Source: Candidatus Omnitrophica bacterium UBA6249 (GTDB taxonomy: Bacteria; Omnitrophota; Gorgyraeia; Gygaellales; Profunditerraquicolaceae). Taken from it: a DNA stretch of 64,000 bases. Where the stretch lies: the NCBI GenBank assembly GCA_002441305.1, contig DJVT01000009.1, forward strand, positions 178,766 through 242,765. Reading direction: 5' to 3'. Below, piece after piece: positions 1 through 64,000 of this stretch; positions within the stretch are counted from its first letter, which is position 1; each line of letters begins with the position of its first letter. The translations under genes were made by a program, and so were the position numbers. Below the pieces are notes generated by a model. The model was not told where the DNA came from. It worked only from the letters and a program-made list of their open reading frames with translations, and did not search any database.

Positions 1-156
1 GTTACGGTACGTAAGCGCCTGGAAGTTTATAAAAACGAAGTGGCTTCTTTGATAAAGTATTACGAACAGCAGAACAAACTGCATAGTTTGAATGCGGACC
101 TTGACGCGCTCGAGGTATTGGGGCAGATTATTTCGCTATGCGATAGCTTAAAGTGA
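1..156 (+). CDS. adk: adenylate kinase, C-terminal fragment (5' end outside window)
   Basis: Frame 1 is open from the window edge to TGA 154-156 (VTVRKRLEVYKNEV...LCDSLK). It sits directly upstream of map-infA as in the conserved spc/alpha cluster, and the sequence looks like an Adk C-terminus. Confidence 0.6.
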   Translation, partial: VTVRKRLEVYKNEVASLIKYYEQQNKLHSLNADLDALEVLGQIISLCDSLK

Positions 157-902
157 TCCCTATCAAGTCCGAAGAGGACTTGCGCATGATGCGCCGTTCG
201 GGAAAGATCCTTTCGGATGTGATGGGGAAAGTCAGGGAAAGCCTTCGTCCGGGAATGACCACCCTGGATGTGGATCGGATGAGCGAAGAGCTGATATTAA
301 AGGCAGATGCCCTGCCGGCTTTTAAAGATTACAACGGATTCCCCGCCAGCGCCTGCATATCCGTGAACGAGGAAGTTGTGCACGGGATACCGGCTTCGAG
401 AGTGATCCTGGAAGGGGATATCGTAAGCATAGATTTGGGGGTTAATTACCGCGGGTATTTTTCGGATATGGCAATTACCGTGCCCGCGGGAGAGGTAAGC
501 AGGGATAAACAGAAGCTGATGGAGGTCACCAGGGATTCTCTTGGCCTGGGGATCAAGCAGGCTTGCCCGGGGAATTACCTGACGGATATCTCCCATAGCA
601 TACAGGAGTTTGTAGAAGGGCGCGGTTTTTCCGTGGTCAGGCAGTTTGTGGGGCACGGCATAGGAAGGGCCCTCCATGAAGAGCCGGAGGTGCCGAATTT
701 CGGAAGCGCAGGACTGGGGCCGCTTTTGAAAAAAGGGATGGTCCTGGCGATAGAACCCATGGTGAATATAGGGACATGGGAATGCCGGGTTACCAGGAAT
801 GGATGGACCGCCGTTACAAAAGACGGTTTGGCTTCGGCCCATTTTGAACACACGGTAGCCGTTACTGATAACGGCCCGGAGATATTGACCGGACAAGGTT
901 AA
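153..902 (+). CDS. map: type I methionine aminopeptidase
   Basis: 249 aa with M24A motifs ([35 protein letters not shown]). The GTG start overlaps the adk stop. Confidence 0.95.
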
Positions 903-915
903 GTCGGGGTGTTTG

Positions 916-1134
916 ATGGCAAAAGAAGAATTAATTGAGACAGAGGGTAAGATCGTCGAGGCTTTACCCAATGCCATGTTCAAGGTGGAGCTGGAGAACG
1001 GGCATACGGTGTTGGCGCACGTTTCGGGAAAGATGCGCATGAATTTCATAAGAATTCTCCCGGGGGATAAAGTGAAACTGGAGCTTTCTCCTTACGATTT
1101 GAGCCGGGGGAGAATTACGTTCAGGGTGAGGTAA
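916..1134 (+). CDS. infA: translation initiation factor IF-1
   Basis: 72 aa S1-fold IF-1 sequence ([32 protein letters not shown]...[15 protein letters not shown]). ATG 916 is preferred over the TTG at 913. Confidence 0.95.
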
Positions 1135-1135
1135 A

Positions 1136-1249
1136 ATGAAAGTAAAAGCGTCGGTCAGGAAAATTTGCGATAAGTGCAAGATCATCAAAAGAAGGGGCGT
1201 AGTGCGGGTCATCTGCTCTACTACCAAGCATAAACAGAGGCAGGGGTAA
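1136..1249 (+). CDS. rpmJ: 50S ribosomal protein L36
   Basis: 37 aa, [37 protein letters not shown]. Too short for the ORF track, so I found it by reading the infA-rpsM gap. Confidence 0.9.
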
Positions 1250-1307
1250 TTATTCAAAGACGGACATAAACAGAGTCCGGAGCACCTTTTTGAGGTAAGG
1301 AGACAAT

Positions 1308-1718
1308 ATGCCAAGGATTATGGGTATAGATATACCTAAGGAAAAAAGAATCGAAATAGCCCTCACTTATTTTTACGGGGTCGGGCGCGTGCTTGCCAAT
1401 ATCGTCCTGAAAGAGGCTGGCATCAGCCCGGACAAGAGGGCAAAGGACCTCAGCGAGGAGGAAATCTCCAGGCTTACCAATATACTCCAGAAGGGGACTT
1501 TGAGGATAGAGGGAGACCTGAGGAGGGATATTTCACAGAATATAAAAAGATTGATGGATATAGGCTCCTGGAGAGGGATGCGCCATAAAAAGGGGCTCCC
1601 GGCCAGGGGGCAGCGTACGCGTACCAACGCGCGCACCAGGAAAGGCAAAAAGAGAGTGAACTTGGCGATAGCCAAGAAGGCCGATGCGGGAAAGTCCTCA
1701 AAGCCCGCGGGTAAATAA
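1308..1718 (+). CDS. rpsM: 30S ribosomal protein S13
   Basis: MPRIMGIDIPKEKRIEIALTYFYGVG... is typical S13, with an AAGGAG SD upstream. Confidence 0.95.
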   Translation: MPRIMGIDIPKEKRIEIALTYFYGVGRVLANIVLKEAGISPDKRAKDLSEEEISRLTNILQKGTLRIEGDLRRDISQNIKRLMDIGSWRGMRHKKGLPARGQRTRTNARTRKGKKRVNLAIAKKADAGKSSKPAGK

Positions 1719-1733
1719 GGGGAGTGAGCGAAT

Positions 1734-2123
1734 ATGGCAACAAAAGACAAGGCTAAAAAGAAAAAGATCGCAAGAGGGATAACCAGCGGAGTAGCGCATA
1801 TTCAGGCAAGTTTTAATAATACTATTATCAGTATAACCGATAAGCAGGGCAATGTAATAGCGTGGAGTGCACCGGGCAATGTTGGTTACAGCGGATCCAA
1901 GAAATCCACTCCTTTTGCCGCACAGATAGCGGCCACAGACGCCGCCAGAAAGGCCAAAGAGGTAGGGCTTAAAGAGGTGGAGGTCTACGTAAAAGGCCCG
2001 GGTTTCGGCAGGGAGTCGGCAATCCGCGCGCTTCAAGCGGCAGGTTTAGTGGTAACCTTGATAAAGGATGTTACGCCCATTCCTCATAACGGTTGCCGTC
2101 CTAAGAAGAAAAGGAGAGTTTAA
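1734..2123 (+). CDS. rpsK: 30S ribosomal protein S11
   Basis: [18 protein letters not shown]...[13 protein letters not shown] is typical S11. Confidence 0.95.
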
Positions 2124-2126
2124 TCT

Positions 2127-2759
2127 ATGGGTCGTTATACAGGTGCAGTTTGCAGATTATGCCGCAGGCAAGGGGAAAAGTTATTCTTAAAGGGTCCTAA
2201 ATGCCAGGCAGACAAATGCCCGGCGAACAAAAGGGCTTATCCCCCGGGGCAGCACGGCGAGGGGAAAAGAAGAAAGCTTTCCAACTATGGCCTGCAGTTA
2301 AAAGAAAAACAGAAGGTCAAGAGGATTTACGGGGTCATGGAAAAACAGTTCCGTAAATACTTCAAGATCGCGTCCAAGACAAAAGGCGTTACCGGTAAGG
2401 TGCTTTTGCAGCTGCTGGAGCGCAGGCTGGACAACGTAGTTTTCCGCATGGGGCTGGGGGTATCGCGTTCCCAGGCCAGGCAGATTGTCAGGCATAATTT
2501 GATCGCGGTAAATTCAAGAAGAGTAAATATACCTTCTTTTCTGGTGGATAAAGAGGATATGATCGAGGTTAAATCCTCCAAGGATAAGCCCAAGGCCAAG
2601 TTAAAGGAGAATCTGGAGCTTTCCAAAGAGAGGACTGTTCCGTCCTGGCTTGATTTCTCCGCACCCGAGATGAAGGCCAAGGTCGTAAGGCTGCCGGAGA
2701 AATCCGACATCCAGCAAGTGATCCAGGAACAGTTGATCGTAGAGTTGTATTCCAAATAA
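2127..2759 (+). CDS. rpsD: 30S ribosomal protein S4
   Basis: MGRYTGAVCRLCRRQGEKLFLKG...S4 domain; 210 aa. Confidence 0.95.
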   Translation: MGRYTGAVCRLCRRQGEKLFLKGPKCQADKCPANKRAYPPGQHGEGKRRKLSNYGLQLKEKQKVKRIYGVMEKQFRKYFKIASKTKGVTGKVLLQLLERRLDNVVFRMGLGVSRSQARQIVRHNLIAVNSRRVNIPSFLVDKEDMIEVKSSKDKPKAKLKENLELSKERTVPSWLDFSAPEMKAKVVRLPEKSDIQQVIQEQLIVELYSK

Positions 2760-2864
2760 GCGGTTAGGAGGATCCTGGTGCGCTTAAGCTCGTCAGGTAC
2801 CTGCAAGTCCGTATGCAAGATCGAAGGTGTTCAAGTCTTTCGAACAAAAATAAGGAGAAAATAA

Positions 2865-3860
2865 ATGGGTATAAAATGGAGAGATTTTCAGTTCCCCAAG
2901 AAACTTGAATGTGAAGAGTCCACATATACAGAGACATACGGTAAATTCATGGCGGCGCCTTTCGAGAGAGGCTACGGGGTTACCCTGGGAAACTCTTTAA
3001 GAAGGGTGTTGCTGTCTTCCATAGAGGGAAGCGCGGTCAGCGCGATAAAGATTGCCGGAGTTTCTCATGAATTCTCATCGATTCCCGGAGTCCTGGAGGA
3101 TGTCCCGGAGATAATCCTGAACATCAAGAGCCTGATCTTGAATTCTCATTCCAAGATCCCGAAAACCATTTACCTCAAAGCGGACAAGAAAGGCGAAGTA
3201 AAGGCCAAGGATATCGAGGCGGACGAGACGATAGAGATCATCAACCCGGAATTGCATATCGCTACCCTTACGAAAGATACCAAGCTTAACATCGAAATGG
3301 AGGTCTCCAGGGGAAGAGGCTACGTGCCGGCAGAGTTAAATAAGAAGGAAGATAAAGTCGCCGGGTATGTCGCCATAGATTCCATTTTCACCCCGGTCAA
3401 GAAAATCAACTATTTCGTCGAGAATACGCGCGTGGGACAGCGTACCGATTATGACAAGCTGATACTCGAGATCTGGACCAACGGGAGCATCAGCCCGAAG
3501 GACGCCCTGCTTTACGCTTCGAACATACTGCAGAGGCATTTGGACATATTCGTGAATTTCGGACAACTCCCCGAGGATATAATCGAGGAAGAGCCGGAGA
3601 TGACCAAAGAGGAGATAGCCTTGTATGAAAAGCTGCGCCTGCCTATCTCGGAACTTGAACTTTCCGTGAGGAGCTCCAATTGCCTGAGAGAAGCGGGGAT
3701 AAAGGTTATCGCCGACCTGGTGAAAAAGACCGAAGAGGAGATGCTTAACTTCAAGAATTTCGGCAAGAAATCGCTTACCGAAATCCAGGAATTGCTCATG
3801 GGGATGGGGGTAACTTTAGGAATGCAGGTTGACCCCAAGAAATTAAAGAAGGGGTCATAA
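2865..3860 (+). CDS. rpoA: DNA-directed RNA polymerase subunit alpha
   Basis: 331 aa. N-terminal domain GNSLRRVLLSS and alpha-CTD ELELSVRSSNCLREAGIKVIADLV. Confidence 0.95.
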   Translation: MGIKWRDFQFPKKLECEESTYTETYGKFMAAPFERGYGVTLGNSLRRVLLSSIEGSAVSAIKIAGVSHEFSSIPGVLEDVPEIILNIKSLILNSHSKIPKTIYLKADKKGEVKAKDIEADETIEIINPELHIATLTKDTKLNIEMEVSRGRGYVPAELNKKEDKVAGYVAIDSIFTPVKKINYFVENTRVGQRTDYDKLILEIWTNGSISPKDALLYASNILQRHLDIFVNFGQLPEDIIEEEPEMTKEEIALYEKLRLPISELELSVRSSNCLREAGIKVIADLVKKTEEEMLNFKNFGKKSLTEIQELLMGMGVTLGMQVDPKKLKKGS

Positions 3861-3862
3861 AG

Positions 3863-4447
3863 ATGAGACACGCGAAGAGAAGGTACCAGCTTGGGCGTTT
3901 TACCAGTTGGCATGATGCCACCATAATCTCACTGGCAAGGAATATTATCATCAACCAGAGTATAAAGACTACGCTTCACCGGGCGAAGGCCAGCAGGCAG
4001 GCGATCGAGAAGCTTATAAGTCTGGCCAAAGAGAATACGCTTTTTGCCCGCAGGAGGGCCCAGGAAATTCTGGGAGAACATAGGCTGGTCAAAGTCCTCT
4101 TTGAAGAGATCGGGCCCCGTTTTTCGAAGAGGGCCGGAGGTTTTACCAGGATAATCGGCATGGGCAAGCGCCGCGGAGATGACGCGGAAATGGTCATCCT
4201 GGAACTTACCGAGATCAAGAAGAAAGAAATCAAGAAGTCCAAATCGGCAAAAAAAGAGAATAAACCGGTTCATGCGAAGAATGATGAAGCCGAACCCGCG
4301 GAGTCCCGTCCGGTCGAGGAGGGCGCGGAGAAGGAAAAGAGCGCGGATCCTGCAGTCAAGGAAAAACCGGCAAAAGGCAGGAAACCCGAGAAGAAATTTA
4401 TCGGAGGGATAAGGAACATATTCAAAAAGAAAAGCGACTCTTTGTAA
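3863..4447 (+). CDS. rplQ: 50S ribosomal protein L17 with a long K/E/A/P-rich C-terminal tail
   Basis: MRHAKRRYQLGR...GGFTRIIGMGKRRGDDAEMVILEL is the L17 core. It is followed by about 75 aa of low-complexity lysine/glutamate-rich tail. Confidence 0.9.
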   Translation: MRHAKRRYQLGRFTSWHDATIISLARNIIINQSIKTTLHRAKASRQAIEKLISLAKENTLFARRRAQEILGEHRLVKVLFEEIGPRFSKRAGGFTRIIGMGKRRGDDAEMVILELTEIKKKEIKKSKSAKKENKPVHAKNDEAEPAESRPVEEGAEKEKSADPAVKEKPAKGRKPEKKFIGGIRNIFKKKSDSL

Positions 4448-4463
4448 TTAACGAAAGTTTTCT

Positions 4464-5645
4464 ATGAAAATAGATACAAGGCTCGCGGAGCGTCTTAAAA
4501 AGATAAACCCGTCATCGACCTTGGCGATAACTTCTAAGGCCAAGAAACTTAAAAGCGAAGGCAAGGATGTGATTACCTTCGCCGCGGGAGAACCCGATTT
4601 CGATACCCCTGATTTCATAAAGCAAGCGGCTATCGACGCCCTGAAGTCAGGGTTTACCAAATATACTCCCACCACAGGCACCCTGGAACTGAGGCAGCTT
4701 ATCTGCCAGAAACTCAAGAAAGACAACGCCCTGGATTATTCCCCGGAGCAGATAGTGGTTTCCAACGGAGCCAAGCACTGCATTTATAACGCTTTGACCG
4801 TATTGCTCAACAGGGGGGACGAGGCGATTATCCCCATGCCTTACTGGGTAAGCTATCCGGAGATGGTAAATCTTTGTGAAGCTATACCGCGGCTGGTCAA
4901 GACAAGCGCAGATAACGGTTTTAAGATCTCCCTGTCCGAACTCAAGAAACATATCAATCCCAAGACAAAGGTACTTATTTTGAACAGCCCTTCAAACCCG
5001 GCGGGTTCGGTTTATACCCGGCAGGAGCTTGAGGAGATCGCCGCCATATGCGTGGAGAAGAATATCTTCGTAATCAGCGATGAGATATACGAAAAGATAA
5101 TCTTTGACGGCGCAAGACATGAGTCTATAGCCGGTTTCAACAAAGATATCTATGATTTGACTATTACGGTAAACGGCCTTTCCAAGAGCTATTCCATGAC
5201 CGGATGGCGCATAGGTTACCTGGGGGCCCCGAAGGATGTTGCAAGCGCCATCTCTAATCTTCAGGACCATTCCACTTCCAACGCCAATTCCATAGCCCAG
5301 AAGGCGGCGGTATGCGCCTTGTCCGCCCCGGAGGATTTTACCTCAAAGATCTGCCTTGAATTCCAGAAGAGAAGGGATTACCTGGCTTTGCGGCTGAAGA
5401 GCATACCCAAGTTGAGCTTTGTCCTGCCCAAGGGGGCTTTTTATATGTTTTGCGACATATCCAAAACAGGGCTTTCTTCGATGGCATTTGCCAAGCGCCT
5501 CCTGGAAGAGGAGCATGTCAGCGTCATTCCCGGGATAAGCTTTGGCATGGATGATTACATAAGGATAAGTTTTGCCACGAGCGTGGAGGAATTGGGCAGG
5601 GGGATGGACAGGATAGCGAAATGGGTGGAAGAAGTCAGCGTATAA
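4464..5645 (+). CDS. aspC: class I pyridoxal-phosphate aminotransferase (aspartate aminotransferase-like)
   Basis: 393 aa with motifs NSPSNPAGSVY and SKSYSMTGWRIGY (PLP lysine region). Substrate is not determinable from sequence by eye. Confidence 0.8.
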   Translation: MKIDTRLAERLKKINPSSTLAITSKAKKLKSEGKDVITFAAGEPDFDTPDFIKQAAIDALKSGFTKYTPTTGTLELRQLICQKLKKDNALDYSPEQIVVSNGAKHCIYNALTVLLNRGDEAIIPMPYWVSYPEMVNLCEAIPRLVKTSADNGFKISLSELKKHINPKTKVLILNSPSNPAGSVYTRQELEEIAAICVEKNIFVISDEIYEKIIFDGARHESIAGFNKDIYDLTITVNGLSKSYSMTGWRIGYLGAPKDVASAISNLQDHSTSNANSIAQKAAVCALSAPEDFTSKICLEFQKRRDYLALRLKSIPKLSFVLPKGAFYMFCDISKTGLSSMAFAKRLLEEEHVSVIPGISFGMDDYIRISFATSVEELGRGMDRIAKWVEEVSV

Positions 5646-5653
5646 GGAAAAAG

Positions 5654-6913
5654 ATGAATAAGGGAAAAACGGTAGCGGAAAAGATATTGAGCAGGCATTC
5701 AGGCAAAGATTTGCGCGCGGGAGACTTCGCGGTATGCAAAGTGGATTTTGCCTTTGGCCAGGACGGGACCTCTTCGATAATAATCGACAGGATAAAAGAA
5801 TTAGGCGTGAAGAATTTCAAAACGAATTTCTGCATGGTCATTGACCATAGCGCGCCCAGCCCCAGCGAGGGGGTATCGCGCGTGCATAAGAAAATGCGCG
5901 ATTTCGCCAAAGATTTCCGGACCGGAATATTCGATGTGGGTTGCGGAGTATGCCACCAGGTGATTCCCGAATCGGGGAACGTGTTGCCCGGTTATCTGGT
6001 TCTCGGGGCGGATTCGCATACCTGTACTTATGGAGCGGTGGGAGCTTTCTCGACGGGTGTCGGCTCTACCGACCTGGCTGTCGCCCTGGCTACCGGAAGG
6101 AACTGGTTTAAGGTGCCCCCGACAATAAAGATAATAATTAAAGGGCGCCTGCCCAAAGGGGTTTTCGCCAAGGATGTAATACTTTATATAATCGGCAAGC
6201 TTAAGAGCGACGGGGCTACTTATAAGGCGGTTGAATTTTACGGCCCGGTAATCGAGGCGATGGGGATGGACGGTCGTTTTACCATTTGCAATATGCTTGT
6301 CGAGATGGGGGCGAAAGCGGGTTTCATGCCTGTTGACGGAAAGACGATTTCATGGCTGAAGGATAAGGCAGGATGCAAAAGGAGCATAGAGAAGATCTCC
6401 GCGGATAAAAACGCGGATTACGAAAATGTTTATGAATTCGATGTTTCCCGGATTAAGCCAATGGTTTCTATGCCTCACAGCGTGGATAACGTGAGCGAGG
6501 CATCTTCTTTGAAAGGGGTCAGGATAGGCGAGGCTTATCTGGGTACTTGTACAAACGGGAGGATCGATGATTTTAAGGCTGCGGCAAAGGTCTTGAAAGG
6601 CAGGCGCGTGCATCAGGGCGTCAAGATGATCGTTGCTCCCAGCTCCCGCCAGGTTTACCTGGAGGCCTTGAAGACCGGACTGGTGGATATATTCATAAAA
6701 TCCGGAGCGGTAATTGTGGCCCCGGGGTGCGGTCCTTGCGTCGGTACGCATAACGGAGTGCCTTCGGACGGAGAGAAAGTTATTTCTACCGCCAACCGTA
6801 ATTTTAAAGGAAGGATGGGAAATCCTTCAGCTTTCATATATCTGGCTTCCCCGGCTACAGTTGCCGCTTCGGCGGTCAAAGGCTGCATAAGCGACCCGAG
6901 GGTCTATCTTTAA
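5654..6913 (+). CDS. leuC: aconitase-family dehydratase large subunit (LeuC/HacA type, short archaeal-like form)
   Basis: About 419 aa from ATG 5654 (MNKGKTVAEKIL). Contains GADSHTCTYGA, GTCTNGR and GCGPCVG Fe-S ligand motifs. The 5621 start would overlap the aminotransferase gene. Confidence 0.85.
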   Translation: MNKGKTVAEKILSRHSGKDLRAGDFAVCKVDFAFGQDGTSSIIIDRIKELGVKNFKTNFCMVIDHSAPSPSEGVSRVHKKMRDFAKDFRTGIFDVGCGVCHQVIPESGNVLPGYLVLGADSHTCTYGAVGAFSTGVGSTDLAVALATGRNWFKVPPTIKIIIKGRLPKGVFAKDVILYIIGKLKSDGATYKAVEFYGPVIEAMGMDGRFTICNMLVEMGAKAGFMPVDGKTISWLKDKAGCKRSIEKISADKNADYENVYEFDVSRIKPMVSMPHSVDNVSEASSLKGVRIGEAYLGTCTNGRIDDFKAAAKVLKGRRVHQGVKMIVAPSSRQVYLEALKTGLVDIFIKSGAVIVAPGCGPCVGTHNGVPSDGEKVISTANRNFKGRMGNPSAFIYLASPATVAASAVKGCISDPRVYL

Positions 6914-6940
6914 TTTTGCCCCGGGTAAGAGGAGGAACTT

Positions 6941-7987
6941 ATGGAGATTCGCGATCTACTTTTGATGTGCATCGAGAAAAGCGCTTCGGACCTGCATATA
7001 ACCGAAAAAGAGCCTCCTATTTTGCGTATTGACGGCAGGCTGGTGCGCACGGAGTTGGAGAAGCTCGACAGGCAGGAGATGAAGAAGATGCTTTACGGCA
7101 TACTCTCCAACGCCCAAAAGGAGATATTTGAGCGGGAGCTGGAGCTTGATTTTTCCCTTGCCCTGCCGGACCTGGACCGTTTCCGGGTCAATATACATAC
7201 CCAGAAAGGCAATGTGGAGGCCGCTTTCCGCAGAATCCCCCTGGAGATCCCCAGCGTCGAGAAACTGGGGTTACCGCAGATTATCACGGATTTGGCAAGC
7301 AAGTCCAACGGCCTTGTTCTTGTTACCGGGCCTACGGGAATGGGCAAAACCACTACCCTGGCGGCAATGATAAACTATATAAACAGCGAAAAGGAAAGCC
7401 TGATTACCTGCATAGAAGACCCGATAGAATTCATTTATTCCAACAAGAAGAGCATAATTAAACAGCGCGAGGTATATTCGGATACGCATTCTTTTGCCCA
7501 GGCCCTGCGCCATGCCCTGCGCCAGGATCCGAATGTTATTGTGGTAGGGGAGATGCGCGATCTGGAAACCATTTCTACCGCTTTGACTGCGGCGGAGACC
7601 GGGCATCTTGTTTTGGCGACCCTGCATACTCCTGACGCTCCCCAAACGGTGGCCAGGATTATAGATGTATTCCCCCCGCACCAGCAGCAGCAGGTCAAGA
7701 TGCAGCTTTCCGACTGCCTCCAGGGTGTGGTTTCCCAGCTTCTCCTGCCGCATTCATCGGGAAAGGGGAGGGTGCTTTGCACCGAAGTCATGGTGGCTAC
7801 TCCCGGTATCCGCAATTTAATCCGGGAACAGGAGATAGAACAGATACCTACCTTGATGCAGACGGGTTCGCAGCATGGCATGCATACTATGGACAAGTTC
7901 CTTAAGGAGTTGCATCAGAAAGGGCTGATTGCTTTGGATATCGCCATGGCCAAAGCCAAGAACAGGGAAGAATTTAAACAACTATGA
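6941..7987 (+). CDS. pilT: type IV pilus retraction ATPase PilT
   Basis: 348 aa. Walker A GPTGMGKTTT, Walker B DPNVIVVGEMRD, His box TGHLVLATLHT, and PilT signature GIRNLIREQEIEQIPTLMQTG. Confidence 0.9.
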   Translation: MEIRDLLLMCIEKSASDLHITEKEPPILRIDGRLVRTELEKLDRQEMKKMLYGILSNAQKEIFERELELDFSLALPDLDRFRVNIHTQKGNVEAAFRRIPLEIPSVEKLGLPQIITDLASKSNGLVLVTGPTGMGKTTTLAAMINYINSEKESLITCIEDPIEFIYSNKKSIIKQREVYSDTHSFAQALRHALRQDPNVIVVGEMRDLETISTALTAAETGHLVLATLHTPDAPQTVARIIDVFPPHQQQQVKMQLSDCLQGVVSQLLLPHSSGKGRVLCTEVMVATPGIRNLIREQEIEQIPTLMQTGSQHGMHTMDKFLKELHQKGLIALDIAMAKAKNREEFKQL

Positions 7988-8484
7988 TTATAAAAGGAAA
8001 GAGCGTAAGGCTGGGGGACAATATAAATACCGATTTTATCATTTCGGGCAGATATAAATTCGCGATTACGGATTTATCCGAGCTGGCAAAACATATCATG
8101 GAGGATGTCGACCCGGATTTCCCGAAGAAGATAATCCCGGGCCGTTCGATTATTGTCGCCGGGAACAACTTCGGGATGGGCTCAAGCCGCGAACAGGCCC
8201 CCCTGGTAATAAAAGAAGCCGGGGTTGCAGCTGTCCTATCCCCGCAGTTCGCGCGGATATTTTTCCGCAACAGCTTTAATATAGGGCTTCCTTTGATTGA
8301 AACGGATACTTCGCGCATCGCAGAATCCGACGAGCTGCAGATCGATTTGGATAAAGGGCTCGTGGTGAACCTGACAAAGGGGATAGAATCGAAAATCAAA
8401 CCGCTGCCTAAATTCATGCAGGAGCTTTTAAAAGAATGCGGGATAGTCAACTATTACAAAAAATACGGGGAGTTAAAAATATAA
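7984..8484 (+). CDS. leuD: aconitase-family dehydratase small subunit (LeuD/HacB type)
   Basis: 166 aa with GDNINTDFIISGRY and GNNFGMGSSREQAP. ATGA overlap with the pilT stop. Confidence 0.85.
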   Translation: MIIKGKSVRLGDNINTDFIISGRYKFAITDLSELAKHIMEDVDPDFPKKIIPGRSIIVAGNNFGMGSSREQAPLVIKEAGVAAVLSPQFARIFFRNSFNIGLPLIETDTSRIAESDELQIDLDKGLVVNLTKGIESKIKPLPKFMQELLKECGIVNYYKKYGELKI

Positions 8485-9572
8485 TGTCGCATAAAATAAC
8501 TTTGATTCCGGGTGATGGCATAGGAGAAGAGGTATCCCGGGCCGCAGTCAGGTGTATCGAGGCTACCGGAGTGGATATAGAATGGGAAGAGGCGCTTGCC
8601 GGCAGCGATGCGCTGGAGAAAACCGGGAACATCCTTCCCAAAGAGGCGCTTGATTCCATAAGGAGGAACAAGGTTGCGCTTAAGGGGCCGATTACCACGC
8701 CCGTGGGGACGGGTTTTCGTTCGGTAAACGTTGCCATAAGGCAAGAGCTTGAGCTTTTTGCCTGCGTGCGCCCGGCGAAAAGCTATCCGGGGATAAAGAG
8801 CAGGTTCAGCGATATCGACCTGGTGATTATCAGGGAAAACAGCGAGGACCTGTATATGGGCGTTGAGTTTGAAGAGGGCAAAGAAAGCACGAAGGATTTA
8901 ATTGCCAGGATAAGCCGGGATGCAGGTAAGAATATCCGTACGGATTCGGGAATAACCATTAAACCGATATCAAAATACGCCAGCGAAAGGATAGCCAGGT
9001 TCGCTTTTGAGTACGCATTGAAGAATAACCGTAAAAAGGTTACCTGTGTGCATAAGGCAAATATCATGAAATTCACGGACGGGCTTTTCCTTAAGGTAGC
9101 CAGGGACCTATCCCGTGAGTATGCGGGGAGGGTGGTTTTCGAGGATGCAATAGTGGATAATATGTCTATGCAGCTGGTGACCAAGCCGAATAAATACGAC
9201 GTGCTCCTGCTCCCGAATCTTTACGGGGACATTGTTTCGGACCTCTGTGCCGGGTTAATCGGCGGGCTGGGGGTGGCTCCCGGGGCGAATATAGGCGAGG
9301 AGAGCGCGGTATTTGAGGCAGTGCATGGCTCGGCTCCCAAATACAAAGGGCAAAATAAAGTTAACCCTACGGCGATGATCCTTTCCGGGGTATTGATGTT
9401 GCGCCATATCAACGAAAACAACGCCGCCGACCTTCTGGAGAATGCGGTAAAGGAAGTGGTTTTGGAAGGGAAGTCATTGACTTACGATTTGAAAGCGGAC
9501 CCTCTCGACCCTGCAGCGGTAGGGACCAGCGGGATGGCGGATGCGGTAATCGCCAAAATCAAAAACCGTTAA
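8484..9572 (+). CDS. icd: NAD(P)-dependent isocitrate dehydrogenase family (IDH3-like; homoisocitrate DH not excluded)
   Basis: ITLIPGDGIGEEV, RSVNVAIRQELELFACVRP, IRENSEDLY and VHKANIMKFTDGLF resemble NAD-IDH. The TAATG junction with leuD fixes the start at 8484. Confidence 0.8.
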   Translation: MSHKITLIPGDGIGEEVSRAAVRCIEATGVDIEWEEALAGSDALEKTGNILPKEALDSIRRNKVALKGPITTPVGTGFRSVNVAIRQELELFACVRPAKSYPGIKSRFSDIDLVIIRENSEDLYMGVEFEEGKESTKDLIARISRDAGKNIRTDSGITIKPISKYASERIARFAFEYALKNNRKKVTCVHKANIMKFTDGLFLKVARDLSREYAGRVVFEDAIVDNMSMQLVTKPNKYDVLLLPNLYGDIVSDLCAGLIGGLGVAPGANIGEESAVFEAVHGSAPKYKGQNKVNPTAMILSGVLMLRHINENNAADLLENAVKEVVLEGKSLTYDLKADPLDPAAVGTSGMADAVIAKIKNR

Positions 9573-9590
9573 TTATCGGATGAGGATAAT

Positions 9591-10511
9591 ATGAAGATAA
9601 GCGTTATCGGTGCGGGCAATGTGGGTAGCTTATCCGCAATGCGCATAGCCGGAGAAGGTCTGGGAGACGTCGTGCTTGTGGATATAGCCGGCGGTCTGGC
9701 GAACGGCAAGGCGATGGATTTGGAGGATGCCCGCCCGTTATTGAAATATAACTATAGCATTAGGGGAAGCGCAGATATCCGGCAGATAGCAGATTCGGAT
9801 ATTATCGTAGTTACCGCAGGGATGGCGCGCAAGCCGGGGATGAGCAGGGAAGAGCTTTTATCCAAGAACGCGATGATCCTGAAAGACATATGTTCGAACA
9901 TAAAGGCCTTGGCGAAGAATGCGATCGTGATCATGGTCACAAACCCTCTGGATATTATGACCCTTTATGCTTTAAGGGTTACGTCTTTCGATCCGGGCAG
10001 GCTGTTTGGAATGGGGATCAGCCTGGACGCAGCGCGTTTTGCCAACCTGATAGCCAAAGAGCTCGGGGTATTGTGTACGGATGTAGAGGCCTCGGTAATC
10101 GGGGCGCATGGAGAAGGAATGATGCCTCTGGTAGAATTTACCAAGGTCAAGGGCGTGCCGCTTGATGAGTTCATGGATGAAGGCAAGTCAGAGCTGCTGG
10201 TCAAGCGCACCATAGGCAGGGGGGCGGAGATAGTTTCTAACCTGGGTACGGGGAGCGCTTTTTTCGCCCCTTCGGCCGCAGTTGCCGCGATAGTCAGAAC
10301 GATAGCCAAAGACGAGAAGCGTGTTATCGGTTTATGTAGTTACCTGAACGGGGAGTACGGCATAAAAGATTGCTGCATAGGGGTTCCCTGCCGGCTGGGG
10401 AAAGACGGTATAGAAAAGATCGTGGAATTGGAAATTTCCCAGGAAGAAAAGTCCAGGCTGAAAGAATCGGCTGCCTCGATAGCGGAGGCGGCGGCAACTT
10501 TGCCGGTTTAA
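9591..10511 (+). CDS. mdh: malate dehydrogenase (LDH-like family)
   Basis: MKISVIGAGNVG Rossmann fold. GMARKPGMSREELL carries the Arg typical of MDH rather than the Gln typical of LDH. Confidence 0.9.
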   Translation: MKISVIGAGNVGSLSAMRIAGEGLGDVVLVDIAGGLANGKAMDLEDARPLLKYNYSIRGSADIRQIADSDIIVVTAGMARKPGMSREELLSKNAMILKDICSNIKALAKNAIVIMVTNPLDIMTLYALRVTSFDPGRLFGMGISLDAARFANLIAKELGVLCTDVEASVIGAHGEGMMPLVEFTKVKGVPLDEFMDEGKSELLVKRTIGRGAEIVSNLGTGSAFFAPSAAVAAIVRTIAKDEKRVIGLCSYLNGEYGIKDCCIGVPCRLGKDGIEKIVELEISQEEKSRLKESAASIAEAAATLPV

Positions 10512-10521
10512 GTTTACGCAT

Positions 10522-11805
10522 ATGTACGATTTAGTCGTTATCGGAGCGGGCTGGGCCGGTTTTAATGCCGCCCTGAAGGCAAAGAAATCAGGATTGAAAG
10601 TCTGCCTTGTTGAACGCGGAGAGATCGGCGGAACATGCCTTAACCGTGGCTGCATACCTACCAAATCATTCATCGCTTCGGCTAAAATTTATTCCCTCAT
10701 AAAAAAGTCGGCTGTTTTTGGCATAGATCCGGGTTCTCCTTTGATTGATTTCAACAGGCTGAAAGAGAGAAAAGAAGGCCTTGTGCGCATTTTGGCTGAA
10801 GGCATGCGCAGCAGGCTCTCCGGAGTGGACTTTGTCCGTGCGGAAGCGAGCATCATTTCAGAAGGCAGACTGGAGATCGGCGGCAGTAGGGTGGACACAA
10901 AGTTTACGCTTATCGCCACGGGAAGCGTTCCTGCCGGGCTGGAAGCCTTGAAGTTCGACGGAGAAAGAGTAATTTCGAGTAACGAAGCGCTGGACCTGGA
11001 TTTTTTGCCCCGCTCCCTCCTGATTATCGGAGGGGGGGTCATCGGATGCGAATTTGCCGGGTTCTTTTCGGCTTTAGGCTCGGATGTCACTATCGCAGAA
11101 AAACTGCCGTCGCTCCTGCCCGGGGAAGACAGGGACATATCGAGGAAGATGGAAACGTTCTTCAAGAAAAAAGGGGTTAAGGTAATTACCGGTACAGACC
11201 CTCTGTCTTCCGACCTTGGCGTTTATGAAAAAATAGTGGTTTGCGTAGGGCGCAGACCGGATACGGCGGGGCTCGGCCTGGATAAGCTCGGAATCAAATT
11301 TTCACGCGGCATAGAAGTGGACGATTTTCTCATGACCGGTCTGAATAACGTGTATGCAGCCGGGGATTGTACGGCAAAACGCATGCTGGCGCATTATGCA
11401 GCTTATCAGGGTGAAACCGCGGTGGAGAATATGCTTTCGGGGAACAAGCGCAGGGCCGCGGCACAGGCGGTCCCGTCCTGCGTTTTTACAGATCCGGAGA
11501 TCGCCAGCGTAGGATTGAGCGAGGAAGCGGCTTCAGTCTCCGGCATACAGGTAAAAGTGCATAAATTCGATTTCCGGGCTTCCGCTATGGCCCGGGTGAG
11601 CGAAGAGGCGGAAGGTTTTATCAAGATTGTTTCCAGGAATGATAGCGGGGAGATACTCGGAGGATGCATAATAGGGCCGCGGGCTACGGAAATGATAGCC
11701 GTATTGACCGTGGCCATATGCGCGGGTATGGATGTTGAACGGATGAGGCAGGTGATTTTTGCGCATCCTACTATTTCCGAATCCCTGCACGAGGCTTTAT
11801 CTTAA
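10522..11805 (+). CDS. lpdA: dihydrolipoyl dehydrogenase-like flavoprotein disulfide reductase
   Basis: GAGWAGFNAA FAD site, redox disulfide GGTCLNRGCIPTK, and C-terminal HAHPTISESLHEA His-Glu motif. At 427 aa it is shorter than typical Lpd. Confidence 0.85.
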   Translation: MYDLVVIGAGWAGFNAALKAKKSGLKVCLVERGEIGGTCLNRGCIPTKSFIASAKIYSLIKKSAVFGIDPGSPLIDFNRLKERKEGLVRILAEGMRSRLSGVDFVRAEASIISEGRLEIGGSRVDTKFTLIATGSVPAGLEALKFDGERVISSNEALDLDFLPRSLLIIGGGVIGCEFAGFFSALGSDVTIAEKLPSLLPGEDRDISRKMETFFKKKGVKVITGTDPLSSDLGVYEKIVVCVGRRPDTAGLGLDKLGIKFSRGIEVDDFLMTGLNNVYAAGDCTAKRMLAHYAAYQGETAVENMLSGNKRRAAAQAVPSCVFTDPEIASVGLSEEAASVSGIQVKVHKFDFRASAMARVSEEAEGFIKIVSRNDSGEILGGCIIGPRATEMIAVLTVAICAGMDVERMRQVIFAHPTISESLHEALS

Positions 11806-11830
11806 GAAAACGGAGTTTCCGGGAGGGAAG

Positions 11831-12067
11831 ATGATAAAGGTAGTTTTGCCTGAATTGGGAGAAGGCATAGTTAAGGCAACCGTTTCTTACTGGTTCGTGA
11901 AAAAAGGGGAAAAGGCGCGCGAGAAGGAGGATCTTGTCGAGCTTGCCACGGATAAAGCTACGTTTAACCTACCGAGCCCGTGCACGGGTATGATCTCGGA
12001 GATAGTTTGCAATGAAGGGGATAGCGCAGGGATTGGAGACGTTCTGGCATTGATTGAAGAAGAATAG
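11831..12067 (+). CDS. free-standing lipoyl-attachment domain protein (78 aa)
   Basis: MIKVVLPELGEGIVKATV...LVELATDKATFNLPSP...GDVLALIEEE is an E2-type lipoyl domain with the DKA lysine. There is no catalytic E2 domain. ATG 11831 follows a GGGAGGG SD. Confidence 0.8.
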   Translation: MIKVVLPELGEGIVKATVSYWFVKKGEKAREKEDLVELATDKATFNLPSPCTGMISEIVCNEGDSAGIGDVLALIEEE

Positions 12068-12106
12068 AAGAGTATTTTGTTTTTCCCTTTTCCGCCGCCC
12101 ACCGCC

Positions 12107-12135
12107 TTGACAAGGGCAGTTTTTTTTAGTATAAA
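12107..12135 (+). promoter_or_regulatory. sigma-70-type promoter candidate (TTGACA-N17-TATAAA)
   Basis: TTGACA 12107-12112, a 17-nt spacer, then TATAAA 12130-12135. It lies about 30 nt upstream of the ATG at 12166 in a 98-nt intergenic gap. Confidence 0.5.
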
Positions 12136-12165
12136 TATTACATATATATACCTAAAAATTGAAAA

Positions 12166-13332
12166 ATGGCTATCGATTATAAAAAAGAATTAGAGAACGC
12201 GGCCAGGAACATGATTTTTGTGCATGATCCAGACCTTCTGATCAAGATGATGGTCCGGATGATGGTTAACAGGGCTAAAATTACCCACGCCAGTTTCTTT
12301 CTTCATGATAAGGCTAAAGAAAGCTATGCCCTTACTGTATCCAAAGGGCACTTGAAGAGCAAGATTCCATTGAGCCTTGTGCGTATCGATAAGGACGATG
12401 TTTTGATCCGTTTCTTCAAGTCCGGGATGAGCACTTCGCTGTTCGGCAGAGAAGCTCTAGTATTGAACGAGGCCAAGGCGGAGCTCAAGAATCCCAGCCT
12501 GAAAAAAGAGACCAAGCAAAAGCTTATCCATGTATTGTATCAGATGGAGCTTTTGGAGTCAGTGGCCTGCATACCGAGCTATTTCCGCGATGAATTGCTT
12601 GGCATACTGCTTTTGGGCAGGAAGCAAAATGGCAGGAAATTCCTGGATGAAGAGTTAGACTTTTTTATAGCCCTTAATTCGAATGTGTCCATGGCGGTGA
12701 GGAACGCGCAGCTTTTCAGGCAACTGGGGCTCGAACTTGAACGCAAGCACCAGTTGTTTGTGCGTACGACAATCGCGCTAGCTGCGGCTATCGAGGCCAA
12801 AGACCACTATACGCATGGCCATACTACCAGGGTTACCAGTTTGAGCCTGGAGATAGCCAGGGGCATTGCCAGGAAAAATAAACGGGATTTCGATTCCGGC
12901 TTCATGGAAAACCTGCATATTGCCAGCCTGTTACACGATATCGGCAAGATCGGGGTTCCGGAATACATCCTGAATAAAAGGGACGCTTTGACTGTCGGGG
13001 AACGCAACCGCATAAAGGAACATCCGATGATCGGGGTAAATATACTAAAGCCGATCAAGGAGCTCGAAGGTTCGATGATGGGGATTAAATGCCATCACGA
13101 ACGTTTTGACGGCAAGGGGTATCCCGATGGGTTAAAAGGGGAACAGATTCCCCTGATTGCCTCCATAATCTCCGTGGCGGATTCATTTGACGCCATGAAT
13201 TCTGACCGGCCCTACCGGCCGGCATTGCCTAAGGAAAAAGCGGTAAACGAAATCAGGAGCTTGAGCGGGCGCCAATTCTGCCCGCACATAGCGGATACTT
13301 TCCTGGAAATCTGCAAGGAAGGCAGAGTCTAA
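12166..13332 (+). CDS. GAF domain / HD-GYP domain protein (c-di-GMP phosphodiesterase family)
   Basis: 388 aa. The C-terminal half has HYTHGHTTRV, LLHDIGKIGVP and HHERFDGKGYPDGL. Confidence 0.85.
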   Translation: MAIDYKKELENAARNMIFVHDPDLLIKMMVRMMVNRAKITHASFFLHDKAKESYALTVSKGHLKSKIPLSLVRIDKDDVLIRFFKSGMSTSLFGREALVLNEAKAELKNPSLKKETKQKLIHVLYQMELLESVACIPSYFRDELLGILLLGRKQNGRKFLDEELDFFIALNSNVSMAVRNAQLFRQLGLELERKHQLFVRTTIALAAAIEAKDHYTHGHTTRVTSLSLEIARGIARKNKRDFDSGFMENLHIASLLHDIGKIGVPEYILNKRDALTVGERNRIKEHPMIGVNILKPIKELEGSMMGIKCHHERFDGKGYPDGLKGEQIPLIASIISVADSFDAMNSDRPYRPALPKEKAVNEIRSLSGRQFCPHIADTFLEICKEGRV

Positions 13333-13340
13333 CTCCAGCC

Positions 13341-14456
13341 ATGCGACCTAAACGCATAATCTTGATGTACATATCGGAAGTCTCGGGGCACCGCAGTGCC
13401 ACAATGGCGGTAGAAAAGGCCATCAAGTCGCTATCCCCGGGGTGCGAGATCATGAATATCAATGCCTTCAATTATACAAATCCCATATCCGAAAAGGTAA
13501 TCAACCGTATTTATATGGAGGTAATCAAGTATACGCCCAAGGTCTGGGATTACCTTTATGATAACCCCAAGGTAGCCAAGGCCCTGGAGAGAATCAAGAA
13601 AAGGGTGCATAAGTCGAACTCTCCCAAATTAAGGAAGTTGTTCGAGGGCTTCAAGCCGGATGTCGTGGTTTGCAGTCAGGCGTTTCCCTGCGGCATGGTC
13701 GCTGATTACAAAAAAGTTTATAACTCCAGCCTGCCCCTGGTAGCGGTGCTTACGGATTACATTCCGCATTCTTACTGGGTGTATGACACGGTGGATTATT
13801 ATATTACGCCTTCCCAGGAGGTGTCCGAACGCCTTGCCAGGAAAGGGATCCCGGCAGCAAAAATAAAATCTTACGGCATACCTTTTGACCATAAGTTCAA
13901 CCAGAAAACGGATAAAGATGAGATTTTCCGCAGGCTGGGAATCGACCCCGAAAAGCCCGTGATATTGATTATGGGCGGAGGGCAGGGGCTTGGCCCGATC
14001 AAGACAATAGTAAGGTCTCTTGAAAGGTCAAAGTACGATATCCAGGAGCTTATCGTTACCGGGACAAACAAGAAATTGTACAGTTCTCTCAAGCGTAAAA
14101 TAAAGGATTACAAAAAGAATATCCATTTATTCGGTTTCGTGCACAATATACATGAATTGATGCAGGTATCTAAAATAATCATATCCAAGCCGGGCGGAGT
14201 GACTACGGCTGAAGTGTTAAGCTCCGGGCTACCCATGGTAATCGTAAAACCCATACCCGGGCAGGAGGCAAATAACACCGATTTCCTGACCAGCAAGGGC
14301 GCGGCAGTCAAGGTCGATGACCCCGAGAAAATATCTTTTGTGATAGATGACTTGCTGGACGAGAAGAACAAACTGGAAAGGCTAAAGGTGTCTGCCGCAG
14401 GGATAGCAAAACCGGAAGCCAGCATGGATATAGCTAAACTCATTCTTAATACGTAA
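13341..14456 (+). CDS. MGDG-synthase-like / GT28-family diacylglycerol glycosyltransferase
   Basis: 371 aa. N-terminal ILMYISEVSGHRSATMAVEKAI resembles the MGDG_synth domain. C-terminal ISKPGGVTTAEVLSSGLPMV...PIPGQEANN is a GT28 C-terminal motif. Confidence 0.75.
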   Translation: MRPKRIILMYISEVSGHRSATMAVEKAIKSLSPGCEIMNINAFNYTNPISEKVINRIYMEVIKYTPKVWDYLYDNPKVAKALERIKKRVHKSNSPKLRKLFEGFKPDVVVCSQAFPCGMVADYKKVYNSSLPLVAVLTDYIPHSYWVYDTVDYYITPSQEVSERLARKGIPAAKIKSYGIPFDHKFNQKTDKDEIFRRLGIDPEKPVILIMGGGQGLGPIKTIVRSLERSKYDIQELIVTGTNKKLYSSLKRKIKDYKKNIHLFGFVHNIHELMQVSKIIISKPGGVTTAEVLSSGLPMVIVKPIPGQEANNTDFLTSKGAAVKVDDPEKISFVIDDLLDEKNKLERLKVSAAGIAKPEASMDIAKLILNT

Positions 14457-14458
14457 AA

Positions 14459-15319
14459 GTGCTGAATTATTACCTCTATCGTTTTGCGCAATCTGTAGCT
14501 TTGGCCCTTCCCATAAAATTGGCTTACGCTCTTGCCGTTTTCCTTGCCGATTTGCATTATTTACTGGCCTTTCGGGACAGGCGGTTTGTGAAGAATAACC
14601 TGAAGGAAATATTCACCGGAGAGAAGAATATACGCCTGGATAAAATAAGCAGGAAAGTCTTCAGGAATTTTGCCAAATACCTTGTTGATTTCTTCCGTTT
14701 TGAAAGGCTTGACAGGCAGTATATAAGCAGGAATATAAAACTGGAGAATGTCGCTTATTTTGACCAGGCATTGGCCAAAGGCAAGGGCGTAATAGTACTG
14801 ACTGCGCATTTGGGCAATTGGGAGCTGGGTGGTGTTGTCCTGGCGCAGCTTGGTTACCCGTTTTGGGCGGTAGCCCTCCCGCACAAGAACAAGGATGTGG
14901 ATAATTTTTTTGTTTCGCAGAGGTCCCGGAAAGGGGTTAACGTCATCCCTGTGGGAAAAGCGGTAAGGAGCTGTATAGCCGCCCTCAGGAAGAACCACTT
15001 GCTTGCTTTGGTGGGGGACAGGGACTTTACAGAAAAAGGACTTATCGCCAGACTTTTCGGCAAGCCGATGCATTTCCCGGAAGGGCCGGCGGCCCTGAGC
15101 CTGCTGACGGGGGCAAGCATTGTCCCGGGTTTTATGCTCAGGAACCCTGATGACAGCTTTACTTTGAGGATCGAGAAAGCGGTTGAGTTTACCCCCTGCG
15201 GGGACAAGAAAAAGGACATGAAGAAGATCATCGAAATCTACGGGGAAATTTTCGAGAGGTATATACGTGCTTACCCGGACCAGTGGTATGTCTTCCGCAG
15301 GTTCTGGGTGGAACAATAA
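14459..15319 (+). CDS. LpxL/HtrB-family lysophospholipid (lipid A-type) acyltransferase
   Basis: 286 aa with an N-terminal hydrophobic anchor and LTAHLGNWELGG (HX4E acyltransferase motif). GTG start. Confidence 0.75.
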   Translation: MLNYYLYRFAQSVALALPIKLAYALAVFLADLHYLLAFRDRRFVKNNLKEIFTGEKNIRLDKISRKVFRNFAKYLVDFFRFERLDRQYISRNIKLENVAYFDQALAKGKGVIVLTAHLGNWELGGVVLAQLGYPFWAVALPHKNKDVDNFFVSQRSRKGVNVIPVGKAVRSCIAALRKNHLLALVGDRDFTEKGLIARLFGKPMHFPEGPAALSLLTGASIVPGFMLRNPDDSFTLRIEKAVEFTPCGDKKKDMKKIIEIYGEIFERYIRAYPDQWYVFRRFWVEQ

Positions 15320-15996
15320 TGAATACTTGTGTTATTATACCAACTTATAATGAGTCGAGAGCGATCGCCGGGCTGGTGGATAACATACGCCGTGCGGGCC
15401 TGGAGGCAATCGTCGTCGATGATGGCTCTACGGATGATACGGTGCAGGCGGCAATCCGGGCGGGTGCCGAAGTCCTGCGTAATTTCTCCAACGCGGGGAA
15501 AGGGGCTTCTCTGGTTAAAGGGTATTCTTTTGCCGTCTCGAGAGGATTCGATATGTTGATCAGCATGGACGGGGACGGGCAGCATTCCGTGGATGACATA
15601 CAAAGTTTTATCTCCAAGGCGGAATCTTCCGACTGTGGGATCATTGCCGGTAACCGCATGGAAAGAACAGGGGGCATGCCCTTGCTGCGTGTCTTTACCA
15701 ACCATTTTATGTCCTGGATGATTTCGCTCGTTACGGGGCAGAGGATACCGGATACCCAATGTGGATTCCGCCTCATAAGAAAAGAAGTTATGCAAAAGAT
15801 AAAACTTTCCACTTCCAAGTACGAGACGGAGTCGGAGATACTGATCGAAGCTGCCCGCGCGGGTTTCAAGATAGAATCCGTATCGATTAAAACCATATAT
15901 TCGGGGCAAAAAAGCCAGATCAATCCCTTTCTCGATACAGTCCGCTTTATGCGCTTCATGCTGGCCCAATTCATGAAAGGTTTCAGGCATGCTTGA
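15319..15996 (+). CDS. family 2 glycosyltransferase (DPM1-like)
   Basis: MNTCVIIPTYNESRAI...VVDDGSTDDT...MDGDGQH. TAATG junction with the upstream gene. Confidence 0.85.
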   Translation: MNTCVIIPTYNESRAIAGLVDNIRRAGLEAIVVDDGSTDDTVQAAIRAGAEVLRNFSNAGKGASLVKGYSFAVSRGFDMLISMDGDGQHSVDDIQSFISKAESSDCGIIAGNRMERTGGMPLLRVFTNHFMSWMISLVTGQRIPDTQCGFRLIRKEVMQKIKLSTSKYETESEILIEAARAGFKIESVSIKTIYSGQKSQINPFLDTVRFMRFMLAQFMKGFRHA

Positions 15997-16486
15997 CTAC
16001 CTTTGGCGTTTGCTGATTGCTCTCCCGCACGATTACGCGGTGATGGCCGTAGCCGCCCTCCCGGTCTCGGAATTAAGAGGGTCGATCCCGTTGGCGCTAT
16101 CGCTGGGGATGGGATTTGCCAGGGCATTTTGGCTCTCGGTCGCAGGCAACTGTCTGATCGTCGCTCCTGCGCTTTTTCTTTTGAAACCGGTTACCGCTTC
16201 CCTGAGGAGGTTCAGGTTTTGTTCCGGATTCTTTGATTGGGTATTTGAACGTACCAGAAGAAAAGCAGACATCATACAGCGCTATGAGGCATTGGGGCTT
16301 TTTTTATTCGTGGCCATACCCTTGCCCGTAACCGGGGCCTGGAGCGGGGTAATCGCGGCATCTCTGTTCAAGATACGTTTCCGTTACGCCTTCTTTTCGA
16401 TAATTGCGGGAATATTTTGTGCCGGGATTGTTGTCCTTTCCTTGTGCGCCCTTGGAATATCCGGCTGGAGGGCGGTGTCGGGATGA
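15989..16486 (+). CDS. small multidrug-export-like membrane protein (COG2426-like)
   Basis: 165 aa with 4-5 hydrophobic segments. PVSELRGSIPLALSLG is the motif I associate with this family. Confidence 0.55.
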   Translation: MLDYLWRLLIALPHDYAVMAVAALPVSELRGSIPLALSLGMGFARAFWLSVAGNCLIVAPALFLLKPVTASLRRFRFCSGFFDWVFERTRRKADIIQRYEALGLFLFVAIPLPVTGAWSGVIAASLFKIRFRYAFFSIIAGIFCAGIVVLSLCALGISGWRAVSG

Positions 16487-16986
16487 TCCATATTTATACG
16501 GGAAACGGGAAAGGTAAAACTACGGCGGCGATCGGCCTGGCCGTTAGGGCGGTGGGCGCCGGGCTGAAAGTCTACATGGCGCAGTTTATCAAGGGCCGCC
16601 CTTACAGCGAGCACCGTACTTTAAGCCGAATAAAGAACATAAAAGTAGAGCAGTTCGGCAGGGATTGCTTCATCAGGAAAGACCCCTGCAGCGAAGATAA
16701 GGTCTTGGCGGAAAAAGGGCTTGAGGCGGTTAGGAGGGCGGTCCGGGAAGGCAAATACCGAATGGTGATTATGGATGAGGTGAATGTCGCCCTGAAATTG
16801 AATTTATTCCGCCTGGAGGATCTCTTGCAGGTGGTTGCCTCAGTTCCCCGGAAGACCGAGCTGGTATTAACCGGGCGCTATGCCCCGGCAAAACTTATAA
16901 AATGCGCCGATTTGGTCAGCAGGATCGACGAGGTCAAACATTATTACAGGAAGGGGGTCAAGGCCAGAAAAGGCGTGGAGTTATGA
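16483..16986 (+). CDS. cobO: cob(I)yrinic acid a,c-diamide adenosyltransferase
   Basis: MIHIYTGNGKGKTTAAIGLAVRAVGAGLKVYMAQFIKG...MDEVN...VLTGR. ATGA overlap sets the start at 16483. Confidence 0.9.
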   Translation: MIHIYTGNGKGKTTAAIGLAVRAVGAGLKVYMAQFIKGRPYSEHRTLSRIKNIKVEQFGRDCFIRKDPCSEDKVLAEKGLEAVRRAVREGKYRMVIMDEVNVALKLNLFRLEDLLQVVASVPRKTELVLTGRYAPAKLIKCADLVSRIDEVKHYYRKGVKARKGVEL

Positions 16987-16999
16987 ATTGTTAATTATG

Positions 17000-17027
17000 T
17001 TGACAAAATCACTCCGGATGGTAAATT
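17000..17027 (+). promoter_or_regulatory. promoter candidate for the riboswitch-led operon (TTGACA-N16-TGgTAAATT)
   Basis: TTGACA 17000-17005, then TG 17019-17020 plus TAAATT 17022-17027 (extended -10-like). It lies about 15 nt upstream of the aptamer P1. Confidence 0.4.
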
Positions 17028-17043
17028 AATATAATAATTAGAA

Positions 17044-17201
17044 ATACAGGATCAAGGGAAATCCGTAGGCAAGAAATTGTGAATCGGATGCGGTCCCGCC
17101 GCTGTAACCGGGGACGAAAACCATCAGACCACTGTCTGTTTTTTTAGGATGGGAAGGGATGGTCAGTAGTTTGATCCGGGAGCCAGAAGACCTGCCTGTA
17201 T
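17044..17201 (+). ncRNA. cobalamin (AdoCbl-type) riboswitch aptamer 1
   Basis: P1 pairs ATACAGG 17044-17050 with CCTGTAT 17195-17201. Conserved elements are AAGGGAA 17054-17060, GGTCCCGCCGCTGTAACCGGGG, the B12 box AGACCACTG 17126-17134, GGGAAGG, and GAGCCAGAAGACCTGCC. Confidence 0.85.
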
Positions 17202-17249
17202 ATGCGGAAAATGATTTCCTCGCGGAAGGATTAAGTAAATCAGGGTGCT

Positions 17250-17280
17250 ATCCTTAGGCTTTTTGCTTAAGGATTTTTTT
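17250..17280 (+). terminator. intrinsic terminator (riboswitch 1 expression platform)
   Basis: ATCCTTAGGC 17250-17259 pairs with GCTTAAGGAT 17265-17274 (10 bp, one G-U) around a TTTTT loop. A T6 run follows at 17275-17280. Confidence 0.8.
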
Positions 17281-17297
17281 GTTTCACGGGGGCGTAG

Positions 17298-18101
17298 ATG
17301 GAGACAGGGGCAGTGGGTTTGAGGCGCAGGCTCAAGCTTCCTTTCAGGGTCGGTACCACTTCGTACGTATGGCCGGAAGACATTATCTCAAACGTGCGCA
17401 GGCTGAAAGGGCTTATAGACGACGTTGAACTCGTATTGTTCGAGTCGGAGCAATCCGGCAATATCCCAGCAGAAGAAGAGATGGATGAGCTGAGGAATAT
17501 AGGCGCAGGGTGCGACATGAGTTATACTGTCCATCTGCCTTTGGATTTGAATTTGGGCAGCAGTTTGGCGGAAGAGAGGGCTAAATCAATTTCTTGCATA
17601 AGGTCTATTTCCCAGCAGGTCTGTGCGCTTGCCCCTAAGGCCTACATTCTGCATCTTAACTTGCCGGAAAGCTCTCCGCGGGATATCCCGGCATGGCAGG
17701 AATATGCCGGTATTTCGCTTAAAGAAATAGCCGCAGGTAATATAATCGCTCCTGTTAAGGTAGCGGTTGAGAATTTAAGCTATCCTTTCGATTATATCGG
17801 CGGGCAAGTTCTGGAGAGCGGTTTTTCCGTATGCGCCGATATAGGGCATCTTTTGGTTATGGGGCTGGATCCGCTGGCGCACCTGGAAAAGTATTTTGAG
17901 AGCATTGCGGTAATCCATCTTCACGGGGTGAACGGGGCAAAAGACCATGTTTCCCTGAAATACCTCAATCAGGGGATGTTAAAGGATATAGCGGATTTTC
18001 TTATGCGCAGAGGGTATGCCGGAGTATTGACTTTGGAGGTGTTCGCGCAGAGCGATTTCGAAGAGTCCATGGAGATACTATGGGAAAGCTTATATTTATA
18101 A
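17298..18101 (+). CDS. cbiR: xylose-isomerase-like/AP-endonuclease-2 TIM-barrel protein; candidate cobamide-remodelling phosphodiesterase CbiR
   Basis: 267 aa. It is the first gene after the riboswitch and overlaps cobU by 22 nt. FRVGTTSYVWPEDIISNVRRL...DDVELVLFES and later HLHG/HL motifs fit the TIM-barrel superfamily. The CbiR assignment rests on context plus published knowledge. Confidence 0.6.
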   Translation: METGAVGLRRRLKLPFRVGTTSYVWPEDIISNVRRLKGLIDDVELVLFESEQSGNIPAEEEMDELRNIGAGCDMSYTVHLPLDLNLGSSLAEERAKSISCIRSISQQVCALAPKAYILHLNLPESSPRDIPAWQEYAGISLKEIAAGNIIAPVKVAVENLSYPFDYIGGQVLESGFSVCADIGHLLVMGLDPLAHLEKYFESIAVIHLHGVNGAKDHVSLKYLNQGMLKDIADFLMRRGYAGVLTLEVFAQSDFEESMEILWESLYL

Positions 18102-18610
18102 CCGGGGGGTCACGCAGCGGAAAGAGCTCCCTTGCCGTAAAGATTGCCTCGAAGATAAAGAAGAAAAAAGTGTTTATCGCAACTTGCATTCCGCAAGACA
18201 GGGAGATGAAGGAACGCGTAAGGCTGCATCGTCTAAACAGGCCGTCTTCCTGGAAGACTATAGAGCCTTCACCGGACCTGCTTTGCCTGTTAAGCCGGGA
18301 AACGAAAGAAAACTGCGTGTTGATTATCGACTGCCTTACCTTGTTTGTCTCCGGGCTGCTCATGCGCAAGAGGAAAGAGGAGGCAATTAAATCAGAGGTA
18401 AAAAAGGTAGCGGAGACGATCAAGAAGGGTAAGGCGACGGCGGTCATTGTTTCTAACGAGGTTGGCTGCGGACTGGTGCCGGAAAATAGGCTTGGCAGGT
18501 TATTCAGGGATATCGCCGGTTCATGCAACCAGGATATCGCCGGGTACGCCGATGAGGTTTTTTACATGGTTGCCGGTATTCCCATAAAGATAAAAGGAGG
18601 GCCCAGATGA
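18080..18610 (+). CDS. cobU: adenosylcobinamide kinase / adenosylcobinamide-phosphate guanylyltransferase
   Basis: MGKLIFITGGSRSGKSSLA P-loop; 176 aa; SNEVGCGLVPEN motif. Confidence 0.9.
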   Translation: MGKLIFITGGSRSGKSSLAVKIASKIKKKKVFIATCIPQDREMKERVRLHRLNRPSSWKTIEPSPDLLCLLSRETKENCVLIIDCLTLFVSGLLMRKRKEEAIKSEVKKVAETIKKGKATAVIVSNEVGCGLVPENRLGRLFRDIAGSCNQDIAGYADEVFYMVAGIPIKIKGGPR

Positions 18611-19671
18611 ATTGGCGGCAAGAACTGCTTCCTTCTATCCTGCCTTTGGATGAGGGCGCCATGCTTGAGGCCCAAAGAAGGCTGGATAGCCTGACTAAGC
18701 CCAAACATAGCCTTGGCAGGTTGGAGGATTTTGCAAAGAAGACCGCAGGGATTACCGGAAATCCCAGGCCCTGCATAAAAAACAAGGTTATATTCACTAT
18801 GGCCGGAGACCATGGAGTGGCAAGCGAAGGGGTGAGTCTTTTTCCGCAGGAGGTAACCGGGCAGATGATTTATAATTTCCTGGAAGGCGGTGCCGGGGTC
18901 AATGTGCTTGCCAGGCATACTGGCGCGCGGGTGGTTATCGCCGATATTGGATGCATCGAGAACATAAAGACCGGGAACGTGAATTTTATAGATAAGAAGA
19001 TAGCGCGCGGTACCGGGAATATCGCCGAGGGCCCGGCGATGAGCGAAGAGCAGGCAATAGCTTCTTTGCGCGCAGGCATGGGAATATTCGGAGGCGAATA
19101 TGCCAGTGGGAAGATAGATATAGCCGGATTGGGAGAAATGGGCATAGCAAATACTACTTCGGCAAGCGCGATAACCTGCTGTATTACCGGGGCAAAAGCG
19201 GAAGACGTGACCGGAAGAGGCACCGGCATAGATGATCAAAGGCTGAAATTGAAGACCGATGCAGTCAAGAAAGCGGTCAGGGTGAACAACCCTGACCCGC
19301 ATGATCCTCTCGATGTCTTGAAGAAATTAGGGGGATTCGAGATAGGGGCTTTGGCGGGGATAATCATTGCCGGGGCGGCAAAAAGGGTCCCTGTGGTGAT
19401 CGATGGGTTTATCACGGCGAGCGCAGCGCTGATTGCCACGCAGATATCACCCTTGTCCCGGGATTATCTTTTTGCCAGCCATGATTCCGTGGAAAAAGGG
19501 CATGCCGTAGCATTGAAATGGATGGGTCTGGAACCCATGTTCGATTTACAGATGCGCCTGGGAGAGGGGACCGGGGCTTGTATCGGGATCAGCCTTATAG
19601 AGGCAGGAACGAGGGTATTGAACGAAATGGCGACTTTTGACGGGGCGGGCATCTCCCGGGAGAAAGAATGA
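18607..19671 (+). CDS. cobT: nicotinate-nucleotide--dimethylbenzimidazole phosphoribosyltransferase
   Basis: 354 aa with LTKPKHSLGRLEDFA, GEMGIANTT and MRLGEGTGA. ATGA overlap with cobU. Confidence 0.9.
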   Translation: MNWRQELLPSILPLDEGAMLEAQRRLDSLTKPKHSLGRLEDFAKKTAGITGNPRPCIKNKVIFTMAGDHGVASEGVSLFPQEVTGQMIYNFLEGGAGVNVLARHTGARVVIADIGCIENIKTGNVNFIDKKIARGTGNIAEGPAMSEEQAIASLRAGMGIFGGEYASGKIDIAGLGEMGIANTTSASAITCCITGAKAEDVTGRGTGIDDQRLKLKTDAVKKAVRVNNPDPHDPLDVLKKLGGFEIGALAGIIIAGAAKRVPVVIDGFITASAALIATQISPLSRDYLFASHDSVEKGHAVALKWMGLEPMFDLQMRLGEGTGACIGISLIEAGTRVLNEMATFDGAGISREKE

Positions 19672-20414
19672 TTATTCTGAAAAGGATTCTTTCTGCGGTA
19701 ACTTTTCTTACCGTGCTTCCTTTTTCTGGCAAAGGGGAAGCAGATCCGCGTGAGCTCGGGAAAGCGATGGGGTTTTTCCCTTTAGCCGGCTTGTTTATAG
19801 GCCTTATCCTGGCTTGCGCGTACGCGCTTTCGTCCTTGTTTTTTTCTCCCCTGTTTGTTTCTGTGCTGGTAATAGTTTTGTGGGCCTTTCTCTCCGGCTT
19901 GCTGCATCTGGAAGGTTTTGTCGATGCCGCCGACGGTTTCAGCGCCGGCTGCGGAAGGGAGAAGACGCTTGAAATAATGAAAGACCACCATTGCGGGGCA
20001 AAGGGTGTTATTCTCCTTGTCCTGCTTATCGTCTCGAAGATAGCCGTTTTTAATGAGACGCCGGACTCTTTGCGTATTACCGCCCTGCTTTTAGCCCCGG
20101 TTGCGGGAAGGTGGGCGATGGTATGCGCTGCCTGTTTGTGCCCTTACGCCAGGAAGACAGGGGGGTTTGGCAGGGTATTTGTGGAGAACTGCGGTAAAAG
20201 GGAGCTTTTTTTATCGAGCTTTATATTCGTTTTCACAGCCTCATTCCTGCTCCGTCTTGAGGTTTTTATCTGGATTATGCCTTTTTTATTCTTTGTATTT
20301 ATTTCTTTATTCTGGTTGAACAGGAGAATCGGGGGGGTTACCGGGGATATCTTAGGGGCTCTGAATGAAGTAAGCGAGCTGGTCTGCCTTTCCATTTTCC
20401 TGCTTATGAGATGA
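19668..20414 (+). CDS. cobS: adenosylcobinamide-GDP ribazoletransferase (cobalamin synthase)
   Basis: 248 aa polytopic membrane protein with LTVLPF, HLEGFVDAADG and GGVTGDILGA motifs. Confidence 0.9.
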   Translation: MIILKRILSAVTFLTVLPFSGKGEADPRELGKAMGFFPLAGLFIGLILACAYALSSLFFSPLFVSVLVIVLWAFLSGLLHLEGFVDAADGFSAGCGREKTLEIMKDHHCGAKGVILLVLLIVSKIAVFNETPDSLRITALLLAPVAGRWAMVCAACLCPYARKTGGFGRVFVENCGKRELFLSSFIFVFTASFLLRLEVFIWIMPFLFFVFISLFWLNRRIGGVTGDILGALNEVSELVCLSIFLLMR

Positions 20415-21502
20415 AGTTTATTCCGGGGGCCTTAGTGCACGGAGGGGATCTTAAATGGGCTTCCCGGGCCTTCGGGATCAGGGAAAAAGGTATCGTCGAT
20501 TTCAGCTCAAATGTGAATGTCCGCCCTGTTCCCGCGGCGGTAGTTAAAGCCGTAGGTAAAAGCTTGAACGGGATAGCGAGATACCCGGATGCAAGATGTT
20601 CAAAGTTACTGGGCGTATTAAGCAGGCGCCTGGGTGTAGAGGAAGGGCATATTGCCGCGGGGAACGGTTCGGCGGAGATTATCCACCGGCTGGTCAGGGC
20701 TTTTCGTATAAAGTCGGCTGTTGTGATTATGCCAGCTTTTGGAGAATATGGTAAGGCGCTTTTGGAAGCAGGAGCCAGGGTTAGGCCATTTTTCACCAGG
20801 GAACGAAACCGGTTTGTGCCGGATATAAAAGAGATTGCAGAGAAAATTCCATCATGTACAGATGCTTTGTTTTTCTGCAACCCCAACAATCCTACCGGAG
20901 TATTAACTCCGAAAGAGGACATTGAGTCTCTTGTCGCTGTTCTGAGGCGCAAGAAGACGATATTAGTCCTGGATGAAGCTTTTATTGACCTCGAGGAGGA
21001 GGAAAGCCTGGTTAAGAGCGCCCCGGGCGCTGGCAATCTCCTGGTACTGCGTTCGATGACCAAGTTTTTTGGCCTGGCGGGGTTGAGGTTGGGTTATGCC
21101 GTAGGCAGCCTGGCGATGATAAAAAGCCTGCGTGATTTTGGCCAGCCATGGCCGGTGAATGTATTCGCGCAGGCAGCCGGAGAGGCGGTCTTGAAGGAAA
21201 GAAGTTTTTGTGTTTTGAGCAGAAGAGAAATTATCGAAGAACGCGATTTCCTGTATGAGAGGCTCATTATGGCAAGAGGCGTAAGGCCTTTTCCTTCCCG
21301 GGCGAATTTTATAATGTTGAAGATAGAAAACGGAATTTCTTCCGGCATGCTGCAAAGACTCTTGGCAAAAAGAGGCCTGTTGATAAGGGACTGCGCGGAT
21401 TTTCCCGGATTAAGCGATAAATATTGCAGAATAGCGGTAAGGGGGCGTGCCGATAATTTACGCCTGCTCCGGGAATTGGATATTATTTTAAGGCAGGGTT
21501 AA
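20411..21502 (+). CDS. cobD: L-threonine-O-3-phosphate decarboxylase (class I/II aminotransferase fold)
   Basis: 363 aa with HGGDL...IVDFSSNVN, NPNNPTG and SMTKFFGLAGLRLGY. Confidence 0.85.
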   Translation: MKFIPGALVHGGDLKWASRAFGIREKGIVDFSSNVNVRPVPAAVVKAVGKSLNGIARYPDARCSKLLGVLSRRLGVEEGHIAAGNGSAEIIHRLVRAFRIKSAVVIMPAFGEYGKALLEAGARVRPFFTRERNRFVPDIKEIAEKIPSCTDALFFCNPNNPTGVLTPKEDIESLVAVLRRKKTILVLDEAFIDLEEEESLVKSAPGAGNLLVLRSMTKFFGLAGLRLGYAVGSLAMIKSLRDFGQPWPVNVFAQAAGEAVLKERSFCVLSRREIIEERDFLYERLIMARGVRPFPSRANFIMLKIENGISSGMLQRLLAKRGLLIRDCADFPGLSDKYCRIAVRGRADNLRLLRELDIILRQG

Positions 21503-21503
21503 T

Positions 21504-22997
21504 ATGGTTATCCAGGTATGCGGCACCGGTTCGGGAGTCGGTAAAAGCGTAATCGTTTCTGCTTTATGCCGTATTTTTCTGCAGGATGGCTTACGCCCTT
21601 GTCCTTTCAAGGCGCAGAACATGGCTTTGAATTCATTCGTTACCGCCGATGGTAAAGAAATGGGCCGGGCTCAGGCGGTACAGGCTCAGGCAGCAGGACT
21701 TGTGCCTTGCGCGGATATGAATCCCATATTGCTCAAGCCGATGTCGGACAGAAGGGCACAGGTAGTGGTAAGCGGTATTCCCGCGCGGAACATGTCGGTT
21801 TATGAGTACGTGCGCTATAAGAAGACAGCGGAAAGTATAGTTTTGTCCTCTTTCCGGCACCTGTCCGGGCAGTACGATACGATGGTTATCGAAGGGGCCG
21901 GATCTCCGGCCGAGATCAACCTGAGCTCTCATGATATTGTGAATATACGCATGGCAATGCGCGTTCATTCACCGGTTATCCTGGTGGGGGATATTGATAA
22001 AGGGGGAGTTTTTGCCTGGCTTTCCGGCACGCTTGATTTGCTAAAACCGGAAGAGAAAAAAACGGTCAAGGGTTTTATTATCAATAAGTTCAGGGGGGAT
22101 AAAAGGCTGCTTAAGCCGGGGTTAGATTTCCTTGAGAGAAAAACCGGGGTTAGAGTATTGGGCGTAATTCCGTATTTTAAGGATATAAAGATTCCCGAGG
22201 AAGACTCCGTGCCGCTTGAAAAACAGGCGTATGCGGAAAGAGGCGGCGGTGCAGTGGACATAGCGGTAATTAACCTTCCGCATATATCGAACTTTACCGA
22301 TTTTGACCCATTGGAGAATGAACCGGACGTCAGTCTGCGTTATGTGGGGTGCGGAGATGATCTTGGTAGGCCGGATGTAATCATTATCCCCGGAAGCAAG
22401 AGTACGATCTCTGATTTGGATTATCTAAAAAAGACCGGGATGGCGGGTAGGATAGCGGAAGCGTTTGAAAGGAACCGGGATCTTGTGCTCGTCGGCGTCT
22501 GCGGGGGATACCAGATGCTGGGGAGGCGGATATACGACCGTAAGTCGGTGGAGTCAAAAAGGAGAATGAGCGGAGGGCTGGGGTTTTTGCCCGTAGTTAC
22601 ATATTTTGACGGTAATAAGACGCTTGCGCAGGTATCTGGGGAGGAGGTTTCTACCGGATTAAAGGTGCGTGGTTATGAGATACACCACGGCAAGAGTGTT
22701 ATTTCAGGAAAAAAGGCGGCTCCTGTTTTTAAGGTTGGGGGATGCAGGGGAGAGGGAATTCGTTTTGACGGCGCAGGCCTGGAAGGAGGCAGGGTCTGGG
22801 GTACTTATATCCACGGTCTTTTTGACTCCGGAGGATTCCGCAGGGATTTTCTTAACCGGGTCAGGGCGAGGATGGGTTTTTCTTCGTTAAAACCGGTGTC
22901 GCAAGATGCAGAAAATGAGTTTGATAAGCTCGCTTTTCTGGTAAGAAGGAATATCAAAATGGATTTGTTATACAGTATTATGGAGGCGGGATTGTGA
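21504..22997 (+). CDS. cobQ: cobyric acid synthase
   Basis: 497 aa. CGTGSGVGKS, FKAQNMALNS and EGAGSPAEINL, with a C-terminal GATase domain (GVCGGYQMLG, YEIHHG). Confidence 0.9.
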   Translation: MVIQVCGTGSGVGKSVIVSALCRIFLQDGLRPCPFKAQNMALNSFVTADGKEMGRAQAVQAQAAGLVPCADMNPILLKPMSDRRAQVVVSGIPARNMSVYEYVRYKKTAESIVLSSFRHLSGQYDTMVIEGAGSPAEINLSSHDIVNIRMAMRVHSPVILVGDIDKGGVFAWLSGTLDLLKPEEKKTVKGFIINKFRGDKRLLKPGLDFLERKTGVRVLGVIPYFKDIKIPEEDSVPLEKQAYAERGGGAVDIAVINLPHISNFTDFDPLENEPDVSLRYVGCGDDLGRPDVIIIPGSKSTISDLDYLKKTGMAGRIAEAFERNRDLVLVGVCGGYQMLGRRIYDRKSVESKRRMSGGLGFLPVVTYFDGNKTLAQVSGEEVSTGLKVRGYEIHHGKSVISGKKAAPVFKVGGCRGEGIRFDGAGLEGGRVWGTYIHGLFDSGGFRRDFLNRVRARMGFSSLKPVSQDAENEFDKLAFLVRRNIKMDLLYSIMEAGL

Positions 22998-23944
22998 ACT
23001 ACGCGATGTTTGTCATACCATGTGCTTACCTGTTGGATCTTGCGGCGGGCGATCCCCAGTTCCGCTGGCACCCGGTCAGGGTAATGGGCAGGTTCGTGGA
23101 GGTTCTCGAGCGCGTATTGAACAGGGATGGGTACAATAGGAGGCTGACCGGTGCGATACTGGTTTTTCTGACAGGTTCAGCCGCGGTTTTCTTCACATGG
23201 GCTGTCCTGGACCTAAGTTTGTCCATACATCCGGCGTTGTTTTTTACCGTCTCAGTGCTGATGATTTATTTCTCGGTTTCCACGAAGGCCCTTGCGGATG
23301 AGGCCGGGAAAATTGGCAGATTCCTGAGAGAAGGTGATGTAATTTCAGCCAGAAAGAACCTTTCCCTGATCGTGGGGAGGGATACCGCGGCCATGGATGA
23401 AGAGCAGGTAATCCGGGCGAGCGTTGAGACCGTGGCGGAGAGCACCATGGATGGGATAGTTGCTCCTTTATTTTATGCGTTTATAGGAGGCCCCGTCCTG
23501 GCCTGGTTTTACAAATCGGTAAACACAATGGATTCCATGGTCGGGCATAAAAACAAACGTTATGCCGAATTCGGTTGGGCCGCGGCAAGGCTTGACGGCC
23601 TGCTTAATTTTGCACCTTCCAAGATAACGGCTTTTTTGGTAAATATGGCCGTATTTTTGTATGGGAAGGATTGGCGTAGTTCTATCAGATGGACGGCAAG
23701 GTACCTTTTTAAAGGCCCGTCTTTCAACAGCGATACTGCGGAGGCGCCTATGTCGGGTGGTTTGGGCATCAGGCTTGGGGGGAGGAATTTTTACGGAGGG
23801 CTTGCCGTGGATAAGCCTTTTTTAGGCGATGGCTTGGAAACCCTGCATGTAAAGCATATCGGCCAGAGCATTGCGGTTTGTTATCTTGTTTCATTATTGA
23901 TGCTGGTTACGGGCGGGATTTTCCAGATGAGGAATTTTTCATGA
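22994..23944 (+). CDS. cbiB: adenosylcobinamide-phosphate synthase
   Basis: 316 aa membrane protein with GDPQFRWHPVRVMG, IVGRDT and ESTMDGIVAPLFY. GTG start overlaps the cobQ stop. Confidence 0.9.
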   Translation: MNYAMFVIPCAYLLDLAAGDPQFRWHPVRVMGRFVEVLERVLNRDGYNRRLTGAILVFLTGSAAVFFTWAVLDLSLSIHPALFFTVSVLMIYFSVSTKALADEAGKIGRFLREGDVISARKNLSLIVGRDTAAMDEEQVIRASVETVAESTMDGIVAPLFYAFIGGPVLAWFYKSVNTMDSMVGHKNKRYAEFGWAAARLDGLLNFAPSKITAFLVNMAVFLYGKDWRSSIRWTARYLFKGPSFNSDTAEAPMSGGLGIRLGGRNFYGGLAVDKPFLGDGLETLHVKHIGQSIAVCYLVSLLMLVTGGIFQMRNFS

Positions 23945-24822
23945 GGGGAACATTCCGGAAAATAGGAAAAATGGCGCATAGGGGTATTTTATTTGCAATA
24001 TCGGCCCTGGCCGTATTTTGTTTTTCCGTTAACTGTTTTGCCCAAGAAGAGGCGAAGGCGGGGGTTGGCGTAAACAAAATAGTTTCCCTGGGGCCCTCTA
24101 TTACCGAAGAGCTTTATCTTTTAGGCGTGCAGGATAAGCTTTTTGGGGTTACTACTTATTGCCAGAAGCCTCTTCCGGCCGCGGAGAAGGATAAGGTGGG
24201 CAGTACGGTAGAAGTCAATGTAGAGAAAATTGTTTCTATCAGACCTGATTTGGTGTTAGCTACATCCATGGTAAATCCCAAGAGCCTGGAAAAACTGAAG
24301 GAGCTTGGGATTAAGGTTGTGGTTTTCGGAGCCGCGGAAGACTTCGGCCATATGCGCGCGCAGTTCCTGGAGTTGGCGGATTATCTCGGGGAACGGGGGA
24401 AAGCCGAGAAGATACTGGATGAGGTAGGCAAGCGGGTAGAAAAGGTTAAGGATTCGGTGAAGGGGCTGCCCAGGCCGAGGGTGATAGTCCAGGCGGGCGC
24501 GCGGCCTCTCTGGGTGGCCAGCGGAGATTCCTTTATCAACGATATAATCGAGATGTCCGGAGGAGAAAATATCGGGCCGGAAGGGAAAAACGGTATTTTC
24601 AGCAGGGAACGGGTCCTGGAACTCGACCCCGATGTAATTATTATCACTACCATGGGAATGGTCGGGGAGGAAGAGGAATTCCTGTGGAGGAAATATCCGA
24701 GTATTTCCGCGGTAAGGAATAACCGTATTTATATAGTGGATAGTTATAAATTCTGCTCCCCGACACCGGTAAGTTTTGCAGAGGCACTGGAAGAGATGGC
24801 GTTTATACTGCATAAAAAATAA
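23941..24822 (+). CDS. btuF: periplasmic cobalamin/siderophore-type ABC substrate-binding protein
   Basis: Signal-like N-terminus (ILFAISALAVFCFSVNCFA). IVSLGPSITEELYLLG and PDLVLA are typical of class III SBPs. ATGA overlap with cbiB. The alternative start at 23971 is not excluded. Confidence 0.8.
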   Translation: MRGTFRKIGKMAHRGILFAISALAVFCFSVNCFAQEEAKAGVGVNKIVSLGPSITEELYLLGVQDKLFGVTTYCQKPLPAAEKDKVGSTVEVNVEKIVSIRPDLVLATSMVNPKSLEKLKELGIKVVVFGAAEDFGHMRAQFLELADYLGERGKAEKILDEVGKRVEKVKDSVKGLPRPRVIVQAGARPLWVASGDSFINDIIEMSGGENIGPEGKNGIFSRERVLELDPDVIIITTMGMVGEEEEFLWRKYPSISAVRNNRIYIVDSYKFCSPTPVSFAEALEEMAFILHKK

Positions 24823-24823
24823 G

Positions 24824-25825
24824 ATGGACAGGAAGATAAACAGGCTGGTTTTAGTATTATCGGTTTTAGCGGCAATGCTTTTTTGCGCGGCGGTCTTTTC
24901 GCTTTGCGTGGGTTCTGCGGGAATCCCTTTAAAAAGGGTGTTCCAGTTATTTTTCGAAGGCAGAGGCAGTACGGAATACAATATTGTTTTTGACATACGT
25001 TTCCCGCGTATCCTGCTCGGGTTTGCCGTAGGCGGAGCCCTGGCCCTGGCAGGCGTTATTCTCCAGGGGGTCTTCCGTAACCCGCTGGTTGAGCCGTATA
25101 CTTTGGGTGTTTCCGGCGGGGCGGCGTTAGGCGCGTCTTTGAATATTGTATTCAAACTGTACAGGAGCAGCGTGTTGACTCTTCCCTTGTTCGGTTTTAT
25201 CGGGGCGTTCTTTATTATAATCGTACTTTACCTGCTCAATATGAGGAAGGGAACGATAAAACTGCAGTGGCTGCTTCTTAACGGGGTGATGATAAGCTTC
25301 ATATCCTCTTCATTGATTATGCTGATTATGTCTTTATCCCGCGCGGAGGATATGCACGGGATAATCTTCTGGATAATGGGGTCTTTGGACGAACCTAATT
25401 GGTTTATTATCAAGGTTACCGTGGTCATGTCGATAGCGCTTCTTGCCGTATCGTATTTATTTTGTCTGGATCTTAACGCTTTTTCCCTGGGGGAAGAGGA
25501 GGCGATGCATTTGGGGGTACGCACGGAAAAAAGCAAGAGGATGCTTTTTATCGCCGCTTCATTGCTTACGGGTCTGAGTGTCGCCGTGGCGGGAATGATC
25601 GGTTTCGTGGGGCTGGTGGTCCCGCATTTTGTAAAGATGCTTACTGGAGGCGATCATAGGGTATTGATCCCCGCTTCTTTTCTTTCGGGAGGGATATTCC
25701 TGATTTTCTGCGATACCCTGGCAAGAGTGGTAATTGCCCCGATGGAGCTTCCGGTCGGCGTGATTACCGGGATACTGGGGGGAAGTTTTTTTGTTTATGC
25801 CCTGGCCAAAAGAAGAAGCGTATGA
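24824..25825 (+). CDS. btuC: FecCD-family ABC permease (B12 import)
   Basis: About 333 aa from ATG 24824. Contains RFPRILLGFAVGGALALAG, EPYTLGVSGGA and GFVGLVVPH motifs. Confidence 0.85.
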   Translation: MDRKINRLVLVLSVLAAMLFCAAVFSLCVGSAGIPLKRVFQLFFEGRGSTEYNIVFDIRFPRILLGFAVGGALALAGVILQGVFRNPLVEPYTLGVSGGAALGASLNIVFKLYRSSVLTLPLFGFIGAFFIIIVLYLLNMRKGTIKLQWLLLNGVMISFISSSLIMLIMSLSRAEDMHGIIFWIMGSLDEPNWFIIKVTVVMSIALLAVSYLFCLDLNAFSLGEEEAMHLGVRTEKSKRMLFIAASLLTGLSVAVAGMIGFVGLVVPHFVKMLTGGDHRVLIPASFLSGGIFLIFCDTLARVVIAPMELPVGVITGILGGSFFVYALAKRRSV

Positions 25826-25835
25826 TGAGGCAAGA

Positions 25836-26660
25836 ATGTTAAAAGTAGAGAACCTGATTTGCGGTTATGAGAAGAAGGCTATACTTTCCGATGTTTCTTT
25901 CCAGGTGGACAAGGGCGAATTCGTGGGGATCATTGGTCCGAACGGTTCGGGTAAGACTACTCTTTTGCGCGCTCTGTCAAGGATAATTGAGCCTTCCGGG
26001 GGGATGATCAGTTTGTACGGAAAGGATATGCGCCAGATTCACCCAAAGCTGCTGGCCAGGAGTGTTTCCGTAGTTTCGCAGAATATATCCCCGGAGAACT
26101 TTACGGTGGAGGAATTTGTTTCCCTGGGGAGGCTGCCTTATTACGGGGCTTTCCAGTTTTTCGGTACGAAAAAAGATTATCAGGCGGTGCATGCGGCCAT
26201 GGAATTAACCGGGGTGGAGGCGCTGGGAGAGCGTTTTCTGGAGAAGATGAGCGGCGGGGAAAAACAGCTTGTATTTATTGCGCGGGCGTTGGCCCAGGAG
26301 CCGGAGCTTATCCTTCTTGATGAGCCGACCGCGCATCTGGATATCGCCCATCAGGTGAATATTATGGATTTGATCAGAAAGCTGAATAGGGACTTCGGGC
26401 TTACTGTGGTAATGGTGCTACATGATTTGAACTTGGCAGGAGAGTATTGCCATAAGCTCCTTCTGGTAAACAACGGCTCGATACATAAAATAGGGCAGCC
26501 TAGGGAGATACTGAACTACCGGGATATCGAAGAGGTTTACGGCACAAGGGTGGTCGTTGTGGAGAACCCCGTTTCAGGCAAGCCTTATGTAGTACTGGTT
26601 CCCGGAGAGTGCAGAGAAGAAGAACAGGCGCAGGGGCATAAAAAAGGAGGCGGGAATTGA
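25836..26660 (+). CDS. btuD: ABC transporter ATP-binding protein (B12 import)
   Basis: Walker A GPNGSGKTT, signature MSGGEKQ, Walker B LILLDEPTAHLD. Start is at ATG 25836 (MLKVENL). Confidence 0.85.
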   Translation: MLKVENLICGYEKKAILSDVSFQVDKGEFVGIIGPNGSGKTTLLRALSRIIEPSGGMISLYGKDMRQIHPKLLARSVSVVSQNISPENFTVEEFVSLGRLPYYGAFQFFGTKKDYQAVHAAMELTGVEALGERFLEKMSGGEKQLVFIARALAQEPELILLDEPTAHLDIAHQVNIMDLIRKLNRDFGLTVVMVLHDLNLAGEYCHKLLLVNNGSIHKIGQPREILNYRDIEEVYGTRVVVVENPVSGKPYVVLVPGECREEEQAQGHKKGGGN

Positions 26661-27115
26661 TAAGAAGAAGTCAAGTTATAGCGGTTTTAATTTTTTGTGT
26701 TATATCGGCGGTTGCTGCAGCATTTTATGCGGCGGGAATCCGGCATGCGGATAAAGGTGGAAAAAGATATGAGGTAAGCGTGGAGATAGATTATGGCGGC
26801 AGGCTTCCTTTTCGGAAAGCGGAGGTTGTTTTGCCTGAAGGCGGCAGCGTTCTGACGGCCCTACAGTCCGTAGCCGACGTAGGGACGCACCGTGCGGGAG
26901 GGTATGTTTTTGTCGTCTCCGTAGACGGAGTGGAGGGCGTGCGTGGGGAAAATGCCTGGTATTATACGATAGACGGGGAGAACCCGGAGGAATTGGCGTA
27001 TTCGAAGGTTATCGCAGCGCCGGCGCATATAAAATGGTCTTATCAAAAAGATGTATGTTCGGGAAGAGTTGACAATGAAAATGAAGTATCAGCCGGGAAG
27101 GAGGAAGGTAAATAA
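26657..27115 (+). CDS. membrane-anchored DUF4430-like (transcobalamin beta-domain-like) protein
   Basis: 152 aa with one N-terminal TM helix, then SVLTALQSVA...VVSVDGVEG...NAWYYTIDGENPE...IKWSY. TTG start overlaps the btuD stop, with an AAGGAGG SD 6 nt upstream. Confidence 0.6.
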   Translation: MIRRSQVIAVLIFCVISAVAAAFYAAGIRHADKGGKRYEVSVEIDYGGRLPFRKAEVVLPEGGSVLTALQSVADVGTHRAGGYVFVVSVDGVEGVRGENAWYYTIDGENPEELAYSKVIAAPAHIKWSYQKDVCSGRVDNENEVSAGKEEGK

Positions 27116-27163
27116 TAAAAGGCACTTAGAGAGGCAAGAAGCGTATTATAAACATTATTATTT

Positions 27164-27292
27164 CCGGATAAGCAAAGGAAGTGAAGGTGCATTGTTTCTT
27201 TAGCAAGGATTCCTTCCGCTGCCCCGCAACGGTAATGAAAAACGGCATTTGATACTGCTGGTTTTTACGAGCCCGGACGATTGTTTATCCAG
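27164..27292 (+). ncRNA. cobalamin riboswitch aptamer 2
   Basis: P1 candidate pairs GGATAA 27166-27171 with TTATCC 27285-27290. Also present are AAAGGAAGTGAAGGTGCA, GCTGCCCCGCAACGGTAA 27218-27235 (strong match to the conserved core), a B12-box variant GATACTGCTGG, and GAGCCCGGACGATTG. Confidence 0.7.
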
Positions 27293-27341
27293 GGAATCCC
27301 GCTTAAATATTCTGCGGGCAGTATTCTCGAGGGAGGAGAAG

Positions 27342-29288
27342 ATGGCAAGAAAGATTCAGGTTTTTCTAATAGTTATGTTTTTTTGTATGATGGGTTTATC
27401 TCGGGCGGATGAGCCTGCGCAGGGAGGTAGCGCGGCCCAGGGTGAAGAAACCGTGGCTGTTTCCGGAGGGGAAGCCCAGTATGACCTGGGAAAAGTGATA
27501 GTTTCTGCGACCAAGACGGAAACTTACCAGGCAGAGATCGGGAGCTCCACTACTGTAATTACCGCTGATGATATAGAGAAATCCGGAAAGCGTACAGTTG
27601 AAGAGGTCTTGCGTAATGTCCCTGGACTTACCGTGATGCAGACTGGGGCTATAGGAGGAGCGGTTTCCGTATTTATGCGCGGGGCTAATTCCGGGCAGAC
27701 CCTGGTGATGATCGATGGAGTTGAGGTGAACGATCCGATGGCCACCGATCGCTCGTTTGATTTTGCCAATCTTGTTACAGATAATATCGAGAGGATAGAG
27801 ATTGTGCGCGGGCCGCAGTCAACGCTTTACGGTTCGGACGCAATGGCCGGCGTAATCAATATTATTACCAAAAAAGGAACCGGCAGGCCAAAATTCGAAG
27901 GTTCTTTTGAAGGAGGCTCGCATAGTACCTTCAACGAGAGCCTGGGGTTCAGCGGTACGGCTATGGAGAAGTTGGATTATTCGTTTTCAGTGGCACGCCT
28001 GGATTCGGAAGGTATATCTACAATATCCGGCACGGAAGACGATCCCTACCATAACCTTTCGCTTTCTTCGAAGGTGGGGTATAAAGTTTTCGATAACGCG
28101 GAGTTGAACCTGGTGGTGCATTATACGGATGCGAGAAAATCAATCGATGATTCCGACACTTCTACCTATGCGCCCATCGATATGCCCAACTATACATCCT
28201 GGTCGAAGGATTTGGCAAGCAAGGTTTCCTTTGATCAATCCATCAACTCTTGGTGGACACATAACCTGTCTTTTTCTTACCATGATATGCGCCGAAAAGA
28301 CAGGAAAGATTGGGATCCTCATAACCAAACCGTGATCGGTGATTGGTATAAGGGGAACAACAAGAAGGTGGAGTGGCAGCATACTCTTTCTCCGGTAAAA
28401 TGGAATACTGTTACCGCAGGTTTTGAATACGAGAAAGAAAGCGGTTCATCTCTTTACAGCGTTACTCCTGATCCCTACTTTTCTTCAAGCAAACAGGATA
28501 GGAAAAGTATTGATAACTGTGGATATTATTTTCAGGATCAGCTCAAAATCTGGGATAGCCTTTTTATCACTCCCGGATTGAGGATTGATGATCATGAGAT
28601 ATTCGGAACGGAGACTACCTATAAAGTATCAGCTGCCTACCTTATTAGGCAAACCGGTACTCGTCTTAAGGCCAACTGGGGCACGGGTTTTAAAGCTCCT
28701 TCCCTGTTTCAGCTGTATTCGACATATGGTTCGCCGGATTTAAGCCCCGAGAAAAACAAAAGTTATGATATCGGGTTTGAACAGAGTTTGTTTTCCGACT
28801 GTTTATCGTTTGACCTGACGTATTTTCATAACAAATATAGCAATCTCGTAGATTATAATTATTCTACAAGTAAGTATTATAACGTCGGGAAAGCGAAGAC
28901 CAAAGGTGTCGAATTAGGGGCAACATTAAAGCCTTTGGATAATTTGACCTTGAGCGGTAATTTCACTTATACTAAGACTGAAGATAAAGAAACAGGGCGG
29001 GAGCTTCAGAGGCGTCCGGAAAGACAGTTCAATTTTGATGTGAACTGGGCTTTTCTGCCTAAGGCAAACCTGAATTTTGGGGCAAATTATGTAGGCAGCC
29101 GTAAAGATTCGGGCTATATCACGGATAAGGCGTATACTGTTTTCCGTCTCGCCGCTTTATACAATGTTACGGAAAATCTCCAGGTTTTTGGCAGGATCGA
29201 AAACCTTTTCGACAAGAAATACCAGGAGGTTTATAGTTATGAAACTTTGGGCCGTTCATTCTATGCCGGCTTGAAGGCAAAGTTCTAA
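27342..29288 (+). CDS. btuB: TonB-dependent outer-membrane receptor (BtuB-like)
   Basis: Signal peptide MARKIQVFLIVMFFCMMGLSRA, TonB box/plug (VIVSATKTE, IERIEIVRGPQSTLYGSDAMAGVINIITK), and a C-terminal ...SFYAGLKAKF beta-barrel terminus. The real start at 27342 follows GGGAGGAG. Confidence 0.9.
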   Translation: MARKIQVFLIVMFFCMMGLSRADEPAQGGSAAQGEETVAVSGGEAQYDLGKVIVSATKTETYQAEIGSSTTVITADDIEKSGKRTVEEVLRNVPGLTVMQTGAIGGAVSVFMRGANSGQTLVMIDGVEVNDPMATDRSFDFANLVTDNIERIEIVRGPQSTLYGSDAMAGVINIITKKGTGRPKFEGSFEGGSHSTFNESLGFSGTAMEKLDYSFSVARLDSEGISTISGTEDDPYHNLSLSSKVGYKVFDNAELNLVVHYTDARKSIDDSDTSTYAPIDMPNYTSWSKDLASKVSFDQSINSWWTHNLSFSYHDMRRKDRKDWDPHNQTVIGDWYKGNNKKVEWQHTLSPVKWNTVTAGFEYEKESGSSLYSVTPDPYFSSSKQDRKSIDNCGYYFQDQLKIWDSLFITPGLRIDDHEIFGTETTYKVSAAYLIRQTGTRLKANWGTGFKAPSLFQLYSTYGSPDLSPEKNKSYDIGFEQSLFSDCLSFDLTYFHNKYSNLVDYNYSTSKYYNVGKAKTKGVELGATLKPLDNLTLSGNFTYTKTEDKETGRELQRRPERQFNFDVNWAFLPKANLNFGANYVGSRKDSGYITDKAYTVFRLAALYNVTENLQVFGRIENLFDKKYQEVYSYETLGRSFYAGLKAKF

Positions 29289-29349
29289 GACATGAAACGG
29301 AGGCGGGGCGTATGCCCCGCCTCCTGCCACTCAAATAAAGAGGAGAGAA

Positions 29350-29943
29350 ATGTTCAACTTATTTCTAAAGGGCGGACCGCTGATGTGGCCGATATTGCTC
29401 TGTTCCCTGGTATCGGTAACGATTGTCCTGGAGCGGTATTATTATTTCTACCGCCTGCGTGGCAGGATCCCTAATATTTGCCCGAGGGTAAAACTGCTTT
29501 TAAAAGAAGGCAGGGAAGATGAGGCGGTAAGATTGTGCGAGCAGGACGGCGGCCCGGTAGGGCGTATCCTGGCGATAAGCGCGCATATCCGCCATAAGCC
29601 GGCAGAAGAGCGGGAAAAATTAATCTCCCGGGCAGGCTCTAAGATTGTCCGCCAGATGGAGCAATACCTGCGCGCCCTTGCGGTAATCGTGAATACCGCT
29701 ACTCTTTTGGGGCTGTTGGGTACGGTTACCGGGATGATCAAGGCCTTTATGAAGATCCAGGAACTGGGGGGGAGAGTGGATGCTTCGGTGCTGGCGGGGG
29801 GCATCTGGGAAGCGTTGATCACTACTGCCGCAGGGCTATTCGTTGCCATACCTACCATGCTTTTTTACCATTATTTCGAAAGTAAGGTGGATAATACTGC
29901 GGATTCGATGAAAGAAGCGGCGATGGAATTTCTGGAGGGATGA
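29350..29943 (+). CDS. exbB: MotA/TolQ/ExbB proton-channel protein
   Basis: 197 aa with GGPLMWPILLCS and LLGLLGTVTGMIKAF. Confidence 0.9.
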   Translation: MFNLFLKGGPLMWPILLCSLVSVTIVLERYYYFYRLRGRIPNICPRVKLLLKEGREDEAVRLCEQDGGPVGRILAISAHIRHKPAEEREKLISRAGSKIVRQMEQYLRALAVIVNTATLLGLLGTVTGMIKAFMKIQELGGRVDASVLAGGIWEALITTAAGLFVAIPTMLFYHYFESKVDNTADSMKEAAMEFLEG

Positions 29944-30356
29944 TGGAATTCGAAGCAAGGAAGAAAATAAGTACGGAGATGAATATTGCTCCTTTGATCG
30001 ACGTAATTTTCCTGCTTATTCTGTTTTTTATGCTTACCGCCAACTTCGTTATTCCCCCGGGGATAAAACTCGATTTGCCCAGCGTGCTTTCCGCAAAGCC
30101 CCAAGAGGAGGAAAACACGGTTGTTTCGGTAACCCGGGACGGTGGGCTGTTCCTGAATGATAAAGGTATTTCCGGGCAGGAGCTTCCCGGAGCATTGAAG
30201 AGAGAACTGGAAGGCGCGAAAAACAAGACGGTAGTGATCCGGGCGGATGAAAATGTCAATTTCGGACTTGCGGTGGATGTTCTGGATATGGCCAAACAGG
30301 CTTCAGCAGAGGGCGTGGTCATCTCGACCACTAAAAAGGAAAATGCCGGGAAATAA
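29940..30356 (+). CDS. exbD: ExbD/TolR biopolymer transport protein
   Basis: 138 aa with MNIAPLIDVIFLLILFFM. ATGA overlap with exbB. Confidence 0.9.
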   Translation: MMEFEARKKISTEMNIAPLIDVIFLLILFFMLTANFVIPPGIKLDLPSVLSAKPQEEENTVVSVTRDGGLFLNDKGISGQELPGALKRELEGAKNKTVVIRADENVNFGLAVDVLDMAKQASAEGVVISTTKKENAGK

Positions 30357-31026
30357 TCCTATCAAATTCGCTTTCTTGATTTCTTTTGCCGGCCACTGTG
30401 TGTTTCTGGGAGCGGGAAATTCAGGTCTGCCGGTTTTCCGGAAGAGAGACCAGCCTAAGGAGATAGAGGTCGAATTCGATATCCGCAGGGAGGCTCTCCT
30501 GCCGAAAGTGGATCTCATGGGACCGGAGAAGAAATTCAAGCCGATGGAGGAGAAACAGGCGGCCGCCCCGGAGAAACATGAGGCGCCGCCCGAGGAAAAA
30601 CAAGCGGAGCCTTTGAAACCGGCGGCGGAAGAAAAGACGGAGAAGAAGATTCAAGAGAAGAAGCCTGAATCCTTACCCGGTAGGGAGCATTCGCTGGAGC
30701 AGGAAAAGGTAGATACCCTCCTTTCCGACCGGGAGATCATGATGCGTTACCAGGATATGGTAAAGCAGAGGATTGAGGCAGTGAGGAGGTATCCTCTGTG
30801 GGCCAGGAAACATGGCGTAGATGGGGTAAGCCGGGTATCTTTTAAGGTTTTTCCTCAAGGAGAAGCGGGAGCGGTACGCTTATCTGTTTCTTCCGGCTCG
30901 AAGATACTCGACGATGAATCAATTTCTACCGTCAGGAGGGCAAGCCCTTTTCCTCCGGTTCCCGGAGAGTTTTCCGGCAGGGCCGTGGATATGGAAGTGT
31001 CCATAGTTTTTTCTCTGGAAGAATGA
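30343..31026 (+). CDS. tonB: TonB family energy transducer
   Basis: N-terminal anchor, E/K/P-rich linker, and a TonB C-terminal domain (YPLWARKHGVDGVSRVSFKV...ASPFPPVP). ATG 30343 overlaps the exbD end. Confidence 0.85.
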   Translation: MPGNNPIKFAFLISFAGHCVFLGAGNSGLPVFRKRDQPKEIEVEFDIRREALLPKVDLMGPEKKFKPMEEKQAAAPEKHEAPPEEKQAEPLKPAAEEKTEKKIQEKKPESLPGREHSLEQEKVDTLLSDREIMMRYQDMVKQRIEAVRRYPLWARKHGVDGVSRVSFKVFPQGEAGAVRLSVSSGSKILDDESISTVRRASPFPPVPGEFSGRAVDMEVSIVFSLEE

Positions 31027-31067
31027 AAAATGTTTCAACCTCGCCGGCTTTGTGATAGACTGCTATC

Positions 31068-31769
31068 ATGCGCCCGGAAAGACTTATACGTTTTACTTTT
31101 GTAGTTTCCTTATTTTCGCACGGGTTGTTCCTTATACAGGGGCCGGAAATAAACCCGCTTACCCCTCCTCCTAAAGAACAGCTGATAAAGGTGCGCTATC
31201 TTGACCGCAGGGAACTTGTCTCCAGGACTTCTGCTGATAAGGCCGCCCCCCGTAAAACCTTTTCTTCCCCCCGGGCCGAGGCTTTTATGCAGCCTTCAGG
31301 AAAAGCCTCCAGGGGTATCCCCTTGACGCCTCCTGTCGAGAAAAAGTTCTTGAGAGACCCGGGAATCCTGCCTTCAGGCAAGGCGCCGGATTTCGCCAAG
31401 CCTAATTTTTCCAGCCCCGCGATGATTTCGATAAGAAAAAGAGTCACCCTTCCCGAAATCGAGATACCTAAAATAGATAATCCGAGCTATATCAGTTATT
31501 ACCAGATAGTCCGGGAAAAGATACGAAGGAGCGCATATAAGAACTACACGCGCAACGAGATCGGAGAAGTTTATATCTCTTTTGTTATATCCAATGACGG
31601 GGATATCAGGGACATCCGCCTTATAGAACCCAAGACTTCTGCCAGCGATTACCTGAAAGGCATAGCTTCAAGAAGTGTTAAGGACGCTTCGCCTTTTCCC
31701 AGTTTCCCCAAGGAATTGGATTATCCGCAGCTATCTTTTAATATAGTGATATCTTTTGAGCTTGAATAG
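31068..31769 (+). CDS. second TonB-C-terminal-domain protein
   Basis: 233 aa with an N-terminal anchor (FTFVVSLFSHGLFLI), a proline-containing linker, and C-terminal GEVYISFVISNDGDI...ASPFPSFP. Confidence 0.75.
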   Translation: MRPERLIRFTFVVSLFSHGLFLIQGPEINPLTPPPKEQLIKVRYLDRRELVSRTSADKAAPRKTFSSPRAEAFMQPSGKASRGIPLTPPVEKKFLRDPGILPSGKAPDFAKPNFSSPAMISIRKRVTLPEIEIPKIDNPSYISYYQIVREKIRRSAYKNYTRNEIGEVYISFVISNDGDIRDIRLIEPKTSASDYLKGIASRSVKDASPFPSFPKELDYPQLSFNIVISFELE

Positions 31770-31781
31770 CCAATCCAGTTA

Positions 31782-31810
31782 TTGACACCCTTGTTAAAGA
31801 GTGATATATT
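31782..31810 (+). promoter_or_regulatory. sigma-70-type promoter (TTGACA-N17-TATATT with TGa extended -10)
   Basis: TTGACA 31782-31787, a 17-nt spacer ending GTGA, then TATATT 31805-31810. It lies about 38 nt upstream of rpsU. Confidence 0.55.
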
Positions 31811-31847
31811 AACAGTTTAATATTGTTTATGAAAGGAGATGATTATA

Positions 31848-32009
31848 TTGTCACAGGTAGAAGTCAAAAAAGACGAGTCTTTTGAGTCCGCCCTGCGCCG
31901 TTTCAAGAAGAAAATCGAGCAGGAAGGCATCCTGCGCGAAGTGCGGGACCGCAAACATTACGAAAAACCCAGCGAGCGCAAGAGAAAGAAAGCGAAATCC
32001 AGAAAGTAA
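31848..32009 (+). CDS. rpsU: 30S ribosomal protein S21
   Basis: [52 protein letters not shown]. Not in the ORF track (under 60 aa). TTG 31848 lies 9 nt after the AAAGGAG SD; the in-frame ATG at 31839 is an alternative. Confidence 0.85.
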
Positions 32010-32011
32010 CT

Positions 32012-32926
32012 ATGCCTCTGGCTCTTTCCACTTCTTGGAACGCCTACCGTACAGAAAGTTCTGGGGATATGCTCTTTGAAATAAAACAGCTTGGGTTTGA
32101 CAGCGTGGAGCTGAGTTTCAATTTAAGCCCGGAGATGGTGGATGCGGCATGTGATTATGCGGCAAAAAACGGCATAAACATAACCAGCCTGCATAATTTT
32201 TGTCCCGTGCCGGACGGCCTGGACCGCAGGCGGGTTATGCCTGACCACTATTCGCTTTCTTCCCTTAACGAGGAAGAACGCCTGCGGGCGGTGGGGTTTA
32301 CTAGGCGCAGTATAGACGCAGCTGTAAGGTTGGGGGCAGGAGCGCTTGTCCTGCACTGTGGAAGAGTGGATATAATGGATCATACGCGCCGGCTTATCGA
32401 TATGTATAACCTGGGGTTGAAGGGCAGCTCTGAATTCATGCAGTTGAAGGAAAAGATGGCGTCCGAGCGTTCCTCCGTATCCCGGGAATATCTTTCACAG
32501 GCATTATCTAGCCTTAAGGAGTTGAACCTTTATGCGGAAGGCAAGGGCATAAAACTCGGTCTGGAAACAAGGTTTTATTATTGCGAAATCCCCAGTATAG
32601 AAGAAATCGGAATTATTTTTGATGAGGTAAAAGGTTCGCAGCTTTATTACTGGCATGATACCGGCCATGCCCAGCTCATGGAGAACCTTGGGTTCTTGAA
32701 GCATAATGATTTTCTCGAGCACTATGGGCAGAGAATGGCCGGGGCGCATATCCATGGCATTTCAGGATGTTGCGACCATCTTGCTCCTTCCTTGGGAGGG
32801 GTGGATTTTTCCATGCTCAAGCCGTACTTGAAAGAAGATTCTCTTAAGGTCATAGAAGCGCATCATCCGGCAACCGCGGAAGAGTTACGCAGGAGTCGCG
32901 CTGCTATCGAAGAGCTTTATGCTTAA
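32012..32926 (+). CDS. xylose-isomerase-like TIM-barrel (sugar phosphate isomerase/epimerase family) protein
   Basis: 304 aa with LGFDSVELSF, LVLHCG, LGLETR and HDTGHA..., the metal-ligand pattern of this fold. It starts 2 nt after the rpsU stop. Confidence 0.65.
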   Translation: MPLALSTSWNAYRTESSGDMLFEIKQLGFDSVELSFNLSPEMVDAACDYAAKNGINITSLHNFCPVPDGLDRRRVMPDHYSLSSLNEEERLRAVGFTRRSIDAAVRLGAGALVLHCGRVDIMDHTRRLIDMYNLGLKGSSEFMQLKEKMASERSSVSREYLSQALSSLKELNLYAEGKGIKLGLETRFYYCEIPSIEEIGIIFDEVKGSQLYYWHDTGHAQLMENLGFLKHNDFLEHYGQRMAGAHIHGISGCCDHLAPSLGGVDFSMLKPYLKEDSLKVIEAHHPATAEELRRSRAAIEELYA

Positions 32927-32954
32927 AAAGGCGTAGAAGAGGGAGAAATTTAAT

Positions 32955-33317
32955 ATGGACGATAAAGAAAATACCGGCGGCCAGAAAAAAGTCGATATGG
33001 ACTGGAAGGAAAAAGCGGAAAAGGAAAAACAGTCTCTTAAAGAGGAAGGTAAATTCATTCCTTCTGAGCCGGATTTCAAGTTTTTTGCCACTACTCTTGC
33101 CCTGCAGGCTTCGATAGCGCTGGGTCATATGGCTAATCCCGAGACGCAGGCGGTAAAAAAAGACCCGGCGCAGGCTAAATTTATCATCGATACCCTGGGC
33201 ATGCTGCAGGAAAAGACAAAGGGTAACCTGACGGAAGATGAGGCCAAGCTTTTGGAAAACCTGCTTTATGAGCTGAGGCTGGCTTATCTGTCCCCCGGCC
33301 AAGGAGAAGAGAAATGA
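32955..33317 (+). CDS. DUF1844-like protein
   Basis: 120 aa with an acidic/lysine-rich N-terminus, then FATTLALQASIALGHMANPETQ...IDTLGMLQEKTKGNLT, which I associate with DUF1844. Confidence 0.55.
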   Translation: MDDKENTGGQKKVDMDWKEKAEKEKQSLKEEGKFIPSEPDFKFFATTLALQASIALGHMANPETQAVKKDPAQAKFIIDTLGMLQEKTKGNLTEDEAKLLENLLYELRLAYLSPGQGEEK

Positions 33318-33466
33318 TCGATAAGACGCTTTTGGAGATATTGGCTTGTCCTGCCTGCAAGTCGGATATCGAGCTGAAGGGGGATAAGATCGTTTGCAAG
33401 AAATGCGGCAGGAAGTATCCTATCCGGCAGGGCGTGCCGGTAATGCTTATTGACGAGGCGGAATGA
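33314..33466 (+). CDS. Trm112/YcaR-family zinc-ribbon protein
   Basis: 50 aa, [50 protein letters not shown]. Absent from the ORF track. ATGA overlaps on both sides. Confidence 0.8.
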
Positions 33467-33912
33467 AAGTGAAGAAAATACTGGTTATCCACGGCCCCAA
33501 CCTGGATCTTTTGGGGACGAGAGAGCCGGAAATTTACGGTTCCTTGACCCTGGAAAAGATAAACCGCATGCTGAATGCGCAGGCGAAGAAGCAAGGGGTT
33601 TCTCTTACTATCAGGCAGTCTAACCATGAAGGGAAAATCGTGGATCTTATCGGCAAGGCCGGAAAGAACAGGTTTGCGGCCATACTGATCAACCCCGCCG
33701 CTTATACTCATACCAGCGTGGCCCTGCGCGATGCCATAGTCGCATGCGGGGTTCCCGTGATAGAAGTGCACCTTTCGAATATTTATTCCCGCGAAGAATT
33801 CAGGCATAAGTCATTGGTCAGCCCGGTTGCCAAAGGCACTATTATGGGTTTTGGGGCGGGCAGCTACCTGCTTGGCTTGTCTGCTATTCTCGACCTGCTC
33901 GATACAAAATGA
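33463..33912 (+). CDS. aroQ: type II 3-dehydroquinate dehydratase
   Basis: [21 protein letters not shown]...[15 protein letters not shown]...EVHLSNI. Confidence 0.95.
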
Positions 33913-34970
33913 ACCGGCGTATATCGTTTTTATGTTCTCGTTTGGAGCAAAGAGGGCTGGACGGCCTGCTGCTCGTTTCATCCGCAAATATATCCTATAT
34001 TACGGGTTTCCCGAGCCGGGATGCGTATCTTTTGATTTCGTCCGGAGGTAAAGGTGTTTATTTTACCGATTCCCGTTACAGCGAAGAGGCGCAAGAGTCC
34101 CTTAAGAATCCCATAGGACTCAGGGAATGCAACGGTACGGTTTTCAGCGGGATCGGAACTTCCCTCCGGGAGATGGGGATCGCCAGGTTAGGCTTTGAGG
34201 AGAGGCATCTTTCTTTTGCCGAATTTTCCAGGCTGAAAGAGCTTTCCGGCAAAGCGGTAGAGCTTATCCCGGTGCACGGCATGGTTGAGGCGTCCAGGGA
34301 GGTTAAGGATAAGGATGAGGTTGAAAAGATCAAGAAAGCGGTAAAGGTCACAGGTCTTGCCTACAGGCATATTAAAAAATTTGTCGTACCCGGGGCAAGC
34401 GAGATGGAGATTACCGGGGAATTTGAACATTTTGTAAGGCTACAGGGATGCAATGGGCCGGCTTTCGATACGATCGTGGCAAGCGGTCCGAATTCCAGCC
34501 GTCCGCACCACCTTTCCGGGCAGAGAAAACTGAGAAGAGGGGAAGGGGTGCTTATGGATTTAGGGGTAGATTATCTCGGATACAAATCCGACTTGACAAG
34601 GGTTGTCTTTTTGGGTAAAATAAATCCTCTTGTGCGGGAGATTTACGATATTGTCCGTAAAGCGCACGATTTGGCTATAGAAAGAATCCATCCTGGCGCA
34701 GAAATGTCTGAAATTGACAGGGTTGCGCGTGAGTACATCGCCTCAAAAGGGTATGCCTCCTGCTTTACGCATAACCTGGGGCACGGGGTGGGGTTGGAGA
34801 TACACGAAGAACCGCATTTTTCCCGGAACGAAGCAAGCGCGGTAAAACCGGGGATGGTATTTACCGTAGAGCCCGGGATATACCTTCCCGGGAAGTTCGG
34901 GGTAAGGATAGAGGATCTTATTTTAGTAACCAGAAAAGGATGCGAGGTATTAAGTGGCGCTATCAATTAA
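33909..34970 (+). CDS. pepP: Xaa-Pro aminopeptidase (M24B)
   Basis: 353 aa with [30 protein letters not shown] and VFTVEPGIY. Confidence 0.9.
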
Positions 34971-35520
34971 TGAAATTAAAGCGGGGGTTACGGTTTTGGT
35001 GGACGGGGTTGTCTATGTCTGCATAGATGCCCAGCATGTCAAGCCCGGCAAAGGGGCGGCTTTTGTCAGGGCCAGGCTGCGCGACATGAAGACAAATAAC
35101 ATCCAGGAAAAGACTTTCCGCGGCGAAGAAAAGATCGAGCAGGCTTTCGTGGAAGAGCGCAAACTTCAATATCAGTATGCCAGTACCGGGATATATCATT
35201 TTATGGACCAGGAAAATTTTGAGGATATCGGCATATCCGAGGACGTTATCGCGGAAAAATCAAAATTCCTTCAGGACAATATAGAAGTTACGGGTTATTT
35301 TTTCAAGGACGAGCCTTTATCCGTGAATCTTCCCAATTTCATAGAGTTCAATATACTGGAGACCGAACCGGGGTTTAAGGGCGATTCCTCAAAGAGCGGG
35401 ACAAAGCCTGCCAAGGTAGATACCGGGGCGGTGATCCAGGTGCCTTTATTTATAAACGTTGGGGACAGGATCAAAGTAGATACCCGTACCGGCGGCACCT
35501 ATACCGAGAGGATCAGTTAA
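34954..35520 (+). CDS. efp: elongation factor P
   Basis: 188 aa with KAGVTVLVDG...HVKPGKGAAFVRARL. GTG start. Confidence 0.95.
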   Translation: MALSINEIKAGVTVLVDGVVYVCIDAQHVKPGKGAAFVRARLRDMKTNNIQEKTFRGEEKIEQAFVEERKLQYQYASTGIYHFMDQENFEDIGISEDVIAEKSKFLQDNIEVTGYFFKDEPLSVNLPNFIEFNILETEPGFKGDSSKSGTKPAKVDTGAVIQVPLFINVGDRIKVDTRTGGTYTERIS

Positions 35521-35572
35521 AGATTCCGGCGCGCCGGTTTAAAGCGAGTCCGCCACAGAAAGGAAGGGCGTT

Positions 35573-36031
35573 GTGAACATCAAGGAAATCAAGGAAATGA
35601 TTAATCTGATGAACGAGAACAGCCTTGTCGAGCTGGAGGTGGAAAAGGACGATATGCGCGTCCGCCTGAAGAAGACCGCCAGCGGCATAGAGGGTTTTAG
35701 CGGGCCGGTAGTAATCCAGGGGCAGAATATACCGTTGTCGCAGGATAAACTCCAGTCCGCCCCTGCGGGCGGGGAAAAAGAGGCCCCTAAATCCGTAGAA
35801 ATCAAAGCGCCCATGGTAGGGACTTTTTACCGTGCCCCCAGCCCGGAATCGCCGGCTTATGTCGAGGTGGGACAGGTAATTGAACCGGGGCAGGTAATTT
35901 GTATCATCGAGGCCATGAAGCTGATGAACGAGATAAAATCCGAAATCAAGGGCAAGATCCTTGAAGTACTGGTTGATAACGCTGAGCCGGTAGAGTTCGG
36001 CCAGTCATTATTCCTGATCGATCCACTTTAA
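35573..36031 (+). CDS. accB: acetyl-CoA carboxylase biotin carboxyl carrier protein
   Basis: 152 aa with the biotinylation motif IEAMKLMNEI and a P/A linker. Confidence 0.95.
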   Translation: MNIKEIKEMINLMNENSLVELEVEKDDMRVRLKKTASGIEGFSGPVVIQGQNIPLSQDKLQSAPAGGEKEAPKSVEIKAPMVGTFYRAPSPESPAYVEVGQVIEPGQVICIIEAMKLMNEIKSEIKGKILEVLVDNAEPVEFGQSLFLIDPL

Positions 36032-36043
36032 ATTTTATAAAAG

Positions 36044-37408
36044 ATGTTTTCCAAGATTCTCATTGCCAACCGAGGCGAGATCGCCTTAAGAATAATACGT
36101 GCCTGCCATGAAATGGGAATTCGTACCGTAGCGGTATATTCCCAGGCGGACCGCAACAGCCTGCATGTGCGTTTTGCGGATGAGGCGATCTGTATCGGGC
36201 AGGCTTCTTCCGCAAACAGTTACCTTAATATTCCCGCAATTATCAGCGCAGCAGAAATTACCGACGTGGAAGCCATTCATCCCGGTTACGGTTTTCTTGC
36301 GGAAAACCCGCATTTTGCCGAAATATGCGAGTCATGTAAAATAGCCTTTATCGGACCTACCCCGGAAAACATACGCCTTATGGGGGATAAAATGACCGCG
36401 CGTACGACTATGCAGAAAGCCGGACTGCCCATAGTCCCAGGAAGCAAGGCGATAGTCAAGAGCAAGGAAGAAGCTTTGAAGACAGCCAAGGAAATCGGCT
36501 ACCCAGTGATTATAAAAGCGGCCGCCGGAGGCGGAGGCAAAGGCATGCGTATCTGCCATAACGACCTGACCCTGGTTTCCAGCCTTTTGACTGCCCAGAG
36601 TGAGGCAGAGGCGAATTTCGGAAACGCCAGCGTATATATAGAAAAATATATAGAGAAACCCCGGCATATCGAGGTGCAGATTATCGCCGACCGGCAGGGA
36701 CATGTCCTCCAACTTGGGGAAAGAGATTGCAGTATACAAAGGAGGCACCAGAAATTACTCGAGGAATCGCCTTCTCCGGCAGTAGACAGCAAGATGAGGC
36801 GCAAGCTGGGGGAGATGGTGCTTAAGGGGATAAAGTCGATAGGTTACCAGAGCTGTGGCACTATCGAGTTCCTTCTCGATGGCAAATCCGGTAATTTTTA
36901 TTTCATGGAGATGAATACGCGCATCCAGGTAGAGCATCCGGTTACGGAGATGGTCACGGGGATAGACCTGATTAAGGAACAAATCCGCGTGGCCAGCGGA
37001 GAAAAGCTGAAGATCCAGCAGGAGAATATCCAGATAAAAGGCGCGGCGATCGAATGCCGCATAAATGCCGAGGACCCTGACAGCAACTTTATGCCTTGCC
37101 CCGGGAAGATAGACCAGCTTATCCTCCCTGGAGGGCCGAATGTGCGCGTGGATACCCATATTTACTCCGGTTACGAGGTCCCTTCTTATTATGATTCCCT
37201 TCTGGCCAAGCTTATCGTTTGGGGCAATAACAGGAACGAGGCGATAAAGACTATGCGCAGGGCACTGAGCGAATTTCACATCAGTCCGCTTAAGACAACC
37301 GTTCCTTTTCACCTGAGGCTTATGGACGATCCTTTGTTTAAAAAAGGGGATATCTCTACTCATTTTGTTCATGACCTTCTGTTAAACGATACAAAGGAGG
37401 GAAAATGA
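36044..37408 (+). CDS. accC: acetyl-CoA carboxylase biotin carboxylase subunit
   Basis: 454 aa with [18 protein letters not shown], the ATP-grasp GGGGKGMR, and [14 protein letters not shown]. Confidence 0.95.
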
Positions 37409-37758
37409 TCCGTGACGAATCGAGGAATGAGCTCGGGGCAGTGAGGATACACAAAAACGTGATTGCTTCCATTTCGTCTATTGCCGCGATGGAGATAGAG
37501 GGGGTCCGGGGCATCGGGTCCGGGTTCCGGAACAGCATCCTGGAATTGATCGGCAAAAAATCCTTCCTCTCCATAAAAGTTGACATATCCAAGAATGAAG
37601 AGGTTAAAGTCGATGTTCCGTTGATAATAAAATACGGTTACAATATTCCGGATACCGCCAGCAGGGTGCAGGACAACGTCAGGCAGGCGCTGGAAAAAAT
37701 GAGCAATCTTTTCGTGAAAGAGATTAATGTGAGCGTTCAGGGCATAGAAAGGGGGTAG
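37405..37758 (+). CDS. Asp23/Gls24-family envelope stress protein
   Basis: 117 aa; [15 protein letters not shown]...[22 protein letters not shown] is typical Asp23. Confidence 0.85.
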
Positions 37759-37761
37759 GGA

Positions 37762-38370
37762 ATGAAGTTCTTTACTGTTCTGGGGATTATGTTTTATGCC
37801 GTAATAGTTGTTCTGATCGGGTTAAGTTGCGTAGTCTTTGCTTTGAATATACTCCTGCCCCAGGATATCAACAGCCTTCTTGTCTACGCCCAGGCCAGTT
37901 CGAATACACGCGTGGCCATAGGGCTTTCCGGGCTCCTGCTCATACTTATAAGTTTTTCTTTTGCGCAGATCATTCTGGGAAAGTTCCAGAGGGAAAAGAC
38001 AATAGCTTTCGCCACTTCCAGCGGGCAGGTTACCATTTCGCTTTCTGCCGTGGAGGACCTGATACGCAGGCTCGCCGGGGTCATCCCGGAGGTAAAGGAA
38101 CTAAGGCCGAACGTGGTGGCCAGCAAAAAAGGGATCGTGGTCGATATGCGCATCATCCTGCGTTCAGAGGCAAACATCCCCGACCTCACCTCCAGACTCC
38201 AGGACCTTACCAAATCCAAGATTCAGGAGATTCTCGGGCTTGAAGAGCAGGTAATTATCAGGATACATGTGGCCAAGATAAGCCATGATGAAAAAGACAA
38301 CCGCAGAAGGAAGGAGTTTGACAAAGAAGAACCTTCGGGAATTCCTTTCAGCGGATACACCAGACCATAA
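37762..38370 (+). CDS. AmaP-like membrane anchor protein for Asp23
   Basis: 202 aa with two N-terminal TM helices. It sits directly downstream of asp23 and has an Asp23-like C-terminal half. Confidence 0.6.
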   Translation: MKFFTVLGIMFYAVIVVLIGLSCVVFALNILLPQDINSLLVYAQASSNTRVAIGLSGLLLILISFSFAQIILGKFQREKTIAFATSSGQVTISLSAVEDLIRRLAGVIPEVKELRPNVVASKKGIVVDMRIILRSEANIPDLTSRLQDLTKSKIQEILGLEEQVIIRIHVAKISHDEKDNRRRKEFDKEEPSGIPFSGYTRP

Positions 38371-38386
38371 AAAGAGGAGAGAGTAA

Positions 38387-39418
38387 ATGGAAAAGATAGG
38401 TATTTTGACCGGCGGAGGAGACTGCCCGGGCTTGAATCCGGTTATTCGCGCCGTGGTGCGCAAGGCCCTGCTGGAAGGCTACGAGATAGTGGGGATAAAA
38501 AACGGATGGAAAGGGCTCGTTGAGAACGACACTATGCCTTTGAATATCAATACAGTCTCCGGCATTCTCCCCAAGGGGGGGACTATTCTCGGCACCAGCC
38601 GGACAAATCCCTACAAGAAAGAAGGCGACCTTGCCAGAGTAAAAGAGAACTTCAAGAAAATGGGGCTTTATGCGCTTGTGGCGGTAGGGGGAGAGGATAC
38701 CCTGGGAGTAGCATCAAAACTGGCGAAAGACGGCATCGCCAATATTGTCGGGGTGCCCAAGACGATAGATAATGATCTTTCCGCTACGGATTATACCTTC
38801 GGTTTCGATACCGCCCTGAATGTGGCTACCGAATGCATAGACCGCCTTCATACTACCGCCGAGAGCCATCACCGCATCATCGTGGCTGAGGTCATGGGAA
38901 GGCATGCCGGCTGGATCGCCATCGAATCCGGTATTGCCGGGGGCGCAGACGTGATCCTTATCCCGGAAATCCCCATAGACCTGGATGAAGTGTGCAGGAT
39001 TATTACCAGCAGGCATGAGAGGGGCAAGACTTTTAGTATAGTGGTGGTTGCCGAAGGGGCGCAGTTTAAAGACGGCGCAATGGTTACTCAGGAGCAAAAG
39101 CTGGATTCTTTCGGCCATGTGCGGCTTGGCGGGATCGGCGAGAACCTGGCCGCGCAGATAGAGAAAAGGACGGGTTTTGAGACCAGGGTAAGCGTCCTAG
39201 GCCACATACAAAGAGGCGGTTCGCCTACAGCTTTCGACCGTGTCCTGGGTACCCGCCTGGGGGTCAAGGCAGTAGAGCTTATCAAAAACAAGAAATTCGG
39301 CAAGATGGTGGCCCTTTCCGGAATAAAGATAGTCGATGTCCCGCTCGAGGAGGCCGTAAAGGACTTGAAGACGGTGGATATGGAGCTTTACGATATCGCC
39401 AAGGTATTTTTTGGGTAA
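38387..39418 (+). CDS. pfkA: 6-phosphofructokinase, residue signature suggests PPi dependence
   Basis: 343 aa with IGILTGGGDCPGLN. GGEDT (Asp where E. coli has Gly104) and VPKTIDND (Lys where E. coli has Gly124) match the PPi-PFK pattern. Confidence 0.85.
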   Translation: MEKIGILTGGGDCPGLNPVIRAVVRKALLEGYEIVGIKNGWKGLVENDTMPLNINTVSGILPKGGTILGTSRTNPYKKEGDLARVKENFKKMGLYALVAVGGEDTLGVASKLAKDGIANIVGVPKTIDNDLSATDYTFGFDTALNVATECIDRLHTTAESHHRIIVAEVMGRHAGWIAIESGIAGGADVILIPEIPIDLDEVCRIITSRHERGKTFSIVVVAEGAQFKDGAMVTQEQKLDSFGHVRLGGIGENLAAQIEKRTGFETRVSVLGHIQRGGSPTAFDRVLGTRLGVKAVELIKNKKFGKMVALSGIKIVDVPLEEAVKDLKTVDMELYDIAKVFFG

Positions 39419-39450
39419 GCGGCATAAATGCGATTTCCCCGGAGGAGAAA

Positions 39451-40029
39451 ATGCGCGAGAGGATCAAGGATATACTTTTAGAGAGCATTCAGGTCAAAGA
39501 AGAGATTTTGCGTAACCAGATCGAGTCCATCTTCGAGATCTCCCAGCTTATGATCGACTGCCTTAGGAAAGGCGGCAAGGTAATCGTTTTCGGAAACGGA
39601 GGATCGGCCAGCGACAGCCAGCATATCGCCGCTGAACTCGTCGGGCGTTTCAAGAAGGACCGTTCCGCCCTGGCCGGTATCGCCCTTACCACGAACACCT
39701 CGGTGATTACTTCTCTGGCCAACGATTACGGCTACGATGTGGTTTTTTCCAGGCAAATAGAGGCTATCGGCCAGAAGAACGATGTTGCCATAGCCATATC
39801 TACCAGCGGCAAGGCAAAAAGCGTCGCCCTGGGCATCAAGCAGGCGAAAAAAATGGGGATAAAGACTGTTGCTTTCAGCGGAGGAGACGGCGGAGAGATC
39901 GCAAAACTTGCGGATGTATCCTTCCTGGTTCCTTCTAAAATAACCGCCAGGATCCAGGAGGCGCATATAACCATTGCGCATATAATATGCGAAATGATCG
40001 AACAAGAGCTTTGCCAGGAACAAAAATAG
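39451..40029 (+). CDS. gmhA: D-sedoheptulose-7-phosphate isomerase
   Basis: SIS domain with VFGNGGSASDSQHIAAELVGRF and ISTSGKA. Confidence 0.9.
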   Translation: MRERIKDILLESIQVKEEILRNQIESIFEISQLMIDCLRKGGKVIVFGNGGSASDSQHIAAELVGRFKKDRSALAGIALTTNTSVITSLANDYGYDVVFSRQIEAIGQKNDVAIAISTSGKAKSVALGIKQAKKMGIKTVAFSGGDGGEIAKLADVSFLVPSKITARIQEAHITIAHIICEMIEQELCQEQK

Positions 40030-40499
40030 TTTCCCTGCCCCTGCTGAAGCGCCACGTGGCGAGGCTGAAAAAGAACGGGCAGAAGGTAGTTTTTACCAAC
40101 GGCTGTTTCGATATCCTGCATTACGGCCATACTAAGTACCTGCAGGATGCCCGGCTTAAAGGCGATTGCCTGGTAGTGGCGGTAAACAGCGATTCTTCTA
40201 TAAGAAGCATCAAGAGCGCAAACCGCCCGGTAATCGGCCAGGCTGACCGTTTGAGGGTAGTGGCGGCTTTGGGATGCGTGGATTTCGTGGTTTTATTCAA
40301 GGAGCGCAATCCGATCAGGCTGATCAAAGCGATCAGGCCGGATGTCCTGGTAAAGGGTTCGGATTGGAAAAAGAAAACTATAGTCGGGGCAGACTTCGTG
40401 GAAAGCTACGGCGGCAAGGTGCTTACTGTCCAGCTGGTCAAAGGGCGCTCGACTACTGCAATCATTGAAAAAATCGTCAGGGGTTTTGCGAAAAAATAA
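39987..40499 (+). CDS. hldC: D-glycero-beta-D-manno-heptose-1-phosphate adenylyltransferase (RfaE domain II type)
   Basis: VVFTNGCFDILHYGHTKYL...VAVNSD is the cytidylyltransferase fold. Start is uncertain: ATG 39987 overlaps gmhA by 43 nt, and an in-frame TTG at 40011 is the alternative. Confidence 0.8.
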   Translation: MRNDRTRALPGTKIVSLPLLKRHVARLKKNGQKVVFTNGCFDILHYGHTKYLQDARLKGDCLVVAVNSDSSIRSIKSANRPVIGQADRLRVVAALGCVDFVVLFKERNPIRLIKAIRPDVLVKGSDWKKKTIVGADFVESYGGKVLTVQLVKGRSTTAIIEKIVRGFAKK

Positions 40500-40926
40500 T
40501 CTTTTGAACGTATCCCGGGTTATCGACGCGAATCTGAACCGCGCCAAAGAAGGGCTGCGTGTTTGCGAGGAAGTAGCCAGGTTCATGCTGGATGACCGCA
40601 GGCTGACCGGGGCGCTCAAGAAGGCAAGGCATAAAGTAGACAGCGTGCTAAACGGGTCTTTTTGTTTTTCCGCCCTGGTGGGCGGACGCGACAGCATTTC
40701 GGATGTGGGCAGGTTTAATTCGCAGGGTGAGTTCAAGCGCAGGAACGGGAAGGATATTTTCCGCGCTAATATGCAGAGAGTCAAGGAGTCGCTGCGCGTG
40801 CTTGAGGAATTCAGCAAGCTGGAGGATGTCGGGGCGGCCCTGGGGTTTAAACGGCTCAGGTACGAGGTTTATGAAATCGAAAGGTCTTCTTTTAAGAAAA
40901 TCTCTTCTCTACCTGATCCTGGATAG
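40465..40926 (+). CDS. helical domain protein homologous to the N-terminal extension of long-form ThiE
   Basis: 153 aa. VIDANLNRAKEGLRVCEEVARFMLDD...KARHKV is the motif I recall from the N-terminal domain fused to ThiE in several anaerobes. Here it is in a different frame from thiE. Confidence 0.55.
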   Translation: MKKSSGVLRKNNLLNVSRVIDANLNRAKEGLRVCEEVARFMLDDRRLTGALKKARHKVDSVLNGSFCFSALVGGRDSISDVGRFNSQGEFKRRNGKDIFRANMQRVKESLRVLEEFSKLEDVGAALGFKRLRYEVYEIERSSFKKISSLPDPG

Positions 40927-41494
40927 GCCGGTTTTCCCGAAAGGGGTTTTAGGGAGCGTCGGGATAATCCAACTTAGGGATAAAGTTTCGAACAGGCGCC
41001 GGGTTTTCGAACAGGCGGCCGGGCTCGCCCGGTCACTGGCGAAAAGCAGGACGTTTTTTATCGTAAATGATTACGCGGATATAGCCCTGCTCTCCGGGGC
41101 GGACGGCGTGCATCTGGGCCAGGGGGACCTCCCCTTGAAAGAGGCAAGGAAGATGATGGGGAAGGGAAAAATAATTGGGGTTTCCTGCCATAACCTTTCC
41201 CAGGCCGTCAAGGCGCAGGAGGACGGAGCGGATTACATAGGCATAGGCCCGGTGTACAGATCCGCTACCAAGCCGGAATGCGAAGCCATAGGGATCGGGG
41301 AATTGCGCCGCCTGAGAAACAAGATAAGCATCCCCTATTTTGCGATAGGCAACATCAACCGGGAAAATCTGGGAGAGGTGATTAATGCCGGATGCGGCAG
41401 GGCGGCGGTATGCCGCGCAATACTCGAAGCTGGCCGTCCGGATGCGGCTGCAAAGAATTTATTTTCCATACTGAACCAGGCAGTTATAAAATGA
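40871..41494 (+). CDS. thiE: thiamine-phosphate synthase
   Basis: About 207 aa from ATG 40871 (MKSKGLLLRKSLLYLILD...). Contains IQLRDK, VNDYADIALLSGADGVHLGQGD, IGVSCH and YFAIGNI. The longer 40703 ORF start is probably read-through. Confidence 0.85.
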   Translation: MKSKGLLLRKSLLYLILDRPVFPKGVLGSVGIIQLRDKVSNRRRVFEQAAGLARSLAKSRTFFIVNDYADIALLSGADGVHLGQGDLPLKEARKMMGKGKIIGVSCHNLSQAVKAQEDGADYIGIGPVYRSATKPECEAIGIGELRRLRNKISIPYFAIGNINRENLGEVINAGCGRAAVCRAILEAGRPDAAAKNLFSILNQAVIK

Positions 41495-42780
41495 CTCAAC
41501 TCGAATACGCGAAAAAAAACATGATTACCCGGCTTATGCGCAAGGTGGCGCGTAAGGAAGGGGTGGATGCGTCTTTGCTCATGCGTTTGATTAGGCAAGG
41601 CAAGGCGGTAATCCCCCTGAACAAGAACCATAAAATATCCAGCCCGTGCGCGGTAGGCTTGGGCCTTTCCACCAAAATAAACGCCAATATCGGCACTTCC
41701 ACAGACGAATCGCGCATAGGCGAGGAGATAGACAAGATTAAAGTCGCAATAAAATACGGAGCGGATTTCCTGATGGACTTGAGCGTGGGAGGGGATTTGC
41801 TCAAGATGAGAGAAGAGGTATTGAGGCATTCGAGCGTTCCCGTGGGCACGGTCCCGGTTTACGAGGTGGCGGTCAGGGCGCAAGATAAAAAGGGGAGTTT
41901 CATGAAATTCTGCGTAGAAGACATATTGGATGTGCTTGAGGAACAGGCCATCCAGGGCGTGGATTTCTTTACTATACACAGCGGCGTGACCCGCTCGAGC
42001 CTGAGGGCGCTTAATAAGCAGAAAAGGTTGATGGGGATCGTCTCGCGCGGCGGGGCGATTGTCGCCAGCTGGATGAAGATGAACGGCAAGGAGAATCCTT
42101 TCTACAGCCATTTTGACCGCATACTCGATATTGCGAATAAATATGACGTTACTTTGAGCCTGGGGGATGGGCTCAGGCCCGGGTCGGTTATGGATGCTAC
42201 CGATAAAGCCCAGATCGCAGAGCTTAAGATACTCGGCAGGCTGGCAGAACGCGCAAAAGCCAGGGGGGTGCAGGTTATGATAGAGGGCCCGGGGCATGTG
42301 CCTATAGACCAGATCCGCAGGAATATCATTTTGGAGAAAAAATATTGCAATCAGGCCCCTTTTTATGTACTCGGGCCTTTGGTTACGGATGTTGCTCCGG
42401 GTTACGACCATATCACTTCGGCGATCGGAGGTTCCCTGGCGGCAGGATTCGGCGCCGACTTGCTTTGTTATGTCACGCCGGCTGAACATCTGCGCCATCC
42501 GGACGTAAATGACGTAAGAGAAGGCGTAATCGCTTCGCGTATCGCAGCGCATGCAGGAGACCTGGTCAAGCGCAGAGCATCGGCGGAGGCCTGGGATAGG
42601 GATATTTCCCAGGCGCGCAGGTCAAAAGACTGGAAAAAGCAGATTCTTTTGTCCATTGACCCGGAAAAGGCCAGAGAGTATAGGTTGTCCAGCAAGCCGA
42701 GCCTGTCCGATGTGTGCACGATGTGCGGCAACTATTGTTCTATAAAACTTATGGAAGACTGCGAATTAAAGCGGTCTTGA
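41491..42780 (+). CDS. thiC: phosphomethylpyrimidine synthase (short anaerobe-type ThiC)
   Basis: About 429 aa from ATG 41491 (ATGA overlap with thiE). Contains NANIGTS, DFFTIHSGV, IEGPGHVP and the C-terminal CTMCGNYCS Fe-S motif. Confidence 0.95.
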   Translation: MTQLEYAKKNMITRLMRKVARKEGVDASLLMRLIRQGKAVIPLNKNHKISSPCAVGLGLSTKINANIGTSTDESRIGEEIDKIKVAIKYGADFLMDLSVGGDLLKMREEVLRHSSVPVGTVPVYEVAVRAQDKKGSFMKFCVEDILDVLEEQAIQGVDFFTIHSGVTRSSLRALNKQKRLMGIVSRGGAIVASWMKMNGKENPFYSHFDRILDIANKYDVTLSLGDGLRPGSVMDATDKAQIAELKILGRLAERAKARGVQVMIEGPGHVPIDQIRRNIILEKKYCNQAPFYVLGPLVTDVAPGYDHITSAIGGSLAAGFGADLLCYVTPAEHLRHPDVNDVREGVIASRIAAHAGDLVKRRASAEAWDRDISQARRSKDWKKQILLSIDPEKAREYRLSSKPSLSDVCTMCGNYCSIKLMEDCELKRS

Positions 42781-42795
42781 AGCATGGTCAGCTAT

Positions 42796-42866
42796 GCGGG
42801 TGTAATTCAGTGGTAGAATGGCAGCTTCCCAAGCTGCATATGGCGGTTCGATTCCGCTCACCCGCT
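42796..42866 (+). tRNA. tRNA-Gly (anticodon CCC)
   Basis: Hand-folded cloverleaf. Acceptor GCGGGTG/CACCCGC, D stem ATTC/GAAT, anticodon stem GCAGC/GCTGC with loop TTCCCAA, T arm GGCGG-TTCGATT-CCGCT. 71 nt, with no encoded CCA. Confidence 0.9.
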
Positions 42867-42875
42867 TTTAAATTT

Positions 42876-43565
42876 ATGTCCTATTGCAGAAGATCTTGCG
42901 GCGCTGTGGCACTGTTGTTAATCTGGGCGGTAGGTGGGCTTTCCGGCTGCGCGGGGGTTTCGACTTATACCGGGCCCAGGGCGCCGGTTTCGGGGCAGCA
43001 GGCGCCGGGGATACGGCATAAGGTTGAGCCAAAGCAGACTCTTTGGAGGATATCTAGGATTTATAATGTGGAGATAGAGGATATCCTTAAGGCGAACAAT
43101 ATCCCGGAGGAAGCCACCATAGAGATCGGGCAGGTGCTGGTAATACCGGTAAGCCGGCAAAAGGCATTTAAAGAATCACCCGCCGCCTACGGGGATGAAT
43201 TCATCTGGCCTCTGAAGGGCAGGGTTATTTCCGGTTACGGGGGCAGTTACAGGAATTTGATCAACAGGGGGATCGATATCCAGGTCCCGGAGGAAAGCGG
43301 CATAGTCGCTTCAGGCTCGGGGAAAGTTGTATTTTATTCCTCCTCTTTGGGGAATTTCGGCAAGACGATAATTATCGAACACGCCAACGGATTAAAGAGT
43401 GTATATTCAAGAGTGTCGGAATTCTTCGTAAGGCCGGGGGACACCGTGCAGAGAGGCTCTGCGATAGGCAGGGTAAGCCCGGTACATAAAGGAAAGAGCA
43501 ACTATTTCCATTTCGAAATTAGAAAAGGGCGCATTCCGCAGAATCCGTTATTTTATTTGCCATGA
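42876..43565 (+). CDS. LysM domain / M23 peptidase lipoprotein (NlpD-like)
   Basis: Lipobox LSGCAG after a signal peptide. LysM region (HKVEPKQTLWRISRIYNVEIEDILKANNI) and M23 region (GIDIQVPEESGIVASGSGKVVF...IIIEHANG...HFEIR). The start at 42876 lies after the tRNA. Confidence 0.85.
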   Translation: MSYCRRSCGAVALLLIWAVGGLSGCAGVSTYTGPRAPVSGQQAPGIRHKVEPKQTLWRISRIYNVEIEDILKANNIPEEATIEIGQVLVIPVSRQKAFKESPAAYGDEFIWPLKGRVISGYGGSYRNLINRGIDIQVPEESGIVASGSGKVVFYSSSLGNFGKTIIIEHANGLKSVYSRVSEFFVRPGDTVQRGSAIGRVSPVHKGKSNYFHFEIRKGRIPQNPLFYLP

Positions 43566-45193
43566 GAAGAGACAAATTTTTTGACCGCCATAATTATTTG
43601 GAGATACTGCAGAAGAGGATAAGCAGCCTGAAGGAAGGCTACCGCCAGAATATCGCCATTATCGGCGAGGAAAACGTAGGCAAGACAAGCATCGTCTATA
43701 AGTTCTTGGACAGGTTTAACGACCCGATGATCATCACTGTCTTTTTTGAAGTGAGGGCGGAGAGCTACCAGGATTTTTCAAGGAGGTTTATCGGAGCCCT
43801 GCTCTACAACTTCCTTTCCAACAGCGGATTCCCCCTGAAAGAAGACCTCGATTTCCTGCTGGATAAGGCATCCGCCTACATACCGAACACCGCAGGAAAA
43901 ATAAGATCCATACTCAGCGACTTGTCTAAGAGAAAAAAAATCAATATTATCACCGATTTGTTCGGCCTGCCAGAATCCATCCATCAGGAAACGGGGAAGT
44001 TCTCGGTGCTTTTCCTCGATGAATTCCATAATCTCGAGAGCATGGGGGTAAAAAACCTGTACCGCGATTGGGGAAAGCTCCTTATCCTGCAGAAGAACAC
44101 TCTTTACGTCATAACCAGTTCGATGATCTTCAAGACCAGGGTGATACTTTCCAAACAGCTTTCCCTGCTTTTCGGCAATTTTGAAGTAATCAACGTCGAA
44201 CCGTTCGATATACATACAAGCGGGAGGTATCTTGATTGTTATCTCCCTGGGCTGAAGGCATACCCGGGAATCAAGGATTTCATAATCAGCTTTACCGGGG
44301 GCTACCCCCTTTACCTCGAGCTCGTATCCAAGGCGCTGCTGGGAAGAGTGGAGGGGCGCATCCAGCTTGCCGGGGAGAAGACGGACATCCGCGCCTATCT
44401 GGCCGATACCCTGGAGGATATGCTTTTTGATACCTCGGGAGTACTCAACCAGAGGTTCTCCAATTATATCAAGCGCTTCCTGGATTCCTCTGCAGGCAAC
44501 GATTATATCTCTATCCTGTATTTGATTTCCAGCGGCAGGAACCGTATCAAGGAGATATCCCATATATTGCGCAAACAGAACAAAGAGATGTCTTTAAGGG
44601 TCAATTATTTACTCGAGCTTGACGCAATTACCAGAAGTGGGGATTTCCTCAGGGTAAATGACCGGCTGTTTGCCTATTGGATGAGGTTTGTCTACAGGGA
44701 AAAGATGCGTTCTTTATCTTATGATGCCAGGAACCAGAAAGAGAAGTTCCGCGGGAGCATCGAAGAGCTTATCCAGGAGTTCCTTTCCCAGTCTCAAAAA
44801 CCTCTTGTCAGCAGGGTTTCCGAATTGATGCAGATGTTCGAAGACGATACTATGCAGTTTGAACGCAAGAAAATCCGCCTTTGCCATTTCAGGGAGGTAA
44901 AACCGCTGAATTTCAATTACCGTTTTTTGAAAAGCGGCCTGCTGGGGCGCTGTAGCGATTCCCTTTGGATCATGGCGATCAAGCCGGATACTCTTACCGA
45001 ACAGGATATAGCGGATTTTTCCAAGGAATGCAAGAAATACCACCATAAGTCGCAGCGCAAGATAATCGTTACTTTGAAAGAGGTGGATCCTAACGCCAGG
45101 CTGAGGGCTCTGGAGGAAAAAGTGTGGACCTGGGATTTGAACAGCCTGAACCAGATTTTTGATTTGTTCTCGAAGCCGAGAGTCATCGCCTGA
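43562..45193 (+). CDS. large P-loop ATPase (archaeal-ATPase/PF01637-like) with unassigned C-terminal region
   Basis: 543 aa with Walker A-like IIGEENVGKTS and Walker B-like VLFLDEFHNLE. ATGA overlap with the M23 lipoprotein gene. No TM or signal sequence. Confidence 0.6.
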   Translation: MRRDKFFDRHNYLEILQKRISSLKEGYRQNIAIIGEENVGKTSIVYKFLDRFNDPMIITVFFEVRAESYQDFSRRFIGALLYNFLSNSGFPLKEDLDFLLDKASAYIPNTAGKIRSILSDLSKRKKINIITDLFGLPESIHQETGKFSVLFLDEFHNLESMGVKNLYRDWGKLLILQKNTLYVITSSMIFKTRVILSKQLSLLFGNFEVINVEPFDIHTSGRYLDCYLPGLKAYPGIKDFIISFTGGYPLYLELVSKALLGRVEGRIQLAGEKTDIRAYLADTLEDMLFDTSGVLNQRFSNYIKRFLDSSAGNDYISILYLISSGRNRIKEISHILRKQNKEMSLRVNYLLELDAITRSGDFLRVNDRLFAYWMRFVYREKMRSLSYDARNQKEKFRGSIEELIQEFLSQSQKPLVSRVSELMQMFEDDTMQFERKKIRLCHFREVKPLNFNYRFLKSGLLGRCSDSLWIMAIKPDTLTEQDIADFSKECKKYHHKSQRKIIVTLKEVDPNARLRALEEKVWTWDLNSLNQIFDLFSKPRVIA

Positions 45194-45224
45194 TGTTTTT
45201 TTCGGGAAGGAAGGAGAGCGCCGG

Positions 45225-45710
45225 ATGAAAATAGGGGTTATTTCCGATACGCATATCGCCAATAAGGCAGAGCATATACCGCGGATCATACTCGATGTGT
45301 TTAAGCAGATGGATATGGTTATGCACGCCGGGGATATGGTGGATTTGAAAGTGGTCGACGAGCTGCGTTCAGCCTGCCCGAAGGTGGTAGCGGTGGCCGG
45401 GAATATGGACCATGATGCGGTAAAGAAGAAGTATCCGGTCAAACAGATTATCGAGGTTTCCGGGCACAAGATCGGGCTTATGCACGGCCACGGGGCCCCT
45501 TTGAACCTGGTAGGGTTGCTCAAGGATTCTTTTAAGGATGATAAGCCGGACGTGGTTGTCTTCGGGCATTCCCATAAATCGATGAACGAGTTTATTGAGG
45601 GGGTGCTCTTTTTCAATCCCGGGAGCGCAACGGATTTTACTGCGGAATATAATTCTTACGGGATAATCGAAATAAACGGCGGGGTTAACGCAAGGGTAAT
45701 AAAGATTTGA
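45225..45710 (+). CDS. YfcE/MJ0936-family metallophosphoesterase
   Basis: MKIGVISDTHI...HAGD...GNMD...HGH...GHSH is the calcineurin-like motif series; 161 aa. Confidence 0.85.
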   Translation: MKIGVISDTHIANKAEHIPRIILDVFKQMDMVMHAGDMVDLKVVDELRSACPKVVAVAGNMDHDAVKKKYPVKQIIEVSGHKIGLMHGHGAPLNLVGLLKDSFKDDKPDVVVFGHSHKSMNEFIEGVLFFNPGSATDFTAEYNSYGIIEINGGVNARVIKI

Positions 45711-45711
45711 T

Positions 45712-46200
45712 ATGCAAAGATTATGGGCTCCCTGGAGGAATAAATATATAGTTTCCGCGCGCAAAAGCAGGGGGTGCGTCCTTTGCCGCGCCGTATCCGG
45801 CAGGCGTATCCCCGGAGAGCATTTGATTTTCAAAAGCGCTTTAAGCGCGGTTGTCCTGAACATATACCCGTATAATAACGGTCACCTGCTGGTTTTTCCT
45901 TTGAGGCACGTGAACGATACGGCCCGTTTGCGCGAGGAGGAATTCGTTGATTTGTTCGAATGTCTGAACAGGGCGAAGGGGCTGTTAGATAAAGTCCTGT
46001 GCCCGGATGGTTACAATATAGGTTTTAACCTGGGGCGCGTCGCCGGAGCCGGGATTACCGGGCATTTGCACATGCATATAGTTCCGCGCTGGAACGGCGA
46101 TGTGAATTTTATGCCGGTTGTATCCGATACAAAGATAGTATCCCAATCACTCGCCGAACTTGCTAAATTACTGAAAGATGCCTGCAGACGACATGAATGA
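45712..46200 (+). CDS. HIT-family nucleotide hydrolase/transferase (Ap4A phosphorylase-like)
   Basis: LWAPWRNKYI N-terminus and the histidine triad GHLHMHIVPRW. Confidence 0.85.
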   Translation: MQRLWAPWRNKYIVSARKSRGCVLCRAVSGRRIPGEHLIFKSALSAVVLNIYPYNNGHLLVFPLRHVNDTARLREEEFVDLFECLNRAKGLLDKVLCPDGYNIGFNLGRVAGAGITGHLHMHIVPRWNGDVNFMPVVSDTKIVSQSLAELAKLLKDACRRHE

Positions 46201-47329
46201 CTTTGAAGAGGAATTTCTTGCCCTTTATGCGGCAAAAAGCCGCAATTCCCTGGGGAGAAAATACAAGGAGCAGGAGCATCCTTACCGTTCCTGCTACCAA
46301 AGAGACCGCGACAGGATAATCCACTCGGCGGCCTTCAGGAGACTTGAGTATAAGACCCAGGTCTTCGTTAACCATGAAGGGGACTATTACCGTACTCGTC
46401 TGACCCACAGCATAGAAGTATCCCAGATCGCCCGTACTATTGCCTGGGCCTTGCGCCTGAATACGGATTTGACCGAGGCGATCTCCCTGGCGCATGACCT
46501 GGGGCATACTCCTTTTGGGCATTCCGGGGAGGAGGCCTTGAACGACTTGATGTCGGATTGCGGAGGTTTCAACCATAATCTCCAGGGCCTGCGGGTCGTG
46601 GATTACCTGGAGGAGAGATACCCGGAGTTTAAGGGGTTGAACCTCAGCTGGGAGGTGAGAGAAGGTATAATAAAACACTCTTCTGTATTTGACATAGCGG
46701 TCAAACTGAAGGAATTTTTCCCGGGCAAAATGCCTTCTTTGGAGACCCAGCTGGTTGACGCGGCGGATGAGATAGCTTACGATAACCATGACCTGGATGA
46801 TGGTTTGACTTCGGGCCTGATAAAGGAAGGCGATCTTGACGGCCTTGAAATCTGGGACAAAATAAATCGCAAAATCAACCAGAAGTATGCTAAAATTGAT
46901 TGGAGCAGGAGGAAATACCTGGTTATCCGCGCCTTGATCGATCTCCAGGTTACCGACCTGATTTGCAATACTAAGGAAAGGATCTGTCGTAGTAAGATAA
47001 AGGATTATGCGGATTTGCGCAAGATTGACCGTAAAATGGTTGATTTCAGCGATGAGGTCAAGGAATTGAGGAAGCCTCTCAGGAAGTTCCTGATGCAGAG
47101 GCTGTATCACCATTACCGGGTAATGCGCATGAGTATCAAAGCCAAGCGTTTCATCAGGGAGTTATTTTCTGAATATGTCGAACGGCCGCAGCAGCTGCCT
47201 TATGACCTGCAGGACAGGATCCCCAAAGAGGGGGTAAAAAGGGTGGTCTGCGATTATATTGCCGGGATGACCGACCGTTATGCGTTAGATGAATACAAAA
47301 AATTATTCAACCCCTACGAAAAAGTATAG
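46193..47329 (+). CDS. dgt: dGTP triphosphohydrolase-like HD-domain protein
   Basis: YQRDRDRIIHSAAFRRLEYKTQVF, TRLTHSIEVSQIAR, HDLGHTPFGH and DYIAGMTDRYA. ATG 46193 overlaps the HIT gene stop. Confidence 0.9.
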   Translation: MNDFEEEFLALYAAKSRNSLGRKYKEQEHPYRSCYQRDRDRIIHSAAFRRLEYKTQVFVNHEGDYYRTRLTHSIEVSQIARTIAWALRLNTDLTEAISLAHDLGHTPFGHSGEEALNDLMSDCGGFNHNLQGLRVVDYLEERYPEFKGLNLSWEVREGIIKHSSVFDIAVKLKEFFPGKMPSLETQLVDAADEIAYDNHDLDDGLTSGLIKEGDLDGLEIWDKINRKINQKYAKIDWSRRKYLVIRALIDLQVTDLICNTKERICRSKIKDYADLRKIDRKMVDFSDEVKELRKPLRKFLMQRLYHHYRVMRMSIKAKRFIRELFSEYVERPQQLPYDLQDRIPKEGVKRVVCDYIAGMTDRYALDEYKKLFNPYEKV

Positions 47330-48362
47330 GTTTTTGGTATCTGCGGTTCATAGCATCTATCGGTTGCTGAATTCAACTTATGACCTCAGGGAGCTGACCT
47401 GCCGCATGGGCAGGCTGTTTTGCCAGTTTTTTAACGCGCATTACTGCCTGGTTGCGCTTTTGGATGAAAGCAAGAAGTATTCCACCGTCAAGTGCTTGAT
47501 CAAGGACAACAAGAAACTGGTCGTTGACAAGAGATGCCGGATATCCGGGAGGATGGAGGAAAGGATAATCAGCACTTCTTCGGCAGTAAGAAAGGACCGC
47601 CTGCTCGGCGTGCCTTTGATCTGTGACGATGTGGCGGGGGTGATCATTGTCCAGCGCCCCAGGAACGGCCGCCCGTTCGATAAATTCGACCAGGAGATGC
47701 TTATGAATATGGCCGAACAGGCGGTTATCGGTATCAAGAATCTCCAGCTTTATGATGAACAGCAAAAGATAGTCTTCGGCAGCATTAAATCGCTGGTGAC
47801 CTTGTTGAATACGCGAGTCCCGAGGGAATATACGCATTCCCCGAATTTCAGCAAGCTGGTTTGCGCTTTGGGCTACGAGGTGCACCTCCGGGAGAAGCAG
47901 ATCGAGAGCCTGAAGTATGCCAGCCTTCTGCATGACACGGGAAAGGTGGATATTCCCTTTGAGATATTGACCAAGACTACAAGGCTGACTTCGGAGGAGT
48001 ACGATATCATCAAGAGGCACCCGGTAAAGGGGGCCCAGATACTGCGCCCGCTGCAGATTTTGCGGCCGGTCATCCCGATCATCATGCATCACCATGAAAA
48101 ATACAACGGTACCGGTTACCCGTCACACCTTAAAGGCGAGCAGATCCCTTTATGCGCCAGGATTATGTCGGTGGCGGATGCCTTTGAGGCAATGGTTTAC
48201 GGCAGGCCGTACCGGCAGAGGATGGATATAGATTCCGCCGTCAAGGAGATAAAAAAGAAGAGCGGCACTCAATTCGACCCGAAGATAGTAGATGCGTTCC
48301 TGAGGGTGATCAAAAGGTTCAATAAGCGGATTTATCTCCAGCAGGATAAGGTTCAACTTTAA
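47289..48362 (+). CDS. GAF domain / HD-GYP domain protein (second paralog)
   Basis: 357 aa with LLHDTGKVDIP and HHEKYNGTGYPSHL. Domain order matches 12166-13332. Start is uncertain: ATG 47289 overlaps dgt by 41 nt, and TTG 47334 is the alternative. Confidence 0.8.
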   Translation: MNTKNYSTPTKKYRFLVSAVHSIYRLLNSTYDLRELTCRMGRLFCQFFNAHYCLVALLDESKKYSTVKCLIKDNKKLVVDKRCRISGRMEERIISTSSAVRKDRLLGVPLICDDVAGVIIVQRPRNGRPFDKFDQEMLMNMAEQAVIGIKNLQLYDEQQKIVFGSIKSLVTLLNTRVPREYTHSPNFSKLVCALGYEVHLREKQIESLKYASLLHDTGKVDIPFEILTKTTRLTSEEYDIIKRHPVKGAQILRPLQILRPVIPIIMHHHEKYNGTGYPSHLKGEQIPLCARIMSVADAFEAMVYGRPYRQRMDIDSAVKEIKKKSGTQFDPKIVDAFLRVIKRFNKRIYLQQDKVQL

Positions 48363-48366
48363 GATT

Positions 48367-48810
48367 ATGGCGGAAAAAGAGGATTACCTGCAAAGCGAAT
48401 TGTTTTCCCAGGATACGGGCGCCAGGCAATACAGGCCCAGGTCCGCAGGAGCGGGTTCTTTATTTACCCGTATCCGCGGGCACGAAAAAGTCCTGCTTTC
48501 GGCAATGGCCCTTGTGCTCCTGAGCATACTTTCTTTTTCCCTGGGAGTGGAAAGAGGGAAACGCCTTGCCTCCACCAGGGCCGTGCAGGAACAGCCCGGT
48601 TATACGATCCAGGTTGCCGCCTTCAGAAACAAAGGGCTTGCTTTGCGCCATGCCCGGGCATTGGACAAGAGCGGTATCTCCCCTCTGATTTTTGCCAAAG
48701 GGGATTATATTATTTTGTGCGTAGGTAAATTTTCCAATCAAGAAAGCGCGCAGCCTTTGCTGAACCAATTGCAGAAAACCTACGCAAGCTGCCGCATAAG
48801 GAGGTTATAA
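48367..48810 (+). CDS. SPOR domain (peptidoglycan-binding) membrane protein
   Basis: 147 aa with one TM helix (VLLSAMALVLLSILSF). The C-terminal YTIQVAAFRNKGLALRHARAL...ILCVGKFSNQESAQ is SPOR-like. Confidence 0.75.
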   Translation: MAEKEDYLQSELFSQDTGARQYRPRSAGAGSLFTRIRGHEKVLLSAMALVLLSILSFSLGVERGKRLASTRAVQEQPGYTIQVAAFRNKGLALRHARALDKSGISPLIFAKGDYIILCVGKFSNQESAQPLLNQLQKTYASCRIRRL

Positions 48811-48812
48811 AA

Positions 48813-49052
48813 ATGTCGATACACCCGTCGTTAGTAGTTTCGGAGAAAGACAAGCTGTCGCGTTCAGTGTTGAAGAGGACCGAACGCATAAGGCAGATGC
48901 ATGAGAAAAATAAGTGGAAGGAAGGCGATGCGGTGTACGGCCTGCCGAAAATCAAGACACTTAAGATCAAGATAAAGAAGGAAAAAGCCGTAAAGGCAGA
49001 CGGCGCAGCGGCTCCCGCTAAAGACGCCGCCAAGGGCGCGGAAAAGAAATAA
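48813..49052 (+). CDS. small basic protein (resembles the TIGR04137-type small basic protein family)
   Basis: 79 aa. HPSL...SVLKRTERI...KWKEGDAVYGLPKIK followed by a K/A-rich tail. Family assignment is from memory only. Confidence 0.5.
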   Translation: MSIHPSLVVSEKDKLSRSVLKRTERIRQMHEKNKWKEGDAVYGLPKIKTLKIKIKKEKAVKADGAAAPAKDAAKGAEKK

Positions 49053-49852
49053 TGCAAAAGGCGCCTTGCGTTAAATCCCGGCTGTTTTTCTCCGCAATCT
49101 TCCTGGCGGGGGTTTTTTTCCTTGCGGGAACGGCCCTGGCGGAGGATTTCACGGTGTTTACCGGCCAGATCAACGCGGAGAGGGTGAATGTAAGGGCAGA
49201 CGCTACCGTAGGTTCTCCCGTAGCCTGCGTGCTCGATAAAGGCGATTTGGTAGAGGTGCTTTCGGAGGCTCATGGCTGGTATAAAATCCGCATGCCCAAG
49301 AAGGCCGATTCCTACATAAAAAAAGAATTGGTCGAGTGCATCGACAAGACCCCCGGCGAATGTTCCAGCGGTAAGGTTACGGGGAACAGGGTGAATGTGC
49401 GCGTAAGCCCCAATTTGTCCTCCTGGATAGCGGGGAAGGTCGATAAGGCTACGGCGGTAAATATCAGGGGTGAAGAAAACGGCTGGTATAAGATAGAGCC
49501 TGTCTACCAAAGCTATGCCTGGATTAACAACAGGTTTGTCGATAAGGAAATAGTCGTCTTGGAAAAGGCGGCAAACGGATGCCCTGTTTCGCCTGCGCAA
49601 GGGGCCGAGGATGCATTGTCAAAGCCTTCCCTGCCTGTTTTCGAGGGAGTAGTCATGCCTTACGGGGTGGTGCTTTGGCGCAAAGCCACCCATAAATTGA
49701 TAACCGATGACAAGAAGATTTACTTGTTGAAAGGCAACAAGAAGAATTTGAACGACCTCAATTACCGCAGGGTAAAGGTTTCCGGAAGGCCGACCGGGGA
49801 AGGGGGCAGGTATCCGGTAATCGAAGTGGATATCGTAGAGGTGTTGAATTGA
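49052..49852 (+). CDS. secreted tandem bacterial SH3 domain protein
   Basis: Signal peptide (FFSAIFLAGVFFLAGTALA). Two copies of the V-N-V-R...GWYKI pattern (SH3b). Confidence 0.7.
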   Translation: MQKAPCVKSRLFFSAIFLAGVFFLAGTALAEDFTVFTGQINAERVNVRADATVGSPVACVLDKGDLVEVLSEAHGWYKIRMPKKADSYIKKELVECIDKTPGECSSGKVTGNRVNVRVSPNLSSWIAGKVDKATAVNIRGEENGWYKIEPVYQSYAWINNRFVDKEIVVLEKAANGCPVSPAQGAEDALSKPSLPVFEGVVMPYGVVLWRKATHKLITDDKKIYLLKGNKKNLNDLNYRRVKVSGRPTGEGGRYPVIEVDIVEVLN

Positions 49853-50472
49853 ATTTTCCCTCCTTGCTCATTTCTTTTGCGGTTTCTTTTTCCCTTTTGC
49901 TTGTTTCCATGACCGTGCACGAGTTTGCCCACGGGCTGACCGCTTACAAGCTGGGTGATTCCACGGCCAGGTTTTCCGGCCGGCTTACCCTGAACCCCCT
50001 GGCGCACATAGATTTTTTCTGGACCATCCTGCTGCCGCTGGTATTATTCTTGTCCAGCTCGGGGAGTTTTGTCTTTGGGGCGGCCAAGCCTGTACCGATA
50101 AATTATTACGCCTTGAAGAATCCCAAGAGGGACATTATCTGGATCGGCTTGAGCGGCCCCGCTGCCAACATCCTGCTCGCTTTTATCGCAGCGCAGTTTT
50201 TAAAATACTTTTCTTTGCCCGGGATTACGGCCTACCTGGTTTTTAACCTTGTTTTGATCAATGTAGTGCTGGCTTTATTCAATCTGATCCCCATACCGCC
50301 GTTGGACGGTTCGCGCGTATTGATGGGGTTATTGCCGGATGAACTGTCGAGATATTATGCCGGGCTGGAACGTTATGGTTTCATAATTCTTTTTATTCTT
50401 ATCTGGCTGGGGGTATTCGACCATTTTCTCTGGCCTATGGTAGGAGCGGTGGTAAGATTACTGGGGGCATGA
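49849..50472 (+). CDS. M50-family site-2 protease-like membrane metalloprotease
   Basis: 207 aa polytopic protein with HEFAHGLTAYKLGD (HExxH) and NLIPIPPLDGSRV. TTG start overlaps the upstream stop. Confidence 0.85.
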   Translation: MNFPSLLISFAVSFSLLLVSMTVHEFAHGLTAYKLGDSTARFSGRLTLNPLAHIDFFWTILLPLVLFLSSSGSFVFGAAKPVPINYYALKNPKRDIIWIGLSGPAANILLAFIAAQFLKYFSLPGITAYLVFNLVLINVVLALFNLIPIPPLDGSRVLMGLLPDELSRYYAGLERYGFIILFILIWLGVFDHFLWPMVGAVVRLLGA

Positions 50473-51557
50473 TGGGCAGGATACGGGTCAGGCTGAAAGA
50501 GAGGTCATACGATATACTTACGGGCAGCGGGGTGCTCGGGCGTTCAGGCGCATATCTGAGCAGTCTCAATATAGGGAAGGACGCCTATATCATCACCAAC
50601 AGCCTGCTGAAAATAAAATACGGAGATATCCTGGCAGGCTCGTTATCGGCCAAGGGGTTTAACGTCCGTTTTAAGACAGTTCCCGACAGCGAAAAAAGCA
50701 AATCGCTAAAGACCGCCTGTCCATTGCTGAAGAATCTCGCCTTTTTTGACAAGAACAGGAAGGTGTTCATTGTCGCTTTCGGAGGAGGGGTAATAGGCGA
50801 CCTGGCTGGGTTTATCGCCGCGGTGTACAAGCGCGGCATTCCCTATATTCAGGTCCCTACGACTCTTCTGGCGCAGGTGGATGCTTCTATCGGAGGAAAA
50901 ACCGCGCTCGACCTGGATGCAGGGAAAAACCTGGTCGGGGCTTTTTACCAGCCTAAGATTGTCTTGAGCGATACCGGCTTACTGAAGAGCCTTGCCAGGC
51001 GCCAGATCTCTTCTGGGATGGCGGAGGTGATAAAATACGCGATAATCGGGGAAAGCGGGCTTTTCACATACCTGGAGAAGAACCGGGATGCGGTTTTTTC
51101 TTTCCGGCCTGCGGCCCTGGAGAGAATAATATCTTCCTGCGCTAAGATCAAGGCGGGAATAGTGGAGCGCGACGAAAAGGAAACTCTGGGGTTAAGGACG
51201 GTCTTGAATTTCGGTCATACCATGGGGCATGCAATTGAATCCGCCTCCGCTTACAGGACTTATAACCACGGCGAGGCTGTTGCGCTGGGGATTATAACCG
51301 CCTGTGATTTGAGCAGGAGGATGGGGCTTATCGGGGATAAGCTTTTCCTGCGCATAAGGAACCTTATCTCCGCTTATCACCTTCCCGTAAAACTGAAAGG
51401 CGTATCTTTGCATGAGGTCGTTAAGGCGCATTATCATGACAAGAAGTTTAGCGGCAAAGAGAATAAACTGGTGCTTATTCGGGGCCTGTCCAGGCCGGTA
51501 GCGGCAAAGAACGTCCCGCTTGCCTTGATAAAACAATCGCTTTCCAGTATTTTTTAG
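50469..51557 (+). CDS. aroB: 3-dehydroquinate synthase
   Basis: 362 aa with AFGGGVIGDLAGF, VPTTLLAQVDASIGGKT and LNFGHTMGHAIE. Confidence 0.95.
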   Translation: MMGRIRVRLKERSYDILTGSGVLGRSGAYLSSLNIGKDAYIITNSLLKIKYGDILAGSLSAKGFNVRFKTVPDSEKSKSLKTACPLLKNLAFFDKNRKVFIVAFGGGVIGDLAGFIAAVYKRGIPYIQVPTTLLAQVDASIGGKTALDLDAGKNLVGAFYQPKIVLSDTGLLKSLARRQISSGMAEVIKYAIIGESGLFTYLEKNRDAVFSFRPAALERIISSCAKIKAGIVERDEKETLGLRTVLNFGHTMGHAIESASAYRTYNHGEAVALGIITACDLSRRMGLIGDKLFLRIRNLISAYHLPVKLKGVSLHEVVKAHYHDKKFSGKENKLVLIRGLSRPVAAKNVPLALIKQSLSSIF

Positions 51558-51602
51558 CCTTTATTACCCGTTTCCCCCCAACCGGAAGACATCTGTAAGG
51601 TA

Positions 51603-51631
51603 TTGACATATTTGCGAATATGTGATATATT
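51603..51631 (+). promoter_or_regulatory. sigma-70-type promoter (TTGACA-N17-TATATT with TGa extended -10)
   Basis: TTGACA 51603-51608, a 17-nt spacer ending GTGA, then TATATT 51626-51631. It sits in a 125-nt gap upstream of 51683. Confidence 0.55.
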
Positions 51632-51682
51632 CACTCGTCGGTAACAGAAAATGACCTTAATTCAATGAAAGGAATGGTTTAA

Positions 51683-51865
51683 ATGGCAGGGGAAACTAAT
51701 GAGGCTAAACCTAAGGCGGAAAAACAGACAAATTGTCCGGCCTGCAATAAATTAATCAAAAAACTCAAGAGATATTACCGTGACGGTAAATTTTACTGCA
51801 CTAAAAAATGCTGGAGGGCTTTTATCGCCAAGTCCAAGGCAGAGGATTCTCAAGAGAAGGAATAA
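51683..51865 (+). CDS. small Cys4 zinc-ribbon protein (TRASH/YacG-like spacing)
   Basis: 60 aa with CPAC...(17 aa)...CTKKC and charged tails. TAATG junction with the downstream PilZ gene. Confidence 0.55.
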   Translation: MAGETNEAKPKAEKQTNCPACNKLIKKLKRYYRDGKFYCTKKCWRAFIAKSKAEDSQEKE

Positions 51866-52212
51866 TGAAGTCAGTAAAAGAACGCAGGGTTCATCCACGC
51901 CTGGAGCATAAACTTCCGTTTAGTGTTGCGGTAAACGGGTATGATTTTTCTACGATTACCCATAATATCAGCTGCGTAGGCGCTTACTGCCACCTGGATA
52001 AATATATACCGCCCTTTACCAAGATTTCCGTGAAGTTAAGCCTGCCCTGCAAGGATAAGAAAAATGATGATATGATGGTGGAGTGCAAAGGGGTGGTGGT
52101 GAGAAGCGAGGATGAGGCGGACGGTGGGTTCAATATCGCCATATTCTTCAATCAGCTGCGCGCGGAAGAGCGCAAGAAGATAGCTTCTTACATGAGCAGG
52201 TTCCTCCCCTGA
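51865..52212 (+). CDS. PilZ domain protein
   Basis: 115 aa. RRVHPR (RxxxR) and NISCVG (D/NxSxxG) are the c-di-GMP-binding motifs. Confidence 0.75.
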   Translation: MKSVKERRVHPRLEHKLPFSVAVNGYDFSTITHNISCVGAYCHLDKYIPPFTKISVKLSLPCKDKKNDDMMVECKGVVVRSEDEADGGFNIAIFFNQLRAEERKKIASYMSRFLP

Positions 52213-52233
52213 CAGCCGGGCGGGCCGGTCTAA

Positions 52234-52749
52234 TTGGTCAGAATAAAGAAGTATAATAAATACGCAAAGCTTATTTCGGGCTTCATCTATAAAGATGAGG
52301 CTGTTTTTATTGGATCCCGCGATTTATTGAAGAAGAGGTTCGGGCGGATAGATTTTCAGTCGGAGGCGCTGGATTTTACCTGTACCGGGTATTATGAAAA
52401 AGAAATGGGCGCGGGGCTGAAAAGAAGGTTTGTCTGTTTTTCGCGTCCTGTCCCCATGGAAAGCCTCTACCGCATAAAACTCTACACAAACAGGATTGAA
52501 AAGAAATTTATGGCCTCCGGGGCCAGGAAGGTGAACATTGACCCCGGATACCTCGATTCGGCGAAACTCGTTCTGGCTTCCACTAAGGATTATGCGCACA
52601 GGGTTTATCTGCGCAAGAATATATTTGCGGAGATAGCCTTGAGTTTCCGCAAGGACAGTTTTTCCCCCAATGACTGGACTTATCCGGATTACCGCAGCGA
52701 GGAATATATCGCTATTTTCAACAAAATAAGAAAATTACATACGCGCTGA
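52234..52749 (+). CDS. DUF4416-like protein
   Basis: 171 aa with YYEKEMG...NIDPGYL...KLVLASTKDYAHRVYL. Assignment is from memory. TTG start. Confidence 0.45.
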   Translation: MVRIKKYNKYAKLISGFIYKDEAVFIGSRDLLKKRFGRIDFQSEALDFTCTGYYEKEMGAGLKRRFVCFSRPVPMESLYRIKLYTNRIEKKFMASGARKVNIDPGYLDSAKLVLASTKDYAHRVYLRKNIFAEIALSFRKDSFSPNDWTYPDYRSEEYIAIFNKIRKLHTR

Positions 52750-53708
52750 TGCCCAGGCACCCACTTTATCTCGATGCCTTGTCCTGCGGAAGGCTGCAAG
52801 AGTCCGAATCGGCACTCTTTGAAAAACTGCAGTCATGCGGGATATGCCCCCGTTGCTGCGGTATAAACCGTTTGAAAGGGGAGTCCGGCTTCTGCCGTAC
52901 CGCTTTGCTCCCCAGGGTATACAGTTTTATGCAGCATTACGGAGAGGAGCCTCCGGTTTCCGGTTCGCGCGGCAGCGGGACAATTTTCTTCAGCAACTGC
53001 AATATGGGGTGCGTTTACTGCCAGAATTATGAATTCAGCCAGATGGGCAAAGGCAGGGAATACTCCTTCGATGAACTCGCCGGATTGATGCTTTCGCTGC
53101 AGGATAAAGGGTGCCATAATATTAACCTGGTGACCCCAACGCATATTATCCCGCAGATACTCAGGTCTTTGCGTATCGCCGCGGGGAAAGGCCTTAAGAT
53201 ACCCCTGGTGTATAATACCAGCGGGTACGAATCTGCAGATACGCTCAAGCTGCTTGACGGGATAGTGGACGTTTATCTTGCGGATATGCGTTATTCCGAC
53301 AGCGCAGTCTCACGCAGGCTTTCTTTATCGGAGGACTATCCTTATTGCAACCGCGAGGCGGTAAAAGAGATGCATCGCCAGGTTGGCATAGCGGAATTCG
53401 ACGGGCAGGGGATCATCCTGAAGGGGCTGATCATAAGGCACCTTGTGCTTCCTAACCGCATGTCGGGAACCGAAGAGGTTATGAGATTCATAGCGGAGGA
53501 GATATCGGAGGATACCTATGTCAGCCTGATGAGCCAGTACCTTCCTTACTATAAGGCTGCCGGTTATCCTGAGATAAAAAGGCGCCTTGAGCCCTCCGAA
53601 TATAAAGAGGCTAAGGATATACTTGAGAAGTACGGGTTGTTAAACGGATGGGTCCAGGAGTCATACGGTTCGGAACGTTTTGCGGGAGTCAATATCAAGC
53701 CGGTTTAG
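52749..53708 (+). CDS. radical SAM protein, PflX-like (pyruvate formate-lyase activase homolog)
   Basis: 319 aa with the CNMGCVYCQN CX3CX2C cluster and an N-terminal Cys-rich CGICPRCCGINR...FC segment. Its ATG overlaps the upstream TGA by 1 nt. Confidence 0.8.
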   Translation: MPRHPLYLDALSCGRLQESESALFEKLQSCGICPRCCGINRLKGESGFCRTALLPRVYSFMQHYGEEPPVSGSRGSGTIFFSNCNMGCVYCQNYEFSQMGKGREYSFDELAGLMLSLQDKGCHNINLVTPTHIIPQILRSLRIAAGKGLKIPLVYNTSGYESADTLKLLDGIVDVYLADMRYSDSAVSRRLSLSEDYPYCNREAVKEMHRQVGIAEFDGQGIILKGLIIRHLVLPNRMSGTEEVMRFIAEEISEDTYVSLMSQYLPYYKAAGYPEIKRRLEPSEYKEAKDILEKYGLLNGWVQESYGSERFAGVNIKPV

Positions 53709-53709
53709 A

Positions 53710-54168
53710 ATGAATATACCCGGAAGGACGATAAATTTCATAAAAGAAAATATTTTCCGTAAGGACGCCTCCGCGCACAAGATTTCTTTGGGAGTGGGTT
53801 TGGGGGTCTTTTCCGGGCTCCTGCCCGGGACCGGCCCTTTGGCCGCCTTATTCCTGGCTTTCCTGTTTCGGGCAAACCGTGCCGCGGCGCTGGCTGGAAG
53901 CCTTTTTACCAATACCTGGTTGAGCCTGTTGATTTTTTTCATAGCGGTTAAGACCGGATCCCTGGTTTTAAACAGGCCCTGGCAGAATGTCCTGGATAAT
54001 TTACTTGCTTTGAAAGGCAACCTTTCCCCGGGGGCAATATTTAAATTTTCTTTTCTTGATTTACTGCTGCCTTTGATTACAGGATACCTGATCGTAGGCC
54101 TGCTGCTGGGGGCAGTTTCTTACGCCCTGGCATTCATCGTGGCAAAAAGATATTTCCATAAAGTTTAG
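53710..54168 (+). CDS. DUF2062-like membrane protein
   Basis: 152 aa with GVGLGVFSGLLPGTG and a hydrophobic C-terminal half. It starts 2 nt after the radical SAM stop. Confidence 0.55.
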   Translation: MNIPGRTINFIKENIFRKDASAHKISLGVGLGVFSGLLPGTGPLAALFLAFLFRANRAAALAGSLFTNTWLSLLIFFIAVKTGSLVLNRPWQNVLDNLLALKGNLSPGAIFKFSFLDLLLPLITGYLIVGLLLGAVSYALAFIVAKRYFHKV

Positions 54169-54180
54169 CTGCTGCAAAAT

Positions 54181-54212
54181 AAAAACCCCGGCATTTTCAC
54201 GCCGGGGTTTTT
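54181..54212. terminator. bidirectional intrinsic terminator between convergent genes
   Basis: AAAAACCCCGGC 54181-54192 pairs with GCCGGGGTTTTT 54201-54212 around an 8-nt loop. The A-run and T-run let it terminate in both orientations. Confidence 0.85.
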
Positions 54213-54230
54213 ATCAGGTTCCTGTTTTGC

Positions 54231-54545
54231 TTAATCTCCGTATACGGTGGTAGTGTACTCTCCGTAAACGCCCAATATGTTCTTTGCGTCGTAATCCACG
54301 TATTTTATCGTCTTGATGTTGCCGTTAGAAGCAGCCGCTTTTATGCTGCAGTCTCCGGTTGCTACCAGACCGAGCACGGAAGTCGCTTTCGCTACCCCGG
54401 TTTTACTGTAGGACATCGCGCCTTCTCCTGCGGCTACCGGGGCTTTGACCTCGGTATAGACCATTCCCATCGGGTATGGCGTAGCGCATCCGCCGACAAG
54501 CAGGGCAAAAAGGGCGGCCATGAATAAATAACCAGTTTTTTTCAT
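54231..54545 (-). CDS. TRL-like small lipoprotein
   Basis: 104 aa with lipobox LLVGGCA. MVYTEVKAPV...ATSVLGLVATGDCSIKAAA...IKYVDY...TTVYGD matches my recollection of the TRL family. This is the only minus-strand gene. Confidence 0.7.
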   Translation of the reverse strand: MKKTGYLFMAALFALLVGGCATPYPMGMVYTEVKAPVAAGEGAMSYSKTGVAKATSVLGLVATGDCSIKAAASNGNIKTIKYVDYDAKNILGVYGEYTTTVYGD

Positions 54546-54603
54546 AATTCCTCCTTTCTCCCGTATTGTATCAAAAATTCATCTTAAAGCAAATATTTTA
54601 AAC

Positions 54604-54632
54604 TTGCTAAAACAGTGTTTAAGGTTTAGAAT
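54604..54632 (+). promoter_or_regulatory. promoter candidate (TTGCTA-N17-TAGAAT)
   Basis: TTGCTA 54604-54609, a 17-nt spacer, then TAGAAT 54627-54632. It lies 25 nt upstream of the gpmA ATG. Confidence 0.45.
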
Positions 54633-54656
54633 ATATCAACAATAACGGAGGGTTTG

Positions 54657-55406
54657 ATGAAAAAGATAGTACTGTTGAGGCATGGAGAGAGTGTTTGGAA
54701 TAAAGAAAACCGTTTTACCGGATGGACAGATGTGGATTTGTCCGAGAAGGGGATAGAGGAAGCGAAAAAAGCCGGGGCTGTGCTCAAGAAAGAAGGTTTT
54801 GTTTTCGATATGGCTTTTACTTCTGTGCTTAAGAGGGCAATTCGCACCCTTTGGCTTACTTTGGACGGCATGGATCTGATGTGGATACCGGTGTATAATT
54901 CCTGGAGGTTGAACGAAAGGCATTATGGTTCCCTGCAGGGGCTTAACAAGTCCGAGACCGCGGCCAAATACGGGGAAAAACAGGTGCTTGTCTGGAGAAG
55001 GAGTTATGATGTGCCTCCTATGCCCTTGGAAAAAAACGACCCGCGTTATCCGGGCAACGATCCAAGGTATGCCTCGCTTAAAGAAAAAGAAGTTCCTCTT
55101 ACCGAGTGCCTGAAGGATACGGTAAAACGCTTTCTTCCTTATTGGCACAGGACTATTGCCCCGGAAGTAAAAAGGGGCAGGCGGGTGGTTATCGCTGCGC
55201 ACGGCAATTCGCTGCGCGCGCTGGTTAAATACCTGGATAATATTTCCGAGGAAAAAATAGTCGGTTTGAATATCCCTACTGCTATGCCGCTGGTGTATGA
55301 ATTGGAAGATAACCTTAAGCCTATCAGGAGTTATTATTTAGGGGATCCCGAGGCTGTGAAGAAGGCAATGGAAGCGGTGGCCAACCAGGGTAAGGCTTCC
55401 GCGTAA
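54657..55406 (+). CDS. gpmA: 2,3-bisphosphoglycerate-dependent phosphoglycerate mutase
   Basis: [37 protein letters not shown] and [10 protein letters not shown]. Confidence 0.95.
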
Positions 55407-55430
55407 GAGGCTTGGGACGGGAGGCGGATC

Positions 55431-55562
55431 ATGGGAGTGGAAAAAAGCGGGGAAAAATACAGGTGTAATATTTGCGGCAATGAGGTGCTTGTCGTCAAGG
55501 CGGGCGGAGGAGAGCTCGTTTGCTGCGGCAAGGCCATGGAAAAAATAGAAGAACAGGAATAG
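55431..55562 (+). CDS. desulforedoxin
   Basis: 43 aa, MGVEKSGEKYRCNICGNEVLVVKAGGGELVCCGKAMEKIEEQE. It has CxxC plus the adjacent CC pair diagnostic of desulforedoxin. Not in the ORF track. Confidence 0.8.
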   Translation: MGVEKSGEKYRCNICGNEVLVVKAGGGELVCCGKAMEKIEEQE

Positions 55563-55574
55563 AAAGGGGTTTTT

Positions 55575-56153
55575 ATGGCTAAATCGATCAAAGGCACAAG
55601 GACGGAAAAGAATCTGCTTAATGCTTTCGCGGGAGAGTCGCAAGCGCGGAACAGGTATACGTATTTTGCTTCGGTAGCGAAAAAAGAAGGTTTTGTGCAG
55701 ATAGCGAATATCTTCAGCGAGACCGCGGATAACGAGAAAGAGCACGCCAAGGTGTTTTTTAAATACCTTGAAGGCGGAGACGTGGAGATTACCGCCTCTT
55801 ATCCTGCCGGCATGATCAAGGACACGAAGACAAATCTCGAAGAGGCTGCGGCAGGGGAGAATCTGGAATGGACCACTCTTTATTCGGATTTTGCCAAGGT
55901 CGCAAGCGATGAGGGGTTTTTCGAGATAAGCCGTTCCTTCGAGCAGATAGCGAAAGTTGAAAAGTTCCATGAGGCAAGATACAGGAAACTGATCAATAAC
56001 GTAGCTAATGATGAAGTATTCAAGAAGAGGGGTCCGGTTAAATGGCACTGCGCCAATTGCGGTTATGTTTTTGAAGGAGCGGAAGCCCCTGCGGAGTGTC
56101 CTTCATGCAGGCATCCACAGGCATTTTTTGAACTGCTTGCGGAGAATTATTAA
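55575..56153 (+). CDS. rbr: rubrerythrin
   Basis: 192 aa. Diiron four-helix motifs (TEKNLLNAFAGESQARNRY, EKEHA) and a C-terminal rubredoxin-like CANCG...CPSC. Confidence 0.95.
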   Translation: MAKSIKGTRTEKNLLNAFAGESQARNRYTYFASVAKKEGFVQIANIFSETADNEKEHAKVFFKYLEGGDVEITASYPAGMIKDTKTNLEEAAAGENLEWTTLYSDFAKVASDEGFFEISRSFEQIAKVEKFHEARYRKLINNVANDEVFKKRGPVKWHCANCGYVFEGAEAPAECPSCRHPQAFFELLAENY

Positions 56154-56190
56154 TATCCGGCGTTTGCGTGCGTCCGGGTTACCCCGGAGG

Positions 56191-56694
56191 ATGGCGCTGG
56201 TCTTGTTTTCTGCCTGGGCGTTGTTTGCCGGAAGCACGGTGTACGGGGAGGCATCGATGAAGATATCCAGTCCTGAATTTGAATACGGATCGGCGATTCC
56301 CGCTGAATTTACCTGCCAGGGGAAGGGGGTAAACCCTCCTTTATCCATTGATAGCTTGCCGCCGGAGGCGAAGACGCTTGTATTGATTGTCGATGATCCC
56401 GATGCACCGGGAGGAGATTTTGTGCATTGGGTAGTTTATGATATTCCGGCTGCCGGGAGAATAGATATAGAAAAAGATTCTGTCCCCGGCAGGCAGGGGG
56501 TCAATTCGGCGGGGCGCCTCGGATATATAAGCCCCTGTCCTCCTTCGGGCACGCATAGGTATTTTTTTAAGATTTACGCACTGGGTAAAGAGCTTGCTTT
56601 AGGGGATGGATTAAGCAAGCGCGATATAGAAGAGGAAATGAAAGGGAATATCCTGGACAAGGCCGAATTGATGGGGCTTTACCGCAAAAAATAG
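56191..56694 (+). CDS. YbhB/YbcL-family PEBP (Raf kinase inhibitor-like) protein, secreted
   Basis: Signal-like MALVLFSAWALFAGSTVYG. Contains DDPDAPGG.FVHW and CPPSGTHRYFFKIYAL. Start at 56191, after the rbr stop. Confidence 0.85.
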   Translation: MALVLFSAWALFAGSTVYGEASMKISSPEFEYGSAIPAEFTCQGKGVNPPLSIDSLPPEAKTLVLIVDDPDAPGGDFVHWVVYDIPAAGRIDIEKDSVPGRQGVNSAGRLGYISPCPPSGTHRYFFKIYALGKELALGDGLSKRDIEEEMKGNILDKAELMGLYRKK

Positions 56695-56714
56695 TTCAGC
56701 AGGGGATCTTGTAT

Positions 56715-57209
56715 ATGGCAAATTTTTCTTTTGATATTGTTTCGGAAACAGACTTGCAGGAGATCGACAATGCCGTCAACCAGGCGGTAAAGGAACTCGG
56801 GCAAAGGTATGATTTCAAGGGGAGCAAGTCTTCTCTCGCTTTTGACCGCAAGGAAAAAATCATAACCCTGATTGCGGATGATGATTTTAAATTGCGCGCG
56901 CTTACCGATATCCTGGCTACCCGCCTGGCAAAAAGAGGGGTGTCGATCAAGGCGGTAAAATTCGGCGTACCCGAAAAAGCGTTTGAAGGTTACCTGCGGC
57001 AGAAAGCCGATATCTGCATGGGGATAGACAGGGAAAAGGCAAAAGAACTGGTATCTATAATAAAAGGGCTGGGTTTAAAAGTGCAGTCTCAGATAGAGGG
57101 CGAAAAAATAAAAGTCAGTTCTGCCAAGAAGGATGATTTGCAGGCGGTCATCGCGCACCTGCGCGGAATTGATTTTTCTTTGCCTTTAGGGTTTTGTAAT
57201 TTCCGCTGA
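56715..57209 (+). CDS. yajQ: YajQ-family nucleotide (c-di-GMP)-binding protein
   Basis: MANFSFDIVSETDLQEIDNAVNQAVKELGQRYDFKGS is typical UPF0234/YajQ. Confidence 0.9.
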   Translation: MANFSFDIVSETDLQEIDNAVNQAVKELGQRYDFKGSKSSLAFDRKEKIITLIADDDFKLRALTDILATRLAKRGVSIKAVKFGVPEKAFEGYLRQKADICMGIDREKAKELVSIIKGLGLKVQSQIEGEKIKVSSAKKDDLQAVIAHLRGIDFSLPLGFCNFR

Positions 57210-57293
57210 AATTTTATTTTTTATTTTTGTCTTTTATGTTATAATGTTTTCATTATGCGGGTGCTCTGCGATAAGAAGAAAGGAAGCGTTAAG

Positions 57294-57695
57294 ATGCGTT
57301 TTCTGACAGTATCAATCACAGTCTTCTGTTTCCTGGCTTTGAGCCAAGGCTTGGCTTTAGCCCAGCAGGATGCCATGCTCGCAGTGGCCGAGGAATTTCA
57401 CAAGATCGATAAAGATAAAAGCGGCAAGCTTAGCCCGGAAGAGATGCAGTCTTACCAGGAAGATAAGTTCGGGGAACTGGACAAGGACAAGAACGGTTAC
57501 CTCGATATTTCTGAATTATCCACCGATCGTACGGGCACTCACCGCATTGCCGACAAGAATATGGACGGCAAGGTTACCAAGAAAGAGTCGGATTCGCAGT
57601 TCAGGGAATATTTCCAGCAGATGGATAAGGACAAGGATGGCCAGGTTTCAGAAGCCGAATATACCGATTACTGGAAATTGATATACAGATTTTGA
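57294..57695 (+). CDS. secreted four-EF-hand calcium-binding protein
   Basis: Signal peptide MRFLTVSITVFCFLALSQGLALA. Four DxDxDG-type loops: DKDKSGKLSPEE, DKDKNGYLDISE, DKNMDGKVTKKE and DKDKDGQVSEAE. Confidence 0.8.
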   Translation: MRFLTVSITVFCFLALSQGLALAQQDAMLAVAEEFHKIDKDKSGKLSPEEMQSYQEDKFGELDKDKNGYLDISELSTDRTGTHRIADKNMDGKVTKKESDSQFREYFQQMDKDKDGQVSEAEYTDYWKLIYRF

Positions 57696-57774
57696 GCCAG
57701 ATTTTACCTAAGGCGCTGTATCTTTACGGACAAGATGTCACCGGAAAATAAAAACCAGCAAAAAGGAGGTAAAC

Positions 57775-57867
57775 ATGGCCTGTGGCTGCAAAAAGACCAA
57801 AAAGAAAGTAGCGAAAAAAACAGTAAAAAAAGCAGTAAAGAAAGTGGCAAAAAAGAAAAAGAGATAA
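57775..57867 (+). CDS. 30-aa lysine-rich microprotein (MACGCKKTKKKVAKKTVKKAVKKVAKKKKR)
   Basis: Strong SD AAAGGAGGT 57762-57770 lies 5 nt before the ATG, and a strong terminator begins 20 nt after the stop. No family recognised. Confidence 0.55.
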   Translation: MACGCKKTKKKVAKKTVKKAVKKVAKKKKR

Positions 57868-57886
57868 GTTTTTCGGAAAAAAGTTG

Positions 57887-57919
57887 CGGGGCTGGATATC
57901 TTTCCAGCCCCGTTTCTTT
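57887..57919 (+). terminator. intrinsic terminator
   Basis: CGGGGCTGGA 57887-57896 pairs perfectly (10 bp) with TCCAGCCCCG 57903-57912 around a 6-nt loop. TTTCTTT follows. Confidence 0.8.
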
Positions 57920-57929
57920 AGGGGCTTAG

Positions 57930-58997
57930 ATGAAAAGCAAGGTATATTTCATCCGTTCGGATAAGGCGGATGATCTCCAGTCGGTAAATAAGAGGCTGCA
58001 TCTTTTGCTTGAAAACAGCGGCATACTCTCTCCCGTGGCGAAGAGCGGCAGGGTGGTGGTGAAAGTGCATTTTGGGGAGGAAGGTAACACCGGCTATGTC
58101 AGGCCGGAGCATTTGCGGCTGATATGCGACAAGATCTCAGCCTGCGGCGGCATGCCGGTGTTGTCGGATGCGAATACTTTGTACAGGGGGAGGCGTTTGA
58201 ATTCAGCCGACCACCTGAAACTCGCCTACGAGCATGGTTTTACGAGGGAGGTATGCGGGGCGGAAGTGGTTATTCCCGACGATACCAGAAAAGAAGAAAC
58301 GGTTTCTGTAGAGATAAACCGGCAGTTTATCAAGGAAGCGAAACTCGCGCGTATTTTTGTGGAAAGCGACGCCCTTGTGGCGGTAAGCCATTTCAAGGGC
58401 CATACCCTTACCGGTTTCGGCGGAGCATTGAAGAACCTGGGCATGGGATGCGCTACCCGGGAAGGGAAGCTCGCCCAGCATTGCGATTTGGCCCCCGTGG
58501 TGCGCGTTGAAGAGTGCATAGGATGCGGAGAGTGTAAGCGTATCTGTCCGGTATCCGCGATATCCCTCAGAGACGGCAAATCGGTGATAGACGCATCCAA
58601 GTGCATAGGATGCGCCAGTTGCGTGGCGGCCTGCCCTACCTTTGCCATGTTCATCGACCTTCATGCCGGCGACAAGGTAAAATACAAAATGGTGGAATAC
58701 GCTTCCGCTGTCCTCAAAAAGATGGGCGGGAAGATAGCGTTTATAAATTTTGCGCTCAAGATCAACAAAGAGTGCGATTGCTGGGGTATGGAAAATCCGC
58801 GTATCGCCCCGGATGTGGGGATATTCGCTTCTTATGACCCGGTAAGCGTGGACAAGGCAAGCCTGGATATGGTGAATAAGATTTGCGGAAAGGACATCTT
58901 TAAGGATACCCATCCCGACCAGGACGGGATGAAACAGCTTGAGTACGCCGAGGAGATAGGGTTAGGGAATCTTGATTACGACCTGGTAGAGCTTTAA
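57930..58997 (+). CDS. DUF362 domain protein with two 4Fe-4S ferredoxin motifs
   Basis: 355 aa with CIGCGECKRICP and CIGCASCVAACP. N-terminal VVVKVHFGEEGN is typical of DUF362. Confidence 0.75.
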   Translation: MKSKVYFIRSDKADDLQSVNKRLHLLLENSGILSPVAKSGRVVVKVHFGEEGNTGYVRPEHLRLICDKISACGGMPVLSDANTLYRGRRLNSADHLKLAYEHGFTREVCGAEVVIPDDTRKEETVSVEINRQFIKEAKLARIFVESDALVAVSHFKGHTLTGFGGALKNLGMGCATREGKLAQHCDLAPVVRVEECIGCGECKRICPVSAISLRDGKSVIDASKCIGCASCVAACPTFAMFIDLHAGDKVKYKMVEYASAVLKKMGGKIAFINFALKINKECDCWGMENPRIAPDVGIFASYDPVSVDKASLDMVNKICGKDIFKDTHPDQDGMKQLEYAEEIGLGNLDYDLVEL

Positions 58998-59022
58998 CGC
59001 GTTATCAATACCGGAGGCTAAG

Positions 59023-59427
59023 ATGGCAGATAACCTTCAAGGAAAAGAACGCAGGATGTCCGACCGCATCGACGCCGCTTTTACTCTTACCTACAGCGTA
59101 GAGAAATCGTATACTTTGCATATCCGGCTTGGCTTGGTAGACAATGTGGATGCGGTGATGCTGAACCTGAGCGATTCCGGCATGGCGATCATCACGGATT
59201 ACGATATTCCTAAAGGGGCGCAGCTTTATATAAAATTCGATCTTATAAATATGCGTTTAAGCGGAGATGACCGCTGGAAGTCTATGAAGATAACCGGGGA
59301 AACCGTCTCCAGCGTGAAGATGAAAGACGAGAATTACAGAGTAGGCATACGTTTTATGAAGATATCGGAAGAGGACAGGCAGTCTATCGGCAATTTTGTT
59401 TTCCGCAACAAGATACCATCGGCTTAA
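59023..59427 (+). CDS. PilZ domain protein
   Basis: 134 aa with ERRMSDR (RxxxR) and LNLSDSGMAI (DxSxxG). Confidence 0.75.
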   Translation: MADNLQGKERRMSDRIDAAFTLTYSVEKSYTLHIRLGLVDNVDAVMLNLSDSGMAIITDYDIPKGAQLYIKFDLINMRLSGDDRWKSMKITGETVSSVKMKDENYRVGIRFMKISEEDRQSIGNFVFRNKIPSA

Positions 59428-59459
59428 AAATTTCTAACCCGGCGATAGGAGGACGCGAT

Positions 59460-59648
59460 ATGACAACAAACGGTAGAAATAGGAAAAAAGGTTCAGCGCT
59501 TCTTTTCGGGGAAAGCATAACCGAAAGAATACGCAGGAGGGCGCAGGAGATTTACGAGAAGAGGGGGCGTATTCAGGGCAACGATTGGGCCGATTGGTTC
59601 GAAGCGGAGAGGCAGATAAAAGCCGAACTTGACAGGAAAATTTTTTAG
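59460..59648 (+). CDS. DUF2934-like small protein
   Basis: 62 aa. IRRRAQEIYEKRGRIQGNDWADWFEAERQI matches the DUF2934 pattern I recall. Confidence 0.6.
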   Translation: MTTNGRNRKKGSALLFGESITERIRRRAQEIYEKRGRIQGNDWADWFEAERQIKAELDRKIF

Positions 59649-59671
59649 CGCATTGGAGTAAGGAGGTGGTG

Positions 59672-60037
59672 ATGAGGGGTTATATATTGTCCGCTTGTTT
59701 GTTTCTCGCCGCGTTCTTATGTTTCCCGGCCCATTCAAGGGCAGAGATCGGGGATGGGGATACCAGGTGGGGGGCTACTCCTTTGCATAAGCTTGAAAGG
59801 GGGGTAATCAATCTTTGCACCTGCCCGCTTGAGCTTCCCGCCAGCATGGTCAGCGTCGCAGATGAGAAGGGGGAGATTTTCGGGTTTGTAATAGGGGCCG
59901 CCGAAGGGGCGGTTACCGTTTTGTTCAGGGCGGTCTCCGGGGCCTATGACACGCTTACTTTCTTTATTCCTTCGTATAGCAGGCCGATCATGGAACCTGA
60001 ATATGCCATAGAGAGTTTCGAGGAAGCCATGAGGTAG
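59672..60037 (+). CDS. exosortase-system-associated protein, TIGR04073-like
   Basis: Signal peptide, then KLERGVINLCTCPLELP...GAAEGAVTVLFRAVSGAYDTLTFFIP is the family pattern as I recall it. Confidence 0.6.
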   Translation: MRGYILSACLFLAAFLCFPAHSRAEIGDGDTRWGATPLHKLERGVINLCTCPLELPASMVSVADEKGEIFGFVIGAAEGAVTVLFRAVSGAYDTLTFFIPSYSRPIMEPEYAIESFEEAMR

Positions 60038-60045
60038 GAGGCGTT

Positions 60046-60408
60046 ATGAGCCAGTTATTGTATATTGCAGTGGGCGTTACGGCTGGAGTATTGAGCGGCA
60101 TGCTTGGGATCGGGGGAGGGATAATCCTGATTCCGGCTTTAATATTTATATTCGGGCTGAGCCAGCTCCAGGCGCAGGGTACGACACTTGCCTTGATGGT
60201 GCCTCCGATTGGTCTTCTTGCCGCTTTACGTTATTACCAGTCCGGCAATGTAAAGCTGGGAATGGCGGGTTTTATCTGCCTGGGATTCTTTGCCGGCGGG
60301 CTTATCGGGGCGAATTTGGTGCAGAATATCCCGGAGCATTTGTTGAGGAGAATATTCGCCGTATTCTTATTCCTGGTCTCCCTGCGCATGTTTTTCGGAA
60401 AGGCATAA
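60046..60408 (+). CDS. half-size TauE/SafE-family membrane protein
   Basis: 120 aa with 4 predicted TM helices. GMLGIGGGIILIPALIF is a TauE-like motif. Confidence 0.65.
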   Translation: MSQLLYIAVGVTAGVLSGMLGIGGGIILIPALIFIFGLSQLQAQGTTLALMVPPIGLLAALRYYQSGNVKLGMAGFICLGFFAGGLIGANLVQNIPEHLLRRIFAVFLFLVSLRMFFGKA

Positions 60409-60424
60409 AAGCAAAAGGAAATAG

Positions 60425-61156
60425 ATGAACCTGCTGCTGTTCCTTATCGTTATCGGCGTATCGTTTATTATAGTTAAGATCGGGGCGCTCGTTTTCCACC
60501 TGACCGGGCTGCCCTGGCCTCTGGCCACATTCCAGGCATTGTCGTGTTTTACGGGAACAGGATTTACTACCCGGGAATCGGAATTGATTACCAATAATCC
60601 CCAGAGGCGGAAGATTGCCTCTGTTTTGATTATCCTGGGCCATGCCGGGCTGGTTACCCTGATCGCCACATTCGCCAATTCATTAAGGACGGACCTGGTA
60701 ACCATATACAGAATTCCTTTTGTCAATTCTATCGTCCCTTCTTATTGGGTGCCCTGGGTAAACTTGATAATCATTATCCTGGGGATATATGTCATATATA
60801 GGGTTGTCGTCAATTCCAGGCTTGCGGTGAAGTTAACCGCTATACTCAAGGAATACCTGGTTAGAAAACAGGTTATCCAGCCTGTTTTCTTTGAGGAGCT
60901 TATCGGGGTATCCGGCGGTTACGGCGTTTCCCGCATAGAAATTTGTCCTAAGAGCCCGGTTTCGAATAAGAGCATCGGGGAAACAGGCTTGCTTAAGTCC
61001 AATATATTTGTTTTGGCTTTGGAGAGGGGAGGCGAGATAACCCCTAATCCTCCTGCGGATATTAAAATTATCCCGGGCGATAGTTTTGTTTGTTTTGGCA
61101 AGCTAACCGATATCCGTAAGAAATTGTGCGCGGCAGAGGAGGAAGGCAATGTTTGA
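60425..61156 (+). CDS. membrane protein with one M1-pore loop-M2-like unit plus a C-terminal TrkA_C (RCK_C) domain
   Basis: 243 aa. TM1 (res 3-24), loop FQALSCFTGTGFTT (res 36-49), TM2, a third TM, then an RCK_C-like region (ICPKSPVSNKSIGETGL...VLALERGGEITPNPPADIKIIPGDSFVCFG). Confidence 0.6.
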   Translation: MNLLLFLIVIGVSFIIVKIGALVFHLTGLPWPLATFQALSCFTGTGFTTRESELITNNPQRRKIASVLIILGHAGLVTLIATFANSLRTDLVTIYRIPFVNSIVPSYWVPWVNLIIIILGIYVIYRVVVNSRLAVKLTAILKEYLVRKQVIQPVFFEELIGVSGGYGVSRIEICPKSPVSNKSIGETGLLKSNIFVLALERGGEITPNPPADIKIIPGDSFVCFGKLTDIRKKLCAAEEEGNV

Positions 61157-61256
61157 AAGGATGATAAGGCATAAATATTTTTTTCACATCCTGGCAGTCC
61201 TGGTTATCGTTGCGACAACGGCTCTTTTTATCATTTTCAGCGGCACCTCCAATTGA
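61149..61256 (+). CDS. possible 35-aa single-TM peptide
   Basis: MFERMIRHKYFFHILAVLVIVATTALFIIFSGTSN. Its ATG overlaps the upstream stop (ATGTTTGA). No SD beyond the coupling, so this is speculative. Confidence 0.3.
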   Translation: MFERMIRHKYFFHILAVLVIVATTALFIIFSGTSN

Positions 61257-61288
61257 TTTATCGGTAAACAGGCCTCTATAATTACCGG

Positions 61289-62305
61289 ATGAATAGAATC
61301 GGTCCAATAATCCTTCTCTCAATCATTCTTTTATCGAAAGGCGCCATGGCTGCCCAGGATAAAATAAAAATATTCGATGTCAAATCCGGCAAGACCATTG
61401 AAGTCGACAAGATAACCAAAAGCGATGCCGAATGGCAGAAGATCCTTACCCCGGAGCAGTTCCGAGTAATGCGGCTGAAAGGCACTGAAACCCCCTTTAA
61501 AGAAACATGCCCTATTCCTCCTGAAGGAGAAAACGGATTTTACCAGTGCGCAGGATGCGCTACGGATTTATTTAAATACAGTGCTAAATTCGAATCGGGG
61601 ACTGGTTGGCCAAGTTTTTGGGAACCGGTATCGGAATTAAATATAATATTGAAAGAAGATAATAGTTTTGGCATGAAAAGGACGGAGGTCCTATGCGCGC
61701 GCTGCGGCGCGCACCTGGGGCATGTTTTTAATGACGGCCCCCAGCCGGCAGGGAAGCGTTATTGTATTAATGCCGTAGCTTTGAAGTTGGCTGAGTTGCC
61801 GGTTTTGTCCGGGACCAGGCCTGTTTTAGAGAAAGCCGCCTTCGCGGCAGGCTGTTTTTGGGGAGTTGAAGCGGCATTTCAGCAGGCAAAAGGAGTTGTT
61901 TCTGCCGTATCCGGGTATATGGGCGGCAAGACTAAAAATCCCACATATGAAGAAGTCTGCACAGGCGAAACCGGGCACGCCGAAACAGTCCTGGTTGAGT
62001 ACGACCCCGGCAAGGTTTCCTATGAACAGCTTTTGAGCCTTTTTTTCGCCATGCACGATCCGACTACGCTTGACCGGCAGGGCCCGGATTCGGGTTCGCA
62101 GTACCGTTCGGCAATTTTTTATTACACCCCTGAGCAGGGGAGGGCTGCGGAGAATTTCAAGGAAAAGCTCCGCGATTCGCATAAATTCAGGGATCCGGTT
62201 GTGACCGAGATTTCACCTGCGGGAGAATTTTATAAAGCGGAAGATTACCACCAGAAATACTTCGAAAAACGAGGCGTAAAGCCTACCTGCCGCATCCCCT
62301 TATAA
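61289..62305 (+). CDS. msrAB: secreted bifunctional methionine sulfoxide reductase MsrB-MsrA
   Basis: Signal-like N-terminus. MsrB half (CAGC...GTGWPSF...CARCGAHLGHVF) and MsrA half (AAGCFWGVE...DPTTLDRQGPD.GSQYRS). Confidence 0.9.
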   Translation: MNRIGPIILLSIILLSKGAMAAQDKIKIFDVKSGKTIEVDKITKSDAEWQKILTPEQFRVMRLKGTETPFKETCPIPPEGENGFYQCAGCATDLFKYSAKFESGTGWPSFWEPVSELNIILKEDNSFGMKRTEVLCARCGAHLGHVFNDGPQPAGKRYCINAVALKLAELPVLSGTRPVLEKAAFAAGCFWGVEAAFQQAKGVVSAVSGYMGGKTKNPTYEEVCTGETGHAETVLVEYDPGKVSYEQLLSLFFAMHDPTTLDRQGPDSGSQYRSAIFYYTPEQGRAAENFKEKLRDSHKFRDPVVTEISPAGEFYKAEDYHQKYFEKRGVKPTCRIPL

Positions 62306-62390
62306 AAGACCACAGATCGAAAATTTCATAAAAACCCGGGGCTGACAGCCTGGGGGTATGGCAATATCCTGCGGTAAATATATTTTTTTC

Positions 62391-62420
62391 TTGACAATAC
62401 ACACAAATGTGTGGTATATC
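62391..62420 (+). promoter_or_regulatory. lexA promoter with an embedded inverted repeat (candidate LexA operator)
   Basis: TTGACA 62391-62396, then extended -10 TGgTATATC 62412-62420, with an A/T-rich stretch upstream. The inverted repeat CACACA-AA-TGTGTG 62400-62413 fills the spacer. Confidence 0.55.
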
Positions 62421-62427
62421 TGTAGGC

Positions 62428-63030
62428 ATGGAAATGAAGCCGTATTTGACGCCAAAGCAGGAGAAAGTGCTTAATTTTATCCGTAAACGGATAGGGGAGA
62501 GGCTCCCTCCTACTATCCGCGAGATAGGGGAGGAGCTGGGGTTTAAATCTACGGGCACTGTACGCGACTATCTTAAGGTCTTAATACAGAAAGGGCTGGT
62601 GAAGAGGATGAATAATAAGTCCAGGGCAATAGAATTGACTGAACGCGCGTCTTTCAAGATTCCGATAATCGGCACGATTACGGCCGGCAAGCCGAATCTG
62701 GCTTATGAAGAAATCCAGGGGTATGTCGATGCCGATGATCTATTCCTGGGCCGTTTGGGTTTTGATGATGTTTTCGCTTTAAGGGTCAAAGGCGACAGTA
62801 TGATCGATGCGGGCATACTTGAAGGCGATGTGGCGGTGATCAAGAAACGCCCCAATGCCGACAATAATGATATAGTTGCCGCGTTATTGGATAATAATGA
62901 AGTTACTTTAAAGAGGCTGAGAAGCCGCTCCGGCAAGTTCCACCTGGAAGCAGCTAACCCCAATTACGCCCCGATTTTCGAAGAATTCAAGGTCATAGGC
63001 AAGCTTATTACGGTAATAAGGAAATACTGA
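62428..63030 (+). CDS. lexA: LexA repressor
   Basis: wHTH (LTPKQEKVLNFIRKRIGERLPPTIREIG), cleavage site TAGKP, and Ser/Lys dyad (KGDSM, TLKRL). Start is at ATG 62428 or 62434. The ORF-track start at 62407 lies inside the promoter. Confidence 0.9.
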   Translation: MEMKPYLTPKQEKVLNFIRKRIGERLPPTIREIGEELGFKSTGTVRDYLKVLIQKGLVKRMNNKSRAIELTERASFKIPIIGTITAGKPNLAYEEIQGYVDADDLFLGRLGFDDVFALRVKGDSMIDAGILEGDVAVIKKRPNADNNDIVAALLDNNEVTLKRLRSRSGKFHLEAANPNYAPIFEEFKVIGKLITVIRKY

Positions 63031-63051
63031 GCAATACCAGGGTAAATACGA

Positions 63052-63357
63052 ATGAATCAGAATAGTTTTAGCCCCAAAGCGCGCTGGGACAGGTTCGAAC
63101 CGGATGGCGGCTTTGATCCGGATATCCTGAATGAGCGCATAGACGTCCTGGCCTTGTTCAGGGGCGCCAGGATATTTCCCAGGAGCTTTAAATGGCATGA
63201 CAAACAATACCGTATAGAAACCATCACCTATAACTGGCAGGAACGCATAGGCCAGGCTCTGGTCAGCTACTTTTCTGTGGTCTGTGCCGGGCAGATCTAC
63301 CAGATATCTTTCAATAATTCCACGTTTCGCTGGCAGCTCGACAAGTTAATTCAGTAA
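63052..63357 (+). CDS. hypothetical 101-aa protein between lexA and dinB
   Basis: ORF with short gaps on both sides (21 nt and 15 nt). No family recognised. Trp/Tyr-rich (FKWHDKQYRIETITYNWQERIG...FRWQLDKL). Confidence 0.6.
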   Translation: MNQNSFSPKARWDRFEPDGGFDPDILNERIDVLALFRGARIFPRSFKWHDKQYRIETITYNWQERIGQALVSYFSVVCAGQIYQISFNNSTFRWQLDKLIQ

Positions 63358-63372
63358 TCTTAATACCATATT

Positions 63373-64000
63373 ATGATTTTACATATAGATATGGACGCTT
63401 TTTTCGCTTCGATCGAAGAAGCGGTAAACCCCAGGCTTAAAGGCAGGCCGTTGATCATCGGGGCGCGCGCAAGCAGGATGAATACCGTAGTTTGCGCCGC
63501 CAATTATCCGGCCAAGGCCCTGGGGATCCACTCAGGAATGCCTACCAGGAGAGCTTATAGTATTTACTCCAAGCTGGAATTTTTGCCTGCCGATCAGGCT
63601 AAATATATCTGGACTTCAGGGCAGATCCTTGAGCTTCTCAAGGGGTATAATTTACCTTTAAACTACAGTTCAATCGATGAATTCCAGATGGACCTCTCCG
63701 GCTATCCCGGCCAAAACCCGGTAAGTTTGAGTAAAGAAATCAGGGCGCAGATATATGCAAACTTTAACATTACCGCTTCAATCGGCATAGCCAAAAACTG
63801 GCTTTTGGCTAAACTGGCATCCAAATTAAATAAGCCGGATGGAGTGGCTTTAATCGATGATTCCAATTTCGAGCAAGCCTTGCGCAAGGCCAGCCTGGAT
63901 AAGCTCTCCGGTATGGGAGGAAATTACGGCCGGGAATTGACCGCCCGGGGCATAAAAACATGCTGGGATTTATACCTGAACTTACCGGGATTTTTTGATG
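63373..64000 (+). CDS. dinB: DNA polymerase IV (Y-family), N-terminal part; continues beyond window
   Basis: MILHIDMDAFFASIEEAVNPRLKGRPLIIG...SIDEFQMDL...TASIGIAKNWLLAKLAS is typical DinB. Confidence 0.9.
   Translation, partial: MILHIDMDAFFASIEEAVNPRLKGRPLIIGARASRMNTVVCAANYPAKALGIHSGMPTRRAYSIYSKLEFLPADQAKYIWTSGQILELLKGYNLPLNYSSIDEFQMDLSGYPGQNPVSLSKEIRAQIYANFNITASIGIAKNWLLAKLASKLNKPDGVALIDDSNFEQALRKASLDKLSGMGGNYGRELTARGIKTCWDLYLNLPGFFD

Follow-up and report, generated by a model that had tools for sequence, protein, structure and literature searches.

A probable CbiR-type corrinoid acquisition island beneath two cobalamin riboswitches in an uncultured Candidatus Omnitrophota bacterium

Introduction

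CbiR, reported from Akkermansia muciniphila in 2020, is a phosphodiesterase that remodels cobamides. It hydrolyses AdoCbl to AdoCbi-P and alpha-ribazole, and its locus in that species also carries cobDQ, cbiB, cobT, cobS, cobU and transport genes (PMC7733943). Of 75 A. muciniphila strains examined, every one has CbiR, and 26 possess the de novo pathway (Mok et al. 2020, PMC7733943). In Omnitrophota, cobalamin biosynthesis has been described as 'present but not universal' (Seymour et al. 2023, PMC10066038).

We analysed a 64,000-nucleotide stretch of DNA (the window) from an uncultured Candidatus Omnitrophota bacterium, in which an earlier note had proposed an island for cobamide salvage, remodelling and import beneath two cobalamin riboswitches. 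Here we establish the identities of its genes, its two RNA elements, the conservation of both, and the fold of a DUF4430 protein. The island is very probably a CbiR-type corrinoid acquisition system, a type originally reported from A. muciniphila. It is an ordinary, well-formed island in which B12-type cofactors are imported, rebuilt and re-used, of a kind already known from Akkermansia; as in the non-producing strain A. muciniphila MucT, late genes, a remodelling enzyme and an importer lie together.

Results

Riboswitch 1 and the eleven-gene operon

Public gene calls and profile matches recovered all 17 genes at the positions claimed in the earlier note, every one on the + strand, and the profile scores of most late-pathway enzymes exceeded curated cut-offs. 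The first part of the island comprises the following features.

16483-16986, + strand: cobO, corrinoid adenosyltransferase (NF004637, 191.4 bits, cut-off 185; Pfam CobA_CobO_BtuR in the public gene call)
17000-17027, + strand: TG-extended promoter-like site, TTGACA-16-TAAATT, separated from riboswitch 1 by 3 nt (consensus match only)
17031-17213, + strand: riboswitch 1, full-length cobalamin aptamer with P6 extension and canonical B12 box (RF00174, 82.7 bits, E 7e-19, model positions 1-189)
17250-17285, + strand: intrinsic terminator of riboswitch 1 (10-bp stem 17250-17274, then TTTTTTTGTTT)
17298-18101, + strand: cbiR, cobamide-remodelling phosphodiesterase with an AP endonuclease 2 TIM barrel (NF041277, 252.1 bits, cut-off 105, profile positions 1-247 of 249; PF01261)
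18080-18610, + strand: cobU, adenosylcobinamide kinase/Cbi-P guanylyltransferase (NF004469, 188.5 bits, cut-off 161)
18607-19671, + strand: cobT, lower-ligand phosphoribosyltransferase (TIGR03160, 421 bits, cut-off 319)
19668-20414, + strand: cobS, cobamide synthase (adenosylcobinamide-GDP ribazoletransferase; TIGR00317, 141.3 bits, cut-off 110)
20411-21502, + strand: cobD, L-threonine-O-3-phosphate decarboxylase, which makes the aminopropanol-phosphate linker (TIGR01140, 309.4 bits, cut-off 290.55)
21504-22997, + strand: cobQ/cbiP, cobyric acid synthase, which amidates the b, d, e and g side chains (NF001989, 612 bits, cut-off 273)
22994-23944, + strand: cbiB, adenosylcobinamide-phosphate synthase (TIGR00380, 225.9 bits, cut-off 165.9)
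23941-24822, + strand: btuF-like periplasmic substrate-binding protein gene (PF01497, 116 bits; BtuF model NF002894, 104 bits, below the cut-off of 234)
24824-25825, + strand: btuC-like ABC permease gene, FecCD family (NF007081, 258 bits, below the cut-off of 461; PF01032 in the gene call)
25797-26660, + strand: btuD-like ABC ATPase gene (NF007082, corrinoid ABC transporter ATPase, 243 bits, below the cut-off of 537; PF00005)
26657-27115, + strand: DUF4430 protein gene, N-terminal membrane helix and transcobalamin-beta-like (SLBB) domain (PF14478, 29.3 bits, cut-off 23.8)

The final gene of the upstream operon is cobO, which overlaps the PF06695 gene before it by 4 nt and, as previously noted, lies outside the control of both riboswitches. 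Riboswitch 1 gave the strong full-model match to RF00174 expected from the earlier reading, and the T-run of its terminator stops 13 nt upstream of the cbiR ATG. With this class-I-type aptamer and intrinsic terminator, riboswitch 1 would control the eleven-gene operon for salvage and ABC import by transcription attenuation. With start codons taken from the public gene calls, the junctions of this chain are overlaps of 22, 4, 4, 4, 4, 4, 29 and 4 nt and two 1-nt gaps; the genes are chained as claimed, but the claimed upper limit of 22 nt for the overlaps is exceeded at btuC/btuD (29 nt).

Among 12 CbiR homologues, H79, H119, E158, D181, H184, H207, H209, D216, H217 and E247 are invariant, and the order of these ten His/Asp/Glu positions matches what we take to be the metal-ligand order of endonuclease IV. 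Near-identical proteins in Candidatus Omnitrophota MAGs have already been named CbiR by NCBI's pipeline. The names BtuF, BtuC and BtuD, like that of the BtuB-like receptor described below, all score below equivalog cut-offs, and these assignments rest on context.

The DUF4430 protein folds, according to its AlphaFold model, like the B12-binding beta domain of transcobalamin. The pLDDT is 77.9 overall and 85-95 for residues 41-130 (10-residue block means). Among the top 19 PDB matches in a fold search (E 1e-6, rmsd 1.8 A), 17 were beta-domain chains of transcobalamin, intrinsic factor or haptocorrin and the other two were chains of the bacterial structural-genomics protein 3u7z. The protein is predicted to bind corrinoids at the periplasmic face of the membrane, and B12 binding had been predicted earlier for bacterial members of the DUF4430 clade (Burroughs et al. 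2007, PMC1796856).

Riboswitch 2, btuB and the TonB module

The second part of the island follows directly.

27153-27302, + strand: riboswitch 2, short cobalamin aptamer without P6 extension, class-II-like, with lineage-specific insertions (RF00174, 27.8 bits)
27324-27344, + strand: riboswitch 2 expression platform, hairpin UUCUC-GAGGGAG-GAGAA, which includes the Shine-Dalgarno sequence GGAGGAG; the btuB ATG is at 27342 (sequence, local fold)
27342-29288, + strand: btuB-like TonB-dependent outer-membrane receptor gene (TIGR01779, TonB-B12, 328.7 bits, below the cut-off of 599.7; plug and barrel Pfam domains)
29299-29324, + strand: intercistronic GC-rich hairpin of 11 bp in the btuB/exbB gap, with no U-run in the window (sequence)
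29350-29943, + strand: exbB, MotA/TolQ/ExbB proton channel (PF01618, 107.8 bits)
29943-30356, + strand: exbD (PF02472, 100.4 bits)
30343-31026, + strand: first tonB, SxxxH membrane anchor, Pro/Glu/Lys-rich linker and TonB_C domain (TIGR01352, 44.5 bits, cut-off 27.1)
31068-31769, + strand: second, tonB-like gene, SxxxH anchor and divergent C-terminal domain (TIGR01352, 25.6 bits, cut-off 27.1; PF13103, 21.3 bits, cut-off 22)

Riboswitch 2 scored below the RF00174 gathering score of 31.5 (E 3.7e-5 in a 601-base search), was absent from the Rfam scan at that score and surfaced only in a sensitive scan, so that the cobalamin riboswitch claimed for this site was not recovered at threshold. No family other than RF00174 matched credibly there, and the RF00174 alignment deletes 50 model positions, which correspond to the P6 extension. 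We nevertheless judge the element to be real because its orthologue is kept directly 5' of btuB in 14 of 14 related loci carrying that region, because six of these pass the gathering score (31.6-38.1 bits), and because compensatory changes are seen. In the 14-sequence alignment, 99.2% of cells are paired (40-60% in slid controls) and five pairs show compensatory changes, a number reached in none of 500 shuffles. The salvage, remodelling and import island beneath two riboswitches proposed earlier is thereby upheld, with both RNA elements judged real. Since L5 and L13 do not vary, covariation lends no support to a kissing loop between them.

The hairpin holding the ribosome-binding site is kept in the 14 loci, 1-6 nt upstream of the btuB ATG in the aligned ones, and its loop is shortened in three (L014, L015 and L022); a further hairpin at 27298-27318 is specific to the window. 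The apparent target of riboswitch 2 is btuB translation, which it would repress by stabilising this hairpin.

Riboswitch 2 with btuB-exbB-exbD-tonB-tonB, and a salvage operon headed by a riboswitch, are kept in 16 related metagenome loci and also in L028 and L030. The order btuB-exbB-exbD-tonB is kept in each related locus that reaches that far, and the tonB-like gene follows the first tonB in 10 of them. Both profile scores of this second copy are just under threshold, and it is 26% identical to the first (E 1e-7). A strong GC-rich hairpin in the btuB/exbB gap occurs in all 15 loci examined, with differing stem sequences, and may mark the end of the btuB transcript. Thus, the earlier proposal that ExbBD-TonB belongs to the regulon stands as regards the conserved adjacency to btuB, whereas, because the conserved GC-rich hairpin parts btuB from exbB, we infer its B12 co-regulation through riboswitch 2 only tentatively.

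Discussion

We infer the enzymatic flow through the island from characterised families. Corrinoids would enter through the BtuB-like receptor, energised by the adjacent ExbB-ExbD and two TonB paralogues, would be held in the periplasm by the membrane-anchored DUF4430 protein and the BtuF-like protein, and would be imported into the cytoplasm by BtuCD. There, CobO, expressed outside riboswitch control, would adenosylate them, and CbiR would cut complete but unsuitable cobamides to adenosylcobinamide-phosphate and an alpha-riboside. CobU would activate cobinamide or Cbi-P to Cbi-GDP, CobT would make the preferred alpha-ribotide, and CobS would join the two; the closing dephosphorylation would need a phosphatase encoded outside the window. 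CobQ, CobD and CbiB could also finish earlier intermediates, producing Cbi-P from cobyrinic acid a,c-diamide or cobyric acid, and no L-threonine kinase supplying the CobD substrate was found in the window. Regulation would be two-tiered, with riboswitch 1 acting on transcription and riboswitch 2 on btuB translation.

Alternatively, the organism might be a producer comparable to the de novo-producing Akkermansia strains. The island would then be just the later half of a full de novo pathway whose ring genes lie at another genomic location, and uptake and remodelling would be accessory functions. CobQ, CobD and CbiB are indeed de novo enzymes, full-length and above cut-offs, and a CbiJ-like gene sits between cobD and cobQ in some relatives. 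Since CbiR islands occur also in the 26 de novo-producing strains, the island alone does not prove a scavenger lifestyle, and the biosynthesis reported for some Omnitrophota is compatible with a producer; a window of 64 kb of genome cannot by itself show inability to make B12. However, public gene calls with Pfam hits revealed no CbiA(a,c)/C/D/E/F/G/H/J/K/L/T, chelatase or CbiZ in positions 1-63708 or about 5.5 kb of upstream flank, in agreement with the earlier statement that the island lacks ring-synthesis genes. One operon unites late genes, ABC importer, remodelling enzyme and predicted B12 binder beside a riboswitch-controlled receptor, an arrangement shared with the non-producer MucT. 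In several relatives the operon consists only of btuFCD-cobC-cobUTS-cbiR, with no cobQ, cbiB or cobD in the roughly 10 kb fetched on each side. The relatives' CbiJ-like gene is solitary, no other ring gene lying within 10 kb either side, and the lack of an accessioned CbiJ-like homologue from the MAGs holding the window's proteins points weakly the same way. We therefore regard a producer as somewhat unlikely. The earlier view that cobQ without cbiA is unusual is not supported, as the type CbiR locus of MucT carries cobDQ and cbiB, and cobQ has the same setting in five related Omnitrophota loci (L012, L014, L021, L024/L028 and L030).

Two further alternatives concern riboswitch 2 and its genes. 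That btuB-exbB-exbD-tonB-tonB is a general or iron/haem TonB system lying by chance beside the B12 operon, its upstream element being no working riboswitch, would fit the low TIGR01779 score of the receptor, its additional matches to haem and siderophore receptor models, the sub-threshold element in the window and the hairpin before exbB. Nevertheless, TIGR01779 is the best NCBIfam match by a wide margin (329 bits versus 198 for the next family), and the covarying element and the hairpin adjoining the btuB start codon persist across the orthologous loci, making this reading very improbable. The two riboswitches might instead be redundant, sensing the same ligand without division of labour, with riboswitch 2 fine-tuning a read-through transcript from the riboswitch 1 promoter: the stretch from the DUF4430 stop (27115) to riboswitch 2 lacks a terminator-like site, and 27100-27160 holds no good sigma-70-type promoter, only a -10-like TATTAT at 27144-27149. 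We consider redundancy unlikely, since the aptamers differ in architecture, only the first having the P6 extension, and carry different expression platforms (a terminator and a ribosome-binding-site hairpin), relatives keep a -10-like TATAAT about 10-40 nt upstream of the riboswitch 2 aptamer, and the element stays with btuB even where cbiR, not the DUF4430 gene, precedes it.

For the CbiR-type acquisition system that we favour, the closing phosphatase was sought in the window, where cobC is absent, which leaves the final reaction without an assigned enzyme there. The only His_Phos_1 protein (54654-55406) was rejected as CobC; it is the phosphoglycerate mutase GpmA (440 bits, cut-off 305). A cobC-like gene lies within the operon of related loci.

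Organization of the island

An uninterrupted run of 17 genes on the + strand, divided by two structured RNA leaders, makes up the island, the elements of which are listed below.

Features of the island (coordinates in the window, strand, description)
16483-31769, + strand, 17-gene island in the order cobO; cbiR-cobU-cobT-cobS-cobD-cobQ-cbiB-btuF-btuC-btuD-DUF4430; btuB-exbB-exbD-tonB-tonB
17031-17213, + strand, riboswitch 1, leader of the eleven-gene operon that begins with cbiR
17250-17285, + strand, 10-bp hairpin and T-run, shortly before the cbiR start codon
26657-27115, + strand, gene of the DUF4430 protein
27153-27302, + strand, riboswitch 2, leader of btuB
27324-27340, + strand, hairpin UUCUC-GAGGGAG-GAGAA (platform hairpin), 3' of the riboswitch 2 aptamer
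29299-29324, + strand, 11-bp GC-rich hairpin without a U-run, within the btuB-exbB spacer
31068-31769, + strand, second tonB

The earlier note, made from the sequence alone, had proposed a cobamide salvage, remodelling and import regulon of this composition. Its genes and both RNA leaders are present, with small corrections, and the functional reading is well supported. With gene boundaries taken from the public gene calls on the identical contig, the junctions of the eleven-gene chain measure -22, -4, -4, -4, +1, -4, -4, +1, -29 and -4 nt; these sizes are almost exactly those claimed, except that one overlap reaches 29 nt and exceeds the stated maximum of 22. In profile searches, most of the late-pathway enzymes scored higher than the curated cut-off of the respective equivalog model, as tabulated here, and the transport proteins were identified at the family level only (Peripla_BP_2 binding protein, FecCD permease, ABC ATPase, TonB-dependent receptor, ExbB, ExbD and TonB).

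Profile scores of the salvage enzymes (bits; cut-off in brackets)
CobO: 191 (185)
CbiR: 252.1 (105)
CobU: 188 (161)
CobT: 421 (319)
CobS: 141 (110)
CobD, threonine-phosphate decarboxylase: 309 (290.55)
CobQ: 612 (273)
CbiB: 226 (166)

Upstream of the island are operons for ribosomal proteins and genes for central metabolism and lipids; downstream of it are, among others, rpsU, genes for EF-P and for subunits of acetyl-CoA carboxylase, and thiamine genes. At the 5' edge, a PF06695 gene ('small multidrug export', 15989-16486) overlaps the cobO start by 4 nt, a pairing also kept in three of the related metagenome loci (L007, L015 and L022); its product may assist corrinoid handling as a membrane partner, or the pairing may be no more than conserved synteny. 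At the 3' edge, a promoter-like TTGACA-17-TATATT with TG (31782-31810, 11 of 12 matches), the best such site in the region, lies between the second tonB and rpsU and marks the end of the island.

Two cobalamin riboswitches of different build

Riboswitch 1 scored 82.7 bits against RF00174 (gathering score 31.5) over the full model, positions 1-189, in agreement with the earlier note, which had called for a significant match here. A promoter-like TTGACA-16-TAAATT lies 3 nt 5' of it. Together, the aptamer, this site and the hairpin with its T-run before cbiR argue that riboswitch 1 would work as a transcription attenuator.

The match expected at the second site was not obtained at the Rfam threshold: in a focused scan, riboswitch 2 scored 27.8 bits, under the gathering score, with the entire P6 extension, 50 model positions, missing. 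The element is nonetheless real, as judged by its orthologues and by covariation. We fetched 16 related metagenome loci using the receptor protein as the query (66-77% identity), and the element lies directly 5' of btuB in all 14 that cover the region. Six of the orthologues (L016, L018, L019, L021, L022 and L024) scored above the Rfam threshold (31.6-38.1 bits). In the alignment of 14 sequences, 99.2% of the cells of the 35 pairs are paired, compared with 40-60% in slid-pairing controls, and 5 pairs show compensatory double changes, which none of 500 shuffles reached, the structure having been predicted from the same alignment as was used for this covariation test. The assignment is based on these comparative data; in single-sequence folding, the window's copy is indistinguishable from shuffles (z -0.99). 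The lower score of the window's copy is attributable to additional hairpins within the P4 loop and P6 and ahead of the platform. The Rfam threshold thus misses the short btuB riboswitch in the window's lineage, a real element below the cut-off. As for a promoter, a -10-like hexamer was the only candidate found for riboswitch 2 in the window.

The platform hairpin is kept 3' of the riboswitch 2 aptamer in the aligned loci, with a shortened loop in three of them (L014, L015 and L022). The Shine-Dalgarno sequence lies within it, and 1-6 nt separate its 3' end from the ATG across the loci; in the window, the aptamer ends 40 nt and the platform hairpin 1 nt before the btuB ATG. Short cobalamin riboswitches are known to repress translation through a ligand-stabilised kissing loop. 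L5 (GCCCCGC) of riboswitch 2 is complementary to the platform loop GAGGGAG, and both are invariant and so show no covariation. Given this complementarity to an invariant L5, we infer that kissing of the two loops, stabilised by the ligand, would repress translation of btuB; we put the mechanism no more strongly than this in view of the invariance of the two loops and the shorter loop of three loci.

Riboswitch 2 presumably resembles the class-II cobalamin riboswitches, such as the env8 metagenomic aptamer. Like these, it lacks the P6 extension, keeps the conserved core and is followed by a short Shine-Dalgarno hairpin that could kiss L5. Unlike the class-II examples, it is filed under RF00174, and only marginally, and the insertions of the window's copy set it further apart.

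The receptor and TonB genes

By the position of riboswitch 2, the receptor gene appears to be under cobalamin riboswitch control. Its product has plug and barrel domains, and we designate it as BtuB-like, since TIGR01779 (TonB-B12) is its best receptor model though the score of 328.7 bits is below the equivalog cut-off of 599.7; on NF007926 it scored 278.9 bits against a cut-off of 836. The first tonB product scored 44.5 bits on TIGR01352 (cut-off 27.1) and has the SxxxH anchor ISFAGH. The second scored 25.6 bits, 1.5 short of this cut-off, and 21.3 bits on PF13103 (against 22), and has the anchor VSLFSH; as its C-terminal model match is sub-threshold, we call it TonB-like. The two copies are paralogues (26% identity, E 1e-7), with SxxxH in the membrane helix of both.

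The gene order btuB-exbB-exbD-tonB-tonB is kept in relatives. The 67-nt btuB-exbB spacer folds at about -29 kcal/mol, and a strong GC-rich hairpin is found in the same place in 15 of 15 loci (the window, L012-L018, L020-L025 and L027) with differing stem sequences, followed by a T-run in a few of the 15 only. It is probably a terminator, an attenuator or a stabiliser of btuB mRNA that sets the ratio of btuB to exbBD-tonB. Because of this hairpin and the translational nature of riboswitch 2, control of exbBD-tonB by B12 is no more than plausible.

CbiR

The window's CbiR matches NF041277 over profile positions 1-247 of 249 and PF01261 (AP endonuclease 2 TIM barrel) with 50.9 bits. Among 12 homologues, a set that includes the window's protein (37-100% identity), H79, H119, E158, D181, H184, H207, H209, D216, H217 and E247 are invariant (numbering of the window's protein), and we take the order of these ten His/Asp/Glu residues to resemble the metal-ligand order of endonuclease IV. 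The gene is the first of the riboswitch 1 operon and overlaps cobU by 22 nt. By homology, the enzyme is expected to convert a cobamide to AdoCbi-P and an alpha-riboside. A comparison with the PDB returned no solved CbiR; the matches were weak and to TIM barrels that are uncharacterised.

With 2680 homologues at E <= 1e-10, the family is a large one, and near-identical proteins in NCBI are already named 'cobamide remodeling phosphodiesterase CbiR' by PGAP. Omnitrophota are absent from Table S1 of CbiR-bearing taxa in the 2020 paper (PMC7733943); CbiR is thus new for this taxon in the searchable literature, not in databases.

A second AP_endonuc_2 gene (32012-32926) was rejected as a CbiR paralogue, with 20.6 bits against the cut-off of 105 and only 80 residues aligned. 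It was also ruled out as a member of the island, as it follows rpsU (31839-32009) behind that gene's own promoter-like site. The TIM-barrel gene lies directly 3' of rpsU and is syntenic in relatives (50-62% identity).

The DUF4430 protein

The last gene of the operon encodes a protein that matches PF14478 with 29.3 bits (gathering score 23.8), and the gene is kept between btuD or cobO and riboswitch 2 in five related loci. An AlphaFold model built from eight sequences (mean pLDDT 77.9; 85-95 for residues 41-130, as means of 10-residue blocks) has a helix at the N terminus and then a beta-grasp domain. A sequence search against the PDB gave no match, and the fold search (Foldseek) alone succeeded: among its 19 top-ranked PDB matches (E 1e-6 to 5e-5, with an rmsd of about 1.8-3 A in most cases), 17 correspond to the B12-binding beta domain of transcobalamin, intrinsic factor or haptocorrin. 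The E value is 1e-6 for 2bb6, 4kki, 3kq4 and 5no0, with a TM score of 0.75 when normalised to the isolated beta domain. The remaining two are chains of 3u7z, a Ruminococcus gnavus structural-genomics protein annotated as putative metal-binding.

Burroughs, Iyer and Aravind (2007, PMC1796856) defined a bacterial 'transcobalamin-like' SLBB clade, predicted to bind B12 and widely represented in groups including planctomycetes. The DUF4430 protein has the same fold as the transcobalamin/intrinsic factor beta domain (PDB 5no0, 5np4 and 3u7z; Foldseek E 1e-6, rmsd 1.8-2.7 A), and its place beside B12 uptake genes fits that prediction for the bacterial members (PMC1796856). Its one domain is carried by a membrane helix, and there is no counterpart of the alpha-toroid domain with which the binding site is completed in the animal proteins. 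The natural reading of the model is a predicted corrinoid holder at the periplasmic face.

Producer or salvager

Pfam-annotated gene calls covering the window plus about 5.5 kb of 5' flank contained no corrin-ring gene, chelatase, CbiZ, cobC or threonine kinase, which bears out, over that range, the earlier claim that corrin-ring genes are missing. The only His_Phos_1 candidate for the missing cobC (54654-55406) is GpmA, with 440 bits compared with 62.8 on the cobC model, and cobC is therefore absent from the window. Cobinamide salvagers are defined by nucleotide-loop assembly genes and by the lack of most or all corrin-ring genes (Shelton et al. 2019, PMC6461909). In the island, cobU, cobT and cobS are present above cut-offs, and the ring genes number zero in the about 70 kb covered of the 474-kb ENA contig. 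This absence around the island agrees with salvage but is no proof of it, since CbiR islands also occur in Akkermansia strains that produce corrinoids de novo (PMC7733943) and cobalamin synthesis is patchy across Omnitrophota (PMC10066038). When the CbiJ-like protein of the related locus L024 was used as a query, none of the named matches had an accession in the ranges of the MAGs that contain the window's proteins, a weak negative. We consider it fairly likely that UBA6249 is a true non-producer, and it may be an obligate scavenger. The over-reading that such an island means auxotrophy is corrected accordingly.

The presence of cobQ without cbiA, deemed unusual in the earlier note, turned out to be no anomaly for such a locus: the cbiR locus of a non-producing Akkermansia has cobDQ and cbiB, and five Omnitrophota relatives carry cobQ. 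Because Cbi-P, the product of CbiR, needs just CobU, CobT, CobS and a phosphatase, CobQ, CobD and CbiB would serve another input, as we infer from the known pathway. Most simply, this input would be cobyric acid or less-amidated corrinoids from the community.

These parts can be assembled into a broader picture of an island for deep salvage, in which labour is divided between two differently built cobalamin sensors. Riboswitch 1 would report finished adenosyl-cobamide in the cytoplasm and shut off remodelling and ABC import, and riboswitch 2 would select other corrinoids (e.g., base-off, incomplete or non-adenosylated) and tune the outer-membrane gate independently. The membrane-anchored transcobalamin-beta-like protein, as modelled, would be an uncharacterised bacterial periplasmic corrinoid chaperone, while CobQ, CobD and CbiB would allow an ultra-small, possibly host-dependent Omnitrophota cell to complete under-amidated corrinoids leaked by neighbours. 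That all these parts hold jointly is unlikely.

Comparison with known systems

The closest described counterpart is cbiR of Akkermansia muciniphila MucT (Amuc_1679), which lies beside cobDQ, cbiB, cobT, cobS, cobU and transport genes and whose product splits AdoCbl into AdoCbi-P and alpha-ribazole (Mok et al. 2020, mBio, PMC7733943). Akkermansia and UBA6249 both belong to the PVC group, and the island is the same kind of locus, with the expected chemistry and rebuilding through CobU, CobT and CobS in common. The window has separate cobD and cobQ genes in place of the cobDQ fusion, its operon also holds btuFCD and the transcobalamin-like protein, and, unlike in Akkermansia, a second riboswitch and btuB-exbBD-tonB-tonB follow the operon. 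Remodelling by CbiZ in Rhodobacter sphaeroides and Dehalococcoides mccartyi (PMC7733943, PMC6461909) shares the purpose of removing an unsuitable lower ligand before rebuilding, and both enzymes are often transport-linked. However, the amidohydrolase CbiZ releases cobyric acid, and its route therefore needs CbiB and CobD, whereas CbiR cuts the phosphodiester to give Cbi-P.

The uptake and loop-assembly functions of the island correspond to those of E. coli and Salmonella (btuB riboswitch, BtuB-TonB-ExbBD, BtuFCD, cobUST, cobC and btuR/cobA), in which translation of btuB is controlled by a cobalamin riboswitch involving the ribosome-binding site. Enterobacteria have these parts at scattered sites and use a shared, iron-regulated TonB-ExbBD, whereas in the window they are contiguous and come with two TonB paralogues and a separate ExbBD. 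CbiR, CobQ, CobD and CbiB are missing from E. coli, and cobC from the window. Among corrinoid binders, BtuG of Bacteroides is a surface lipoprotein with a fold unrelated to that of the DUF4430 protein. The Bacteroides BtuG loci (Wexler et al. 2018, cited in PMC7733943) place an extra, non-BtuF corrinoid binder at a riboswitch-controlled btuB, as is predicted for the window, and, unlike the window, are not known to carry salvage enzymes or a TonB module.

The island extends CbiR-type remodelling, together with a complete uptake route from envelope to cytoplasm, to Candidatus Omnitrophota, which are mostly ultra-small and uncultured and whose nutritional dependencies are poorly known. It offers compact, testable parts: two riboswitch architectures, a CbiR homologue, a transcobalamin-like candidate binder and a private TonB system. 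There is little surprise in it, since all part families are described, the layout mirrors the Akkermansia locus and the NCBI pipeline annotates the key gene; its main use is to provide a clean example in a phylum that has been little studied, and to show a real riboswitch below threshold.

Variation among relatives and neighbouring observations

Proteins identical or nearly identical to those of the window are encoded in several NCBI MAGs with the label Candidatus Omnitrophota or Omnitrophica and in a 474-kb ENA contig. Among GTDB species representatives, searched with patterns from CbiR only, the single match was a MAG labelled 'uncultured Planctomycetales bacterium', a distant relative whose CbiR is 58% identical and whose truncated contig has the same gene order upstream. 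Operon content varies in the clade: some relatives have only btuFCD-cobC-cobUTS-(Dph6-like)-cbiR, and others have cbiR-cobUTS-cobD-(CbiJ-like)-cobQ-cbiB-(Dph6-like)-btuFCD-cobO-DUF4430. The additional genes are listed below.

Additional genes in related metagenome loci (locus and coordinates)
CbiJ/CobK-like gene, between cobD and cobQ: L024 2263-3012, L028 10001-10750, L030 10001-10774
Dph6-like PP-loop ATP pyrophosphatase gene: L015 7582-8256, L024 5465-6142, L023 5540-6307, L028 13203-13880, L030 13210-13857
CbpB radical SAM/SPASM gene ('rSAM_cobopep', TIGR04163, 671-681 bits): L021 6378-7802, L023 4083-5468
cobC-like gene, between btuD and cobU: L018 899-1483, L020 5865-6464, L026 5936-6535

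The CbiJ-like gene, with about 27 close homologues, scored 126 bits on PF02571 and 118 bits on TIGR00715, below the cut-off of 129.85, and no other corrin-ring gene was found within 10 kb of it. Most relatives have the Dph6-like gene (PF01902, 175-187 bits) inside their riboswitch-controlled B12 operon, where it precedes cbiR or follows cbiB. This family is not known to function in B12 metabolism; as a member of the diphthine-ammonia ligase family, the protein could catalyse ATP-dependent amidation of a corrinoid carboxylate. CbpB is encoded in the operons of two relatives, between cobD and cobQ or btuF. In the deep-salvage picture, which is unlikely as a whole, these gains in sister lineages (CbiJ-like reductase, Dph6-like amidoligase and CbpB) would hint at undescribed corrinoid repair chemistry. 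The cobC-like gene of L020, the one scored, reached 144 bits on TIGR03162 (cut-off 163).

Several further observations concern the surroundings. L023 also has an asparagine-synthase-like gene in its CbpB region (2802-3734), and L018 carries a group I intron (RF00028, 95 bits; 16146-16343) between tRNA matches at 15735-15807 and 16468-16538. The window begins inside ribosomal-protein (spc/alpha) operons. No TPP riboswitch was found anywhere in the window at the Rfam gathering score, and a thiamine cluster (ThiD2, TMP-TENI and ThiC by Pfam) lies at about 39986-42780. Nearly all genes are on the + strand, and the GC skew stays positive across all 4-kb bins, with a steadily climbing cumulative skew, which places the window on the leading strand of one replichore.

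Follow-up and report, generated by a model that had tools for sequence, protein, structure and literature searches.

Here we report that the open reading frame (ORF) at positions 17298-18101 of a 64,000-nucleotide stretch of DNA from Candidatus Omnitrophica bacterium UBA6249 (the whole of which is termed the window throughout) very probably encodes a metallo-phosphodiesterase of the CbiR family, with a predicted catalytic activity, and that this gene stands first in a long run of cobamide genes directly behind a Cobalamin riboswitch. The identity of the gene is already public, the family having been described in 2020 and taken up in standard annotation; because near-identical proteins in GenBank are already named CbiR, the assignment is correct but ordinary. 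The features of the gene, its leader and the run that it opens are listed below, with profile scores set against the thresholds of the respective models.

16483..16986, + strand: cobO/btuR, ATP:corrinoid adenosyltransferase (PF02572, E=1e-60; NF004637, 188.6 bits against 185)
17000..17027, + strand: sigma-70-like promoter candidate (TTGACA, 16-nt spacer, TAAATT, with TG)
17031..17213, + strand: Cobalamin riboswitch aptamer, RF00174 (Rfam, 82.7 bits against a gathering threshold of 31.5, E=7e-19)
17250..17284, + strand: terminator-like hairpin (10-bp stem, 5-nt loop), then TTTTTTTGTTT; putative expression platform
17298..18101, + strand: predicted cbiR, 267 aa, ATG start (ORF list and profile matches)
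18080..18610, + strand: cobU, adenosylcobinamide kinase / Cbi-P guanylyltransferase (PF02283, E=4e-57; NF004469, 188.5 bits against 161)
18607..19671, + strand: cobT, lower-ligand phosphoribosyltransferase (PF02277, E=1e-129; TIGR03160, 421 bits against 319)
19668..20414, + strand: cobS, cobamide-5'-phosphate synthase (PF02654, E=1e-52; TIGR00317, 141 bits against 110)
20411..21502, + strand: cobD, threonine-phosphate decarboxylase (TIGR01140, 309.4 bits against 290.55)
21504..22997, + strand: cobQ/cbiP, cobyric acid synthase (NF001989, 612 bits against 273)
22994..23944, + strand: cbiB, adenosylcobinamide-phosphate synthase (TIGR00380, 225.9 bits against 165.9)
23878..24822, + strand: btuF-like periplasmic corrinoid-binding protein (PF01497, E=2e-33; BtuF model, 104 bits, below its cut-off of 234)
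24776..25825, + strand: btuC-like ABC permease, FecCD family (PF01032, E=8e-93)
25791..26660, + strand: btuD-like ABC ATPase (PF00005, E=2e-32)
26657..27115, + strand: small DUF4430 protein, candidate cobamide binder (PF14478, E=1.2e-6), ending the co-oriented run

Genes called independently on five public contigs show the identical 267-aa product and the identical 22-nt overlap with cobU, the shared stretch being 18080-18101. An earlier note on this DNA had described a 267-aa ORF right behind a riboswitch and overlapping cobU to this extent; its coordinates agree with ours, the aptamer ending 84 nt 5' of the ATG. Inspection of the leader showed that the aptamer spans the full RF00174 model with its B12 box (GAGCCAGAAGACCUGCC) intact. 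The promoter candidate matches the consensus at 10 of 12 positions, in a search that found three sites against 2.3 expected and is not significant by itself. The hairpin appears in the minimum-free-energy fold of 17205-17300, in a region that folds no better than its shuffles (z = -1.5); a T-run lies 3' of it, and a GGGGG stretch occurs a few bases 5' of the cbiR ATG. Promoter and terminator, being consensus matches, are regarded as putative in function. The cobO/btuR gene (listed with an ORF start at 16417, its domain match beginning from the ATG at 16483 and its product counting 167 aa on public contigs) lies 5' of the riboswitch and is therefore outside riboswitch control.

Membership of the CbiR family is indicated most directly by the NCBIfam equivalog model NF041277, which has a curated cut-off of 105 bits and scores the window protein at 252.1 in an alignment covering model positions 1-247 of 249. 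Ten diverse homologues, including those of Flexilinea flocculi TC1 and Smithella sp. AS4AglBPMA_11 (L051 and L064, respectively, in the locus set described below), reach 237-288 bits on NF041277, bracketing the window protein. Both organisms are listed in Table S1 of the published survey of the family, where the Flexilinea protein is given 34% identity to the CbiR of Akkermansia muciniphila (E=5e-43) (Mok et al. 2020, PMC7733943); to the window protein the same homologue (GAP39404.1) shows 39% identity (E=6e-60). Closer relatives are found in GenBank, where MDD3345722.1 / MFA4988468.1 are 97% identical (260/267) to the window protein and named CbiR by NCBI. The window sequence is itself present in public collections; its 90% cluster comprises these 267-aa entries and MDD5500928.1, each carrying the name cobamide remodeling phosphodiesterase CbiR and ascribed to Candidatus Omnitrophota bacterium. 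Together with the gene context and the clade described below, these matches uphold the earlier proposal that the gene is a CbiR ortholog or a related remodelling enzyme.

The only Pfam family found in the protein is PF01261, AP_endonuc_2 (residues 41-260, E=2.2e-13, 50.9 bits against 31.1), bearing out the view that its motifs are those of a xylose-isomerase-like TIM barrel rather than of a classical Cob/Cbi enzyme; neither the Pfam nor the NCBIfam scan of the ORF returned a CbiZ-type family. An AlphaFold2 model built from a 22-sequence alignment (mean pLDDT 90.3, pTM 0.89) likewise consists of the eight beta/alpha repeats of a TIM barrel. Searched with Foldseek, its top PDB match was MJ1311 of Methanocaldococcus jannaschii (3WQO; TM 0.79, 22% identity), followed at TM 0.71-0.76 by ketose 3-epimerases (tagatose, psicose), UlaE and endonuclease IV; no solved CbiR structure was retrieved from the PDB by sequence, profile or Foldseek search.

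So general a fold admits a generic sugar-phosphate isomerase or epimerase that merely happens to lie beside cob genes, and several homologues are in fact labelled 'sugar phosphate isomerase/epimerase' by JGI, in keeping with PF01261 as sole Pfam family and with the tagatose and psicose 3-epimerases and UlaE among the top structural matches. Identity to those structures is only 13-22%, however, a likeness at the level of the fold, and no isomerase or epimerase family of NCBIfam matches the protein: besides NF041277 the sole NCBIfam hit at E<=0.01 is IolE, a myo-inosose-2 dehydratase, at 15.5 bits against 290. The window protein moreover carries additional ligands of the endonuclease IV (Endo IV) type (H79, H119, H184, D216 and H217), most of which are missing from aligned E. 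coli SgbU, where only the His at the H79 position is retained. Since the gene also lies behind a riboswitch and is linked to cobU in many phyla, we consider such an isomerase very improbable.

To compare the active site, we aligned the window protein with 80 homologues from GTDB species genomes (the best 80 of at least 555 loci). Nine residues (H79, H119, E158, D181, H184, H207, H209, H217 and E247) are invariant in all 81 sequences, and D216 is kept in 80 of the 81. The E. coli endonuclease IV, Nfo, has H, H, E, D, H, H, D, H and E at positions 69, 109, 145, 179, 182, 216, 229, 231 and 261, which we take to be the metal ligands of the Endo IV trinuclear site. A MAFFT alignment to Nfo misplaced several of these ligands, and the hhalign pairing was used in its stead; weak overall (probability 48%, E=1.8e-4), it pairs seven positions exactly (H119/H109, E158/E145, D181/D179, H184/H182, H207/H216, H217/H231 and E247/E261), with H79/H69 and D216/D229 offset by 3 and 1 residues, respectively. 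By this residue correspondence the metal site of CbiR seems to be a retained phosphodiesterase site of the Endo IV type, in agreement with the chemistry of the enzyme.

Endonuclease IV itself (E. coli Nfo; 1QTW, 8RLY) resembles the window protein in its TIM barrel, in the seven of nine trinuclear-site ligands that align exactly, the other two falling within 1-3 positions, and in hydrolysing phosphodiester bonds, as CbiR does. This common superfamily and the structural similarity (TM 0.71-0.76) might be read as signs of a DNA-repair AP endonuclease of the same type. The substrate of endonuclease IV is DNA at AP sites, its identity to the window protein is about 13%, no nfo model of NCBIfam matches at E<=0.01, and the family profile reaches the Endo IV chains of the PDB only at E=0.03 to 1.1. 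In the tree described below Nfo stands apart from the CbiR set, and the operon context is wholly cobamide-related, making a repair enzyme the least credible identity of those considered here, to the point of being negligible.

Comparison of metal-binding residues had been recommended by the earlier note as a check. The ligand set did prove conserved, as expected of CbiR, but it does not separate CbiR from its relatives, since all ten positions are shared by MJ1311 and nine by the window's second TIM barrel; the set is necessary for CbiR yet not diagnostic, being unable by itself to tell the family from its neighbours. MJ1311, carried in the PDB under the title 'D-tagatose 3-epimerase-like protein' and functionally uncharacterised, is also matched by profile over its full length (E=1.5e-9). 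Unlike the window CbiR, it falls outside the CbiR clade and has no known cobamide function or context.

A phylogeny against sugar isomerases and endonuclease IV, suggested in the same note, places the window protein inside the CbiR-type set. In a neighbor-joining tree of the 81 CbiR-type sequences with E. coli Nfo, XylA and SgbU, MJ1311 and the second TIM barrel of the window (a distance-based tree with few outgroups and without bootstrap), the CbiR-type sequences are monophyletic and all five others lie outside. Within the clade, the window protein clusters with loci L001-L004, of which L002-L004 are titled Omnitrophota and L001 Planctomycetales.

The second TIM barrel had been put forward as a possible specificity control, and serves well as a negative one, being a real gene product that is not CbiR:

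32012-32926: second TIM barrel protein (PF01261, E=3e-18)

As a CbiR candidate it was rejected, with 20.6 bits on NF041277 against the cut-off of 105; an HMM constructed from the 81 CbiR-type sequences gave it 17 bits, compared with 324 for the window CbiR. The gene is absent from all 80 cbiR loci examined (the best 80 of at least 555), and 3' of it lie DUF1844, aroQ, prolidase, efp and accBC, that is, housekeeping genes.

By comparing the flanks of cbiR in other genomes, we further documented the association of the gene with nucleotide-loop assembly. A scan of GTDB species genomes gave at least 555 loci with cbiR, of which the best 80 make up the locus set. Among these best 80, representing many phyla, 74 have sufficient flank to show what follows cbiR, and in 56 of them the next gene 3' is a co-oriented cobU; at least one of cobU, cobT or cobS occurs in 65 of the 80. 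One locus from Omnitrophota (L005) has a gene order equal to that of the window through btuD. The published criterion, that cbiR adjoins cobU, cobT or cobS in the same orientation, describes the arrangement in the window as well. Riboswitches recur in the same set: an Rfam-confirmed Cobalamin riboswitch lies directly 5' of cbiR in L001, L003, L005, L009 (Hydrogenedentes) and L052 (Kiritimatiellia), each with cbiR first behind it as in the window, and further upstream in a same-strand cluster in L002, L008, L012, L015, L035, L060 and L073. A nhmmer profile seeded with the confirmed aptamers suggests a riboswitch in about 27 of these best 80 loci overall.

In the window, cbiR opens a co-oriented and largely overlapping run of 11 genes, cbiR-cobU-cobT-cobS-cobD-cobQ-cbiB-btuF-btuC-btuD-DUF4430, the whole of which would be co-transcribed. 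The btuF-like gene probably begins at an internal ATG near 23941, the listed TTG at 23878 being too early. Transcobalamin-type binders carry DUF4430, the domain of the last product, at their C-terminus (PMC4350170). The run is followed on the same strand by a second riboswitch-like element, as implied by the earlier note's mention of a riboswitch 1, and a set of genes for uptake across the outer membrane:

27153..27302, + strand: second Cobalamin riboswitch-like element, sub-threshold (27.8 bits against 31.5, E=0.0039), preceding the outer-membrane uptake genes
27249..29288, + strand: btuB-like TonB-dependent receptor (TIGR01779, 328 bits, below its cut-off of 599.7)
29350-29943, + strand: exbB
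29940-30356, + strand: exbD
30247-31026, + strand: tonB
31068-31769, + strand: second TonB-C protein

The true start of the btuB-like receptor is probably located after 27302. GC content is uniform at 0.46-0.52 across the window and gives no sign of a foreign origin for the cobamide island.

Two further ORFs of the window were considered for roles in cobamide metabolism and rejected. The lone His_Phos_1 protein, a histidine phosphatase at 54654-55406, scores 440 bits as GpmA and only 62.8 against 162.9 as CobC, so that no cobC phosphatase is found within the 64-kb window. A ThiC-like gene at 41392-42780 was evaluated as the lower-ligand synthase BzaB; with 624 bits against 410 for ThiC and 521 against 700 for BzaB, it represents a genuine ThiC, and the window therefore contains no gene of lower-ligand biosynthesis.

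The only characterised member of the family, CbiR of A. muciniphila (Amuc_1679; ACD05497.1 / WP_081429195.1), acts on AdoCbl and six other cobamides, splitting each by hydrolysis at the phosphoribosyl bond into AdoCbi-P and an alpha-riboside; it is oxygen-sensitive, its activity being confined to anaerobic conditions with DTT, and EDTA inhibits it (PMC7733943). Placed in E. coli as a heterologous host, it brought about exchange of the lower ligand, and D228 is among the residues that were mutated in it (PMC7733943). The earlier note likewise had CbiR hydrolyse the phosphoribosyl bond, with Cbi-P as the product, in agreement with that account. Homologues, collected at BLAST E < 1e-14, occur in 22 phyla, 80% of them adjoining cobamide genes and 25% lying beside transport genes; most of those in Table S1 are 25-36% identical to the A. 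muciniphila enzyme, with Bilophila at 40-41%, and Omnitrophica is absent from that table (PMC7733943). At such distances the equivalence of substrate and bond specificity is an assumption. The window protein shares with Amuc_1679 the NF041277 family, the PF01261 TIM barrel, the conserved His/Asp/Glu ligands and the neighbours cobU, cobT, cobS, cobD, cobQ and cbiB with adjoining transport genes. It differs in its phylum-level lineage, Candidatus Omnitrophota, and in the position of its gene, which is first behind a riboswitch and overlaps cobU; riboswitch control is not a subject of that report (PMC7733943).

A comparable purpose is served by the other enzyme dedicated to remodelling, CbiZ, the adenosylcobinamide amidohydrolase, which also removes an unwanted lower ligand so that the loop can be rebuilt, and whose gene is often found beside transport genes. 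CbiZ is unrelated in fold and sequence, however, and cuts an amide bond to yield cobyric acid, so that the aminopropanol linker has to be put back; the corrinoid product of CbiR is Cbi-P.

A member of the family could also act in some capacity other than remodelling, for instance by recycling damaged or unusable corrinoids to Cbi-P, or by standing in for CobC on cobamide-5'-phosphate or alpha-ribazole-phosphate. The Endo IV-like ligands are compatible with several phosphoester hydrolyses, no cobC was found in the operon or the window, and the cobD, cobQ and cbiB genes of the operon serve the salvage of earlier corrinoid precursors, a task that goes beyond remodelling. Against this, a cobC may sit elsewhere on the 474-kb contig, the characterised enzyme is a phosphodiesterase releasing Cbi-P and alpha-ribazole (PMC7733943), and the coupling of cbiR to cobU, seen here as the 22-nt overlap and in the 56 of 74 loci noted above, suits a supply of Cbi-P to the guanylyltransferase of CobU. 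On balance we regard another role as unlikely, and return to cobamide remodelling as the preferred function.

From the characterised A. muciniphila CbiR and established nucleotide-loop biochemistry, we infer the following pathway, including the activity of the enzyme and its substrate range. Imported corrinoids would be adenosylated by BtuR/CobO. CbiR would then cleave the nucleotide loop at its phosphoribosyl bond by hydrolysis, releasing the unwanted base as an alpha-riboside and leaving adenosylcobinamide-phosphate (AdoCbi-P). CobU, acting as a guanylyltransferase, would convert AdoCbi-P to AdoCbi-GDP, a preferred base would be activated by CobT, and CobS would condense the two, the cofactor being completed by a phosphatase encoded outside the window. 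When the cobamide recognised by the riboswitch is plentiful, the aptamer would favour the terminator, and the salvage and remodelling operon, cbiR included, would be switched off.

How cells keep CbiR from hydrolysing the finished cofactor again is unclear, and sequestration or coupling to uptake has been proposed (PMC7733943). The presence of btuFCD in the same run agrees with the uptake-coupling idea of Mok et al. We offer a further and tentative suggestion, one that may well prove wrong: which cobamides are remodelled could depend on the ligand selectivity of the riboswitch and not on that of CbiR, with the placement of cbiR first behind the aptamer providing the missing off-switch for a promiscuous enzyme and the overlap with cobU coupling release of Cbi-P to its guanylylation. 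Riboswitches are named in the main text of Mok et al. only within the reference list (PMC7733943), and the inferred action of a riboswitch as an off-switch on cbiR is the only element of this locus left unstated in the literature consulted.

Through these comparisons the genome is seen to carry a complete module for corrinoid uptake, salvage and remodelling, and the organism is probably a cobamide scavenger able to tailor the lower ligand. The assignment is of use for metabolic reconstruction of an uncultured lineage, and describes no new kind of enzyme or system. Its more general value is regulatory: cbiR is found immediately behind a riboswitch in several phyla, an arrangement that would constitute a testable answer to the question of futile cycling left by Mok et al. 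2020 (PMC7733943).

The closest species-representative homologue of the window CbiR (58% identity) is encoded at L001, a cbiR locus from another genome (CAZNGC010000012.1) whose gene order, btuR-riboswitch-cbiR-cobU-cobT, matches that of the window. This entry is titled 'uncultured Planctomycetales'; because the four next-closest homologues are all from Omnitrophota, its bin may be taxonomically mislabelled. Three independent Logan assemblies bearing cbiR (L083-L085) all end 207 nt 5' of the gene, at approximately window position 17091, within the riboswitch aptamer. Strain variation could account for this, as could an assembly break at a riboswitch core that is conserved or repeated.

Further features noted in the window include a second TIM barrel, thiC and three HD-domain phosphohydrolases:

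12166-13332, + strand, HD-domain phosphohydrolase
32012-32926, + strand, second PF01261 TIM barrel
41392-42780, + strand, thiC
42796-42866, tRNA, listed with thiC
46178-47329, + strand, HD-domain phosphohydrolase, overlapping the next
47289-48362, + strand, HD-domain phosphohydrolase, overlapping the preceding one

The second TIM barrel was rejected as a CbiR (20.6 bits versus the cut-off of 105). It retains all but one of the ten His/Asp/Glu positions shared by CbiR and MJ1311, the HxHG...DH motif among them; MJ1311 is its nearest solved relative as well, weakly (E=0.004), and its downstream neighbours are housekeeping genes. The ThiC ORF is genuine (624 bits versus a cut-off of 410 for the ThiC model), BzaB identity being rejected with a score under the BzaB model's own cut-off. 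No TPP riboswitch was detected upstream at E<=0.1, an unusual arrangement for a bacterial thiC. Two of the phosphohydrolases are HD_5 (HD-GYP-like) and one, with HD_assoc, is dGTPase-like.

Two features lie at or just beyond the 3' end of the co-oriented run:

26657-27115, + strand, DUF4430 (PF14478) protein, 152 aa, last gene, 3' of btuFCD
27153-27302, + strand, sub-threshold Cobalamin riboswitch (27.8 bits versus gathering score 31.5, E=0.0039)

The riboswitch-like element precedes a BtuB-like TonB-dependent receptor, followed by an exbB-exbD-tonB-tonB set. The receptor's listed start (TTG, 27249) falls within the element and is probably too early, with the true start likely downstream. The DUF4430 protein had no match in an NCBIfam search. 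In B12 binders of the transcobalamin type, DUF4430 makes up the C-terminal domain (PMC4350170); the product may therefore be a small bacterial cobamide-binding protein.

Follow-up and report, generated by a model that had tools for sequence, protein, structure and literature searches.

A CCACACA-WW-TGTGTGG palindrome in the lexA promoter of Omnitrophota as a likely LexA operator of a probably leaderless SOS operon

LexA is the textbook case of a transcription factor that has repeatedly changed its binding motif in the course of bacterial evolution. About 17 LexA motifs had been reported by 2021 (PMC8565304). In Escherichia coli the box is given as CTG(TA)5CAG and as CTGT-N8-ACAG, and lexA is autoregulated through it (PMC3091678, PMC8565304). 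The base contacts of E. coli LexA are made by N41, A42, E44, and E45, all of which are in the recognition helix (PMC3091678). The LexA of Gram-positive bacteria (DinR) binds the Cheo box, which in B. subtilis is CGAAC-N4-GTTCG, and the cyanobacterial LexA box is RGTACNNNDGTWCB / AGTACWNWTGTACT (PMC3091678). Other boxes that have been described are GTTC-N7-GTTC in Alphaproteobacteria, TTAC-N3-GTAA in Bdellovibrio, GGTT-N10-AACC in Geobacter, and GGA-N5-TCC and CTAA-N5-TTAG in Bacteroidetes (PMC3091678, PMC8565304, PMC7739468), and the LexA motif of Balneolaeota is the direct repeat TTACACATATTTTWTACATA (PMC7739468).

The lexA locus described here belongs to Omnitrophota and lies at the end of the window, by which we mean the whole 64-kb stretch of DNA that was analysed. 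The lexA open reading frame (Table 1) codes for a bona fide and complete LexA. The protein carries LexA_DNA_bind (PF01726, E = 6e-18) over residues 7-67 and Peptidase_S24 (PF00717, E = 2e-26). It was aligned to the E. coli and Thermotoga LexA structures; its N-terminal part corresponds to 1lea, the DNA-binding domain of E. coli LexA, its cleavage site A86-G87 to E. coli A84-G85, and its Ser/Lys dyad, S124 (in GDSM) and K162 (in TLKRL), to E. coli S119 and K156. The recognition helix of the winged-HTH domain is S41-TGTVRDYL-49. The closest homologues are 83-100% identical and carry the label Omnitrophica or Omnitrophota in their sources. Upstream of lexA the window has an msrB-msrA fusion gene.

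Between lexA and the polymerase gene that follows it is orf101, which codes for 101 aa and matches DUF6504 with E = 6e-4, short of the Pfam curated cut-off. Homologues of orf101 are found in the same position in three other Omnitrophota loci (L006, L201, and L203), and it is probably a co-transcribed SOS gene. The full-length relatives of the polymerase in these three loci have 367-378 aa with both IMS and IMS_C domains, and their gene is the last of the operon, after which convergent genes begin. An imuA-imuB-dnaE2 cassette was considered for the genes after lexA and was rejected because no dnaE2 follows the polymerase gene in L006, L201, or L203.

The preliminary description of this DNA had proposed that TTGACA and the extended -10 element TGgTATATC bracket a 6-2-6 inverted repeat in front of lexA, with ATG codons at 62428 and 62434 as plausible starts. 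All of these coordinates were verified against the window sequence and were exact. The -35 to -10 spacer of the lexA promoter is 18 nt long and is filled by the palindrome, and the TGTG of the extended -10 element is the inner portion of the right arm of the palindrome. The TA that opens the hexamer abuts the box in 33 of 33 tabulated box promoters. The -10 hexamer does not have the consensus T at position 6, and since the simple promoter scan demands T as the final -10 base, the TTGACA/TATATC promoter is not listed by it. The T-run that ends the A/T-rich tract just 5' of the -35 hexamer is nearly invariant among the aligned relatives, and several of them have a G+C-rich hairpin 5' of this T-run; the tract may act as an UP-like element, form the tail of the terminator of the gene upstream, or do both. 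The exact 6-2-6 palindrome is present as a single copy in the window and in none of 100 dinucleotide-preserving shuffles. A tolerance of up to 2 mismatches added no other site, and no second site was found in the 64 kb even when 3 mismatches were allowed among the 14 specified bases. The E. coli SOS box, CTGT-N8-ACAG, is absent between 62330 and 62430.

Table 1. Features of the lexA promoter and operon in the window (positions are those of the window)
Feature	Position	Strand	Basis or remark
A/T-rich tract ending in a T-run, just 5' of the -35 hexamer	62376-62389	+	Alignment of relatives
-35 hexamer TTGACA	62391-62396	+	TTGAC invariant in 10/10 aligned promoters
Candidate LexA operator (SOS box) ACACACAAATGTGTGG	62399-62414	Strand-neutral	Lineage consensus CCACACA-WW-TGTGTGG
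6-2-6 inverted repeat CACACAAATGTGTG	62400-62413		Read directly from sequence
TRTG-type extended -10: TGTG, g, hexamer TATATC	62410-62413 (TGTG); 62415-62420 (hexamer)	+	
Extended -10 TGgTATATC	62412-62420	+	Read from sequence
Predicted transcription start	62427-62428	+	Standard sigma-70 promoter geometry, 7-8 nt past the last -10 base
lexA, 200 aa	62428-63030	+	Pfam domains, structure alignments, homologues
orf101, small conserved protein gene between lexA and the polymerase gene	63052-63357	+	
Y-family (DinB/Pol IV-like) DNA polymerase gene	63373-64000, cut by the window end	+	Pfam IMS 1.5e-39

Conservation of the palindrome was examined in loci that were picked by LexA similarity alone, with the motif ignored. 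A LexA protein scan of species-representative genomes gave 10 Omnitrophota loci (L001-L010) and 70 loci from other phyla (L011-L080), and L201-L203 are further Omnitrophota loci that were reached through LexA proteins on long contigs; together with the window these make 14 Omnitrophota loci. The box heads the lexA operon in 13 of the 14, namely, the window, L002-L010, and L201-L203, and it is exact in 11 of these and has one mismatch in two. Just 5' of lexA in L002, L003, L004, L005, L007, L008, and L009 the consensus is cTTGACAnnCCACACAwwTGTGTGGTAnnnn, and therefore the true unit is the 16-bp 7-2-7 palindrome CCACACA-NN-TGTGTGG and not the 6-2-6 repeat that was first described. In the window A62399 replaces the outermost left C of this consensus, and all three of L201-L203 carry a box without mismatches at this position. 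In the promoter alignment, where the mean column identity is 43%, TTGAC, CACACA, and GTGTGGTA are invariant, and the central two bases of the box vary among relatives (AA, TT, AT, and AG). Invariant arms around a variable centre fit a dimeric repressor that would read the arms. In L001, whose LexA is 92% identical, the box is absent in the 165 nt of upstream sequence that this locus has.

The box tracks the head of the operon rather than lexA itself. In L006 the box and promoter are 2.4 kb 5' of lexA, and the operon that they head is rhuM-like - recQ - lexA - KilA-N gene - orf102 - dinB. In L010, whose LexA is 53% identical, a box with one mismatch heads a Bro-N-domain gene that is followed by lexA, and the same order of box, Bro-N-domain gene, and lexA is seen in L179; we read this Bro-N-domain gene as dinD-like. 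In L094 the box is before an NYN-domain gene and then lexA. A second box is absent from about 115 kb of further Omnitrophota flanks and, since the window has no second site either, within Omnitrophota the box is seen only at the heads of lexA operons. When the window and all fetched loci were searched by tblastn with an approximate E. coli RecA query, recA matches were found in non-Omnitrophota loci and L121 only.

Because a plausible TRTG extended -10 element shares bases with the right arm, the promoter alone could explain part of this conservation. We give hardly any credence, however, to the idea that the repeat is just a feature of promoter structure, in which the TGTG of the extended -10 is mirrored by chance, or a non-regulatory hairpin, with no protein site in either case. 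The left arm, CCACACA, plays no part in the promoter and yet it is invariant. In addition, L108, L132, L146, and L149 have the identical 16-mer in another register with respect to TTGACA, over the -10 and the start site, and an exact match to the palindrome is not expected by chance. As a hairpin the repeat is no more stable than shuffled sequence, and a hairpin or terminator was rejected since the DNA fold of 62391-62434 is ordinary (z = -0.93 against shuffles), no T-run is present 3' of the repeat, and no Rfam family matches the palindrome region.

Public metagenome contigs were then scanned for exact CCACACANNTGTGTGG, and this gave at least 120 loci (L081-L200), which show context and not frequency because they were selected by the motif itself. 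The majority of these matches are evidently fortuitous or belong to hairpins in unrelated sequence. Among the matches listed, at least 17 of the 120 loci also hold a lexA homologue; the LexA proteins of these loci are 35-93% identical to that of the window, the G+C content of the loci is 0.35-0.69, and in most of them the box is just 5' of lexA or its operon. TTGAC is the -35 sequence in most of the metagenome box promoters as well. At least five further matches are directly before stand-alone Y-family polymerase genes (L108, L132, L146, L149, and L195), with no lexA in view in these loci. The box in L143 precedes a 95-aa homologue of orf101, and the lexA gene of that locus, which is 6 kb off, has no box in the scanned 400 nt 5' of it. 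L121 (G+C 0.67) carries the box at the head of small ORF - lexA - recA. L204, which was found by protein search and not by the motif, has a lexA gene (G+C 0.59) preceded by cTTGCCAtaCCACACATCTGTGTGGTATGGCattctcATG; P0241, apparently a LexA of 106 aa with the DNA-binding domain only, proved to be a frameshifted full-length gene in this locus. The putative targets of the box other than lexA are from lineages outside Omnitrophota, and recQ and dinD-like genes occur inside box-headed operons. Assuming one short lexA promoter region per genome of a few megabases, a random 16-mer is estimated to fall before lexA about once per tens of thousands of occurrences, and therefore it is not in doubt that the enrichment of the box before lexA is real.

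STG[ST]xRD[YH]L is the recognition helix of every LexA that accompanies the box. Among the loci from other phyla (L011-L080) this helix is present in none of the 70 LexA proteins, and the box in none of the 70 lexA loci. The window LexA has G43, T44, R46, and D47 where E. coli LexA has N41, A42, E44, and E45. STG[ST]VR is kept in all 17 of the closest homologues of the L121 LexA, and its more distant relatives, some of which are labelled Myxococcota or Methylomirabilota, do not have it. We propose that LexA proteins of an STG[ST]xRD[YH]L subclass read CCACACA-WW-TGTGTGG, and that this putative subclass occurs, besides Omnitrophota, in two or more uncultured lineages with a higher G+C.

Operators of the BlaI/MecI/CopY family contain TACA-N2-TGTA, and the inner ACA-NN-TGT of the box resembles this cop/bla box core. 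Since the site was assigned to LexA by sequence comparison, one could suppose that the palindrome is the operator of another repressor, for example, a winged-helix protein of the BlaI/MecI/CopY type, and that lexA is under the control of that factor. This is very improbable. It is lexA that recurs with the box across lineages while the genes at the operon head vary widely, and most box-headed loci carry a lexA homologue, the exceptions being the stand-alone Y-family polymerase genes. Moreover, a specific LexA recognition helix co-occurs with the box, the remaining box targets are classic SOS genes (Y-family polymerase, recA, and recQ), and no BlaI/CopY-type gene is present in the gene tables of the neighbouring loci.

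It had been suggested at the outset that LexA regulates itself in this lineage through the repeat, and the suggestion is strongly supported by the conserved footprint in 13 of the 14 loci. The recurrence of the box in other lineages before lexA, Y-family polymerase genes, an orf101 homologue, and lexA-recA supports it too, as does its co-occurrence with the distinctive recognition helix. What was observed are the features of the sequence and how they are conserved, the genes around them, and the pairing of helix and box; from these we infer LexA binding, repression, and damage induction at the box as well as the transcription start. It is very likely that the palindrome is the operator by which LexA represses the lexA - orf101 - Y-family polymerase operon, and the message of this operon is probably leaderless. 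The operator would occupy the 18-nt spacer of a sigma-70-type promoter, TTGACA/TATATC, and its right arm would double as the TGTG extended -10 element, so that a bound LexA dimer would exclude RNA polymerase. Upon DNA damage, RecA would stimulate self-cleavage of LexA at A86-G87 by the S124/K162 catalytic pair and the promoter would be freed. Transcription would then start at or within 1-2 bases of ATG 62428, and the leaderless lexA message would be translated without a Shine-Dalgarno site. Such a mechanism would be ordinary SOS logic, and what would differ is the sequence of the operator and the probable leaderless transcript.

The prediction of a leaderless transcript comes from the position of the start codon. 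There are 7 nt between the -10 hexamer and ATG 62428, and this puts A62428 of the start codon at the expected transcription start. The distance from the -10 hexamer to the start codon was tabulated for 33 box promoters. Of these, 20 have the start codon 5-8 nt past the hexamer and hence no room for a ribosome-binding site; the codon is ATG in 19 and GTG in L098, and the first gene may be lexA, dinB, an NYN-domain gene, or an orf101 homologue. Leaders are long in the remaining 13, among which L005, L006, L089, L121, and L193 show AGGAG/GGAGG-type sites. In the G+C-rich polymerase promoters of L108, L132, L146, and L149 the box overlaps a CACATT -10 and ATG comes about 8 nt on. Other genes of the window often have strong AGGAG-type sites, and so the absence of such sites is not general in this organism. 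As for the two start codons that had been considered plausible, ATG 62428 is the start that is conserved in the relatives (MEEK/MEKK/MENK...), whereas ATG 62434 is peculiar to the window and is not conserved. It is a well-supported inference, although a circumstantial one, that the lexA mRNA is leaderless or nearly so, as the preliminary description had it; both the 5-8 nt spacing in the 20 promoters and the AGGAG-type ribosome-binding sites of the leadered variants that were inspected argue for it.

The promoter could be correctly placed and the message still have a leader, either because translation starts at ATG 62407 within the palindrome or because an upstream promoter is used and the box acts as a roadblock, and we consider this unlikely. 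ATG 62407 is in frame and would give a LexA of 207 aa, which explains why many homologues are annotated in databases with 207 aa. However, an NTG inside the box is an automatic by-product of the arm sequence, the frame is not kept in L003, where the ATG within the box and the conserved one are 20 nt apart and hence out of frame, and an extension by 7 residues puts the start codon between -35 and -10; the 207-aa LexA was rejected on the first two of these grounds. For an upstream promoter there is a weak promoter-like match, CTGACA-17-TATCCT, at 62342-62370, and this match, together with the lack of the consensus T in TATATC, leaves some room for a leadered transcript, but it is in sequence that is not conserved among the relatives. 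Furthermore, 20 promoters whose first genes differ all keep the 5-8 nt spacing of the ATG, and a clear ribosome-binding site is seen in several leadered promoters. Initiation at or next to ATG 62428 is therefore the reading that we prefer.

Going beyond this locus, we think it somewhat more probable than otherwise that the STG[ST]xRD[YH]L helix and the box represent an undescribed class of LexA specificity, which Omnitrophota would share with two or more uncultured lineages that differ widely in G+C. A class of this kind would govern a minimal SOS regulon made up of lexA, a Pol IV-like polymerase, and a DUF6504-like protein of about 100 aa, sometimes with recA, recQ, or a dinD-like gene, and it would do so through a compact promoter-operator module that uses the operator also as the extended -10 and yields a leaderless transcript. 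What is probably new here is a further candidate LexA motif with a matching recognition-helix signature. The two could let the SOS regulons of Omnitrophota and other uncultured lineages be rebuilt from metagenome-assembled genomes and would thus be useful for reconstructing SOS networks in uncultured phyla. The conserved gene of about 100 aa between lexA and the polymerase gene is a candidate for a new SOS component, and to models of the drift in LexA specificity the box adds a point that lies between the boxes of the Gram-positive, cyanobacterial, and Fibrobacter types.

It had been stated that the repeat matches none of the known LexA boxes. CCACACA-N2-TGTGTGG matches none of those given in PMC3091678, PMC8565304, and PMC7739468, and a literature search that covered work on LexA in Omnitrophica or Omnitrophota and recent papers on LexA-binding motifs found no LexA box like it and none for Omnitrophica or Omnitrophota. 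An earlier description of the box is unlikely. In this sense the statement holds, but the box is not unrelated to the known ones, since it has the geometry of two tetranucleotides separated by N4 and an ACA..TGT core.

The likeness to E. coli is one of logic: in both cases there is a self-cleaving repressor with a 16-bp palindrome over its own promoter and those of repair and mutagenesis genes, but the sequence of the E. coli SOS box is unrelated to the new box and the base-contact residues differ. The lexA gene of E. coli has a leader with a ribosome-binding site, unlike the start predicted here. The leaderless mRNAs of Actinobacteria and Deinococcus begin with the start codon, prefer AUG, and lack a Shine-Dalgarno site. 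The predicted lexA message would share these three features with them, and here the predicted leaderless layout is tied to one promoter-operator module in an organism with strong AGGAG sites before many of its other genes. The Balneolaeota motif is, like the new box, specific to a lineage and was defined recently by a comparative approach, and its half-site has ACACA; it is, however, a direct repeat with another spacing whereas the new box is a palindrome. The LexA box of Fibrobacter succinogenes is reportedly TGCNC-N4-GTGCA(T), as attributed to Mazon et al. If this is right, its core, CAC-N4-GTG, is identical to that of the new box and it would be the nearest box described, the outer positions being TG/CA compared with CA/TG and the outer C/G of the new box.

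The cyanobacterial box is like the new one in its length, its spacing, its A/T-rich centre, and its AC-N4-GT core, and is unlike it in its arms, which are GTAC and not ACAC, and in the clade to which its LexA belongs. The Gram-positive and the new box both have a 14-bp core palindrome with tetranucleotide arms and a 4-nt gap, they share the inner ACA..TGT (CGAACAnnTGTTCG compared with CACACAwwTGTGTG), and they overlap the promoters of lexA and of a translesion polymerase under the same repressor architecture. They differ in the arms, which are GAAC/GTTC in the Gram-positive box and ACAC/GTGT in the new one, in the extra conserved outer C/G pair that makes the new box a 16-mer, and in the recognition helix, which is STGTVRDYL here and of the SSSTVHxHL type in the Firmicutes and Actinobacteria loci. 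ACAC-AWWT-GTGT is present in all of the sites and its 4-nt spacing never varies, in keeping with the xxAC-N4-GTxx geometry; the arms are ACAC/GTGT in every site and in none are they GAAC/GTTC or GTAC/GTAC. By its sequence the putative new box is clearly related to the xxAC-N4-GTxx type of box that Gram-positive bacteria and cyanobacteria have.

The gene upstream of lexA in the window codes for an msrB-msrA fusion (SelR + PMSR) whose protein has a hydrophobic N-terminus, and since the same fusion gene lies near lexA in the Omnitrophota loci on long contigs, L201 to L203, the local synteny is conserved. An ATG within the palindrome (the proposed LexA operator, hereafter the box), in the segment 62407-62427 of the window, shares its frame with lexA, and because of this many database homologues are annotated with 207 aa, 7 residues in excess of 200 aa. 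In L003, a locus picked by LexA similarity, this frame is not kept and, therefore, the 207-aa LexA looks like a systematic mis-call of the start codon.

In L168, a metagenome locus picked by the box motif, a box with a promoter is found on the reverse strand at about 1457, and what comes after it runs downwards in coordinate. Here lexA extends for no more than its first 24 codons (MKPYAELTPKQEKVLKFIRERVGE...) before stop codons appear, and behind these lies a 437-aa ORF, which we take to be a DNA cytosine methyltransferase. This lexA appears to have been disrupted by an insertion. In L204, which was reached by protein search, the box-preceded lexA is called as two genes of 106 aa (the DNA-binding domain) and 82 aa (the S24 domain). 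Joining the three reading frames recovers a full-length LexA and, thus, a set of assembly frameshift errors, and not a split gene, is the probable explanation.

L001 (CAYIFW010000086.1), a contig labelled 'uncultured Planctomycetales', codes for a LexA that is 92% identical to the Omnitrophota protein, and no box was found within 165 nt upstream of its lexA. A binning error may account for the label, or else the promoter may have been rearranged. A TTGTCAAG within this upstream stretch resembles an inverted -35 region.

The gene content of box-headed operons varies. The operon of one Omnitrophota genome (L006) is enlarged, with a RhuM-family gene and recQ preceding lexA and a KilA-N-domain gene inserted between lexA and the small ORF. 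In L121, from a lineage with a G+C of 0.67, the box is followed by a cysteine-rich 61-aa ORF (CxxC...CxxC), lexA, and recA, all in one direction, and this is the sole case among the loci listed where recA is linked to the box. Two motif-picked loci have unexpected first genes in their box-headed lexA operons, namely, an NYN-domain gene (a predicted nuclease) in L094 and a DUF6625 gene in L105.

Coordinates of features at lexA and box loci
Feature	Locus	Coordinates	Remark
msrB-msrA fusion gene	window	61289-62305	upstream of lexA
~100-aa ORF (orf101)	window	63052-63357	
~100-aa ORF homologue	L006	11571-11879	
~100-aa ORF homologue	L201	10615-10923	
~100-aa ORF homologue	L203	10753-11064	
~100-aa ORF homologue	L143	10145-10429	
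Enlarged operon	L006	7609-13004	
Box-headed lexA-recA operon	L121	7306-9349	
NYN-domain gene	L094	491-1138	
DUF6625 gene	L105	248-1249	
lexA called as two genes	L204	10001-10622	

The conserved ORF of ~100 aa always separates lexA from the Y-family polymerase gene in the window, L006, L201, and L203, and in L143 its homologue stands alone with its own box in front. Its matches to DUF6504 (E = 6e-4 and 2e-3) both fall under the Pfam threshold, and we propose it as a candidate for an uncharacterised SOS gene.
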